A stretch of DNA of 63,938 nt, filler included, from Perkinsus olseni (GCA_013115125.1; 3 parts of 3 records of this genome joined end to end with filler, not necessarily neighbours in it), one strand, 5' to 3'. Counted from the first letter of the whole stretch, positions 1-63,938 are shown. The notes: generated by a model not told the origin, from the sequence alone. Numbers and translations: made by a program.

Positions 1-174
1 GAGATGTATGATTATCATACTATACATCTTTCCCTTCTCCATTCGGATGAATGGTCTTGGACCGTAAAAAAAAAAAAAAGAGCGCCAGCAACTCTGCAAA
101 CTGCACGAACCCTAATGAGGAAACAAAACGGAAGGTACGCGGGCGCCCGAAGCACAAACAAAACTGTATAAGGT

Positions 175-243
175 ACGAATGGTGGCGTGGTTAAGTCCCA
201 CTGCTGCCAACCAGGCAACCCTGGTTCGAATACTAGGGTAATC
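175..243 (+). pseudogene. tRNA-derived relic / SINE-like head (Gly-GCC-like)
   Basis: A-box-like TGGCGTGGTTAAG, anticodon-loop-like CTGCCAA and T-arm CCCTGG-TTCGAAT-A-CTAGGG at tRNA-like spacing. Acceptor and anticodon stems do not pair. Confidence 0.5.
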
Positions 244-277
244 GTCGCCGGAGAACGAAAGTGAAGTTTCACGAAAG

Positions 278-333
278 CGAACTTTTCAATTTGGCATCGC
301 GAAGCGGCTTCGCAATGCCAAAATAAAAGTTCG
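278..333. repeat. Long palindrome with ~28-bp arms and a 1-nt centre
   Basis: CGAACTTTTCAATTTGGCATCGCGAAGC-G-GCTTCGCAATGCCAAAATAAAAGTTCG. Confidence 0.85.
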
Positions 334-2452
334 GTGGACGAAATGGGACATGGATGAAAAAAACAGGGCGAATGTATGGAAGAAGTGAGGCTGGATGGGC
401 CGAGATTTTATTTTACGGGCGATTTTGATGGGTGAAATGAGATGGATGGAATCAAAATCATTCCGAGATATATCACAATGTGAACTAATCCACAGAAGTT
501 CACAACTGGCGGCTGTCGGAACACAGAATAAATGCTCTGCACTTGCGAGTGGTGCACTGTAGTCATTAGGCTAATGACATTAGCAACGACTCCGTAGAGA
601 TCGACCCGTCACGGGTGCGAGTTGGCTTCCTGTGGGCAAGCCTTGCGGTGATCACCGAGAGAGTCGCGATAAGCTTGAATAATTTTGAGTTTGTCCACTC
701 TCTCGAACCTCAATTTTGGGTGTAGTATAGCAGGAAGCAAGCAGTCAGGAGTGATGCGTGGCACGCATTGCGTGCTATCACCTATGAAACAATATCGATA
801 ATAATGACCGGATATCCATAACAACTTTCATCGTGCGGCAACGGTGTTGAGGAATCACCTTGCCCAAGAATCCTTGACGGATCTTAGCCCTAGCGACTAG
901 GGCCTAGCCTTCTTGATCATCGGCAGCTAATCATCTGGACCGTCACATAGGTGCAGCAAGCATCTCGCCAGCTCCCTGCCATACGAAAAGGGATACGAAA
1001 AAAAGTTTGTGACCAGATAAGAGCCCTCCAGATGGCACAAATCCTACATGATAGTTTTCGTAGTGCCAAGCTTTTTGTAGCTCTGGATAGTGATCGTTGC
1101 ATCCCTGAGTGGTTCTATGAGAGACAGTTGCTGCAGTTTTTCCTTCCGAGGGAGCACTCTCTCGAAGCACCTACAATCGGCGTGTTCAAAGTTGAGGTTA
1201 GTAGCATTCCTTCACTTCCGACATCGCTGAAGCGATAACGTATCGCAGCTTGGAAAATTCCACACCCGTGGAGAGTGAGCACTGCTCACTGAGCAGTGAA
1301 CGCATTCAGGATCGATCCGGGGATTGATCCTAGAACTGCTCTCAGGATCGGTTGACTGAACAGAAAAAGGCTTCGGTCAGTCCTGGGTGCGTCCTTGCCC
1401 TCTGTCCCAGGGTAGTGATATTGTCATATTTTGGCACGATACATCCGCTTGTTGCGTTTCCCCTAAGTGATATTCAAGTCACTTGACAAAGCCCTCTTGA
1501 CTCGAGAGTCTCCATCAGCCGAACGAGTATGAGAGCATCAGTGGTGGCCAATCCGCAGTGCGGATTCCGCAGCCACAACATAGGGTTCCAGAAGCGGAGA
1601 CATTGTCTTTGAGACAAGCAGCATTCAGTCTAGCCCAGGCCTGTAAGAAGCGAGTAAAGTCGGTTTTCTGAGGAAAAAAGTAGAATCGTGAGGAATGGTG
1701 TTTCGCCCGCCTTGGATTGAAGTATTGTGAGTTCGGACGGCAGTAGAATGAGAGTGTTAGTAGCTCGGATGTAAGGGTGTCACGCGTTAAAAAAGTTGAC
1801 CAAGACCTAGTGGAGTGCGGACCGTAACCCCCGTCAACCCGAAACCCGACTCAGGTCCCCCTTCGGGCGACCTTCACCAAAAACCCGAAGGCCGCGCAGT
1901 GTAAGGGGTCAGTAGTGTCGGGCGAGCTCCGAAGGCATCCTCAGGATACCGGAAAACTCCTCTGAAAAGTGGATTCACTCGTAAGAAGCCTATTTGGCGG
2001 ATAAGGCCGTTGCCTATATGGGGGTCGAGGATTTCATCACGTTGGCGGGTCGTTGAGACAGGGAATTGGCGGTAGGGTCGAGACGGGGGTATACAATTGG
2101 CGGATGAAGAAGTCATTCCAGCGGCAGGCCTCGAATAAGGAAGTCAATTCCGCGAGTAAGGCACAATTTCATGGTTAAGGAAGTCAATTTCGCTGATAAG
2201 GACATCAATGTCGGGGGGTCAACTTGAGACATACCGGAAATCTTCCCGCTGCTATCCTTAGAATGACACAACTGCGCGACAGTGCAGAAAATTATCGACT
2301 TCGCACTTTTTCCTCGGCCCGGCGCTGATGTCATCAGCGCCTCGCGTATTTGTTGCTCGTCGTGGGTTGCCGGTAGTGTCATATACCTGGCAAAGATCCA
2401 GCATACGTATTGGAGCCTTGGACAATGAGGAGATGGCGCTCATGCGCCTTTC

Positions 2453-2587
2453 CTGGTAGGTCACTCCGAAACGATCTTTTATCCCTCCGTAATGGAGACT
2501 GTTATTTGGTAGCTGCAGTTTCTGCTCTATGGCACGCTGAAGGGCGTTGGTGTCCCAACCAGCCTTTTTCAGCACAAATTTCCAACG
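2453..2587 (-). pseudogene. Diverged copy of the TruD catalytic exon
   Basis: RWKFVLKKAGWDTNALQRAIEQKLQLPNNSLHYGGIKDRFGVTYQ is 23/45 identical to the TruD segment at 6322-6456. No other TruD exons were seen next to it. Confidence 0.7.
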
Positions 2588-2639
2588 ATGGGAGTTGAAG
2601 AGCCTAACGGGGGAGTGTTTCCTTCTCCAACTCAGCAGC

Positions 2640-2941
2640 ACCTGCACCGGTTGAGCGATTTGATTTTCGTCCACCAACTGAGCGCAGCCCAAGCCACCCA
2701 CAGTAGTCTCCTTCACCGTGGACACTTCGAGGTTCTCGAAACAATCGGCACAATCGGGGCTCAGATCACAACCCGTCTCGAGACACGGCGTGGCGTTGGA
2801 TGGATCGTCTAGGGCCTGCCGGCTACAGTGGTAGAGGAAGCCGGGGAAGGAGTCACCCATGAGTGCCTGTTTCTCAACATTGCTGCAGACATCACTAGCA
2901 GCCGCAAGAGCAATAACCAAGGCGTTGACGAGGAGGCGCAT
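2640..2941 (-). CDS. Secreted cysteine-rich protein, 5' portion (paralog at 21936)
   Basis: Signal peptide MRLLVNALVIALAAAS followed by C...FPGFLYHC...PC...CDLSPDCADC. The ORF reads on in frame into the TruD fragment. Confidence 0.65.
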
Positions 2942-4153
2942 TTCTAGATGGATGGGTGCGGAATCAACCGCGGACCTGCTAGATACAGACGACCAACTCA
3001 AGAGTGGGGCTCCCAACGTCCAATACAGTTCGGCTGGACGGTTGAAGCCGATTTGAGGCAGAAGAACTTAACTCTTCGTTGCGACCCGCTTTTAGCTATG
3101 ATCGACAGAGAGACAGGGGGCCAAGTAACACGCATGAACACTGCGCCACTACTTGCAGCGACGGAGCCACATTCCGACCTTTTCCTCGGCCCATCGATAA
3201 GAAAAACAGTGACTGATTCTGAGGCCACATGATATGCAGCCTGTGCCGCCTCGATGAAGCAACATTTACTACGCTGACAAGATCATAAAGAGACGTTCAT
3301 AGCGAGGACAATCACGGACAGCAATGGAAACAGCCACTGCGACGTCACTCTCGGAGAGTGACGCTAGCACAAGCATGGACCGAGCGGCAAATCTGAGGGT
3401 CTCTAACGAGAGTCTGACATTCGTGTGGACAGCGTTGGCAAACGCCCGAAGTCCATGCTTCACATGGCCATAAGGCGAATACATTTCAGGCACAGCTGTG
3501 ACTAGAGGAGTGCGGTCTTCATACAGGAGTGATAGTGCATGCGTGCTCGGGGGGCACTGTTCATACAATTGAAACCGTAGCCACGAGGGGCTGGGAAGAA
3601 GTGGATCCGAAGCCAGAACAGCGCAGGGAGCACCGTGCAGCGGGGTGTGAGGCATCCCAGAGCAGCCGAGAGTCGTGTCAGACGGCTTGCCCCAGACAGA
3701 GGCGGCGGCGGCTCAGGCGCCAGATCTGTGACAGCCACTGCGAGTTGGTGGGAACGCGAACGACAGTGCCCGATCTGGAGACATGAGATCGCGACTGGTC
3801 ATCCCAGGAGCTAACATGTCAAACCACTCTCCCCGCGACCTAGGTCATCCGTTTGTGGGTGATCACGCATTGAACGAGAAACCATAATTCGGAGGTTGAT
3901 TGAGTTGTAAGGCAGCTGCTTAGCTTGATGTAGGGCCCAACGGTCTGTGTCACAGCTTGTGTCGTCTCCGGACACAAGAGGGAGGGCGTCACCTCGCTCT
4001 TGCCAAGAGTCTCTTGGTTTTGCCCACGTCGAAGCCTGCGGGTTCAACTTAGAAGGAAATGGATTGGATGCGTCAGATCCACGATTCTTAGCGAGTTGCA
4101 ATGAAATACTCGCCCACCTGAGACAAGGCAGGGAAATGATGAGACACATCCAC

Positions 4154-4225
4154 GGGTGTGTAACTCAGTGGTAGAGCGGCTGACTGCTAATCAGCAGGTC
4201 CTCGGTACGAATTCGCGTCCTGCGA
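4154..4225 (+). pseudogene. tRNA pseudogene / SINE head with Cys-like body and GCT anticodon
   Basis: GGGTGTG TA ACTC AGTGGTA GAGC G GCTGA CTGCTAA TCAGC AGGTC CTCGG TACGAAT TCGCG. The anticodon stem is perfect, the T-loop is mutated and the acceptor stem does not pair. Confidence 0.75.
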
Positions 4226-4502
4226 AAAGCTACCGAGAAGGCGGCCGCTACACACGTTCCCGGCGCCGACCGTTCAGACCTCCACATAATCGATGAATGG
4301 AACTACGCTCGGATCATCTTCGCGTTGATAGAATGTGAAGTTTTCATGGTTGCTGTGATTGGATCTGGACGTACCGCCGTGGCGTCTGCTCGAAGACAAG
4401 ATGGGTGTGCCCACTAATGCCCACTAGAAATGCAACACAGTCCGCAATTCAGTGTGAAACGAGTGGTGACAGAAACTGTGCGAATGGTAAAACATGCAAT
4501 AG

Positions 4503-7500
4503 TCAATTTCTTCCCTCCATAATTTCTCTGAGCAGCATTGTAGCGTACGATCCCCGTGGGAGATGGAACTGAAGAAGGGAGAACATACAACTGATGCCAA
4601 GTCCTTCACTTACGTCAAGCAAGAGATTGTTTTTATCTGGCAGCCGATCACCGTTCGATTCCTCCGCTGCCAAAACCACTGTAGGGCGCACTATAAGGCG
4701 CCTTGGGATCGTAGTGAGTTTTTGGTTGAATCCTAGGTCGGAGAAACTATATCTCCCACTGAGCCATGAGCCTGGACGAATCTCTCCACGCTCTTCGGAA
4801 TCCTTTATCAAATCCGAGTATCTGCCATAAACATTCCATCATACCGAGCTGCCACAGCATCCCTCCCTAAGGCGTACAGCTCCTCAACGTTCAGCCCCGC
4901 ATTCAGAATCCTGCATTCGCCTTCCACCTGCTCTCCGAGCTGCGGCAGCCGAACATCGTGGATGGTGTATCTTTACCAACAGGACAGCAGTACCAACAGG
5001 AAGACGGTTGGAATGAAGAGGCCGCACCTCTCCGCGGCCTCTTCGGACCGAATCAGCCGTAGCTCCCGACTCGTCGGCTCTTTCACCAGATCGCCGATCA
5101 CAACACGGAGACCACCTTCCCGAATACGACTGAGATGTGATCCCTGCAAAGACGGTCACCTGCGCAGGCACGGTACCGGCTGGCCAATCGGTTCCACAGA
5201 CAAGACACATAGGCCGCTGCTAAAAGGTGCCACAGCGTTCTCGGTATCAGCATCATCGCCCGGCGGCCTCTGTCACGGCATGTGGCCAACTCTGACAGCA
5301 TAGTCTGGTACCTGCAGTGTATAGTCCCCTACGGAATATCCCTTTCGAAGTCCTACAGCGTGATGTCACGGTTGTCACGGGTGCTTGCTTTACTCAGGGC
5401 TTTCGTCGCTCTCTGAGCATCACCAGTCTCGAGCCATTCTCGGCGTATCTACGGGCACCGATAACCTTACTCGATACTAAAAATCCCATCCTCCTCGCTC
5501 ACTTCAGCGTCCTCCGAGACGTCATCTGCCAAGGGTCGCAGATAAGATCGGACTGCACCGCGGAAATCACGAGTAATGATAGCACCACCAGTGCGGACCT
5601 GAGCACTGCCGCAGTTGCTCCGGAGACGTGTATGCCTGAGCTAGTGTGGGAAGCGCAGGTTCTCGGTCCTGTGGAACGATATCACGCTTCCGGAATTATC
5701 GCCCAGACTCCGAAGAACCGGGTGGCTGGTCCTACATGGCTGGACTGCCCGTCACCTTTATCCCAGCCGAATCTCTGTAGTCCGAAGTAGTTGATAAAAC
5801 CGGTGTCCCGCAAGGACTCAACTTCCGAGCTCGACCCGGGTTCAATTCCGCGCAGGCGGATTCGGAAGCAATTACTGAGCCGGAAAAGACACTCTGGGAA
5901 TCCCGCAGTGAGTACGATCATCACCCATAGAGTGTTCCGCATTTGAACTTCTTCTCAGGTGACTGATGGAGCTGGAAGTTGTCGAGAGATGCCCATCCAC
6001 GAGATGCATCTCCACAGGCCTCCTTCAGAGCTGACCTTATCTCCTCCGGACTATGTGTTGCTGGTATGGTCACATACCTGCTAGACGTAAGTGAAGCAGT
6101 ACGATTCGAAAACCGGCAATTCTGCGATTTTAAACGAGAGAAGCGATTATCGCTCCGTCAGTGAAGGACTATCAGTCGGCATTTAGATGAGCTCTCGTCT
6201 CACTCTTTGCTTGCTAAGGAGAAGTTGGATGATCAGATTCGCAGAATACGCCAGCTGTATCCAATTCTTCGTAGAGGAGAGCGTCGAGACTGGCTCATCC
6301 ATACGAGCAGGACCCTCGTTACTGGTAGGTTAGTCCCCGTTTATCCTTAAGCCCTGCATAATGTATGGATTCCCGAGGCAAACGCAGCTTCTTCTCCAGC
6401 AGGGCGAGCACTCTGGGTGTATCGAGATTCGCCTTATGAAGCACGCATCTCCACCGCTTCCCTCCGTGAAGTCCCCTCTGGGAGTACACCCGCGACCAGG
6501 ACACCCGAACCGGTGTCCCTTCTCCCTGCAACAACAGGCAGCCTCCCACAATTGAAGGCGGCCCGGCATCAAACCAACCTCAATTGCGTCGGGGCTGACT
6601 ATCTCAAATTTCAAGTCGCGCCAGTACTTGGCGACCTCCTCAGAAAAGCTGGCGAGTTTCGTCTCGATGTCGTGGCCAGATGATCGGAAGGTGAACTCAA
6701 CCTCCCTGTGACCATACCTGCCGATTCATCGAAGGCAGAACAGGGGAGGCGGCACGACACTCTACACAGTAATATCAATACCCAGCACGAGAGTGGATCG
6801 AGGGCAGCTCAGCGGTGACTTCAAAGCATTTGAGAGCCGAGTTTTGAGTCGGCATCCAATGCATTCAAAATGCATTGGCGTCTTATAGATGATAAGTTGA
6901 CTCCTACCCGCAGGTGATGAGGCCGATGAGGCGTTGGGCGTCGCTCAGGTTCATACGCTGCAGCAGTAGTTTTTTGAAGCCTCGATTCTCAGCAACGTAA
7001 AAGACTCGGTGATCTCTTCCTTCGAACTTGCACGGTACGTTCACTAGCATCTGAACAACAGGAAACACAGTAAATGACCATAGAGGGCCCGAGGACGCCC
7101 AAGCAGGAGGGCACAACATCCGACCGAAGAGCCACGGGCCACTTCTCCCGCGAACCGCTGGTGTGGATTCGTCTACGCGGAATGGGCCTCCGATGTACAC
7201 CTCTAGTGAGCCTCTTCCATCGATACTTACATGCTTAGTCGCCGCGACGATAGCCCCACGGAGACGATAGGCATCTTCATCGCTCATAATGCCTTCGCCT
7301 AGTTTGGCCCGCACAACACCGGCCTCATGTGACCTAGACTGGACAGACAGCACGGGCGAACCATAAGCATGATTATGTAACCTTCTCGACTCTTACTGCA
7401 GTCTTGTGAAGGAAGGCATCCAGCCGCGCGATAGCGGCATCGCCTAAACTATCCTTTATGAGCTCACGGGCGTCTGCTGCACGCGATGCAAAACTGAAAG

Positions 7501-8122
7501 GTGAGAGGCGACCACTCCGGACGCCGAGTTTGATCGATGCAAGATGCCCACCCTCCCCAATGCGCATCTTCCACGGCCTTCGTTTTGTCCGAGTCCTCCA
7601 AGGCTGGAAATGATAACTCTTCTGAGGAGTCGATGTCCAACCTGATTAGATTCAAAAAAGGTCGAAGCTCGAAAGATACGCCAATCACCCGGCATAAACC
7701 CTACTCATTCTTAGCCTCCGCAGAGATGCTTTTCTCCACTTCGGCCCACCAAGCCAGCAAGGGCTCGTCTGCCAAGCGGGCCACAGAGAAGTCTGTGCCC
7801 ACTTCTCGCACTTCCCAGTCCTTTATCTGCAGGCCGAGGACTCCTCGGCGAGGATATAGGTAAAAACTCGGAATCGTGTCTCAGAGGAACCCACCCACGA
7901 AGGAGAGATCGAAGTATGAGACAGCTCGGTCGAAGGTGTGCTTGCCTTGACTCGAAGTTCACCGCCTAGCGATAGGGGATTGACGAACTGGGTGATCCCC
8001 ACTGCCTCCGGTGGCGGCTTTTTCACTGTGTACTCCGCCACAGGGTCGTGTCGACTACGATTCGACTGACAGTAATGAGCATGAGAGACAGGTTTCTGTA
8101 AAGGAATCCCCGGAAGTGGCAA
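4503..8122 (-). CDS. PUS7: tRNA pseudouridine synthase, TruD/PUS7 family (multi-exon; 5' end approximate)
   Basis: TruD motifs in order: VGITQF, HKANLDT...YAGLKDKRGLTYQ (catalytic Asp), NCFRIRLR, GFINYFGLQRFG, LQFHLPRGSYATMLLREIM-stop. Confidence 0.9.
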
Positions 8123-8776
8123 AGGAAACGAGTAGGACTAGACGATGGCAAATTCATGCGCATATGTAATCCGGCCATAATTCAGCCCAAGAGTGAGAGT
8201 GACCAATGCAACGTCCCTGCCGTAAGCAGACGCGCGTTGGCCCCACGGAAGTGTGAACAATAGTCCGTTTTTATCAGGCTTCTTATCGTATCATGGCTAC
8301 GAGCTTTTCAAATAAACCTTGAAACAGAAATGGCAAACAGAAATGATATGTATAGTATGAATGTTCAAAAAATTTCTTCGTCTCTACTGCCTCCACGACT
8401 TCCGGGCACTCCATCACGAAATATTGTCACTCGTAGTTTCCATGAGAATGCGGGTACCTTGCCATTTTCCTGCGAGGACCACCGTGGCCGAGGACGTGCT
8501 GTTTGCCCCGCCGACAAAGCCTGGCTGGCCACCGTCGTGAACAGCCGAGTGCCGACCTTCGCAGCAGGATATAGAATTGCGAAAAGTGAAAACTACACAG
8601 TGGGAGCGGTGGCCACTGCGGAGCCTGATTAACGACGATCAAAAACGGAGAGGCTCGCCGCGAGTGTGACGTTGAACTCAAAACCTCCATACACTTTAAA
8701 AATTTGGCAGAATGTCACACCTCAATTCAAACTGACAAGATGACGTATAGCAATTTCCTTCATTCGTTCGGCAATT

Positions 8777-10948
8777 CTACACGACCTGCCAGGGCCCCTC
8801 GCCGACGTCTACCGGCGGGTCGCTCTTGGCCGCCGCATTCTCCATGTGGAAGTCCGGCCGCGAGGCGAAGAAGGTTATCGCCTGTATCAGTCGCATCGCT
8901 GTGGAGGCAGGGACTGAGAGGAAACCCGCGCAGGTTCAATCCCAACATCCAGGTCGCTGCCCACCTTCTCCAGAACCACTTGCCAATGCCGTCTCGACTC
9001 CGCCATCATCGTCAAACTCACATTCATACCGCAAGCCATTGTAATGGAAGACGTATATCCGGCTTGGGTGGGTCTTTGAGAAGCACACCAATGGCCCTGA
9101 CCAAGGACCAGCCTGAGGCGCATCGACAGTCGCAAGGCCCACCACTGACGGGAACGCCTTCTCCGATGTTAGCCTTGGTCAAGCCTTGGCCCGACACCGC
9201 GCGGAGGTCTACAGAAGTTTTGCCGGTGCCAGGATCGATATCGGGGAGGTGAAACTGCGCGATTGATCGTGCCGATTTGAAGTACCTTCATCAGCAAGGG
9301 GCTCCGCCCGTTCACGAATGAACTGTTAACAACCGCTAGCCTCACCCGATCGGCAAGGTGTTGGTGAGGGATTGCTTGGCAGCCTGGGTTTGTTCCGGAG
9401 TGCCGCCTCCTAGTTGCAACAGAGTGGTCGTTTGCTGCTCTACGTAGTTCACAGCCGATGTAGCATACGACAGCAGTGTCGACGAGAATGACCTACAGGG
9501 AGTGTCTCTCAGGAAACACCACAGTGTCCGTTCTACGCGGCTGTGGTTGAAGTCGCCCGAGGCCTTGGTGGGGGCGGAGATCCTTCAGGTGGCGTCGGCC
9601 CTAATGTCACTGGCAGCTGTGAGCCTGATAGGAGCCTCATGACAGTACTACTCGACAGCAGCAGCAGTAGGCACACCTTGAGAATCGCTGCCAGACCGCC
9701 TGTGCCGAGCTGACGCCAGACGGAACACATGTACCGTGTTAGAGCTCGAGGATGATACAAGATACTGGTCATCGTCCCCTGCAGCAATGGTGAATTCTGA
9801 ACCCCCCTCCCCGACGGACGGGCTTACTAAAACTGAGACAGCAGATGAGGGTATTGGTGGTGCCCCTCCTTAATTCATGCAGCAGCTGTCCGTCCTCGCT
9901 CGCCCACACTTTGATGACAGTGCCGCTCTCCCCAGCCGAGGCAACCTGATCCACAGGGAGTCACCGAGTCGAGGATCCCCCCTCCTTACCAGAGTCCCGC
10001 TAACGTTCAACTGTAAGGCCATGATCGCGCTGTTGTGGGCTCCTAAGATGGAGTGCGAGGACAGGTGGCTGCTCACCCCCGTCGACGCTCCCGTCAGGCC
10101 ATTTGGTCGACCAAGGAATTGAACCTGGGCGGCGGGGATAAAACTTCCTTCCCGTATACAGGCTTCTCAGTACTCGAATGCCTCCCCTCTGTTGATCCGG
10201 ACAGCACATAACCGTCTCCCGGTGAACATCACAGTTGAGGGTGCACACGCCTCTGCTGTTCCCGTGAGTGTCCAAGTGCAGCATCACGTCCAACTCGGGA
10301 AGGCTGTAGACGTAAATCTGATAGAAATACCGCAAAATGCACGGCACTGGTCAAGCCAGACAACAGCCTTGCCTTATACTCGGTCACCACTGCGATGACA
10401 TCTCGTCTCATCTGCACACTAAGAACCTCCGGCCTCGAACACAGCGCGTGAGGCGCCGTGCCAGTCTTGTCGTCCCACAGCAGCACCTGCAGCATCACTA
10501 CCTGACCAAGCCGCCAGCACAAGAGCCCTACTCTCGTCGGCTCTGCCGCACTGACTATGGCCCTGATGTTGGTCTTGTACAGCATCACCGCCGCTGCCAC
10601 TGGTGCCGCCATCAACCGTCGACGAAACTCCACGAAGTTGTCGCTCTGAGCTTGGGAGTACAGAAAGAATGTACCTTAGATGATGGGAGACTTCCGAAAC
10701 TAAGAGGAATTATCTGATCTGCCACGAGTCTCACGAAAGTCTTTGGTGGTCGCCAGACAGAGTCCGCTATGGTCCTGATTCAGCGACATGTTCATAAGGT
10801 AGACAGGTGGGGCACCGGGCTCTTGTTGCTGCTTAGTCGGGCTCTCACTGGAGGCGCCAGCTTTCACACCGACCGTCGATGATGACGATGCTGGTGACGA
10901 CGGGCATGGACTTCGAGACGGAGTCGAGGAGGCCTCGCTCGATGACAT
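8777..10948 (-). CDS. ATG18: PROPPIN beta-propeller, ATG18/WIPI family (multi-exon)
   Basis: SLNQDHSGLCLAT, MLYKTNI, VLLWDD, GAHNSAIMALQLNVSGTL/VASAGESGTVIKVW, phosphoinositide motif ELRRGT, SSSSNTVHVF, YFKSARSIAQF. The last exon ends RPDF...WQVV-TAG at 8777. Confidence 0.9.
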
Positions 10949-11180
10949 CAGGGCGGGTTCAACAAAAGTGCGCTACTTGCAGCTTGACCGTCCTATGCTC
11001 CGCTGTGTGAAGGAGCACGGGGCAGGCATATCCGCTAGCAAAAAGTCCGGGTGCCTCACGAGTCGATCGCCCCCAACCCACCCTTAGTGACTCGCAAACT
11101 CAAGACGCAGAAGGCCAAAGGATTGTTGTATTGAAAGCAACGTATAACTAACTACTAGCTGACACTACTACTGGAAGGCC

Positions 11181-14100
11181 TCACTCCATCTTAGTGTTAC
11201 GGATATCGTTAATGGGCTCCTCGGACGTCTCGCTGCCAGCAGTCCCACCATCAGCCTTCGCCTTGGTCTCCACACCAGCGCTGCCGCCAGTGGTCGCTGC
11301 CTTAAAACGACTAGCGCCACTAGCTAGTGCGTCCAGTACCTTCACAATGATGATCCACCCGCAACCGCAAGCACCGAGCCATCCTAGCTACCTCCTGGTT
11401 GCCCTCCAGCTTCTCCAACACCTCCGGATAATGCTCCGTCAAGAACGCCTTCATGCGCTCCGTGGCCGTAAGATGCCAATTAGCGACCCGCTTCTGTATA
11501 GCGTTCCACTTCAAACCTCGGTTGATCTGCTGCTCATGCTGTAGTCGAGCATAGGCCCTCGCCACCTTGACCTGCATAAAAGACATCCACGTCCCCTTCC
11601 CACCGACAACACCCGCTCCCACCTGCGTCGTTCCGTCGCCCTCAGCCAACTCAAAGGCGAAGAATTCTCCCCACAAGTCACCGTTGCAGGAGTTGATGCT
11701 GGTAGCATTCTGATACCACTTTCTCGCCTTCGCGATCATACCTGATCAACCGCGCCGTCGAACGCTCGCAGTCAAGACCGAAAGCTATCACCCTTATCCT
11801 TCCAGAAGAACTTCGCCACCGCCATGACCGCATGGACGTCATTCTCGCAGTGCTTCAATGCATCGACAGTCTTGGCGTGACGAGTCTCCTTAGGCTCCAA
11901 TTCCACTGCCTTAGCCCACAGCAACCCTGACCTACGCAGAAAGCACCTCAACTACCGTACGAACAGCAGTGCGGGGAGGCTACCTCGGGCACTGCTGCAG
12001 CGCTCTGTTGAGCATGTGACGGGCTTGAGCACGCGTCTCCTCCAGCTGGATGGACTTCAACCACAACTCATCAAGGTGAGGGTGCTGCTTAGCTGCCGCT
12101 CCCAAAGTTGCCTGGGCGGCCCCCACCGCACCAGCGGCCTCCGTGATGGTCGAATTCCGCAGCCGTCCGCGTTCCAAGATACTGCGAGCCAACGGCAGCT
12201 TGTCCATCTTAGCAGCTACATCGGCCGCCACTATCCACAAGTGGACGCTGCGGGGGCACTTCTCGAGGCCCTCCGACGCCCATCGCTCCGCCTCCTTAAC
12301 ATCACCACTTTCCATGTTAATATGCGCTCCGATCATATACAGCTTAGCAAAGTGTGGATACTGTACGATGGCGTCCTTACATAGGGCCAGGGCCTGAGGA
12401 GAATGGAGACGCTCAATCCCGAGGCACCACCCGCAAGGGACGGTTATGGAACGCCTCAGTCCCCCTTCGACCCACCTGATTGGTATGGTTAGATTCCCGT
12501 TCGAGCTGAATGCTTTGCATCCATATACGTTCGCAAGGTTCCTTCGAGAACTCAGCCTGTCTCCGAGCCGCAGCCAACAGCTGCCGAGCCCTCTGGATTT
12601 CACCGTTACTGACCTACATCAACCCCAGCAAAAATGAAACCCAAAGAACCCAAGACACTACTACCTCAATCTTAGCTGCAGCCAGATGGACATCCTCACT
12701 AGTAGACCCAACAGCCTGCGCTGCCTGCTGCAAGATTGCCCTAGCGCCATCGACATCGCCACGCAGCCACTTCTGTTTGGCGGATATGAGCCACAATTGA
12801 GGAGCCAAGGGGCATGCCTCCACGGCTGCTGCCAACACCTAAAAAAGACAAAACACGTAGCGGAGCGAAGCGAAGCACCTTCTACTGTTTTCTCACTTGG
12901 TCCATCTGGGCCGCAGTACCGTGCCTAGCTTCCAGCTGCGCCCACCGCTTCCACAATCCCTTCTTGTTCGGGAACTTAGCGGTAGCACTGGCATACAGAG
13001 CCCTCGCCGTGTGAGGCCTATGCCGCGACAGCGCTGCATCAGCATCTGCCACCCATTCACGCTTGCAAGCCTGATCAATACCACTCCTTCAACACATCGC
13101 AATACACCCTCACGATTGTTTCAAATGACTTAGCCGATTATTCGACCCAAGATCAAGAAGCCAGACCCGCCTCCACGATTGTGCCTCTCACCGCAAGGAG
13201 GTGAATCACAAGCACGCAATCGTTAAAAAGCTCTAGCGTAGGTTCGAACCCGGGTCCCCTGGGCAGTACCTTCGAGTCCGTCATGTCCATATTGGTGTCA
13301 ATAGTAAGGTCCACCAAAGCATCAGTAGTAGCAGTATACCCTAGATTCTCCGAGTCCTCAGCCATCTGCAGCCACTGCCTTCTGTCAATCTTCACGCCAT
13401 TAGCCCTCAGTGAGTCCATGGCCCTCTGTATGATCTTTCGGATGCCCGAAGTATTCCCACTGCTCTCTTGCAGCCGAGCAGCCGTCACCCAAATTAGCGC
13501 ACTCGTCGGGACGTTCTTACGAGCTTGGTTCAATACCTGTCACAACAACGCCCTAATCCACCACTAGACGACTTGCCCGCCACTACCTTCTGGGCCTCAT
13601 GGTATTCACTCAGCCTCGCCAATGCCAACCACAGCTCCTCGCTCTTCGGGCAACACTCAGTCGCACGGCGTAGAAGAATCTTAGCGTCAGCTGGCTTCTC
13701 CAAAGATACTGCCATCTTCCACAATTGGACGCTCGAAGGAGCTTTTTCCAGGGCCTTACGCAGCACTTGCCTCTTCGCGTCGACAGCGGTCTGTCCATAA
13801 CCACTTGAACACCTACTTAAAAGCCCTTCCCTTCTCACCTCTCGATTGGCCGCATCGATCCAGATCTTGGTGGACCTTGGCAGCTCCCTAACCGCCTTAG
13901 CCAATACAGCCTTGGCGTTCTCGGGCTTCTCCAGCCTCGCAGCCTAACAGTAACGCACGCTGCGCCGCCTAATGGTGCAGTCACTATAGGACTACTTCAA
14001 GCCAGAGGTCCTCACTCTTAGGGCAGTGCTGCACACCCTTCGCCACCAACTCCCTAGCCTGCCCGAGGTTCCCCGTCATCTCCTCCAACCGTGCTGCTGC

Positions 14101-15705
14101 TATCCAGCCTGCTGCGTGATGAGGGTTACTGCGAGTCACTGACTTGAACAGCAACCTGAGGAAGAGAGAGCTCGGATACGGTACCGCTGGAAGGTACCTC
14201 ACTACCTAGCCTTCTTCACCTCATTAACATCAGTATCCACGCCCACTCCCGCTGCTGCTCCTATCCGGGATGCCGCTGCCAGATCAGTCAGATACCCCTT
14301 AGGATCCATCACAGACTGTCCTGTGATGGAATCTTGAAGCTTATCCAACTGCACAGCAAGGACAGCCGCCTTGGCCTGGCCCAACTCATTAACACTGCCG
14401 GCTGCTCCAGAGCCTCCAGTCGCAGGTGTGGCCAGGCCCATCGGCGTAGAGAGACCCATAGGGGTCGCCATACCCATGGGAGTACTGAGGCCTCCAACAC
14501 CCATGGGAGTAGCAAGGCCTCCCATGCCCAGCGGGGTAGACATGCCCATAGGCGTGGACAAGCCCCCACCAAGACCCATAGGGGTGGACAGACCTAGACC
14601 CATAGGGGTCGATAGGCCCATACCGATCGGGGTGGACAGCCCTCCCGTGCCGAAACCTAACCACAGCCGGGCTCCCTTCTCGAAGGCCCTCCCCATCGCT
14701 ATTACCCATAGGCGTAGACATTCCGGTCATAGGGGTCGACATGCCCCCGCTCTGGTCGGTCGTTCCGAAGGTCCCCGCGCTCCGGGCCGACAACAGCAAT
14801 GAGTCCGAAGCCGCCGCCAGCGTTTCTCGACGGCGCTTTTTCGTCTGACATCGCATAGAACTGTCCAACCCCCACCCGCAGCCCATGGTACCTTGAGATG
14901 CTCCTGAGCTTCCGGAATGGCGTCCCACTCTTCCGCAGAAACCTTAGCCAGATCGCGCTTGAAGGGCAAAAGCTGCTGTGAAATAGTCGGACGCTCGTCT
15001 CTCATCTTCAGCAACTCATCGCGCATCCGTTCTTCGCGCCACTGAAATGATACTCATTGATCACCATGAGAAATATCTTAGGTCGAAGGTGGCACGTCGC
15101 AGAACCCAGGATACTACCTTCTTCCGCTTCTCATCGAGCCTCTCGTCCACCTGTTCGTACATCTCATCAGCCTCCTTATCATCCTCGTCATAAACCGTAT
15201 TCTGGAATAGTGAACCGCCGTACCTACACCACCATCCCTCTCAGTCTGACCGCGACGCCACTGGCCCTCGGCAACGTTACCCAGCAAACTCATCGAAGTT
15301 GCTGTCGCCCAGGTCCTGATTCTCTTCGTCTTGTATGGGCGTTATCTCGCTACTACTAGCATCATCTCGACTCACGCCGCCAGTGAACCCAGTGGCTCCT
15401 CGTCCCCGTCCAGGTATGTACCCCGGGGGCGGCGCGCCCCACTTTCCGTGTATAGAGTGCTGCCCAGCCCCAGCGGTCGAATCCCTGGCCAACTTGCTCT
15501 TCTGGAAGGCCCTACTATGCGACCCCAGAGTTCCCGGGGCGATGGGTGGGAACTGAGGCAGCCCTGCGAACTCTGCTCGAGTTGCCACATGGAAGCCGCC
15601 GGCTCCGCGGCCCTTGCCCGCAGTATAGCCCGGAGGGGGTGGATAGCCGGCCGCCCCGGTAAGGCCCTGTCGAGTGGCAGGATTCTGTCCGGGGAGCAAG
15701 GACAT
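11181..15705 (-). CDS. PRP6: Pre-mRNA splicing factor PRP6 (HAT/TPR repeats, multi-exon)
   Basis: [87 protein letters not shown] and many HAT repeats. Stop TGA at 11181. Confidence 0.96.
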
Positions 15706-15945
15706 GTTGGTTAATGTTCAACGGACCAGACTCCACGAATAGATTAATCGGGCGTGCGCGATTGACGATGCTTCTTCCGGAAGTGATCAACGTGGTCACG
15801 GCCCCGACGTTCTCCTGCAGCATGGAGCTGCTCTCTGGTATCACACCAGTCGTGTATGAATTAGTTTCCGCTCCAAAGTCACGTCTGGCAGATATTGTAT
15901 CGCTCTGAGTTGATCCAGCGTAGGTTTTCCTTCATTTCTCCTGTC

Positions 15946-18309
15946 ATGTCGGAGTCGACGTCGAAGACCGACCCCAGCACTGCCGAGAGCCAGACGGGCT
16001 CCACCCAAGGGTCCGAGGCTGAGCAGCCTGCAACCTTCGAGTCCCTCGGTGTATGTCCTGAACTGTGCAAGGCCTGTGATGTTCTGCAGTGGAAGCACCC
16101 CTCCAGGATCCAGGAGGAAACGATCCCTTACGCCCTGCAAGGGAGGGACCTTATCGCGCTGGCTGAGACAGGCAGTGGGAAGACCGGTAGTACAGGACTT
16201 GAAGCTTCGAAAACAGCTGGGTAGCAGCCAGAATCCCGAGCTGTTACCCGGGGCAAACAGATTTCCGAAGATGCTTCCTTCGAATTTGGCTATCTCTCCG
16301 ATTTGGGGACTACCCTCCGAGGTGGGCAAGTGGGATTATTTTCAGGAGCCTTTGCCATTCCGATCATCCAGAAGCTCCTTGATGCGGCTCCTCATCGGAA
16401 GCTCACATGGGCCTGCGTACTCGCCCCCACACGAGAGCTTTGCGTGCAAGTAATCACCCCTGCTTCATAACCAAGGGTGCAGGAGGAACGCTACTTGTCA
16501 GATCGGTCAGCAGTTCGAAGGTCTTGGCGCCAGCATTAACCTCACCACTGCTACCGTCGTCGGTGGTCTCGATATGGTCACACAGGTACGAAGCAAAAAG
16601 CTCGTCGCTCATGCTAATCTTGCACACTCCCCTTTACAGGCTATGTCTCTGTCGAAGAAGCCCCATATCATAGTAGCGTCTCCTGGTCGTCTTGTTGACC
16701 ATCTTGAGAACACTAAAGGCTTCCACTTGAAGACTATCAAGTTCCTAGTCATGGATGAGGCCGATCGGCTGCTTGGTAGTGAGGAGTTGTGCTATCTCGA
16801 AATGTCGGTACCGCTGAACAGCTGGTTGTGTTTCTCTTCGCTATTTTCACCTCGGGACTTGGCCTCAATTCGAATATCCTCTCCGAGATTCAGTCATCGC
16901 TAGCTCCTATCCGAGAAGCTCAGTTGCGAATGATGTGATTGGTCCTCGACTGAGTAGTTGAGATCAATAGCGACCATTGAGCCTTGACATAGCGCTTTGG
17001 CTGGTGCCAGACGAGTGGAGATGAGGTTGAGCCTTTGAAGGCACTCTAAGCCGCCATTTTGGAATAGTTCCTGTCCAGGTATGGACTTCGAGGATGCCCT
17101 CAACAAGATCGTCCAGTCCTGCCCTCGGGACCGCCAAACTTTCCTTTTCTCTGCGACCATGACCAGTAAGTTGTTTCGCTATCATTCCTACTGCCGAGTC
17201 ATTGGCTGGCTTCCTTGCGGTAGATAAGGTGTCGCAGCTGCAACGAGCATCGCTGACTCGGCCGGTGAAGTGCGAGGTTGCGCGGAAGTACTAACCGGTA
17301 TAGCGTTCGAGCGCTTTCGGGACTTTCTTGCAAGGTTCGATGTTGCCAAGGGACTGGTACAGAACTACATGTTTGTCCCACATAAGCACAAGCATGCTTA
17401 CTTGGCAGCTCTTCTGGCGCATTACAAGCTCAGTACGTTCTGTCTTGGGGTGAGGAGTAGTTGGAGTACGCTATCTTGATGGCAGGTACTGTGATGATCT
17501 TCGTGGATACATGCCTCAACGCCCAGCGTATGGCCACTACTTTGAGACATCTCGGTCACAACTGTGTGTGCTTGCACGGCAAAATGACGCAGACGCACCG
17601 ATTGGGAGCACTGAACCAGTTCCGTGCCGGTGCGAAGTTATCTTTATCGTCACTGTGTTCGACGCGCCTGGCGTAGGTACCCGATCGATCCTTGTGGCAA
17701 CCGATGTGGCGGCGCGAGGCTTGGATATTCCCAGCGTAGATGTTGTAATCAACTTTGATGTTCCTAAAAACCCTGAGGTACCACGGCCGTTCGGGTGGGC
17801 CTCTTGTGATTTCCCGTCTAGGAGTACATCCACCGAGTGGGACGTACTGCGCGTGCTGGTCGCACTGGCCGATCTGTTACTCTGGTTACGCAGTATGACA
17901 TAGAGCCCTTCCAAAGGATCGAAAATAAACAAGGTGGGTGGTTGGTGATGGCAAGAGTCGTGGCTAGCGACTTAGCGTTGGTAGGCAAGAAGATGGAAGA
18001 GCTATCTGAGGTTAACGAGGAGAACGCCATGTCTTTGCAGGAGAAGGTCTTGGAAGCTTTGCGTGAGTCTATCAAGACACGTTGCGGTGGTGGAGTGGTA
18101 CTGAGCGTTTGCCTTGTAGGCTCGACGCAGCTAGAGATGCGAGAGCAAGAGGAAGATATTAAAGAGTAACTCCGGGAGTGTTGGCTTGGGGGCAATATTC
18201 GGTTTGTTTCAGAGCCCTGGCTGGCAAGAAGGGCGGGCGAGGCGGCAAAAAGCGGCAGCACCAAATGATCCTCCAGAAGCTAGCACAGGGGAGCAAAAAG
18301 AGGAGATAA
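15946..18309 (+). CDS. RRP3: DEAD-box RNA helicase RRP3/DDX47 (multi-exon)
   Basis: Q motif TFESLGV...[76 protein letters not shown] and VTQYDIE. Basic C-terminus ...QGSKKRR-TAA. Confidence 0.95.
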
Positions 18310-18808
18310 CACACTGTATAGTAAACCATTACTGTCAAACGTCCTTGCTATGTAGCGTTCCTAACATCGCTTCACTCCACGTCACCGTTTCTATGCATGA
18401 TAGCCTTGCGTGTAGTTGACCACAGCTTGCACGCCGACACATAGCGGTGTTTTCCGTTTTAATTGAAGTCCTTACCATTGCTGTTGCTGTTTTTCAACAA
18501 CAGGAGCCGTCCGAGAGGGACACAAACTTACCTGGGACTAGGCAACCGCAGATTACCTGTGTGTACTCAGGCTGAGTGAATCGATGCGGCTTTAGTCAAA
18601 TTCCGTATCAGCAAGAGGAGGTTTTTTGACGTCATCTGGCGAGTAGTGGCTTTGATATACACCGCTGTGTTCGATGGTCATTGACGTATACAGGCTCCCT
18701 TAGTGTCGTCGATGATGTAGTTACTGTTAGAAGGCTGGGCCACTAGACCGCCCTTCTTGGAGGACCGCCAATGGAGACCCTTGTCAGTCTGTAGTTTTTT
18801 TTGTTTTG

Positions 18809-20407
18809 ATGGCTTTCGCTATCGTCCCGCACACGGGGATGCCCGTTGAAGGGGAGAAGGTTGCGTGGATACACCTTCGTCGCTCAGATGTCCGCCATCA
18901 CAACATGATCGCCGACTGTGGCTTCAGGGCTACTTTTGGTTATCAGTCAGGAGTCGTTGAGTCCTTTCCGCTCTACTTGGCATCTTCTAAGAATGCGGAT
19001 GTCAGATTTATTATGGGTCCAGGGAGAGAATGGCGGCCTCAATTGGACGACAAGAGCCTGCCCAAGGCGTTGCTGGGCGAGGACTCCCATCCAGTGACGG
19101 TGGTTCTCAATTTCGGTTGTGGAACGCGCAATTTTATATTCGCCGGCTACGAGGGACTGGGCCCCCGACTATTATCGATGGCCAAGTGTGGCAGCATCAA
19201 TTTTCCGGACGGTCGTCTGAAGGCTGATCCTCGAGACGTGAAGGATGCTCAGCTGTGGCAAGGCGACGATGACAGCTACTGGGTCATCTCGGCCGAGTCA
19301 CAGTGGCATGCTACTACTATTAGTGACGTCACTACGAGAAGGGGAATCTTGGTTGTCTATGAGGTCCGGGGAAGCCGCAGTGACCCTCGGATTGAGCGGA
19401 AATACAGCGCGAGTGTCCGAGGACTTCCATATGCGATGGCCGGCTGTGGGAGCGAGACCGCTGACTTCGGGGCAGAATCTCGGCCGATTCTGAAGGGTGC
19501 TGCCGTGAGGGTTGTTCTCTCAACCTTATCCGACAAGTTTCAGCTCATGCTTCTCGAGCTCACTCGTTCTCGTGAGTGCACGCTGATCAGGAGTATCGAA
19601 GTACCATCCGCTGTAACCTCTCTCTCTGGGTCTCCCGATGGTCGGAGTTTCGCATCAACTGCGGATGATGGGCGCCTGTCTGTATGGCCTTCCGGTCTTA
19701 CTAGCGTGCCGATCGACAGCCCGGTGGCCTCAGCTGCGAGGCAAGGAGAGCTCGAAGCTTCGGCATGGGTTGATGATGACCATATCGTTGTCGGCGGAAT
19801 GGGCGACGCCCTCGGATTATACAACTTCGACCAACTTGATTCATTGGAGCTCATAGCGACGTTAAGGCAGACCGGTGCTTCGGCAACTACCTATGCCACA
19901 GCCTATTGCCACAGTCAGGCCGCCGCCGATGGGCGGAAGGGTCTCCGGCTGCTGCTATCTGGAGGTGTCGACACGTACGTCATGCTCAGCCTGTGTGTAT
20001 CCGAGGAACGTCCTCGTATCCCGTTCCCTCCTGAGGGAGCATTCTTCGAGTCCGAGGAAGTGCTGAATGAGCCGAAGAGGTGGAAGGAATGGAAGTCCGA
20101 CCGTAGGGTGGTGAGAATGGTCGACTCCGCGGAGGGTGTAGCAGCCGGTGAACAGTGTAAACGGGAAGATGGCAGTATCGTTTCTGGTCGAGGCAGTGGG
20201 GACCTGGCGAGATGGCGCGAGCTTGAGAGCGGTACGGTATCTATTGCTTCCAGCAGAGGCGGCGATTTTGCCTCAGAGGCGGCTCCGTCTGCCAGTAGGT
20301 TCCAGGGCCGCGTGGCAGCTGCCAAAAAGCGGCGAACAATGAATGCTACTGGTGTGGATGCAGAAGTCGTCGACAGTATGCCTCCTCGACCCCTGACAGT
20401 AATATGA
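18809..20407 (+). CDS. Intronless ~530-aa protein with degenerate WD40-like repeats
   Basis: Long uninterrupted ORF with the WD-like segment SAVTSLSGSPDGRSFASTADDGRLSVW and a further segment ASAWVDDDHIVVGGMGDALGLYN. Confidence 0.75.
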   Translation: MAFAIVPHTGMPVEGEKVAWIHLRRSDVRHHNMIADCGFRATFGYQSGVVESFPLYLASSKNADVRFIMGPGREWRPQLDDKSLPKALLGEDSHPVTVVLNFGCGTRNFIFAGYEGLGPRLLSMAKCGSINFPDGRLKADPRDVKDAQLWQGDDDSYWVISAESQWHATTISDVTTRRGILVVYEVRGSRSDPRIERKYSASVRGLPYAMAGCGSETADFGAESRPILKGAAVRVVLSTLSDKFQLMLLELTRSRECTLIRSIEVPSAVTSLSGSPDGRSFASTADDGRLSVWPSGLTSVPIDSPVASAARQGELEASAWVDDDHIVVGGMGDALGLYNFDQLDSLELIATLRQTGASATTYATAYCHSQAAADGRKGLRLLLSGGVDTYVMLSLCVSEERPRIPFPPEGAFFESEEVLNEPKRWKEWKSDRRVVRMVDSAEGVAAGEQCKREDGSIVSGRGSGDLARWRELESGTVSIASSRGGDFASEAAPSASRFQGRVAAAKKRRTMNATGVDAEVVDSMPPRPLTVI

Positions 20408-20414
20408 CCTTAAT

Positions 20415-20885
20415 ATGCCTCACGACAGTATGCTGACGACGCCTGAGGCGTCGTCAAAGTCTCACGATGATCTCAACATTCAGCGCCGTTGCACCGAGGT
20501 CATCAGCGCTATGATCTCTCTGGTGAAGAAGGCTTTGTCCGCTCGTGGTCCTATCTGGCTACTCGACGCTCTGAGGCCTATTGGGTTTGGCCGTGATACT
20601 CGAGATTACAATGACGCCGCTGTCTTCAACTGTGAGTTGATGCGACGGGAGTTGCTCATGGACAACCTGCGCTCTTTGTCCGCGGAAGACCTCCTGCAGT
20701 ACCTGGACCTCACTCGCAGGTTTTTAGAAGCCGCCAATGAGCGGGCATCTTCCCCGGATACCCCAAGAGACCAGCGAGAGCGCGTTGAAAGGACGCTCGC
20801 AGAGATTAAGGAAGTGCTGTCCGCTATGATGGACGAGAAGGGTATTATGTGGCTCACAAATTTTCCACCCAATCGTTACCCGTAA
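20415..20885 (+). CDS. Intronless hypothetical helical protein (156 aa)
   Basis: ATG-initiated ORF with natural amphipathic composition, starting 7 nt after the upstream stop. Confidence 0.6.
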   Translation: MPHDSMLTTPEASSKSHDDLNIQRRCTEVISAMISLVKKALSARGPIWLLDALRPIGFGRDTRDYNDAAVFNCELMRRELLMDNLRSLSAEDLLQYLDLTRRFLEAANERASSPDTPRDQRERVERTLAEIKEVLSAMMDEKGIMWLTNFPPNRYP

Positions 20886-21935
20886 CCTGCCCGTGATGGG
20901 ACTTGCGCAATACAACGGGTATTAGTTTTTTACGCAGTCCAATTATGAGTACTTCAACAACGTGTACCAATTACGAATGGACTACGTTATACATGGTCTG
21001 ACTGTTGCAGTCTTTGTTTTACGAATCGTGAGGTCGTTTTCAGTTTCTCCACGTTTTGAGTTGCAGCTCGGTCCAGGGGGTCATCATTCCGCGGGACTTC
21101 CTGGTTCATTGCCAGCCTTGAAGCTCACTTGATTGTAGTAGCCACTATGTATTGCAGCAACTTGTAACACCACTGCTTAGTACTCTCGAAGCAACGCCCA
21201 CCAGGGGCACCTCCTCGACTCGCTACAAGTGTGCATCTTCAACCATTACGCGCCTTGCGCTTGCGTGCATGGGTATGCGTTCCAGTTTGCACTAGAGACT
21301 CCCCCATAGACCTGCACCATAGTGGCTACTTAGTGACGACCATACGCCATGTCACAGCAGTCACCCGGTTCAGTGCTACTCTGCTGTTAGACTGTCTCCG
21401 CGGCATTACCCTTAACTGCAACATTACTCTCAGATAACCGTCTGACCTCATTCTGCGCCACTCTGCGTCACTGCGTGCATGAGTATGCGTTCTAGATTAC
21501 GCTGTGGAATCTCAATATCGACCAACCCCCATGATAGGAGTTGATCACTGTGATGCGAGTCCCAGCAAGTCGAGTTTTTTACTACTCTTCGAGTCCCGGC
21601 TCATAGCCAAACTGTATTGAGTTATGGTGCAGACCATCTATTCGTGTCAAGTCACCTGGCTTCCGGTCTAATCATTTTCTGAGCTCTGAGTCAGAGCCTC
21701 TGACTCGGTTAACTTGGCTGTTTCGAGCAGGTAGAGCAAACGCCACCCTGTTACGAAGGGAAGCTCTCCATGATTGAATGATATCTACTCTTGGAGGCTT
21801 GAAGTATCATCTAGATACTCTGAATCTGCTCGGGCCTTTCACAGGGGTGAAAATCAATGAGATCTTCGCTATGGGTGTCTCAGAGTCTGACTCAGGAGTT
21901 CTGTTCTTCGATCCACCCCTTTCGCAGCCCTCGGC

Positions 21936-22071
21936 ATGCAAATGCGCTTCTTCGCCAACTTCTTGATGACCCTCCTCGTGGTTGTTGACGGTACTTGTAA
22001 CGAGGCCGAGAAGGAGAAGATCACCGGCAAGTTGTTCCCCAACTTTCTCTACAAGTGCAGCCTCGCGGCCA
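21936..22071 (+). CDS. Secreted cysteine-rich protein, 5' end truncated by contig break
   Basis: MRFFANFLMTLLVVVDGTCNEAEKEKITGKLFPNFLYKCS aligns without gaps to MRLLVNALVIALAAASDVCSNVEKQALMGDSFPGFLYHCS at 2941. Confidence 0.7.
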
Positions 22072-22171
22072 NNNNNNNNNNNNNNNNNNNNNNNNNNNNN
22101 NNNNNNNNNNNNNNNTTAATTAATTAANNNNNNNNNNNNNNNNNNNNNNNNNNNNNNNNNNNNNNNNNNNN
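22072..22171. other. Artificial contig linker (N44-TTAATTAATTAA-N44)
   Basis: Six-frame-stop spacer flanked by Ns, exactly 100 nt. Confidence 0.97.
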
Positions 22172-22244
22172 TTTATCAGTGTTATTATTGGCAGAATCTC
22201 AGGATTCCACTAAACCATTGACTTGAGTTTCCCGATGGTTAACA

Positions 22245-23114
22245 CTTGGTAAGCCGACCTTGACCGCGGTAGAGAACGACGTCCCCCCTAGGCTCACACT
22301 GTCTGACGTCCCACAGATGGAGAACCCCTTGGCTGTCTCCAGTAGCCAGAGAGCATGAGTTGGGAGAGTTACCCAAAGACACGCAGTAAGTTGGATCGTC
22401 GCACTTCGCAGACCCGACTGACACGCCTAATGACCAACACACGAGTAGGTCGGCTGAGGTGAACATACAACTGCTCCTTATGACCACTCACGCATGAGAT
22501 CATCATAAGCCCAAGCGTACTGTTACAGACTGTTACAGGACTACTAGGTAATACTACGTAATAATGTTAGTAATACTAACAGTGAACGGAGAGTACTACT
22601 GTTAGCAGCGCCTAACGACCTGTTAGGACACACCCTGAGTGCCCTCAGAGGGCGGCCGTCGAAGCACCGCCACTTCTACTAACGACCCATTCCGCGGAGA
22701 CGTCGGACGGCCTCTGACCAGTCCTTATGTCCCACAAGCGAAGAGCTCCTCCTTCACAAGCGGTGACCAGCCAGTTACCGCTGCCGTGCCATGCACAGTC
22801 CGTTAGAGGATAAGTGTGCACACCACCGAGGGTCGACACCAGTCTGAGAGGGAAGCATCTTAGGTCCAACGTGCAAGATACAGAAAAGGTGCAGTTAAGG
22901 GCGTTGCTGAGTCCCCTCCCCTCCCACACCACCTTCCTTCGCTCAGGTCCCATATTTTCGCCGAGCTGTCAGCACTGGCCGTCGCTAGCTTGCCATGGCT
23001 GCTGAAGGTCCCTCGGACGACACACGCCTCATGTCCGGTTAGCCGACAGGCAGGTTCCAATCGCATTGGCATGCGAGTGGATGGAAGAAATCCAACGATT
23101 ATACTCCTTTTGGA
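22245..23114 (-). repeat. Inverted segmental duplication copy A, carrying the 5' exons of a WD40 gene (ATG 23072)
   Basis: Near-identical to the reverse complement of 43229-44103. Encodes LTGHEACV...ATASADSSAKIWD, ...ACEGGALRLWD and ...TGDSQGVLHLWD. Confidence 0.92.
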
Positions 23115-23314
23115 CTCCGCTTCAAGGTGTGAAGGATCATCACTGTCAGTGATGGTCCTTCACATGTTTGCAATCCCAAGAGTTACCACCATCAGTGACT
23201 CACTGATGGTGGTAACTCTTTTAGTGTGAGCGCGTACGCTAGAGGCCTCAATCACATATCCTCCACTAAGCCTAGATGTCCCAAGCAATAGGTATCCCTC
23301 TCCGAGGTCAGTCC

Positions 23315-23986
23315 CTAAGTATTCGTGAGAGCTGCAGTTGAATGGAGCTTATGCGAACTAGGCCCTCCAAGTCTAGGGAGCATCTTCACATGCTTAACAA
23401 CAATGGACTCAGAAATACCAGTGGCCAGGATGGAATACCCAATCCCGAACGAGGGCTCAGCGGATTGTTGGTTGAAAGCCATAATGGACCAAAAGCTGCA
23501 ACACATCAAAGACCCCTCTCGGTGGACGAACTGTAACAACCAATCGTCCAGAAGAGCATGAGAAGTGCAGATCACTCAGGAGCGCTCTCTAAAGAGATTC
23601 TTCGACAACATCAGCGCACAGTCGAGGATATGACGAAACTTACCTATCTGTTCTACTAACGAGACTGATCCCCTGTTCGAGAAGGGTTGTTGAACAGATC
23701 CTCCTTGGAGTTCCGACGGCGTTCTCAGGATTGAACCAAAAGCGCAAAGAGCCACTCGGGAGAGAGCGCCTACAGCTCAGGAGAGGTCTATTGAACTCCA
23801 CGAGTGGTTTTGGGAATCGAAATCGCCGTTCCCTCCATACACGCGAAGTTCCAGAGCCTTCTCCGAGTGCCAGGATTAGTTAGCTTCAAACCACCCGAAG
23901 CCTCGCAGCCCACGAGTTCCGTAATTGGTAACCAAAAACGAAGCAGCCAACAACACAACGGACAGCGCTTTCATAGCATACACCAT
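23315..23986 (-). CDS. Possible multi-exon secreted hypothetical protein
   Basis: Signal-peptide-like start MVYAMKALSVVLLAASFL and a GTAAG...AG intron-like segment near 23600-23645. Exon chain not resolved. Confidence 0.3.
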
Positions 23987-23987
23987 G

Positions 23988-26900
23988 TCACGTCTTTAGC
24001 GCCAGAAAACCGGCGGCTCCTGCTCGGACCCAGATGTCCTCCTCACGGTCACTTGGTATATCAATATAGAGGACGAAGTTAGTCGAATGCCCGGTCGTCA
24101 ACAGCGTGCCTCGTCGACTGACCACCTTGTAGATTGGACACTGCAGGATGCTCTTCGGCTGCTCTCGATCTACCACCGGTAGAAAGTGTATCGGAGGCAG
24201 CTCACAGAAGAGCTCCTTCGGCAGGGACTCCGCTAGGAGATGGGCTGAACCAAGAGCACTTAAGGAACACTATCCAGGCAGGCCTACTGGTCGAGTCCCA
24301 TCGGCAGCCTTCGAGGAAAATGCCGTACACGTAGACACCCTCAGAAGCTCGTTCCTACACAAGGGGGATAGCTACCTCGGGCGAGCGCGAAATCACTTAC
24401 AGTAATTTGACCGACTTCACGATCGTCCAGGATGGTAAAGTCGAACGCCAGTCTGTCGATCGCCACCTTCTTAGCTCTCGAGAAGTTCTACGAGAAGACG
24501 GACGAGGAGAAGGAGGTGGACCCGGAGAGTCCCCTACCTGCAGCGTTCCGGTGAGAAATGCTTGAGGGAAGAACAACCCGCTGATCCAAAAGGCCGGAGG
24601 CACCCCACTTCGAACCCACTTCTCCATGAAGGCAACGCGATCGATGAGGTCCGATACCCTGAATGGCAACGACGCTGGAGGAAGTCTCTGACGAGCGTCT
24701 GAGGCCCACCAGGAGCTTAGCGGCTTCAACGATAGGAAGCCTCTGTCGGACCATGCCTCAGGCACTTGGTTCGTCAAGAATGCGTTGCCCATCTGACGCG
24801 TATGTCCCACGAGGCTAGCGCACTGCAAAGGATACCTTCTCGAGCGACTCGCTCATCACGACCAGACCCTTCAGAGCCTTTTGAAGCTCCGGAACGGTCG
24901 ATCTGATCTCGTTCAGCAGGCGATTATACCGCAGAACCTGGCGAGGTGAATCCAAGATACGCTGACACCGAGGCTGAGGACCTCCTGTCTGAGGACAGTG
25001 TTCATGCTCTCCTCATAGAGAGGAGGATAGGCCTCCTCTACAGCCAACATGTCGAACAACGGAGGCACCTACATACGGCAGGAATTATACGATACGAAGC
25101 CGTCAAGGCGAGCGAGAGTGTTTCCTGAGAACTAGTGATCCTAAACGGAACTCGGGGTTGGCATCAACATCCCCAAGAACCTCTAAAATCAAAGTATCAG
25201 CGAAAGTAACTCAATAGTCCTTCACGCTGAACCACGATCCTGTCATACAAGCTCAAAAGATACGCCCTCACCTTGCTCAGCACTTCCTCGGCCACCCCAC
25301 TCATCACATCAGCTGTGGACTGCCCGCTGGCGCCACTCCCCGTCTGCGGCGCCATCGACAGGATACCTGAGCGGCAGCTCTTCAGCACGAGGCGAAGAGG
25401 CAAGGCGGCCTACCAGCGAGGAGCTCAGCGGACTCCTGCTTGGCAAAAGCGATACTGCAGTTCTCATGCATACCAAATACCTGCCAGAGTCAGCTCACCC
25501 TCACTCCCATCATGAGCAGTTCGGCACCTCCGGCGAAGGCTCTAGCGGCAAGGACTTGATATAATCCATGAACGCCTCTTGCGTGCTGCCATCTGGACAA
25601 TAATAGAGGCCCGACGCCGAGTACCTGGCCATCCACCACCACTGCCAGCAGCGACACCACCATCACGATGCTCTACTTGTATCCCCCAGAGCCTCGCCTT
25701 TCGACCACACCAGGGCAGATGAAGGTCCGCAAGATGCACTCTATCAAGCGCTTGTCCTTGTCGTCGGTGACACGTCCCCCATAGTTAATCGCCGCGCCTA
25801 GGTAGTTCAGAACTTTATACGGTATTTCATCATAATCATCAATGAACAGCTTCAATTGTCGACGGCAAACCATCAGGTCCTCCATGGTAAATCCGTAGGG
25901 GATGTTCCACCCGATAGGGCCGAATTTACGCCGCTCTTGAACGACCGCGTGGAAGAAGCAAAAGCCGAACAGAAGAGGTTGGAAGACCTCCGGCTTCGAG
26001 CAGTCGTTCAACGTTTTATCATCCAGTCCAGCGTAGCTCCTCAACAGGTTCGCCCGAAGTCCCTTGGGAGGCTCGTTGGTCATCTTCACGCCATTCTGCA
26101 GCAGCAGCGGCGGGAAGGCTTTGCTCGGCATCGACGTCAGCCACAGTCGGAAAGTCGGATTGACGTCCTCTCCACTTAGCTGTTCGCAGATCTGCTCCAA
26201 CTGAGGCATCCAGCTGATGGCCAGGTGACAGTTCTGCAGCAGCACCCAACCTCCTGATTTCGTCGAATGCTCAATCATCCTCGAGGCCTTCGGACCCTGA
26301 CCTTGCCCGAGAGAGATGCTCTCCAACCGATTCGACATGTGTTTCTCCTCAGCAAACGTGAGCATGTCAGCAACCGGGTCGGAGCCCGCAGAGAGGACGA
26401 AGATGAGGGGCGTTAAGCAAGTGGAGTCGCCGTAGGACAGGGCGATGTCGAAGGTGGGCGGCTCGACGAACTTTCTGCCGAGCTTCTCCGTCACGTACTC
26501 AACAACAGCGTTGGTTATCTTGCCAGGTCGGATGGTGCGCAGTATTAGCATCTTCTGGAGGGAATCCAAGGCTTCATCAAGGCCAGCGGGAAGGGGGCAC
26601 TTGTGCGCTTCTGGGTCGTCGTAAATGCACTGAAGAGATTCCATGACAGGAGACATCATGCTGGGCGGCAACTTACTCGGAATCCATCGATATTGGCGGC
26701 AACGGTATCGGCGAGGCCTTTGAAGGCTGGCAGGGTGGACAAGGTGAGAATCTCGTTCCACTCCGTCGGACCGATCCTGAGCATCATCATCATCATCATC
26801 ATCATCGCGGGCTTCTCCAACTTCACCACGTATCAACATAAGATTCCACTCCACGACGACTCACCATTCAGCGGGCGGCTCAGCAGGCCCCTCCGCCTTC

Positions 26901-29471
26901 CCTCTCGGTCCCGTCAGCAGGAACCCCAGCTCCGCTTCATCTAAACGCAAACGAGTCTTCGGCGTGTCAGCTGCCCCTCTCTGCTGCTCACCGATCTCAT
27001 TATTCCCCTGCAGGATCTTAAGACACAGCGAGAAGGAGAAGAGCAGCTTGTGAGCTTCAAAGAGAGCTCGACAGACGTTCTGGTAAACCGAATAGGTGAG
27101 GAAGTCGTTGAGGATATTTAACCGTTCGTTGAGCACCTCGAAGGCAAATAGTGAGAATATTATCGCAGCCACTGCGCTCAGAATTCACACGACAACCCTA
27201 TCTCCCCAATCATGAAGCAGATAAACTTTCCTCGTGCTCTGCTACCACAACTCCCACAACCACTATCACTGGGCAGGGCAACCGACCAGATCTCACCTCG
27301 CTCTTCGGGGCATTGTCGATTCCCATACTGAGGAGGTTCTGATACCACTGTAGCGAAAACTGGTACATGGGGTCAATGGTGATGAGCTCCACGATACAAA
27401 AGAAAATGAGGCTCGATCTGAACGCCACCGGTCTGTATGACGTCCGCGCCTCATCGATCTCCTTTTCTGTCACCTAACACCACCACACCGTACGGCAGCC
27501 CTTCGAAAGGTACACGGCGGCGACCCACCTTGGCCTCCTCCACTTTAGTGTTGATGACAGCGCTGGTCTCTTTACTCACAGCAAGAGTGTTGATGAGAGT
27601 TTCATCTTCCAAAATATCCCCCTCGCTCGAAGCGAGAAGCCTCAAGATCTCATCCTCGATGGACTTCAACTGTTTCGCCATGTCTGCGTTGTCCTTCAAC
27701 AACTTCGCCTTCTTCTCCTCCAGCTCCGGCGCTTCCTTCGCCACAACAATACCCAGCATTTGATCAACGAGGCCGTCCATAGTAATCGCAAAGTTCAACA
27801 GAGTAACCTTCACTGAAGTTTCCGGTGAGTAGTGAGGGTTCGGCAAAGTGGTCGTAATGAACAGCCTAAATGACTCGGCATAGGTCACCGTCTTATCGCC
27901 AAGCTTAATAACATAACCAGAGCCGTCCTTAATTTTCTGCTGCAGCAAGATGGGTTCCAGGGCCGGGTCCAGCTCCTCTCCGACGTTCTCCAGGAGAATC
28001 CACTTACCGAACTGGATGCCCAGTTCGAGCGTCCGAAGGAAGTTCGGGTCGCTAAGCTTGCAAGTCTCAATACCGGCCTCGCTCTGCTGCTTCCCAAGGT
28101 TCTTTATGAACTTATTCGCCTGCCGCTGGGGGTCAATCATCAACGGCCAACGCCTGCTAGTGTCGATTATGATAGCATTCTCGACGGAGAGAGTATCTTG
28201 CGGCAGACTACAGACGACCCATTGTTGTATCTTTACGGGCTCCCCGAGGACCTTAAAAAAGGAGAAGAAGAGGAACCTCGCCGAGAAATCGACAGCAGTT
28301 TTACCTCGAGCATTCGGCAGCCGGGTGAGTATTCGACCCCTTCCTTCTCACATGTCTCCATCCACCTAAAGAAACACATTCCACCATCACGTACCCTCTA
28401 CGTAAAACTTCGTTAATTCGGCCCAGTGATGCTACTGTGATGACGAAAGAAATGATCCGAGCCTTTTCTGACAATCTCGGCGAAGGATAGAAACAAAAAC
28501 AAACTTCGCTCCGCCTATAAGACAGAACGGTATCCTCCCCGAGAACATACTCGTGCTCAAAGCCAGTACGATAAGAGGCCACGAAAGGACCAGCATAAGA
28601 TACCATACCCGCAGCGATGAGCGCATCACCAGGGAGCAACTCGTACCTGAGAAGCACGAGGAGATAGACCAGTGGCAACAGCAAAATCCTGAGTCAATCG
28701 TGTCAGTTAGTGTAGAGAAAAATGGTTCTCGAGCCTTCCGGATGTTTCAAGCTCGAAGTTGCAGATACTCTGCAAATCGAAAGGAATAAGAGTAGATGAC
28801 AAAAAGTAGGACGTTACTAGAGTCCATAACAAAAAAGGGCCACTATGCCACATGCAAAAATGAGGCTGCTATGCCTGCACGTGGGCTCCGAGGCAGGAGT
28901 ACTCAGATACTGGCTGAATGCGTCATCACTGCTTCAAGTGCTCGATCAACGTTCTCAGATCGGGTGGAATAACAGCATTATCTTTCCACGACAGAATGTA
29001 TGATTACTTTTCACTGAGACTCTTCACGTTGCTAGTCCATCGATCCTTCTCCCCACCAAGGCCTCCGATAAGTTTATTCGCTCGCTCCAGTTTAACCTGT
29101 TGTCGTACCACTCCCTCACCAAATCGTCTGGCCCAGCGATCCCTCTCCCTACCGCACACTGCTCCATGTCATGCTTCAGCTGCTCCTGCTTGGAAACAGC
29201 GTCGTTATAATCCTTCTCCAGCTTAGCCAGCTTATCCTCGACACCTGTCCTCCAAGATACTCCTACAATACTGACAATCGAAGATCAGTCCTCACCTTTC
29301 AGTTCGGCCCGTGCTGCCTCCAGCTGGCTCATCGTAACACTGAGCTCTTCCTCAGCCGCCATCAACTTCTGCCTCTTCGGTTCAACACTCCTTGCAACGT
29401 GATGATACTTAAACATAGCCCTCGCCCACATACAGAGTGCCTGGACACCACCACGATCAACAGACGACTAC

Positions 29472-29503
<32 letters not shown>

Positions 29504-32500
29504 GGACACTAGAAAGTTCTCACCTCACACGCAACCGAAGCCTTCTTGATGGCAGCTGGGTCGAAGTCTTCCCTGTTGATGTATGGTTCGATATTGGAGA
29601 TCACCTGCCATCGAATGACCATAATCCTCGACGGAGACCTCCGACCTTGTCCGGGATGTTATCCTTATCGTAAGCGAAGAGTTTCTCCAGCAGGCCTTTC
29701 GGATCGCTCAGCACCTGACGTCAAAGTGCTTTCTTCCTACTCATGGCCAATCGCTTCTTGCGCAGGCGTTTCCAGTCGAATGCCCTTAGCGAGAACATCC
29801 CATTGGGGCATGATATCGTCCGTCTCCCATCCTTGCGTCGAACACGAACACCAGCGAAGCAGCAACACTCCTCCCGGACTCGATCCTTGTTTTCCTTGCG
29901 CTATCTTCGTCAAGGAATCAGACCATGATTACACTATGGGTTTGCTTTGCCGTGCCGTACCACGGAAAATTCACAGAAGAGCTGAAACTGACCTGGCTCT
30001 TGGCGCTCTCCCAATAATCGGCAATCTTCTTGCCAGGCCTCTCTGGATCGTTCTTCATCGTGGGTTTAACCTACACGAAAAATGCAACACCCTAGAATCG
30101 AACCCACGCCCTTTCCATTACGAGCCGCAAATCCTACCTCGAACATAATGCAGATCGCCTCCAAAGTGAGCTTCACTCCGCCTGGGGGATTAGCCAGAGC
30201 CTTGACCTACAGCCACTTCCCCAGTCATAGCACAGGTCGCAATCCACAGCCGAGACGCACCTCCTGGATGTGGCTGAGCTTCAAGCTCTTCAAACACTGC
30301 ACCGCCACCTCTAAGGCGGGTAGGGCCTCGTCAAGGTCCTTCTGAGCATCGTCCTTGATCTCCTGGGCCACTGCTGCCTGTGCTGTGGCCTCCTTCTCCT
30401 GAGCAACAGAAGACCAGATAGCCCACCTAGCCGAGGGTGTACATCAAAAGGACATAAGATCCAATAACAGAGACAGACGGCCACCACGGCAATAGCTTCG
30501 ACAAGCGTCAACCACGAAACCAACAGTTTGTATATAGCAGTGGCACAGTATATTTTATAAAAACAGTGTTGATAAAAACACTGTTTTCAGTCTTTACAGT
30601 ATTTTGGATCATTTTGTGGGTTAAGAAGGAAGCCTTTAAGTCAGAAACCACTTTGCAAGTGCTGATTCGGCAGTGAGAGTCCTCGCTTGCGGCAACTATC
30701 TCTACTAACCTGCTTGGCCACAGCTTCCTTCGTAACAGCAGCCTTGGCCTTGTCCTCAGTGATAACAACCATCATCTCCGCTACCTGACCAAGGAGCGTC
30801 CAGCGTGAGCCTCAGAGACAATGGACGAGACGATGTTAGACTCATCATCGCAAACAGGAATTTCACTGTCGGAAGAGGCTTCGACGCAAAAGCGCTGGTG
30901 AAAATACTGGCTTTCGCGCGGACCCTGCATGCTATCGCTGTATACCGTCAATCGCTTGGAAAAAATGTCTCTGGCTTTCAACACTCATACCACTCCATCG
31001 CGAATACAATGTTCTTTGAAGTACGGTGTTCTCTCACCGTGCACTTCTCTTGAAAACAAACTTTTCCAGTAGAGTTATCTCTCAGCCCTTTAAATTGGAT
31101 CCTCATATCGTTTTAGTGAGCTCAATAAGGAAGCTCCTCACCTCCTTAGAAGTCTTTTCCAGTACAGGCTGCATCGCCACCAACTCCGTCTCCATCACAG
31201 CCACCTGCCGTCACCATCAACTACCGCGTAGAACAGCAGCAGCCGGCCTACCGCTTGGCCAGCCTCGCTCAGCTTGTCAAGTCCACTCTGAAAACGCTGC
31301 CGCAAGGTCTCAACTTCGAGTCTTTTATCACCAAGTATCTGACCGGGACTTGAGCTGAGAAAATATAAGATTGATCAAGAATGCAAGATCGCCTGGTTTA
31401 TAACTCCTTCAGGCAACTCCAGCCGAACTGACCTTCTTAAAATTGGAGATGAGCGTGAGATAGCTGGTCGGAGTGACATAGCAATGGCGCTTGAGCTCAG
31501 CCTTGAACCGAAGGCTGGCCGCCTCTACGCTCTGATGGACCACTCGGAAGGTGACCAACACTCCCTCTGTATTGGGCAGCTTGGTGTCCTGAGGCGGGAT
31601 GATACCACTCCGAAGCACAGAGGAGAGGAAAGCCTGTAAGTAGGCAAGAGGAAAGAGAAATCAACGGCACGAACAGAATGGAAAAATGAAGAGAACCGAA
31701 AATAAAGACGATTGTTTTCGACAAGGGGGAAAAGGGCGAAACCGTAAAGTCAATGGTAACGATACAAGAATCTTCAAACACACAAGAGCTTCAAACGACC
31801 TGTAGCCCGCGGGCCCCCAAGGGTGGATAACCCTGAAGGTTCAAGAACGAGGATGTTACATCAGCGATAAGCTGCTGCTTGGCCACGCTGTAAAGGGCGT
31901 CGGCCGGCCACTCGGCGAACCAGTCAATTGTACAGCAGTTGACAAGGGAAGGGAACATACGCAATCTCGTACGGAAGGCGTCTCCCACTGGAGAAAATGC
32001 CAGGACCTAAGGTAGGGCCCAGGTTCGAATCCCACGCCCTGCATTTTCTTATCACCCACCACATGAATATTCCTCTTGACCCTAGTAAGGTAGGTATTAA
32101 ACAGGTTCGTCTTCGTTGGTTGTAAACCCGCTTGAGTGCAGGCTGCTCGGCAAGTCTGACTGATGGCGTCCATGTCTTCCAATTTGTATCTATCACCAAT
32201 ACGATGATCTTCTTCCTTCTGCTTCGCTCCGCCCCAATGGACAACCATCCAAGCTTTTGACTCGAGGAGTATAAGATGAGCCGAAAGACTCATCCGTCCC
32301 ATATACTCTTCATGAGCTCCTATCACCGCCCTCGCATTATACAGGTACATTTGAGCGCAGTTTTTCATACCACACCAAACGTAACTCGTAAGTATTGGCC
32401 TGACTCCTTCCCACACCTACAGGTTAGGCACATCGCCCGAATTCAGCACGTTGTTGATGGCCTCGACCATCTGCTCATTGACGATTTGGGTGTCGCAGAA

Positions 32501-35500
32501 GAGAAACATTTGCGGTTTGTTATCACAGCCGCTGACCAGCAGACACTTCCGAAGGTCATCCCGGAACTCATTCATGCCGTATCTGCGAAAGAAAATATCT
32601 GCATCGCTCCGCTAAGACAACGTTACCCTTTCGCCACTTCTATCTGGAAACATTCAAAGTCCGAGATGAAGCTAGCCAGCCGAGAAAGGCTTTGGCGGCC
32701 GCTGCCACCCACGCCGAGGAGGAGAGCATTGCCACTGGGCTGGCGAATAACCCTGAAAAATGTCCTTGCCAGGGATCGAACCCGGGCACTGGATCGACCT
32801 GCATATCCTAGCCACATGCTCACAGGCGTTAAAGAACATGACCAGCGGCATCTGATGCGTGCTAGAGTTGTTGTAGTCGTCCAAGTAGGTCTGAGAAGCC
32901 CCAGAATTCACCATCCTGCTGCTGCCCTCTGAGGCCCACCCTACCTCCATCGTTGCCTGTATCTTCGAGAGATCTTCGACCTCGACGTAGTACTTCTCGT
33001 CACCCGTCGATAGGAAGTCCCCAAAGACAAGCGACGGCTTATCATACACCTGATAAAACCAAGCGTAGCTGAACAGCATCAATGACGTCCTCCCCCTACC
33101 TCTTCCTCCGTAGGGCCCTTAAACAGCGGGATACGCTTCCTGCACTGGCTGTTGAACCATGCCCTGTCCTCATCATTGATCAGCCTGTCGCCGTACACTC
33201 TCGTGTTCTCATGGCACCAACAACGAATCACCACCACAACTTCGCTAACATTCTTCGGTGACAAAGAGCAAATACCTGAACAGGGGCATGGCGAGGGTGG
33301 GCATTCCCGGGACAGCACCACCTTGAAAGACCTTCCAGATGTCTCGAAGGTTGAATGTATAATGGCTCTTGGCGGGCGTGGGCAGCAGCTCCCTGTGGAC
33401 CATCTCGAAGATGTCGTAGGCAGCCGACACCAATGGGTCCTTCAGCGCTCTGATAGGCTCCTCGAAGCGGGCCAAGAAGTACTCGACGATCGTCTTGAAG
33501 ATAGTCTCCACCGAGGACCGCTGCATATCAATCGCACAGATCATATTGTGATGTCTCTTCAGCCTCTCAGTTATGAAAGTTCGACCGCCCCCCGGAGGGC
33601 CCATCGCGGTGATGTAAGTGGTATCAATAATCGCCTGGAAGGTGAGCTCCTTACGGTCATACCACCCGCCATGGTCGTGCCACTGCCTCAGCAGCTCTAT
33701 CGGCGGCTGAGCACCATAGTATTCCTTCTGGGGCATGTTCAGGTCGTCCACGAAGATGACCAACTGCTTGCCGGCCGGCGGACCAAACACGCCCCTCCGT
33801 CGCTTCTCCGTTTTCGAATCTATCAAGTCTTGCAGTTGATTCACATGAGTTTGGGCCGAGAAATTGACGAAGACGCTTTGGTATGTCTCAGGAGCTTCCT
33901 TCTGCAACCACTGCGCCGTGTGAATACTCTTGCCCGTGCCGGTGTTGCCGAAGATCAGCACATGGTTGCCAGCGGTGACCAACTTACCCATCACATGAGT
34001 TAGTTGTATGCTGTCGATGGTCGGGACAACTATCGCATCGTAGGCGGCGTTGCGAGGTATCTCGAAGTGAGGGACGGTATCGAGCCACTTGGTCCACTTG
34101 TAGCCGGGGACCTGACTGTCCTCCACCTCGAAGGGAGCACAACACCTAACAAAATGACAGCAACAATACAAGATCCAAAATAGTTCCCACAAGGCCTTCG
34201 AAACCGGCCTTTGAAAAAAAACCATCTGAAGCGAGCGACTCTGAACTCCTCTACAGCCGGAAGAGAAGCTTATCCTCTGCCATATTGTTATTACAGTTAC
34301 ACCTACTAATGGCCCTTCATATAAGATAATATACTATGCTTGAAAAATCGACAGCATCATTGCGGTGAGTGCGAATCCCATAGTAAACCACACGATTATG
34401 ATTGCTAAATAGTATTGTATTGTGAACCTACAAAAATCTTCCTTACATCTCATAGACGCAGCCACTGGTATTCATGCGGAGGAGGGTTCTGTCGAAGCCC
34501 ATATCTTCACCATGTCCGATGAACCAACGGCTGAACTTGGGTCGGCTGTCTGCATCACAGGAAGCCCCGATAGACCACACAGCGCAGAAAAGGAAGATGT
34601 CTTGAAGATAGTCGGAGCCGAGCTTGGATACGTCCGCTGGGGTGACCTTGCGGCCTTCCTTCATCTCGTACTTCTCGAAGAAGCAATCCATGAGACGGAA
34701 GAATGACCGGAGGAGGTTGTTGTCAACTGTACCTGAAGGACCGTTCTAATAGCGTAATGGTAAAGCTACGAACTATCAACGCACCGGTCGTAAGGTCGAC
34801 CCCACCTACTTGCTATTTCTTTGGTATTTCTTCTCACGAAGGTGATAGCCGGCAGACAGAAGTTTCTCGTCCACCTCCGGAGATGCTGTTTAATATCATC
34901 GGTGAAGTTATTAGGCAGCCTCTCGATCCAGCATTCCACCAGAGGCTCCAAGCCCAGCGCCGTCGGCTCCATGAAGACCATACCACACCGACTCACCGTG
35001 GCCGGCGAGGCAACTGCAAGGTCCTCCACTTCGAAGATCATCCGAACCTCCGGGGTGAGAGAGATGATCTCGCCGCTTGTCAGACAGAGCTTCTTATTGT
35101 CATCAAGGACAGTGTTCATCGACTCGATCCACAGGGCATCGACCGGCCCATCAAAGATCACCCACTGGTTGTCCGGACTGCCAGCCTTGTTGTCGTTAAC
35201 CGCTCGACGGAGGAGCTCCGAGGCGATACCGTCGCTCCATTCGTGAGTTACCTCGTCGAAGGCGCCGTACAGCTGCGCTTGCGTGATGGCCTTCGGGTTG
35301 AGGATGTGGGTCTGGACACACTCGTAACCAGCGTCACCGTCCTTCTTCAACTTCGTCATGGTCTGCTGGAGCATTCGGTAGTTGGTCGTTTTACCAGCAC
35401 CCGTTGGCCCGACAAGCATCATACCATGGCGGACCTTCAGAGTGTCCAAAAGTTGCACCACTTTAACCACGAACCATTCGGTGCCTTGTACGTTATTCTT

Positions 35501-38500
35501 CTTGAAGACCTCATCGAGAGCTGCCGACAGGTTGCCGTAGTCCACCTTGGGTCGTTCTGTTGTCGGGAACAGATCAGATATGATATTCTCGAACAGGGGC
35601 AAGTCATCCTGGAGGAACTTCGGCACGTTGACATCCCGCAAGGCTCTCAACACGATCTGGTCCTCGCCGAGCTGGTCACCCAGCGTCCTCTTCAGAAGCC
35701 CACAAGCATCGATCGTCGACTTTACTGCCCTCATACCATAATCGTAGTGGTCTTGTGCAGACAACTGAGAATACGAAGCATCCCAAATTCACCGGTTAAT
35801 TACACTCACCTGTTCACTCGACAGCTTGAAGGTTCCGACCATTTTCCTGGCGTACTCGCGAGCCGCCTCGAAGCCGTAAGCATAGAGCATGATCTCAGCG
35901 ATGAGTGCGTAGTCAGGAACCATCATCGCCATTGGACGGAACAGCGCCTGACTTCGAGCTCCCGCCCAGACCCCACGGTGGCCGCCGACTCACCGCAAGA
36001 TTGTCCGGGAGTTCCGTCCTCCCAGCATATCCGGGATTCATAGTGATGAAAACGTTGAAGGTAGGCTTCATGACGATCATGGAGCCTTCGAATTCTAGCT
36101 CCTTGGTTTCTAGAGTTGTGAGAATATCAGTGGCGAGGGGCAGTGATGAAAACTTACGAGAGTAGCTGGCGAGAGATGCCTTGGCGCCGAATAAGACTAG
36201 TAGTTGTTGGGCAATGACGGACAACACTTCGATGTAGATACGGTTGAACTCATCGAAGCAGCACCTGAAAGGCTAAGTGCTCGAGACAGGAAATCGAGCG
36301 ACATCCGGTTGGTCACACTCGTAACCGTGAGGGGGACTAGCTCAAATGGTAGAGCGCTCGCTTAGCAAGCGAGAGGCACCGGGATCGATGCCCGGGTTCT
36401 CCACTTTTACGACCCTGCCCAAACCCTCAACTTACCATGCTCCTGAGTAGGCCAGTCCCTTGAAGAACTTTCCCACCATCAGGTAGTCCATCTCAGGTGA
36501 GCAGTTGAACACCACACACTGCTTCGCCAACGCCTTTGCCAGATCCTTCGTCGTCTCTGTCTTCCCTGTTCCAGCTGGCCCCGCCGGGGCCCCTCCCAGG
36601 TTCAAACTCTGCGCCCCCATCAACGTCATGTAGCACATGTCAGTGAGAGGTGTGATCACCAACCTCATCGTATTACCAAGATACTCATAACCGTAGGGGA
36701 ACTCCGTTCGGACGCACTTAACCCACATATTCTCCCTGCCCGTGTCATCCTCCTCCCAGTAGTATCTCAGCTGCGAGATCCACTCGAAGGCGCTGCACTC
36801 AGACACCCCTTCAGCGTGAAGCTTCTGAACGACGTCCTTAGCATGGACATCGATAACGATGAGCGCCCCGATAGCTGTCCTCTGAGCCTTCGAAAGCCCC
36901 CTTCTGATGAGTGCAACTAAATCCAGCAGCTGCTTTTGACACTGCGCATGGTACTCCTCGACTCTATTCTCCTGGATAGCATCCTCCACCTCGGCCGTCC
37001 AATGCACTTGGGAGCCATTGAGGACAGCCTGAGCCGCATGGTCCAGCACCCACTGACTCCGAGGACTCTCCTCGTAGCTGATCACCGCCCTAAACAGCAC
37101 CTCCCTCACCGCCTCCCTCATCTCCTTCTCCACGTCCGACATCCACGACTCCACATTAATTCCTCTGGTCAACACCGGCGTCACGTAATCGATAATCTCT
37201 CCCTCGGCTGAGTGCATCTGTGTAATTTCATTGTCGCCCTCGAAAGTGAGCTTGCTCATGGCCTCGAAGACCTTATTCAAGAACGGCTGCACCCTCGTGG
37301 GGTCCTTCGTCTGGGACAGTATCTCCAGCAACTCCTCGTTGGCCAGGAAATAAAATCGCGCGAACAACGCTCGCTTCGACTCCAAGTAGTCCTCCAGGCC
37401 CTTCTGTACAGTCTCGAGAATCACATTTGCCTCTCGGAACTTTTCCAGCAGCCCCTCGCTGGCGCATATCTCCACCACCTTAGAATTCTGGTGAGCATCA
37501 GCCATCGTCTTCCTCCATTTTTGGTCAACATTCCTGAACCTCTTACTCTCACTTGGCAGCTGCTTTACAATATCCTCAGAGTCGAATATCGGTTGCAAAT
37601 ACATCCACGCTCGCTGCAGTTTGAGCCACTCATCCAACGTCTCCGATACCCTCATCAACCTCTCCGCCCAACTGTCAATGTCCTCCTCGAAGACCTTCTT
37701 GTACAACGAGAACTGCATCGCTTGAACTGTGACAATATGCTCATCAAGTAGGTTCAACGCCTCGTCGCTCCCCTTCAGAATGTACGTGCCAGTGTTCCTG
37801 TACTCCTCCTTAACATCAAAGTAAATTCCCTCCCACTCAGCCTTCATCGCCTCCAACTGCTTCTCCAAGGCCCACTCCTTGCCTGCCCTATCACCAACCT
37901 CAGCAATCTCCTCCGAGAACTTGTCAATGCCTCGCTCCAGCAGCGCTTCTAACGTGAACGGTTCCATCTCCGGACCAACTGTGCACCCTATTTTCTCGGA
38001 AATCATTTCCCAGTGCCGATCCCTCATTCCACCGTTTCTGAGTCCCACTACGACCGGCACATAAGGCTTGAAGTCCTCTAACTCCTTCCGAACTTGCTCA
38101 GCTATGCTGCATATACTCTGCAAGCTCGCATCCTCCTTCAGCTTGCGAATGGTTTTGTACATCAGTTTAATACCACCATTCACCTCTCCCTCACAGTGCC
38201 TACAAAGAACGGTGAAGAAGCTACTCTTCTCACTTTGGGAAATGTTATAGATGTTGAATCAAAGTCGTTTGTATAATAAATATGATAATAATCGACGGAG
38301 TAAATATACCCTCAGCTTGAGAGCCGTCCCTCAACAACCATCGGATACTACCGGGCGTCGACGTCTCCGAAAGGTCCCTTCCTCCACACGATTTTGTTCT
38401 TGTGCCAGTTAAATGCGGTTCTCCATAGATTAACATACGGTTCGAAATCCCTGAATCAACCAAAGATACCTCAACGCACCCGCAAGATTCCTACCTGCAA

Positions 38501-41323
38501 ATCTTCCCAATCCTCGAGTAGTCGGTGGTATCTCTATTGAACAGAGCCTCCCTGCTGTTGAACAACCTCGCCTGATCAACCGCGGCCTCGAGCCGTCCTT
38601 GAAGATCCTCCAACAAGCCAGAGACCTTCTCCACGTCGCCCAACTTGTCGTGCATCGAAAACGACGTCACCTCTTCCTCGAGGTTATCAATCAGCCCCTC
38701 AAACGTATCTTGGCTCGACGCTTGCTCCTCACAGAATTTCTCACGATCAGCACTGAGCTTTTCTGATAATTTCATGACGCGTGACACGATCTCCCCTGGC
38801 CGGCCATACGTAATCCAGCGCATATCAAGAGTATCTTTGTCGAGCTCATAAATCGTCCCGAACGTCCCAACAGCCTCATACATCTCCACGCACTCTCCTA
38901 CCTCACCCTCTATCTTCGCAACCTCCGCCGGTAAATGGGTTAAGAATTCCGTCATTTCCGAAACCGTCTCGATATCGGGAATTTCACACGCAAGCTTATC
39001 AAAGATTTCATCGTATTTCGGTTGGATTTCGGCCATCATTTTCTCCTTCAATTTATCCCCCTCAATGCGGAGCACTCCTTCGGCCACTGCAAGGAGCTTC
39101 TCAGCGATGCCCTGCGCGATCTCCCCAAACCCAATTTCGAACATACCAATCCTCACCGAACATGCCGGCAATCTCATCAGTACCTCCTCTCGTCGGCGCA
39201 ATTTCGCCGCGACAATTTTCTTCACTTCGTTCGCTGACACTTGCTCCTCCAAAGTTCTATACTCCTCAAGCTCAGCTTCCACATCGATCGTTAGGACATC
39301 TTCCAGGTCCGTGAACGACCTTAGATACTCGTCCAGCCACTTTTCATGTACCAATATACTCGCCCTGACCCTCGAGCGGCCCTCTTTGACCCACTGATCA
39401 TCATCTCTAAATCCTTTAGACAGCTCACCATCCCGCATCATATTCGGGAAGAGCAACCGTTCAACACTCGACAAGTTGTCCACCGCTACTATGGACTTAT
39501 TATATATCTCTTCCGCGACCTCTGCGAACTCCGCAGGGCTTCTAGTGAATGCAAAACATGGCACGTACTCGATTTCCGGCTTCCTCTCCTCTGCAGGCTT
39601 ACCTTCCTCCTCAGCGGCTGGGGGCGCTTCTTTCACCACTTCCCGTTGGCTCACCACCACTTCCGTCACAAACAAAGCACCGCACTCACCAACCGAATCA
39701 TCTACTGCATACTCTCCTGGCGTCCGCGCTTCGAAGAATGCCGCGAATTTTTCTACCGCCTCAACGTATATTCCCTTCAGTGCTTCCGATAAGAGAAATT
39801 GCACAAGTAGGAGAACCCTCCTCAATGGCGACTGCAGATACCTTATGAAGTTGGTCTCGTTGAAATCATACCGGCTCATCCCGGCTGACATCAAGTCCTT
39901 CACTACGGCCACTTTCACCGCTGGCAGCCACAGGTCCCGAACGTACGCCATCTGTGCTATGTGTAGGTCGTGAATCGAGTTGAACTGTTCTAATGTGAGG
40001 CTTCGAGAGAGCGCTTCCTCGTCCACTAGCAACGGGGACCGGATGCTGGCCAGGTCGTCGCACAATAGAATGGTCGAATGCAATGCTGACACAACCTGAA
40101 TAGTATCAGCAACAATTTCGTGGCGCGTGACGATTTTCATAGTCTCTCACCTCCGCTCGACTTCGGAGTGAAACCCCAGAAAAGGTCAGTACTTGGTGCT
40201 TGACACTCCGGTATTCCCTCCAAGGGACCAATGGGGAGTATCCAACCGAAGGGACGTCCTTTCGTCTCTTCGGTGGCCACGCAATGTCTCGCAAGAGGTC
40301 GACTGTAGCGGCAGTTGTCACCATGCTTCGAGTCAGCATCATCCGCTTCATCTCGTTGGAGTAGTTCTTCTGTACTTCAACGACCATCGCGTCCACGCAA
40401 TCCGCTAATTGGTACGAATAATCGCCAACGCTAGAAGGCAAGCTGAAGGATAGTATCCTTTGCATCCAAGAGAGGTCGTGGTAAACCTGAATGAACCCAT
40501 CTTCGACATATGATACGCGCTGTTCGATGAATACGACTACCGCTTCGGTACAGACAAGAAGACCTCAATGCATGCTGAGCGAGGGAGGTGACAAAGAAAG
40601 GATGCATCATTCTTGTTCGACTAATGGGGGCTGCGCCGGAGTCGCGAGTTCAAATGCGCTTTAGGGAAGTCGGCCATCGGACTTTAGGAATATCACCAAG
40701 GAGCTCGCAAGGGGAATGCTTCCGTAGGAGCGTCTCCAATTGGTTCGATGCCGGGCCCGGGCCTACCTGTGGTGAGGTGCCAGCGAGAGAATCTTCTTCG
40801 ATGAGCAATCGAAGCCTGATCTGTGACTCAGCGTATCTACCGCAGACAGCTAGAGTCAACCTTAGGATACTTCATCCCACATTCACACTTAATCTGTCGC
40901 TACACTCACATTGCCACAACGGCAGCGGGGAGGAAAGCCAACACAGCGCTGTAGCAGCCGGCATCGATCCCTTTGAACCCACCTCCGCCTAGTGACGGCA
41001 GCCTTAAGGCGGTCAGCAAAGAGCGATGGGTTCTCTCCGTGTATACAAAGGAACATCGGCGACAGAGCTTGCTTGCCATCCGAGCTGGTCGCCGAGTCCT
41101 TCCACGATATGTTCGCTTTTCCGGTCGTCTCATCGAACCTGCCATAGCCGAGGCTCCGACGTAACCCAAGCAATTTAGAGACTCTAGCGTCGTAAGGAGG
41201 ATATGCGACGGTTGCAGGAGGATGGGCGTGAGAGAAGTTACTACGCAAAGCCCGTGAGCGCACAACAGGAACTTGTGCGCGATGAAGAGTACAATTACGT
41301 GGCAGCAGTTCGCTGAAGTTCAA
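23988..41323 (-). CDS. DNAH1: Axonemal (inner-arm, DNAH1-like) dynein heavy chain, multi-exon; the 5' end may extend further upstream
   Basis: [10 protein letters not shown]-loops [24 protein letters not shown] and GVGGSGRQS, a stalk, [26 protein letters not shown] and the C-terminus [23 protein letters not shown]...TGA. N-terminal [11 protein letters not shown] resembles the DNAH1 tail. The subfamily call is an inference. Confidence 0.95.
26782..26806. repeat. (CAT)n microsatellite in a dynein intron
   Basis: Eight CAT units just inside the 3' splice site. The poly-D reading in the ORF track is intronic. Confidence 0.9.
29472..29503. repeat. (GAT)n microsatellite in a dynein intron
   Basis: About 10 GAT units. 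Confidence 0.9.
30071..30137 (-). other. 67-nt dynein intron made of a degenerate tRNA (positions ~19-73) plus TTTTT
   Basis: G|GTAGGATT TGCGG CTCGTAA TGGAA AGGGC GTGGG TTCGATT CTAGG GTGTTGC A TTTTT CGTGTAG. The flanking exons join as ICIMFE/VKP. Confidence 0.6.
32007..32059 (-). other. 53-nt dynein intron containing an antisense tRNA 3' end
   Basis: The plus strand reads GGTTCGAATCCCAC GCCCTGC A TTTT. Exons join [16 protein letters not shown]. Confidence 0.7.
32753..32798 (-). other. 46-nt dynein intron made of a tRNA T-arm, acceptor strand and terminator
   Basis: GTCGATCCAGTGC CCGGG TTCGATC CCTGG CAAGGAC A TTTTT CAG. Exons join ARICR/VIRQP. Confidence 0.75.
36331..36403 (+). tRNA. trnA-AGC: tRNA-Ala(AGC), intact, antisense inside dynein intron 36265-36435
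   Basis: GGGGGAC TA GCTC AAATGGTA GAGC G CTCGC TTAGCAA GCGAG AGGCA CCGGG ATCGATG CCCGG GTTCTCC A. Full cloverleaf, G3:U70 Ala identity pair and a downstream TTTT. Confidence 0.96.
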
Positions 41324-41809
41324 TGCCGGAGCTAGCAGGGAGCTAGCAGGGAGCTAGGAGTAGGTACAGCAATGAGTCCCGTAGTGGCTGCGATGACGGC
41401 GGATGTGAGCTCGACTCAGCCTTCCGCTCTCCGGATGTGGAGGTAGGATACGGGAGACTGCTGACTGGACCCGGACCGGGTGTGGAATCCGGCAGTTATC
41501 TCGTGCCCTACTGAACCGTGGTGGCTTCCAACTCCTAGTTGGCAACAGACACGGGTCTGGTTGCTGGCTCTAATAGAGGTCGAACTGTTCACACTCCCAA
41601 CCTCATGGGAATTTCGTAGCCTTGCGCTAGACAGCTGATGGTATCCTAGGTTAGAGCCGGCAAGGGCCATCACCTCAGCTTCCGATTAACACAATCATAC
41701 GAGTGGCACACGGCGTAAGGGCTTACGAGGCTTTGAACCCTCGAAGTCACAGGAGAAAGAGCCAGAATATCGAGAAAGAGGAATTGAGCGAAAAGGAAAT
41801 TATTGGACG

Positions 41810-43123
41810 TTAACTTCCCCCTCGATACGAACGTCGTACGCAGAGCATCCAGGGAATAAGATTCCTAGCTATCCTAGACTCCCAGTCCGCCTGCAACAGA
41901 TGGTTAAGTTTTCCTAACGCGCGATACACGAGAGAAGATGGCCTCTGCATCGCAGGTCCATCATTGAAAGAACAACAACTTCGACCTGTCTTACGAGTAT
42001 ACGTAGCAGTCCCTAAAGACTCCAATCTTCCCCTCCTCCTTGAACAGGTATCTTCCAGCCAAAGGTCGACCTCCCATGGTACGGATGAACTCCTGAGCTC
42101 AGCATATCTTTGCGCACGCGGAAGAATCCACTCACGTTCCACTCATGTGGTGTACGCATCCAAAAGCTGGTATCGTCGAATATCTCTAGCGGTAAACGGG
42201 AGGCCTTCTCGAAGGCAGCATGCTCGAGCCACCGGAGACCGCGATTGGAGAGGCACGACTGAGAAGAGCCACAGCCCCTACAGAACCATCGGCTGAAGCA
42301 TTTTTTGAACGCGATCTCTCACTCTGATATAAACTCTACCACACCTGTTGCCTCATCGATGCCTCATTCGAACAGGGTACGTTACGGACAATTCGGCAAC
42401 GATGGGCAGCGCTTCACCTCAAGAGAGTCGTCCCCGGGACGTCGAGCGCCCGGTCTCCACTTGACAGTTTTCCTTATCTTTTTCGGCCGTTCATCGCCCT
42501 CGAAGTTTGACCGCATAACAACGCTTTTGTATCCTCGAGGTCTCACGAATACACCTAGAAGCTCGACTCATTGCCTTCTTTCGCCGCGGCCGTCGCCCCT
42601 ACCAGATTCTCGCCCACCGGAGAGCGCTTGCATCATCCAACATGAACCGAAGTTTTGCGTGTAGGCCTGCGGAAGGGCTCTGTTTCGGTCAGCTGAGTAT
42701 CGCCATTCGACGCACCTTCAAGTCCGTGAGAGAAGTACCCCGGCGGAGGTAGCGGTTAGTTTCTCGTAGTGAGGAGCTTTTCGATCGACTTAGTGAAGGC
42801 TTGCGCCCTACTAAAGGCGGCAATTTGGGAGATGCTTTATCGGGGTCTCGCCGCTTCATTCTATCAACTGGCAAGTGTAAAATCACACCAGTTTTCCCAT
42901 CCAACGCAATCTGTTCTTTTTCCGTGCGATTATATGCATCTTGCGCACTTGCTATTTCTAGAAGTTCCTCAACGCAACTTGACAGCGTCAGATCGATACT
43001 ATCGCGCATAAGGCATCCCCGATATTGATGCCATATCAGCGTAATTGGAGCTCTTGTCCGGGCATGCCGATGGACGGACTTCCTTACTTGCCAAGTTGAT
43101 GCTCTAACTGACGAATGTGACAC
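41810..43123 (-). CDS. Hypothetical multi-exon coding region (separate gene or extreme 5' exons of the dynein)
   Basis: Natural-looking exon translations (RDSIDLTLSSCVEELLEIASAQDAYNRTEKEQ...; LHAKLRFMLDDASALRWARI) separated by GT-AG segments. Confidence 0.35.
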
Positions 43124-43228
43124 TCTCGAGCATGGAAATGACCTTCTGAAGGGAATGGGTTTTTCCGAGCGGCGGTTGCTGATGATCAGCAGGTATCGAA
43201 TTCCTTCTCCGAGTATTAAGCAACTCCA

Positions 43229-44103
43229 TCCAAAAGGAGTCTAATCGTTGGATTTCTTCCATCCACTCGCATGCCAATGCGATTGGAACCTGCCTGTCGG
43301 CTAACCGGACATGAGGCGTGTGTCGTCCGAGGGACCTTCAGCAGCCATGGCAAGCTAGCGACGGCCAGTGCTGACAGCTCGGCGAAAATATGGGACCTGA
43401 GCGAAGGAAGGTGGTGTGGGGGGGGACTCAGTAGCGCCCTTAACTGCACCTTTTCTGTATCTTGCACGTTGGACCTAAGATGCTTCCCTCTCAGACTGGT
43501 GTCGACCCTCGGTGGTGTGCACACTTATCCTCTAACGGACTGTGCCTGGCACGGCGGCGGTAACTGGCTGGTCACCGCTTGTGAAGGAGGAGCTCTTCGC
43601 TTGTGGGACATAAGGACTGGTCAGAGGCCGTCCAATGTCTCCGCGGAATGGGTCGTTAGTAGAAGTGGTGGTGCTTCGACGGCCGCCCTCTGAGGGCACT
43701 CAGGGTGTGTCCTAACAGGTCGTTAGGTACTGCTGACAGTAGTACTCTCAGTACACTGTTAGTATTACTAACATTATCACCTAGTATCACTTAGTATTAC
43801 CTAGTAGTCCTGTAACAGTCTGTAACAGTACGCTTGGGCTTTTGATTATCTCATGCGTGAGTGGTCATAAAGAGCAGTTGTATGTTCACCTCAGTCGACC
43901 CACTCGTGTGTTGGTCATTAGGCGTGTCAGTCGGGTCTGCGAGGTGCGACGATCCGACTTACTGCGTGTCATTGGGTAACTCTCCCAACTCATGCTCTCT
44001 GGCTACTGGAGACAGCCAAGGGGTCCTCCACCTGTGGGACGTCAGACAGTGTGAGCCCAGGGGGGACGTCGTTCTCTACCGCGGTCGAGGTCGGCTTACC
44101 AAG
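43229..44103 (+). repeat. Inverted segmental duplication copy B, carrying the 5' exons of a WD40 gene (ATG 43271)
   Basis: Reverse-complement match to 22245-23114 with scattered substitutions and small indels, mostly in introns. Confidence 0.92.
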
Positions 44104-44236
44104 ACCGTGCTGGTTCAAATCCCATCGGGTCTATTTTTTCTGGATCATTCTCTTGGACTCAGTCGCCTCGCTCTCTAGTCACTACCCCTCGGACCATAAT
44201 AAACCCCACATTGATGCAGTGGCTTCGCACGCCCCC

Positions 44237-44336
44237 NNNNNNNNNNNNNNNNNNNNNNNNNNNNNNNNNNNNNNNNNNNNTTAATTAATTAANNNNNNNN
44301 NNNNNNNNNNNNNNNNNNNNNNNNNNNNNNNNNNNN
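44237..44336. other. Artificial contig linker (N44-TTAATTAATTAA-N44)
   Basis: Same 100-nt spacer as at 22072. Confidence 0.97.
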
Positions 44337-44408
<72 letters not shown>

Positions 44409-44443
44409 TACCCCCCCCCCCCCCCCCCCCCGCGGCGGGCCCG

Positions 44444-44478
<35 letters not shown>

Positions 44479-44564
44479 TTCCTCTTCGGCAAGGTAAATA
44501 CAGATATACCGAGGGCCTCAGCTTCACCTTGACCGCGTAGACTACGAATGCGAATGCGACGACT

Positions 44565-44822
44565 GTGGTGGTCGATTGTGGCGGTCGCCAACCCTTTCAG
44601 CAAGTCGGTGACTTAGTCGTCAGTGAGAGAACCAATATTTATTACGCCTTTGCGAATCCAGAACTCCCAAAGTTCATCGCTGATGTGGCGGAAACGTGTT
44701 CAAGACCTGACCTGCTAACCAGCTTTTCTTGCTTTTCTGTATTCTCAGCTACGGATGATAGAGTCTACGTGCAACTGAATGGTTGGAACGGACCTACCTT
44801 CGCTCTAGACAGAAGCGAGTAA
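44565..44822 (+). CDS. 3' exon of a lineage-specific hypothetical protein, 5' part lost at the contig end
   Basis: ...TNIYYAFANPELPKFIADVAETCSRPDLL...DDRVYVQLNGWNGPTFALDRSE-stop, with natural composition. Confidence 0.4.
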   Translation: MVVDCGGRQPFQQVGDLVVSERTNIYYAFANPELPKFIADVAETCSRPDLLTSFSCFSVFSATDDRVYVQLNGWNGPTFALDRSE

Positions 44823-45874
44823 AGGCGATCCATTCTGAGGTTTACTTATCTCGGCATCTTTGGTTGGTCAAACGCCCGGTGGCCTGTCTTTGCACAATTT
44901 CTAGCTTTCATTTTGTATTCATCTGCTGCTGCTGCAGAGGAGGCACTACACCTTTGGACGTTAGCTTTTGACTCAGACGTTCTGAGCGTCGGTTGCGCGG
45001 CGGTGATGGTGGCCGACTCTTCTGTCGGTTTCTGCCCTCCCTGAGGGTCCCTCAGTGTGGTTGCCTACTTCTGTCGGCCCGCTGACCTTTGCTCGGGTTG
45101 CTATGGCCGTCTTCCCCAGTCAACTCAGTGATGGGCCGTCTGAGGTCCGGGATTGATCCCATCGCGGTGTTGGCCAGACCCCCACTATTCAAGTTAGGCC
45201 TTTCTTCAGACCCAGGTGATGATGAGTTCAGTCTCGATCGGAGTAAACGTGAAAATTCTCACACCTCATTGCCCGGATTCATTTCGCAGGGTGAGCGAAC
45301 ACCCGCGCCGAGAAACTTAAAGGCTGTAAAACCGAATTCGCCGGCAAGCCGGAAGTAACTGTTAACCCGACTTAATGCGAATATTAATTCCGTTGAGAGT
45401 CTGTTTTACAAAGATATTAAGCTGCAGCCTCGCTGTGCCTTGTTGTCTGTGGCTGTTAATACGAACTGCGAGGTGGCAGGTACGAGGTGGTCGCACTTCA
45501 AATATATAGTCCAGTCAAGAAAATTTGTCCAGCTCAGCTCTGGACAATTGTCTCCAAAGTTCTGAGAGCAGCTGATCTGAACGATTTTGGACATGAGCAT
45601 GCGAAGAGTTCACAGCTCATTATATCAGAAATTTGCAGAGCTTTCGAATGGTGCGAGTTTCAAATTCATGGGAGATAGCGCGAGGTCACTGTGTAAATCA
45701 ACTCGGGGCTGGCAAAAAAATACTAAGAAGCCTTTTCCTCGATGAGAAGTGAGAGCTGTTTCGCGAGACTTATGAAGATGACACTTAACTACTCTTCTTT
45801 ATTATCTGTCATAGTCATCGGTCACGCTCCGCATCCTCTTGCCGTTTGTGCTGCGGGCGAGCGATGTGACCTCA

Positions 45875-47463
45875 ATGGCCGTAGTTGGTAGGGCAGCGAC
45901 ACGCTTCGCCGACGAGTGTTCGGACTTGTTGCACCGTATGGTTACATCTGAGAGGTCCGAAAGGACTACCTCCTCGCACTGGGCACGGTCGAGTGCCGGT
46001 GCAGCCGCTGCTGCTATTCAAGAGCATTACTCGATCAAGGGACTCCCCGGGGGAAGGCCTTTGCGGTTGAAGCAGAAAAAGTCTTCCAAGAGTGAGAGTA
46101 GAAACCTCTCCTGTTCTCTCGCCTTCCGGAAGATATCGAGCGTAGAGTCTTCCAGAGGATCTTCTTCTGTTCGATCTGTTTTCAAGTTTCCATCTGAATG
46201 CATCCTGATGACGGCACTGTAATTCCCTGCTGAGCATCAAAGTCGGATGAGAGAGAAAGCGGGGCTTGTGTTCCCATCGATAATCTGCGTGAGGGCGTGC
46301 AGGGTCGTAACGCAGTGGAGTCGGTTGCGCGACCACTGGCCGCCCTCCGCGGAGGCACTCACCATCATCCACCTCTAGCCTACGGTAGTCGACACGCGTG
46401 CGTGCTTTCAGGCATGATCCCCAAAGGCCCTTCCCTGAGGGGTGCACTCTCGTATAAAGACAAGATGCTCCATTACGACGCTTCCCTCACGGCTGCGGAG
46501 AAGGCCGGCTTGGTCGAACCCCCTCTGAAGCCGCTTACTGTGCAGGAGTGGCAGACGGCAAAGCTACTCTCCGACGGAAGGGTCGACGAGATTTGTTCAA
46601 TTTGTCGGGAGCCATACCGTGACTCATCGCAAGTGATTCTTGCCTGCTCTCACACTTTTCATGAGAGATGCTTTCTGAGCTACTTACGCTTCGCTGATGC
46701 GACGATCGCGAGATGTCCGGTCTGCCGGACCGAAGCCCATGATTGGACCACCCATGACGGCGGCCTCAACGCCTGGCGCAGCAGGAGTGCTACGAGGATC
46801 CAGCGCTGTTGGCGCGGCCACAGAGTGAGAGTACGGGTGATGGAGGGGCTACCTCCAGGCAGCCGTCTCCGAAGAAGATATGCGGCACAGAGGTTGAAGG
46901 CGACAGGACGCAAGATTGAGAAACTGGGCGAGGCGAGAAGGGTCGCGGTGGATAAGTTTCTCGGTGATGTCGACAGAAGTACCCTCGAAAGCAGTAGGAT
47001 GTTGAGGGAGAGCTTGGCTGCCTTCGAGAGTTTCAGAAACGGCATGAAGTCGGCAGAGGTGGCGAGTGGGACACTGTTAGTGTCTTTCGTTCAGAGCTCT
47101 CCGCTCCTTCAGAGAGGCCTGCCACCTGTTCTCCTGTCGGGTTCCGCGAGTCCGAGCTGGTTACACGAGGCTGTCGGCAAGGCCATCGAGCGTGGTGACT
47201 GCGAGTGTCCGATCTGCTACGACCAAGTAGACCATTTTCATGGACGGGTCCTCCTTAGGTAGGGCCGTCGTCCTCCTTAGTTAAGAACGATGGAAGAAGT
47301 TGAAGCACCCCGACAGCCGGCAAGGCGGGCCGTGACGATACTCTCCTGCAGTCACCTTTTCCATCAGAAGTGCCTCGACAGTTTCGAGTCCTTCAGAGTG
47401 TTCGAGAAGCGCTTCTGTCCAATGTGCCGGCAGGAGTACCACCGAAGACCATGGCCGTTGTAG
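45875..47463 (+). CDS. RNF32: RING-IQ-RING protein, RNF32-like (multi-exon; start may be 45938)
   Basis: LTAAEKAGLVEPP...LTVQEW, RING-H2 CSICR..ILACSHTFHERC..CPVCR, IQ motif ATRIQRCWRGHRVR, and a second RING CPICY..LSCSHLFHQKC..CPMCR. Confidence 0.88.
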
Positions 47464-47825
47464 AATGCATCCTCACAACATGAAATTCTCCATTCTACTT
47501 TCGCTCTTAGTTCAGTTCGGGCCTTACCGTTACCGTTGTCCACCCGGAAAATTCTAATCTGGAGCAGGCCTACGCACTGCAGACGAAATGTACAACAGTA
47601 CGGGAGCTCCGAGCTTTCGTGGACCGCAGCAGCAACGTCACATCCCCACGCTCTGCTCTACTTGCGGTGAGTACTGTGGTAAGATACCAGCTCACCCAGG
47701 CGAATGACAGATATAGGTCGACCTATCCTCATCCAGGGAAGATATGCGGTGGTGTATAGCCAACTCAATTGCAGTCCGTAAGAACAGCATACAACATTAC
47801 ATCATGGACAAGGCAACAACATGGA

Positions 47826-48656
47826 TCAGTGGGCTTGAATGAACTTATGTCCCTTCAAGTAGGAAGGCCATCTACAAGCCACCGCGTGGATCAGAACGAT
47901 TGCCTTACCGTTCTTGACATCGTCCGAGTCGCCGTCATACCACTCCAAACCGAACTTTTTGGCCTTTTCAATGTGGGCTGCAGTCAAAGACTTGCCGCGC
48001 TCATGTACATGGGTCTGGCCGTTGATTTCGAACTCCTTGATCTCGAACGGAGCTGTGAGCTCCTCGATGGCATCAAGAGCAGCTAACCTGATTCATCAAT
48101 AAACATAGTCGACCTTAGATACTTCGAGCGAAAGCCAGAGTCAATCACTTCCGGACTCGAGTCCCTTCAGTGTCTTGATACAGGGAAAATATCTCAAATC
48201 TTCTCAGTTTTCGGTCGTAATGAAGATCAACTCTGAGGCAAGGTTTTCCCTAAGACAAACACTATGCATTCTCCCGGCCTCATCGAAGCTACCTTTTCAC
48301 TGTGCGTGTAGATGTAAAACTGCCGTCCCATGGGTGTCTTCGAGAAGCACTCCCCTTCGGGCGGAGTCACAATGCCGGCCTCGACGAGAAGAGCTTGCGC
48401 GCTGGTATGTAGGCCACCAGTAAAGGGGCGTAGACCTCCGGCTTCCTCTCCAAGCGTTCCTTAATCCAGCCGTACGGACCGTCAGTTCTGTTGAGCTGCT
48501 TGCTGGGATGACTGGCAAAATACAAAGTCCAGGAGTTAATTGGTGTGGACACGTTCCTCTTTGGAAGGTCCCGAGAAATCCTTTGCAGTGCGAGATAGTG
48601 TACAGCGCTCTGGTACTGGTGCCTGGACGTCGAGGATCGACTGAGCAGCAGCCGCA

Positions 48657-48702
<46 letters not shown>

Positions 48703-49115
48703 CTGTCGCGTTCGAGATGTGTACTGACTTCCACCAGCGGCCACCAGCAGAGTCGCATGGACTGGAAATGCGCCATCAAGGCCTTCGTTGACGTCAACAC
48801 TGGCGCTGACCTGTTGGATCGATAGCGAAAAATGAAAAGCTTCCGTAAATGATACGCATGAAGGCCTTTCCCAATGGTCATCCTGTGTGACGTCTTTGGG
48901 TCTCCTTGCGGATTGGGGAGGACTCTGAGGAGTCCTCACATAACGTGACTAGGTCGGACATTGTCGAAGGACGCTCGACTCACCTCATCGCCAGGCCGAG
49001 GATAAGAAAGGTTCTTTTTAACCCTCCGTAGGCGTCTAAGGCTGCGGCTTAAGGGATTGCCAGCGTGAGCGACGGAGATGATCAGGAGGGCGATTATCAG
49101 GCGATGAGAATGCAT
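47826..49115 (-). CDS. Secreted hypothetical protein, tandem paralog A (multi-exon)
   Basis: Signal peptide MHSHRLIIALLIISVAHA plus an Arg-rich stretch. The last exon EINGQTH...KKFGLEWYDG...IHAVAC is shared with paralog B. Confidence 0.75.
48657..48702. repeat. (GAT)n microsatellite in an intron of paralog A
   Basis: About 15 units, absent from paralog B. Confidence 0.9.
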
Positions 49116-49471
49116 GAAAGAAAGGCACACTATACTATGTAGGGTACCCTGTACACTTGGGTAATCATCATTATGACGATGGCATTATACAACGACTCAG
49201 CGACCCTCCCCCATCCTGGACGAGTGTAAATTTTCATGCGCTTACGAGAGTGACGAAGAGTGACATCCCTCTTCTTCTCTTCAAAGGAATCGCCTGTCCT
49301 TGTGAGTATTCGTTGCTTGACTCCTTGAAACCGTCTTCTCTCGTCAATTACATAGAAGCGTAGCGCGGCCCATTGTCTTCCAGGGATGGTGTGCGGTAGT
49401 ATAGAGCCAACTCAATCGCAGCGGGTAAGAACAGCATACAACATTACATCATGGACAAGGCAAAACATGGA

Positions 49472-50805
49472 TCAGTGGGCTCGGGTCTCATTGAACTTAT
49501 ACCCCTTCAAATAAGGCGGCCATCCACAAGCCACCGCGTGGATCAGCACTATCGCCTTGCCGTTCTTGACATAGTCCGAGGCGCCGTCATACCACTCCAA
49601 ACCGAACTTTTTGGCCATTTCAATGTGGGCCGCACTCAAAGACTTGCCGCGCTCATGGAGATGGATCTGGCCGTTGATTTCGAACTCCATCTTCTCGAAC
49701 GGAGCGGTGAGCTCTCCGATGGCATTAGCATCAAGGGCAGCTAACCTAAATCATCAATAACTATCATCAACCTTGGATACGCCAGGTGGAAGTCAGAGCC
49801 GAGGACCCGGATACTCGGTCCTTACTTCACGAATCGAGTCCCTTCAGTGTCTTGATAGAGGGAGAAGACTTCAAACTTGCTCAGATATCGGTCGAAATAT
49901 AGATCAACTCTGAGGCACGGCTTTCCCTGAAGCAAAGAGGTGAGAGACTCTTGAAGCGTCGTCTAAGTTACTTTTTCACTGTGTGCGTTAATGTAGAACT
50001 GCTGTCCAACTGGAGCACTCGAGAAACACTCAGTGTTTATAGGCGTCCAGAGTCGGGCATTGCGTAGGATAGTCTGAGCGACGGTGTGCAGCCCGTAGGC
50101 CACCATCAAGGGGGCGTAGGCCTTCGGCTGCCTTTCTAAGCGCTTCTTTATCTTCGCGAATGGCCCTGCGGTTTTGAGATCTTTGCTGGGATGAGAGGAG
50201 AAGTACGTAGCCCAGATATCCATGGCTGTGGACATGTTAGTTTTGGGGAGCCTTTGGGAGACACGTCCCAGTGAGAGATAGTGTACTGCGATTTGGTACC
50301 TCTCTTGATATTGGCTGAGCAGCAACGTTTCGATGTGGGCTCGTGGATCGCCGTTATCGAAGCTAATACTCACTTGTTCATGAGCAGGGATGTGTGAAGC
50401 GGGATTGCCCCATCCGTGCCCTGAGTAACGCCTACAGTGGCTCCAACCTGCCGTACAGGATGCTGCCACTGGACACGGCTTCGTGACGTACCAAGGCGAT
50501 CTTCTCTTTAAGTTGGTTGCTTTCTAGCACGGGACTAGCAGATAAGACGTCCTCTCTCCAAGTCCAGACCTTCTCCCGGAGGGCATGACTACCGTTCTTG
50601 CTGGCAGACTTGAAAGGTCCCTGAGAGATCAACGCTTAACATGGTGTGAATTGTCATCGGGCTGACCCACCGCACTGCGCAGCGAACGGGTACTGAAACT
50701 CTTTCTGAGCGACCCTATGCGTCGAAGGTTGCGGCGTAGCGGACTGTTCGTGAGAGTAGCGGACACGATCTGGAGAGCGGCTATCAGGCAAAGACGGGAG
50801 TACAT
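49472..50805 (-). CDS. Secreted hypothetical protein, tandem paralog B (multi-exon)
   Basis: Signal peptide MYSRLCLIAALQIVSA plus an Arg-rich stretch. YQIAVHYL..YFSSHPSK..IKKRLERQPKAYAPL is homologous to paralog A, and the 3' UTRs are also similar. Confidence 0.75.
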
Positions 50806-50913
50806 AGAGGAATGCAGACCTGCAAGAATACTCTGCAAGAGTATGCAAGAGGGAATAACACTGTACACGCGGGAATATAAGACACAACAGAGCGATGTTT
50901 ATATCGCTCATCC

Positions 50914-51167
50914 TAGAGGTGGACGATAGTACGGGTACGGTCTAGTACGGTACGGGTGGTAGTACGGCTCGGTACCCGTACTACCCGTCGCAGCAGTTCC
51001 CAAGTACCTTACTAGTACGCCGTATTTGAAGCACGGCGTAATTTGGTACACGTATGCGTTGTTTAATATATATTTGATACGTACTAGTTCTCCGTACCCG
51101 TACTAGGGTGACAGTTTGGAACGTACTCCGTACCGTAGTACGGTAACCGTACTTTCCTCGACCCCAA
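50914..51167. mobile_element. Degenerate MITE-like element with hAT-style ends
   Basis: Imperfect 28-bp TIRs (21/28): TAGAGGTGGACGATAGTACGGGTACGGT versus the reverse complement of the right end, TTGGGGTCGAGGAAAGTACGGTTACCGT. Many subterminal GTACGG/CCGTAC repeats; no TSD seen. Confidence 0.55.
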
Positions 51168-52568
51168 TACGGTTGCCCAGCTCTGGCTGATCCTATCTTG
51201 CTCGCACAAGGATCTACGCTGAAGCCAAGTGAGGGATGATAAGCAGATGAAGGTCGGATTCCAGATAGCAACTCAATCAGCCAGTCAACGAGGGCGACTA
51301 GGGCTGTTACGCCTCCGATAGAGTAACAACGCCCTATCGGCCGTCACACAAAACAGCAACGGCCCTCGCGTTGCTCCGTGAGCAGCCCGCAACGAGTGGG
51401 AGGGTTCCCTACGCGGCGGCGAGGGTCGAACTCGAGTCCCTGGCTCGCCACTGTTTCACTTTGTACTTGTAATCGATGCTTGCCCTAGAGCTTGTTAGTA
51501 TTGGTAACACATCATCGCACAATTGACGAAAGAACGCCCTGTGCTGACCAGCGGTCAGTGACCACCTTCCGCCTAGCCTCGCCCTCTATGGCTTCTGAAA
51601 CTCTAACGGGACAGCAGACTCGTCAGTGTCGAGTCTGTCAGTAATTAAACCACGTAAAATGCCCCTATAAAAGGGGCTCCACCGTCGACCATTTCCGCGA
51701 AGGTTATTGGGCGAGCGATATTTGTCCTGCGCTTCGAGCTTATCTCGCTCGCCCCATAATGCGCAGAACGAGTCTACGTAATCTCGTTTCGTTGACTAGG
51801 TTTTCTTCACACGCGATGCCGCCGATTCAGAAGCCTCTGTTGCCCAGTGGTCGGGCCGTGCTGAAGCATGGTCGTTCTATGCTGTGCAGCGGGAATCTTA
51901 GCTACGATGTTAACTCCACTATCAAGGCTCCCGAGTGCAGAAGGGGGATGGGCTTCACTCAGTTCAAGAGGTTTACTCCTGTACCGATCGAAAGTGGCGT
52001 TAGTGTTGGCAATCGTGGATGGTTCTTCCCGGGCGTCATACCCTACCAGGGTCATTGAGGTATGCTAGGACTGGCCTGTTGGTAGTAGCGAAGCAGTCCC
52101 TGTTTCAGGCCGTTCGAGGAGAAGCTGCGTTGGTGCTGCTATCAGAACATCAGGGTGAGCGATGAATCATCAAATCCCCTCTTTCTTTGTCAAGCAGTGT
52201 CTTCTGCTCAGTTTCGTGACTGTGTTTCCTTGTCAGTTGCGAGAGCTTCCTGCTGCACACCTTCGAGTGCCGTCCTAGCTCAAGCAGAGCAGCGATATTG
52301 ATATCATTATCATTTGCGATACTCGAGCGCCTTGCGTTACTCCTTATGATGGGAAGGGTAAAGCGGGACCGTCCATGAGCTGTGCATGACAAAGCATAAT
52401 ACGTTACCCTTCTCGTCTGCGGTCGTTCTTCGTTCTACTGTGCTCTCCTTAACGGAGGGATTTTCTTTATACCAGGGGGATTGCACAGCGTAAAATGAGT
52501 AAGGGGTGAAGTAGATCACTCTCGGGAGCATCGGCTGCCGATCTCTGTAGGGGCTTTGCAAATCCTCA

Positions 52569-54004
52569 ATGTCATTATTGTTGCTACGTGGGAGTCTACC
52601 GCTCACGAGAGGGGTGGTACCGCGGGTGGCTTGGACGACAGCCATGGCTAGACGAGGCTTCAGCCAGTCTCAAGGCCCTTATGGCGACGACCATATAGAG
52701 CAGTTGAAGCGGGCCATGATGAACCCGAAGACCGACCCCGAGAGGTACTGGAAGGAGGAAGAGCTGAGGGCGAAGACTGAAGGGAGGCCTGGTACGACCA
52801 TTGCCGGAGACGGTGTTATGGAGAGTGGTTAGTTCCTGAGAAGCCCTCGGGGCCTAGCTTGAAGCCTCTGCCGTCGAACCAGTGGAATTTTGACGATGCC
52901 GGTATCATAAAAGAAGATGATACTAATGTGAAGTAAGCACAGCACGGACAAGCTGGATGCCTTCTGGGCTGCCTCTCAGTTTCACGTACAAGGGCGCAGC
53001 TTTATTTGTCTGCGTTGGCTCGCTGGTCCTGCTCATGGTTGAGTTGTAGGCCCTTCCTCGTAGTCACTGTGCGTGACTAGTCCTGCATCTTCTCAGTGCT
53101 GACTACCAGCGTAAGCACGGCGTTGGACGCTCTCTAGCGGAGATAGAGGAGATTGGCAAGCCCAAGCTGGGAGGCCCGTGGACCCTCGTGGACTGCCGTA
53201 CGTCTCGAGTTGTAGTTGCCGTTGGTGATGTAAAATGCGGGCTCCTCAGGCAGCGGCAAGCCTTTGGCGTCGGAGCAGCTCAGGGGAAAGTTTTATCTTA
53301 TTTATTTTGGCTTCACCTTCTGCCCAGACATTTGCCCTCAAGAACTGGAGAAGGCGGGCAAGGCGGTGGACATCGTAGAGAAGGAGTATGGTGATGGTGA
53401 GCTCGGTGTCACCCTGCTCGGTCGCTAGTTGACCCTTTCAGGCACCATAGTGCCGATCTTCGTTACTGTTGATCCTAGTAGAGACACCTGTGCTCAGGTT
53501 GGTGAAGTCAGGTATCACCATTGTTGCGAAGGGGCTTCTTCTTTTTAGACTACGCTCTACCTCAGCGAGTTCGATCCCCGTACGATCGGCCTTACTGGCA
53601 CGCATGAACAAATCAAAGATATCACTAGGAAGTTTAGAGTGTAGGGTGGTGACATGGTCATCAGCTCACTCTTCACAACCTGTCGTGCGATACTGCAACA
53701 CAGCACAGTCTATGATTAGTCGTCTCGCGCCACGGGCGAGTAGACGCTCGCGCTGATACGTGTTGCGTCATCATCATAGTCCAGGTACTACAACCAGGGT
53801 ATCCGTAACGACTCTGAAGACTACCTTGTTGATCATTCTATCATTCATTACCTTGTGGGACCAAATGGCAAGTTTATTGACTTCTATGGGAAGAACATGA
53901 CAGCAGATGAGATAGCCGCGAAGATTGGCAAGGAGATACACCGATATCGCAAAAGGCGGGAGGAGCGGAGGCAGAATAGGGGAGTGCGGGATAGTGAGAA
54001 GTAG
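52569..54004 (+). CDS. SCO1: Cytochrome c oxidase assembly copper chaperone SCO1/SenC (multi-exon)
   Basis: Mitochondrial-type leader, a TM segment, [43 protein letters not shown] and [19 protein letters not shown]. Confidence 0.96.
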
Positions 54005-54322
54005 AGATCTTCGATGATAAGCATGCAGATGTTTCCGTTGTCGTGACGACTTTAGTTTCCCGATGAAGATCATCATCACATCAGTGCGTTATTAGTTACG
54101 TTACTTTTGCACGGGGGTCTGCTGAGCAGCAGGCTGCTGAGCAGCAGCTCATTATCATACAATTATTAGATACGTCTAATGATTGACGTCATTCTGATTC
54201 GGAATCGCATTTGCAGTGAAGGCTTTGGTGTGCCCGAACTTTCACTCAACGAAGAGTAAGCACTTCGAATGAGCAATAATCATACTGTGAATCCCGAGTC
54301 CCTCGTCGCATCGGATGCGCCG

Positions 54323-55671
54323 CACGGTGGCGCCAAGAATTAAAGTGCCATAAGATAAAAACGCCATACGCAAGAGGATCTCCTGAGTTCATTAGAAAAA
54401 GTTTCAGATCGATATTCGAAGTCAGTGGCTCAAACTTGTTGGACGACAGCTACTGAATTTCGTGCTACTGTTTGGTTCGCCCGACCGCCTATCAGTGAGA
54501 GACTCCCGTTAATTGATCCAACACAACTGAATACATTCCTTATCTGAATCAACTCTAACGTATAATCTGTGTCTCCAGCAGGCTGGCTACTTCCAGCCTC
54601 TGGGATCTGCATCATCTGCTATAGACGATCTGTTCAATTATCGTTGAGCTTGTAGCTCAATATATCGATCACGCTTCAGCGCAAGGTCTGCTCGTGTCCA
54701 CGAAGACAGCGCTCGTGTGACGACCGATGCGCTCAGCCAACACTACAAAGACTTCGGGAGTCTGACTCCCGATTCACCCTCGCTAACTCTTGTTTTGAAC
54801 GCTACTCTTGCTATAGAGTGAAAAGTACTCGTAGGGAGACCGAAGTGCTGGCATACGATTTGTAGGAAGACTCCTTCCTCGGAGACAAAAATTGCTCTTA
54901 TACTCAGAGAGCGAGGCTCGGAAAGCCGCTCTACGTGGGAAGTTCCCACGTAAAGCGGCTATCCGAACCTCTCGACATCCATTCGAGAGGCTATCCGAGC
55001 CATTTACTCTGGACATCTCTACCGTGACTGTCGAAGCGCAGCTCTCCTGTGATGACTTCAGAAGGTGTAGGACGCCTTGCTGTTCGGCCAACCGCTCAAA
55101 GAACCGCACCTCATCGTGCTGGTTCAGAAACTGGAGGTTCTTGAACTCCTCAACCAGCCCCGAGGAATGTACTTTTCCATCCAGGAGCGAGTCCCCTTAC
55201 CAAGAGCTATTCTGCAATTGCGACAGATACCCCACGATTCGAAAGTCTTCGGATGAATACCGATAAAACTTCCGATGATATCAACTGACTGGACAACCGG
55301 TCGGAAGCCTTTGCCAGCGTGACCACGCAGATATTACGTGTTAGCTTGGGGCACAACGCTATTACGTGTTAGCGGGGATCAACTACAGGGAGAGTGAAAT
55401 TGACTACTGAAACGCGGTATCTTGGCAAACGCCCGTAATAAGGGCGTCCTCATAGTATGTAGAGGAGTATTTATGGGCGCGGATTGGGCTACGGGGCTTG
55501 AATGATACTAGCTCTGACCGTGTTTTTCTTGTAGCCCTCTGAAAATTCTAGTCGAGCAAGTTTGCGCCACTGGCTTCGAATATCGATCTGGAACTTTTTT
55601 CAACGAACTCAGGAGATGTTCTTACGTATGGTGTTTTTATCTTAGGGCACTTTAATTTTTGGCGCACCGTG
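54323..55671. mobile_element. Non-autonomous Transib-like DNA transposon, 1349 bp
   Basis: Both ends begin CACGGTG. The ~120-bp TIRs (54323-54444 / 55551-55671) differ by about 14 mismatches and 1 gap by eye. Identical 5-bp flanks CGCCG at 54318-54322 and 55672-55676. No intact transposase ORF. Confidence 0.85.
54913..54971. repeat. 59-bp palindrome near the centre of the Transib-like element
   Basis: GAGGCTCGGAAAGCCGCTCTACGTGGGAA-G-TTCCCACGTAAAGCGGCTATCCGAACCTC; 26 of 29 arm positions are complementary. Confidence 0.9.
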
Positions 55672-57086
55672 CGCCGTCTGAAAACCCCTAAGCGGGAGAA
55701 TATTAGGAAGGCATGCAGTTTGCAAGGTTTGCAGACGAGTCGCAACCCTTGACAAGACTTGCGTACCCACGTTTCAAAGCAGATGCCTCTGCGTATTGCA
55801 TTTTAGTCGCATCATACGTTTTACTGTTGGGTTGACAATTCCAAGTTGGCATTGCCAACTCGGCATCACTCTGTCACAGAGTCTGTGTGCAATACTCCCT
55901 TACGGCATTCGCTAGCCACTGACGAGCCCAACACCCACGGATCTATTGTGGCCAGTTGCACATCTCATATGGGTAACTAATATGATCACTCAAACTAAAA
56001 CTGTTTTCGAGTGTGCGTTTATGCTAAGTCTTATATGCGCTGCCGTCCTTCGACGACATACAGTTTACGGCATGAAATGAGATCAGTTACTCAGTTTAAA
56101 CCCCAAACAGCGCAACGCACTCACACATGCCTCTCTCCACATGGCAGGTGTGAGGTGTATCGTGACTGGCCAGTTTATGCTTTCACCAGCGAGACGAGCT
56201 GGGTCGCTGGGTATCGCACAACCGCAAGGCCAGCCAACGCTCGGAGTGCGCGAGTGTGCGGAACACGGGCGTCTGAACGTTGGAGAGATGATGAGGAGAG
56301 GCTTACCTGTTGAGGCTGCTGATGAGCTATTCATGCTTGCAGCGCCAAAAGCTTTCGGACGCATAGGGATATTTGAAGGAATCTTCAGTTCGGATTTGAA
56401 GATTTTTGAAGGAATCGGTGAGGTGTGCTATGACATAGTATCGGCACATACATTGTATCGCACAGCTTGCGAATCGCAGTCTGCGAAATCACGCACTATC
56501 GCAGCCTGCAGACTTCGACTTGCCAAAGAGGAGACTGGTTTCAGAGTGGTGATTGTCGTTTCAGCCTTGTAAAAGAGTATGTCCACCGTGGATCCCTGCC
56601 GATGAAAGCACTGGCCTCCTCGGTTGACAGGACGTCGATACCATTGGCTCCACGGCGAGTCCTTGGACTACCGCTATTGGACGGTCCAATTTGGACCCGA
56701 TCGGGTCAACCTCTTCACTACTGCTGTGACCACTCACGATATCGCTGTTGCCTTGCGTGACGCAAGTTGCGTCTTATTTCCAATACTGCGCTGACCTATT
56801 CGCACATTGAGCCTATTGAATCCCACTGGGATAAGGAAAGCAATTTCATTCAGAGTATCATTCCTGCTACGGTAGCAAGAAGTAGCAGTGCTACTTCTCT
56901 TCGTGTGACTGCTGTGCTAGGGCGCCTAGGAGGAAAATGCTTGTGATAGCGGACGAGAGCTCCGGGAGCACCTCTTGCAGTGAATTGAATTGCCATGTGT
57001 CAACCACGTTGCATGACAGACCTCTGGCAGAGTCCTCTGCCTTATGACGTCATGAGGCAATAATGTTACGTTGTAATGCCATACGG

Positions 57087-57111
57087 CACGGGTCGTGCCG
57101 CACGACCCGTG
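57087..57111. repeat. Perfect palindrome with 12-bp arms and a 1-nt centre
   Basis: CACGGGTCGTGC-C-GCACGACCCGTG. Confidence 0.85.
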
Positions 57112-57787
57112 TCTAACCATATCGCTTTCTCCTTACAGAGTCAACGACTTGGGCATGAAACTCTTGTACCAATTTGATGGCCGTCAAAGAGTCGCTCGCT
57201 TAGAAAGTGCGGTGTCCGTGATATAGAGTTCATCGTGAAAACCCATAATCATAGATCGAGATACTCTATTATTGATGCGTATGTATGGACGCCTGAGGCA
57301 GCGGCACACCATTGGCGACCGAGCATCTCATCGTCTGTCAGAGTCTGTTACACCTCTTACGCAATCCTTGGTGTGAGAGTAGTGAACTGTATGATGTAAC
57401 AAATTTCACTTACTGTAAGGGGAAACTTACTCCTTACTGTTTTACTTACTCCTTGGTGTGACTTACATCTCGGCCAATAACAGTTGTGTAACACTTCTTA
57501 TGTTCCCTTACCTTACCTACCGGCACATTTCAGGTTATTTATACCCGCCTTCGAACGACAACCGGCCGTCTGCTGCACCCCCGGCTGAAGTCCCCAGCGG
57601 AATACTTTTCCAACTCGACGCCAGCAGAATCAGCACAAACAATCAACCTCAGTAATCGTGAAGTAAATTAATAGGATATAGATCGTCACTGCGGGCTTCA
57701 TCGAATACTTATCGGAAACATACTCCTTCTACTACACCGGAGAAAACGAAATGCGGCAAGTGTGGCAAGAATCCGGAGCAACAAAAA

Positions 57788-59860
57788 CTATGATGTGCGG
57801 GCGGCATAGCTGCTGGTGAGGTCGATCAGCGCCTGTCGAGCATCACAATTAGGCAGTTGAAGCAAGCATCCAATGGCCTGAGAGAAACAATAGAATGGAT
57901 TTCCCCAAGCCAAATGTGTGACACTGGCGTAGTGGTTATGATGCACGTTTCACAGCCCGCTAGTCCCTAGTTCTATTCCCCCTGTGGTTACTTTGGAGGC
58001 ATGATATCTCACGAGCAGTCTTGCTCGTTGCAATGCTCTCTCGTTCCCTCGCAATGCCTGGAAAGCCTCCTCCGGGTCCGTCTTTCCTTTAAACCCGCGC
58101 TCCACCAGAGGAAGGAGGGAAGGGTCATCGTCACACGCGAATAGGAACTAAACAATACCAATGGAGATCGCCATCGATCCCTTCTCCGACAACAGGGTCT
58201 ACCGGTGCTGTTGCCTGGCCATTGACTAAGTCAGATCCTTTCGGTTTTCCCAACCCGGAGTCCACAGCGTCCACCTCTACATCCAGCATATCATCCCGTA
58301 TTTGGAATTCCAAACCGAAGTGCACCCCGAAAAGATAACAGGCGGATATCAGCGCCGGTGGGAGATCTGAAGGATGCGGCCGGTAGGGCATCATTGCAGC
58401 ACAACTCAGGCCGAGGCGGACGAAGGCGATTCTTAGATAACTTTTGTCATCAGAAAGAAAATACTTTGCGAGAAGTTCCAGTGATGGTTGAGCCAATACA
58501 CCATGGCGATGCGACTGAATGCGTCCACTTACCGGCAATGATGGCTACGGACTCCATCGCGCTCGCGAAAAGACTAGCTGTCTTGTAGAAGGACTTCAGT
58601 ATATACCGCCGAAAGTGGGGAAGGACTGCTGGCGATTTGAGGGTAATATCGGAAAATTTATCAGACTGCACTGCGGTGGACGGAGATCTCGGCAGGCTGA
58701 ATGACACACAAAGCAACGGTTTCAAAGGGGATCCGACGCGGATAGAACTGGCGACCACGCAGATGGAAGGCTGGAATTCTACCCTTAGGCCACTCAGGAA
58801 TAAATACCGCGCAGTAGAAGCAGAAGAATCTTACTTGGGCGAGACTTTCGGAGCGTGTCGAGGACTGTTGCTCTCGTCAAATTCACTATCAGAGCCGCCT
58901 GAAGGGAACCATCGCCCTCAAAACCCATACGAGTTGGAGTAAGCATTACACTTGGTAGTGGTCGTGCTACCATCCTCATCCCGCTTCACCGATATACTCG
59001 CTCTCGCGTCATCGTCATCAGCAGGCAACTGCTTCTTATGTTCAACTTGCAAGAGCTCACCTGAAGCTACCATCCCACCAACGCAGCCGTCAGCCTGATC
59101 ACCTTTGACGAGGTTTTGCATGCTTCCCGCCACCCGGGCCGTGACCTTGGGGTCGTTGATCTTACTCAAGCAACCAATCATGACGGATATTATGAAGTCC
59201 CCCGTCCATACTGCCCGTTGGTTACCATATCGACTGAGCGATTCCACTCCTTCCACAACTCTCAAGGCGGCTTACCAGCAATGACTTTCCAGTCCCCGTC
59301 TTGTAGCTGCCTCGTCAACTACATCGTCGTGAAGCAAAGAGGCGTTGTGCTCACACTCGATCACCTGAGGTTGAAAAGATACTCCCTTTCAACTTAGCAG
59401 CCCACCTCGGACCTCCGCGAGCAGAGCTTGCTTAGCCACTGTAGCTCCCTCGTTTATGATGCCATCCTTCCGTTTGTCCAGAGAAGGCGGCACTTTCGCT
59501 GCTACATCGGCCATCAGCAGGACAAGACGACTCCTCGCCATTTTACCTTTCGCCAACAACATCGCCGTCAACCACCAGCCCAGTGCTTACCCGAAGCCTT
59601 GAAGGCATAAGCGGAAGAATCCTTCAACCTCTCCGATTTCACTTCGGCAGCATCAGCCTCACAACACTCCAGTATGCACTTATGGACCTCCCCGGTCCGA
59701 TCCTCTGTCAGTTCGGCCCATAGCGGCCCGGTGGCAGAGGACGGTCTCGACGGCCAGTCCTCTGGAGAGCAATGATGGGGATCGAATGGGTGGTGGTATT
59801 ACCTTCGATAACGGAGCTCTCCCTAACCTCATCGTTCAGCCGATCGACATGGCTGCACAT
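57788..59860 (-). CDS. Long-chain trans-polyprenyl diphosphate synthase (solanesyl/decaprenyl, COQ1/PDSS1-like), multi-exon; 5' end approximate
   Basis: KGKMARSRLVLL, FARM HNASLLHDDVVDEAATRRG, GNQRAVWTGDF, GELLQ, YKTASLF, SARM FQIRDDMLD, GKPKGSDLVNGQATAPVL. Confidence 0.92.
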
Positions 59861-60332
59861 GTCCGCTTTCAGCTTATGTAATTGCCTCTTCCGGTGTGGT
59901 AGTGAAAACAGCCTTCGGATTGGGGAGGAGGAGAACAGACAGAATATCAGTGTTATCTGAAGGACCGTGAATGATTAGTGGGCGGTGTGGTACTGAAGAA
60001 CGTTCCTTACAATAAAAATATAGACCGTCGTTATACCGTTACCCTCCTCGGGTAAGGTGTGGGCCAGAGCGAAGCCCGCAATGGAACTGGGGACTAGTAA
60101 ACGAGGGAGGGACTCGGCCATGGTAGTACGTTACGAAAACAAGGGGTAGATGCGCAGTTGTAGGTGCTTCCGTCTTGTGCATCGCTCCGCCTACAAAATG
60201 AGATTTGTTCTGCATTTTTGTCTTTGCAATCCCCGAGGCTCTCAAGAAGTCTTGCCTCCGGTACCGGTCCGCTTACCCTTCCGGGCAGACCACCGGTCGG
60301 TATCGTCAATTCGTAGTTCCAGTTTCCTTCCG

Positions 60333-63300
60333 ATGGAAGCCACGACGTCATCACCAGCAGCGACTGCCCCGTCGGAGCCCCTCAGGGTTGCTGATGAAGA
60401 TGTGGATATCTTAACAAATGAGGTTGGCCGGGCTGGTAATAATACGGGCGGTATTTTGATAGAAAAACGGTAAAATCACCTTTGAAAACTCTGTCCTTTG
60501 GCGAATGTAGAATCACCATCTGATGGCTACGAGAGCAGCGAAGTCCCTCTACCGCCCTCCCTGGTATGCATAGCCCTGTCGTGAGGCCTCCCGCTTGGTG
60601 GACGGGTCGCAGCAGTGAGCAATCTTCTTTGAAAAAAATGCAGTTTTCTGGTGGGCGGAGGAAGTGGTCGAGGGACTGGTGGTCTTCATAACGTCTCTTG
60701 GAAGGGTTGAGCGTCGACTGGACCAGGGATAAATCCAGATGGAATTTCAATGGGGGATAGTTATAGAATTAAAGTAGATAGACGATGGAGTGGTACGAAG
60801 AGCGCATGCTTCCGCGTGTGCATTGACTGATGTATGGACGGGTTCATAGGCGTAGGATTAGTCAGTTAAGGAGGGCTCGGCAATTACAGGGTTTTTATGA
60901 AGGGCTTGTCCTGCTAGCTGCGGGTTGCCCTCACCCACATCATTAGACTGTTAGGAGTATTCGGTAGTTCGGGTGGTTCGGGTCCGATTGCAATTATCTT
61001 TGTGCACCGAGCTGTAGATGGTACAATCGTCACGTCCCTCATCACCAAGGGGGCCGGCCTTCACGCAATAGTGGTCTCCAAAAACTTCTCTCGAAGACTT
61101 GCGGCGCCACGGTTGGGGAACTCGCTGCAACCGAGTGTGGAAGGCTTCTACCGTTTTGGTGCAGAGGCTGTTCAGTAGACAAGTTCAGGAAGTTTAGAAT
61201 CGATTCTGGAACCGCATTTTACGAGAAAGAATGAATCCCAGGAACGAGTATGAGTTTCATACTTGGTTTTTCAAATGAGGGCAGATTCCGCGATGAAAAA
61301 TCTCTCTGTCTTTGAGATTGATTTTTCGCCGATGAGCGACGCGTGGGGTAGGTACTGCCGAGGAGGCCCTCAGTCTCTATGAGCACAACAAAATCCACTT
61401 CAAGTCCAGTGCGAGGTTGATGGCTGCTGAGGTATCTTATGTCAACTCGTGCTCTCCGTAGAGGTGGTCTGCTAGGTAAGAGCACTCGCCAAGTTCAAGG
61501 ATGATGGCTCTGCCACTACTGAATGGATGGACTCCCCTTCCTTCCTCCACTTCACCGCTGCTGTTGTTGGTAATAACACCCCTACTGTGACCCGAGCAGC
61601 CCGCTCTTTCAGATTGCTCGGCAAGCTATCTCGGAGAACTGTCGTCGTGGGCTAGTGAGGAACTCATCACAGTTTTCAAGGCTTTGGCGGCTCTCGACAT
61701 CGACCAACCCTTCGTAACACTGACGGCAATGATACCGGTCTATCAACTGCGGTTTCTTAGACCCTTCTGGCGGCCTGTCTTCCGGAGAGGTTGATGGACC
61801 TTACGCCGAAGAATCTTTCGGAGTATCTTTCGTTGCTGGCTCGGACACCCGAGGTTGTCAGTGATGATTTGCTGAGTTTAATTTTGGATGAGTTGGTATG
61901 AGCCTTTGCGTGCCTCGTGTCCCAGTTTCGGTCGTCTTAGCACCTTCGGAAGTGGCAAGGTGGATTCGCTCACCAGGATTTGAACTTGGCTCTGTCATCG
62001 CTTCTGGTCCTTTGCCGAGCTGCCAGAGAGAGTAGCCCTAAAGTTTGCGAGGTAATCGTCGTTTATCGGGTGAATTTTTCCGGAAGTGGGAGTGCTTGGC
62101 AGATCTTCGCCCAAGCGGCCGATGTTGTTGCCCAGATGCCGGGCAGTAGCGGGTAGGGGCAGTGCTTGGTCGGGGTGGTTGGCAAGGGCGGTGGTGTTAG
62201 TTACTTCTCGCGGGCGTTGGATTCTCTCACTACGATAACGGCGGCGCCTGGACAAGGGATGCCGGGTAGTAAAGGGAGAAGGGATAGAACCAGGGTCCTC
62301 CGGGTTGGCAGATGGACGCTCTACCGTTACGATAGTGAGGAGTGGCATTGCTTCAGGGGCGACTGCATTGCTGGACCGATTGACCAAGGAGGGTGTTGGC
62401 CAGTTGAACGATATGGGGACATCTGAGCTCAGCCAGATGGCATCCAGCGTAAGCTCTCTTCAACCCGCCAGCCCGTCCCACTACCCCTTCCCCCAGATCC
62501 TTCGACGACCCTTGTCCTCGGAAGGAGGTCCGGCGGCTGCGGCTGACAACCTAGCTGAGTCGATTGCCGGAGAGGTCTTGCGTCGTGACATCCTACTCTT
62601 CACTCCCAACGAGGTTGGGAATTAAATTTCTCGTCGTTGAGGGACTGCGACTGTGCGCAGGTATCAGAGCTCCTGGCTGCTTTTGGCGGAGGGTACGGGC
62701 TGGCTAAGGCCTTCTGTCGAGACTACATACCCGACCGTATGAGCACTTTCGAAGTTAATGACATGGTGGCTATGCTGTATGCTGTGGGGACCCAGAAGTG
62801 AGTTCTGAAGGAGGGCGGCGTCCGTGGCTCTCCTACAGGGAAGGATGTTGTCGTTTGAGGTTCGGACGGCGTAGATCGGGTTTTCAGTGGTCGTGGATGG
62901 GTTATATCTTTGGTTAGAAAATTCCTATTTTTTCGGTGATTTGCCAACGAACTCGGGAAATTACGGTATTTGCGGGCGCCGATATTTATTGTGGATATTC
63001 GTAGCACCCGATGTTGATCTTCCCGCGACAGATTTTGATGGGGGTTTCCGCGGCTCTTACTGCGCCCTACAGAAATGAAGGATCACTTTCGCCCTGGGGA
63101 GCTCTTCACCTTTTTTTTCTTCTTCGTCTCAGCCTGGACCTGCTCGAGTCCATGTGCCAGTACATGAGCACTTACAACTACGCTAGGATGAGGAGAGAGC
63201 TGCGAGCTGACGTAGGCTGGCAGCCCCAGTGCCCTCAGCGATCAGGACGTCCTTCCAGGTGCTCTGTCGGTCACTACACGATCTGTCTCTTTCTGCTGAG

Positions 63301-63860
63301 GCAACGACCAAGGCAAAGAAGCTGTTTGAGTTCGCTGCGAATGACTTTGATCTGGCCAAGTACCGTAAATTCCCCGATTCTCCCTTCCTACCATCCCCTC
63401 AGGTGCGACTCGGCCAGTCTGTGTGAGCTGGCTAAGGCAATGCTACGGTGTAAGGAGGCTTCGGTCGATAAGAAGAAAGTGTAGGTCCTCTCTCCTCCCA
63501 CGGCCGTCGAGTAGGCCTGTACCATCAGTTTCTCTCGTCTGTGCTCGACAAGGACGGCTGTTGATGATCCTGATGTCCTGGTGGCCATCGCGATGTCTGG
63601 CGTATGGGACAGCGGGTAGTAATGGTGCTTTAGTGGCCAGATGGGTTAATACCAAATCTTTCCGAACGGGCAGAAGTATAAATGAAATGACAGTGAGGCT
63701 AGTCCCCAGAGGATGTTGATGAACCGGTCATTAAGGTACTTCGAGGAGGCTTCTCAGAGGCAACTGAAATCGAAGTCCAAGTCAGCGGAGCGAAGTATCT
63801 ACACGCTTTATGCCATTTCCTACGGCCTCAACGTAATACCCAATCCTCCTTCCTCGACGG
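60333..63860 (+). CDS. Multi-exon hypothetical helical-repeat protein; boundaries uncertain, runs toward the window end
   Basis: GT-AG-bounded exons encoding helical segments (SSWASEELITVFKALAALD; DLTPKNLSEYLSLLA; FTPNE/VSELLAAF; FEVNDMVAMLYAV), reminiscent of organellar HPR/OPR-type repeats. Confidence 0.5.
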
Positions 63861-63868
63861 TCATCTTG

Positions 63869-63869
63869 G

Positions 63870-63937
<68 letters not shown>

Positions 63938-63938
63938 G
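63869..63938. repeat. (GTT)n microsatellite
   Basis: About 23 units running to the window end. Confidence 0.95.

Follow-up and report, generated by a model that had tools for sequence, protein, structure and literature searches.

Five short sequences, each reduced to the tail of a tRNA gene with its B box and oligo-T terminator, lie in introns of three unrelated genes in a 63,938-nucleotide stretch of Perkinsus olseni DNA (the window), a distribution that hints at tRNA gene copies as a recurring source of intron sequence. A match of 97% identity to a P. olseni protein places the window in Perkinsus, a parasite of oysters and clams. The reading we favour, at about an even chance, is that these five elements are dead, 5′-truncated copies of nuclear tRNA genes, in introns that then shrink towards a norm of about 50 nt.

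A B-box/terminator motif recurs in the window

The whole window was scanned on both strands, blind to introns, for a B-box-like sequence (GGTTCRANNC) followed by exactly 12 nt and then TTTT. This strict pattern gave five sites, (-)32782, (-)30104, (+)32022, (+)44112 and (-)13250, hereafter relics A, B, C, D and E, respectively; they are exactly the five sites picked out earlier in an unaided reading of the same DNA (the sequence-only reading). That reading had also called for a comparison with shuffled controls, and the five matches stand against a mean of 0.012 and a maximum of 1 in 1000 dinucleotide shuffles. With a looser pattern, 5 sites were observed against 0.47 expected, and 0/300 shuffles reached 5. 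Control dynein loci of other organisms, 247,250 nt in all, contained no match to the strict pattern and three to the loose one, none of them with the GG..C frame. The p-values are generous, since the patterns were picked after the finding had been seen, but the excess is still large, and the recurrence of the motif is not random. One could suppose that GC-rich introns resemble the T-loop consensus by chance, in that a single relic lacks the length to reach significance with the Rfam tRNA model; the best, relic A, the only one so scored, matched tRNA positions 47-71 in a truncated-mode, 28-nt search at 11.5 bits with an E of 1.7 (12.5 bits with the model of the tRNA-like mascRNA). The motif counts refute this explanation, within the limits of a pattern defined after the fact, and we give it a negligible probability.

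The relics correspond to the 3′ end of a tRNA gene

What survives in each relic is about 29 nt running from the T arm through 3′ acceptor strand and discriminator to the T-run, with the 5′ half missing. The B box GGTTCRANNC is present in 5/5 relics, as are the T loop (TTCRANN), G53, C61 and an oligo-T terminator of T4-T6 located 12-13 nt past the T loop. The T-run starts 13 nt past the loop in four of the five, where the discriminator is A, and 12 nt past it in relic E, which lacks a discriminator. The T stem pairs fully in relic A only. Because the T-run abuts the discriminator and CCA is absent, the relics appear to be copies of tRNA genes or primary transcripts rather than of mature tRNA, as the sequence-only reading had proposed. 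They would have originated from tRNA gene copies, with truncation at or after insertion and subsequent shrinkage of the intron.

In a type 2 RNA polymerase III unit an A box is expected 30-60 nt ahead of the B box, but neither ARAGORN nor Rfam found an A box or a D arm at the relics; the sequence upstream of relics A, B and E consists of the 5′ splice site and conserved exon. No full cloverleaf was detected at any relic, ARAGORN finding only one tRNA-Ala in the whole window and, at lowered thresholds, mere noise in the form of 25 and 135 'genes' whose introns ran to kilobases. The Rfam tRNA model (RF00005) likewise reported only the tRNA-Ala and a pseudogene at 4154 in the window, and no relic at E <= 10 in ordinary searches, whether of 3.1 kb or of the shorter stretches of 241 and 141 nt. 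The pseudogene (4154..4221, + strand, 33 bits) is of the opposite kind: it has kept the 5′ two-thirds and lost the T arm, with no T-run, and probably lies between two TruD-like genes, judging from Pfam matches in the neighbouring ORFs. As it keeps the other end, the window contains tRNA remnants of both ends.

A 'minihelix' of 5′ acceptor strand and T arm was considered as a general feature of the relics and rejected. In relic C, the 7 nt located 5′ of the T arm (32012-32018) do pair 7/7 with the 3′ acceptor strand, and the fold of 32012-32043 (+ strand) has a z of -2.87, with 1/200 shuffles as good. This was the only significant case: 15/200, 19/200 and 36/200 shuffles were as good for A, D and B, respectively, and E folded worse than its own shuffles.

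Homology places all five relics in spliceosomal introns

Comparison with orthologues confirmed that the relic sites and the tRNA-Ala gene lie in GT-AG spliceosomal introns, with borders placed by homology for 5/5 relics, the predicted removal of which restores colinearity. The recurrence of relics in introns of unrelated genes therefore stands; the sequence-only reading had counted two host genes, and there are three (dynein, PRP6 and WD40), with the relic in the sense orientation in four of the five cases.

Relics A, B and C and the tRNA-Ala are all hosted by a DNAH1-like axonemal dynein heavy chain gene (23994..43200, - strand, 5′ end approximate). Three intron-less orthologous transcripts served as guides for a protein-guided spliced aligner, and 46 introns were agreed by all three. 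Introns A (32753..32798, 46 nt, phase 2), B (30071..30137, 67 nt, phase 0) and C (32007..32059, 53 nt, phase 0), all on the - strand, were recovered by 3/3 guides with ungapped junction alignments, exactly reproducing the borders first proposed. The core of relic A (32757-32785, - strand) is in the sense orientation and comprises T arm, 3′ acceptor strand, an A as discriminator and a T5 run ending 3 nt ahead of the 3′ AG. That of relic B (30079-30107, - strand) is also sense, its T5 run ending 7 nt ahead of the 3′ AG, and that of relic C (32019-32047, + strand) is antisense to the dynein gene. By eye, an anticodon-loop-like heptamer can be seen upstream of relic B at tRNA spacing. The complete tRNA-Ala announced in a sixth intron was found by both ARAGORN and Rfam (55 bits) as a tRNA-Ala(AGC) gene (36331-36404, + strand), antisense to dynein, with TTTT 1 nt past its end; it lies within an intron of 171 nt (36265..36435, - strand) whose borders were set by spliced alignment with ungapped junctions. 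Globally, a relic is present in 3/46 dynein introns and an intact tRNA gene in 1/46.

The intron containing relic E (13071..13269, - strand, 199 nt, phase 0) was also correctly called: its flanking exons are colinear with human PRP6, aligning to residues 365-451 and 453-505 of chain 6qx9_5J, consecutive residues. Relic E itself (13225-13253, - strand, sense) begins 17 nt past the 5′ splice site, and 154 nt separate its T5 run from the 3′ AG. The fifth case had to be revised. The interval 44109-44139, previously taken for a probable intron, is relic D (+ strand, sense); the intron of this WD40-repeat gene is 44051..44162 (+ strand, 112 nt, phase 1), as defined by spliced alignment to the Perkinsus chesapeaki orthologue P0125, and the T6 run of the relic ends 23 nt ahead of its 3′ AG.

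A partial copy of the WD40 gene, 95% identical, is found at 22245-23114. This paralogue has the first 52 nt of the intron and no relic; homology stops at 44103 and the relic core starts at 44109. In this alignment the 5′ edge of relic D looks sharp, resembling a junction more than slow decay. Any leftover similarity of relic D to this copy fell short of significance, with 30/1000 shuffles reaching the score of the whole downstream stretch and 276/2000 that of the intron part.

The WD40 pair also bears on the idea that selection maintains the B box and terminator, the relics being either functional ETC-like sites that bind TFIIIC or small Pol III units within introns. TFIIIC-bound sites are fragile in yeast, and the segmental duplication breakpoint falls just before relic D; the B-box consensus is moreover intact in relics whose T stems, A apart, no longer pair fully. 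However, the intact B box is a matter of ascertainment, being built into the search pattern, the upstream A box is missing, and the paralogous WD40 copy did not keep the relic. We therefore consider a selected function very improbable.

The T-run and the 3′ splice site

In the two sense cases, A and B, where the relic makes up most of the intron, the T-run does lie just before the 3′ AG, as had been noticed. The proposal that the Pol III terminator serves as pyrimidine tract fits these two relics of the five; it does not extend to the two whose T-runs are 23 and 154 nt away, or to the antisense relic. A run of T4 or more occurs in the last 23 nt of only 5/46 confirmed dynein introns, two of them relic introns, and is absent from the other 41/46, so that a T-run in this position is not generally needed. 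Nor do the data support a 'system' having the relic as main intron content, since relics D and E are minor parts of their 112-nt and 199-nt introns.

Decay of nested tRNA genes or intron gain

The favoured reading, dead tRNA gene copies in shrinking introns, would start from an unusually large and fast-turning-over tRNA gene population in Perkinsus. In P. marinus, Kojima and Jurka 2013 (PMC3706591) count, at above 95% identity to the respective consensus, 349 tRNA-Leu, 116 tRNA-Gly, 46 and 9 tRNA-Ile and 23 tRNA-Tyr genes. New tRNA copies in a gene-dense genome would survive mainly in introns, the tRNA-Ala in its 171-nt intron being a living example; nested tRNA genes with fast death are known from Caenorhabditis (PMC3342880). 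Truncated or dead copies would be eroded, and the introns would shrink by deletion to the norm of about 50 nt, so that a relic may end up as most of the shortest introns. The T-run would be a leftover, lying by chance at the place of the pyrimidine tract in two sense cases, with no requirement for it. Perkinsus introns are GT/AG, 39-1622 nt long and mostly below 100 nt (PMC3101222), and those of the dynein gene have a median of 52.5 nt and a minimum of 41 nt. Compared to this median, the introns with relics (46, 53, 67, 112 and 199 nt) and with the tRNA-Ala (171 nt) form a graded series, which counts for the favoured reading.

Against it, 5/5 relics keep the same end, which random erosion of full genes would not predict; the shared 3′ end is partly ascertainment, in that the search pattern requires both B box and T-run. 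The sharp edge of relic D and the lack of any Rfam report of a relic at E <= 10 are further points against it, as is the small remainder in introns A and C, where the sequence outside the 29-nt relic core, counting the splice sites, comes to just 17 and 24 nt. These values are far below the 41-nt minimum, which leaves two options, an intron that arose together with the relic or an older one almost wholly deleted around it.

The first of these possibilities is intron gain, in which a 5′-truncated tRNA gene copy or pre-tRNA cDNA would have inserted in an exon at AG|G(T) and been spliced out since, with A, C and perhaps B created by a tRNA-derived, introner-like process. In addition to the remainders in A and C, the T-runs just ahead of the 3′ AG in A and B are consistent with such an origin. 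The exon flanks of the dynein introns (NAG before in 24/46, GT after in 24/46) fit insertion at proto-splice sites, but they are common to all introns and not specific to those with relics. No consistent target-site duplication was seen by eye at the five relic-intron borders, where only the splice consensus AG|G repeats. Pairing of intron ends was significant in C only. Furthermore, D and E occupy small parts of their introns, and the first 52 nt of the D intron occur in the paralogue lacking the relic, indicating that this intron predates or is independent of it. Together with the absence of a sequence family described below, these observations make intron gain unlikely in our view.

Intron positions in relatives were also compared, leaving out L018, which scored poorly. 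Some or all of the A, B, C and tRNA-Ala positions are covered in L013, L014, L015 and L026, and the tRNA-Ala position only in L025, without an intron in any case. These absences do not date the dynein introns, as the relatives are all intron-poor or distant. L025, the closest genomic relative, has 0/4 of the dynein positions and 0/3 of its own in common in the overlap, which suggests fast turnover of intron positions in the lineage and to that extent favours gain. A likeness of 14/18 nt between the end of the exon preceding intron A and the first part of intron B was put down to chance, since that exon encodes a peptide conserved in all four orthologues.

The relics do not form a visible repeat family

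Sequence comparisons bore out the earlier statement that the relics are unlike each other in sequence: across the five relics, 47 introns and the whole window, similarity between relic introns was confined to about 20 nt of T arm. As the relics share only this arm, no introner-like family is visible in the window. They could still be old members of a dispersed short repeat, SINE-like or other, with a tRNA-like 3′ end and a Pol III terminator. Five copies in 64 kb is the density expected of an abundant repeat, and common sources are hinted at by the same non-pairing T-stem combination in C and E and by a 15/16-nt stretch spanning the 5′ T stem in B and C. However, the similarity ends with the T arm, and there is neither an A box nor the body and tail of a tRNA-derived SINE, the tRNA 3′ end alone being present. 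A model built from the relics (R1) found nothing else in the window above background, its next best match scoring 14.5 bits versus 13.4 in controls. A dispersed repeat is thus, to our mind, decidedly improbable.

Comparison with known systems

The origin of new intron sequence is an old question, and its known sources are introners of transposon-like nature, tandem duplication and the filler DNA left where breaks are repaired. In animals, tRNA-derived SINEs and truncated tRNA retropseudogenes leave partial tRNA copies scattered over the genome, 5′ truncation being typical of reverse transcription; SINEs retain the tRNA-like head at the 5′ end, A and B boxes included, whereas the present relics retain only the tRNA 3′ end and the gene terminator. 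The T arms of the relics may resemble those of particular isotypes of the amplified tRNA families. Our literature searches turned up no description of tRNA-relic introns.

Nested intronic tRNA genes with rapid birth and death, as described in Caenorhabditis (PMC3342880) and in Arabidopsis, with a tRNA-like sequence in the GUT15 intron (PMC6152437), are similar to the intact tRNA-Ala in the dynein intron, and dead copies in such systems would leave remnants like the relics. In contrast to nested genes, the present relics are sharply 5′-truncated, keep the terminator and make up 43-63% of three introns of 46-67 nt. If the favoured reading is right, tRNA gene birth and death shapes the intron content of a compact protist genome. 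The result also cautions annotators against taking intronic B-box/T-run relics for genes.

In the same genus, the amplified tRNA families and tRNA-targeting Dada transposons of Perkinsus marinus (PMC3706591) account for the abundance of tRNA-derived sequence. Dada elements, as presented in the available portion of that paper, which is silent on host-gene introns, are 4.7-11 kb long and split tRNA genes at the A box with a TAGCTC target-site duplication; the present relics differ in beginning at or near the T arm, with no adjoining transposon. Perkinsus, which has several sequenced species and near-identical tRNA genes by the hundred, would make the origin of intron sequence directly testable. 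A genome in which tRNA-gene tails form the bulk of certain minimal introns would add a further source, one readily dated and counted because the tRNA isotype names the parent.

The relics also recall introners (PMC9860276; bioRxiv 10.1101/2020.10.14.339549), short inserted elements that form whole introns and are known in alveolates, namely dinoflagellates; the words 'tRNA' and 'SINE' have 0 occurrences in their main texts. Introners come in families whose members are nearly identical and in many cases carry terminal repeats and target duplications, whereas the relics share only the T arm. A broader form of the gain scenario, tentative and rather doubtful, is that 5′-truncated copies or primary transcripts of amplified tRNAs are a regular raw material of Perkinsus introns, captured at gene breaks and spliced at once or soon replacing an older intron, and that they account for a sizeable share of the very short introns. 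If true, Perkinsus would have a tRNA-derived equivalent of introners that needs no transposase-bearing family, still recognisable in 3/46 dynein introns.

Recurrence of a tRNA 3′-end motif

We scanned both strands of the entire window, blind to introns, for a strict pattern (GGTTCRANNC, 12 nt, TTTT) and found five sites, against a mean of 0.012 in 1000 dinucleotide-preserving shuffles (maximum 1) and no match in 247,250 nt of other organisms' dynein loci. A looser pattern also gave five matches (0.47 expected; 0/300 shuffles reached five), and its three matches in the same control loci all lacked the GG..C frame; it should be noted that the patterns were picked after the sequence-only reading of this DNA, so that the probabilities in all these comparisons are generous. 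That reading had named five sites, which are exactly the five strict matches. TTTT begins at only 0.37% of window positions, so its occurrence at one fixed offset in 5/5 sites is not chance, the presence of a T-run in every relic being partly built in because oligo-T belongs to the search pattern.

The relics share a core of about 29 nt, in which TTCRANN, G53 and C61 are present in 5/5 cases. A discriminator A followed by T4-T6 is found in four; in relic E (site 13250) the acceptor strand passes directly into T5. None of the five carries a CCA end. B-box-like decamers alone number 16 in the window (4.3 expected). Further decamers of this kind, with no T-run where tRNA spacing would put it, are found at 10125 (-), 5839 (+), 8933 (+), 41739 (-) and 40742 (+), the last at an intron's 5′ end in the poorly conserved dynein tail, where two of three guide transcripts predict that intron. 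They may represent relics of greater age or chance matches.

Comparison with intact tRNAs

ARAGORN found only a tRNA-Ala(AGC), at 36331-36404, and gave noise at lowered thresholds. Rfam scored this gene at 55 bits and a pseudogene that has lost its T arm (4154-4221) at 33 bits, but found no relic at E <= 10 when the window, 3.1 kb, 241 nt or 141 nt were searched. The complete tRNA-Ala announced for a sixth intron (36265-36435) is thus real by both methods, while the relics are ruled out as tRNAs, none of the five being recovered by ARAGORN or ordinary Rfam searches. When relic A was placed at the start of a cut sequence, it aligned to tRNA positions 47-71 (11.5 bits, E 1.7), and its score against the tRNA-like mascRNA model was 12.5 bits. 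Together, the scans and this alignment indicate a surviving tRNA 3′ end of about 25-29 nt. The relics are preceded by a splice site, by exon sequence that is conserved or by older intron. The T stem is fully paired in relic A only, and only relic C folds better than shuffles.

Similarity among the relics is confined to the T loop and its surroundings, about 15-23 nt, whether the five are aligned with their flanks, 47 introns are compared all against all or the window is searched by blastn. A covariance model trained on the five relics and the tRNA-Ala (R1; training scores 28.8-33.3 bits) had its next best window match at 14.5 bits, vs. a best of 13.4 in 247 kb of controls. This gap indicates that neither additional copies nor a graded tail are present in the window; decamers 10125 and 5839 were reported by R1 with background scores. 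Inspection by eye showed neither terminal repeats nor consistent target duplications at the relic introns.

Host introns

A metagenome scan yielded dynein orthologues in the form of transcripts without introns, about 13 kb long, three of which guided a spliced aligner built for this analysis, predicting 58, 57 and 56 introns. The 46 introns identical under all three guides (median 52.5 nt, range 41-361 nt) include the tRNA-Ala intron and those of relics A (32753-32798), B (30071-30137) and C (32007-32059), all four with ungapped junction alignments; the borders of the latter three had been read correctly to the nucleotide. The intron of relic E (13071-13269), also read beforehand, is confirmed by flanking exons that align consecutively to a solved human PRP6 chain. 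For relic D, an intron had been rightly suspected, but its extent (44109-44139) was too short: spliced alignment to a P. chesapeaki orthologue places the relic, in sense, within intron 44051-44162 of a WD40 gene. The hosts are therefore three (dynein, PRP6, WD40) rather than two, and these alignments place 5/5 relics in homology-confirmed introns of unrelated genes. Four relics are sense to the host gene and one is antisense.

The 29-nt core makes up 63% of the 46-nt intron of relic A, 55% for C (53 nt), 43% for B (67 nt), 26% for D (112 nt) and 15% for E (199 nt). Of the 46 confirmed dynein introns, three contain a relic, all of them among the 31 introns of <= 70 nt, and one contains an intact tRNA. 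The T-run ends 3 nt (A), 7 nt (B), 23 nt (D) or 154 nt (E) from the 3′ AG, and in relic C lies on the strand opposite the host gene. The proposal that the Pol III terminator doubles as pyrimidine tract may thus apply to A and B, but not to C, D or E. Dynein introns do not need such a tract: only 5/46, including A and B, have T4+ within the 20 nt that precede the final 3, and mean pyrimidine content there is 57%.

Other dynein introns carry short shared sequences. A 12-19-nt motif (GCGGAGCGA...) in introns 32190-32420, 32583-32626 and 28366-28550 may be another short intron-borne element, and (CAT)n/(GAT)n microsatellites occur in opposite orientation in introns 29441-29523 and 26777-26864, and again on the third contig (48655-48705).

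The genomic contig L025 (2469 nt), from the closest genomic relative, encodes dynein with about 75% protein identity to that of the window. Across the 640-residue overlap, 0/4 window introns and 0/3 L025 introns are at shared positions. NAG precedes 24/46 dynein introns and GT follows 24/46, so that many borders could slide by <= 4 nt. The lack of shared positions, together with AG|intron|GT flanks in about half of introns, makes lineage intron turnover plausible.

The edge of relic D

Outside the dynein gene, 43229-44103 forms part of the + strand WD40 gene, and this 880-nt stretch has an inverted copy, 95% identical, at 22245-23114; the two lie near opposite ends of the middle contig. The second copy is partial, matching the orthologue only through the exon preceding the relic intron, and could be a paralogue or the second haplotype of a polyploid genome. 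Homology covers exons and 52 nt of the relic-bearing intron, ending at 44103, 5 nt ahead of the relic D core (44109); beyond it the second copy is unrelated or nearly so, and the contig ends 73 nt further. This stop suggests that the 5′ edge of the relic is sharp and coincides with a rearrangement junction, on which ground we rejected the view that relic D is what erosion left of a complete tRNA gene at that site.

Contigs and repeats

The window of 63,938 bases consists of three separate contigs joined by artificial linkers at 22072-22171 and 44237-44336 (N44, TTAATTAATTAA, N44 each), so adjacency across them is meaningless. The middle contig ends in C5 and the third begins with a long poly-C tract (44337-44480); the two may be neighbours split at a C homopolymer. 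The third also contains a direct repeat of about 900 nt (47729-48616 vs. 49376-50299, 74% identity) and a 127-nt inverted repeat (54318-54444 vs. 55551-55676, 87%), whose copies matched the loosest pattern (TTCGAAT, then a T-run) and were rejected as not tRNA-like. A 558-residue ORF in the window shares 97% identity with a protein of Perkinsus olseni, and the top named matches of the dynein gene are other alveolates.

Origin of the relics and comparison with known systems

We consider it about an even chance that the relics are dead, 5′-truncated tRNA gene copies in introns that shrink. The genus has a very large population of tRNA genes, which would be born in introns, die there and then lose sequence by deletion as the introns shrink; the tRNA-Ala intron, the pseudogene at 4154 and the range of intron lengths are in keeping with this sequence of events. 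Simple decay does not account for retention of the same end in 5/5 relics (partly ascertainment), for the non-relic remainders of introns A and C, too short ever to have been relic-free introns, or for the sharp edge of D. These same observations keep alive a bolder explanation, in which truncated tRNA copies were captured at breaks, creating or renewing introns.

Our literature search, covering the articles themselves, found no description of tRNA-relic introns, and the main text of two introner papers (PMC9860276; bioRxiv 10.1101/2020.10.14.339549) mentions neither 'tRNA' nor 'SINE'. Perkinsus introns are reported to span 39-1622 nt, mostly <100 nt, with GT/AG borders (Zhang et al., PMC3101222), and P. 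marinus to have >500 copies across five tRNA types, including 349 tRNA-Leu-CTT and 116 tRNA-Gly-GGA, with Dada transposons inserting at the A box (Kojima and Jurka, PMC3706591). In Caenorhabditis, nested tRNA genes have been shown to die fast (Wang and Ruvinsky, PMC3342880).
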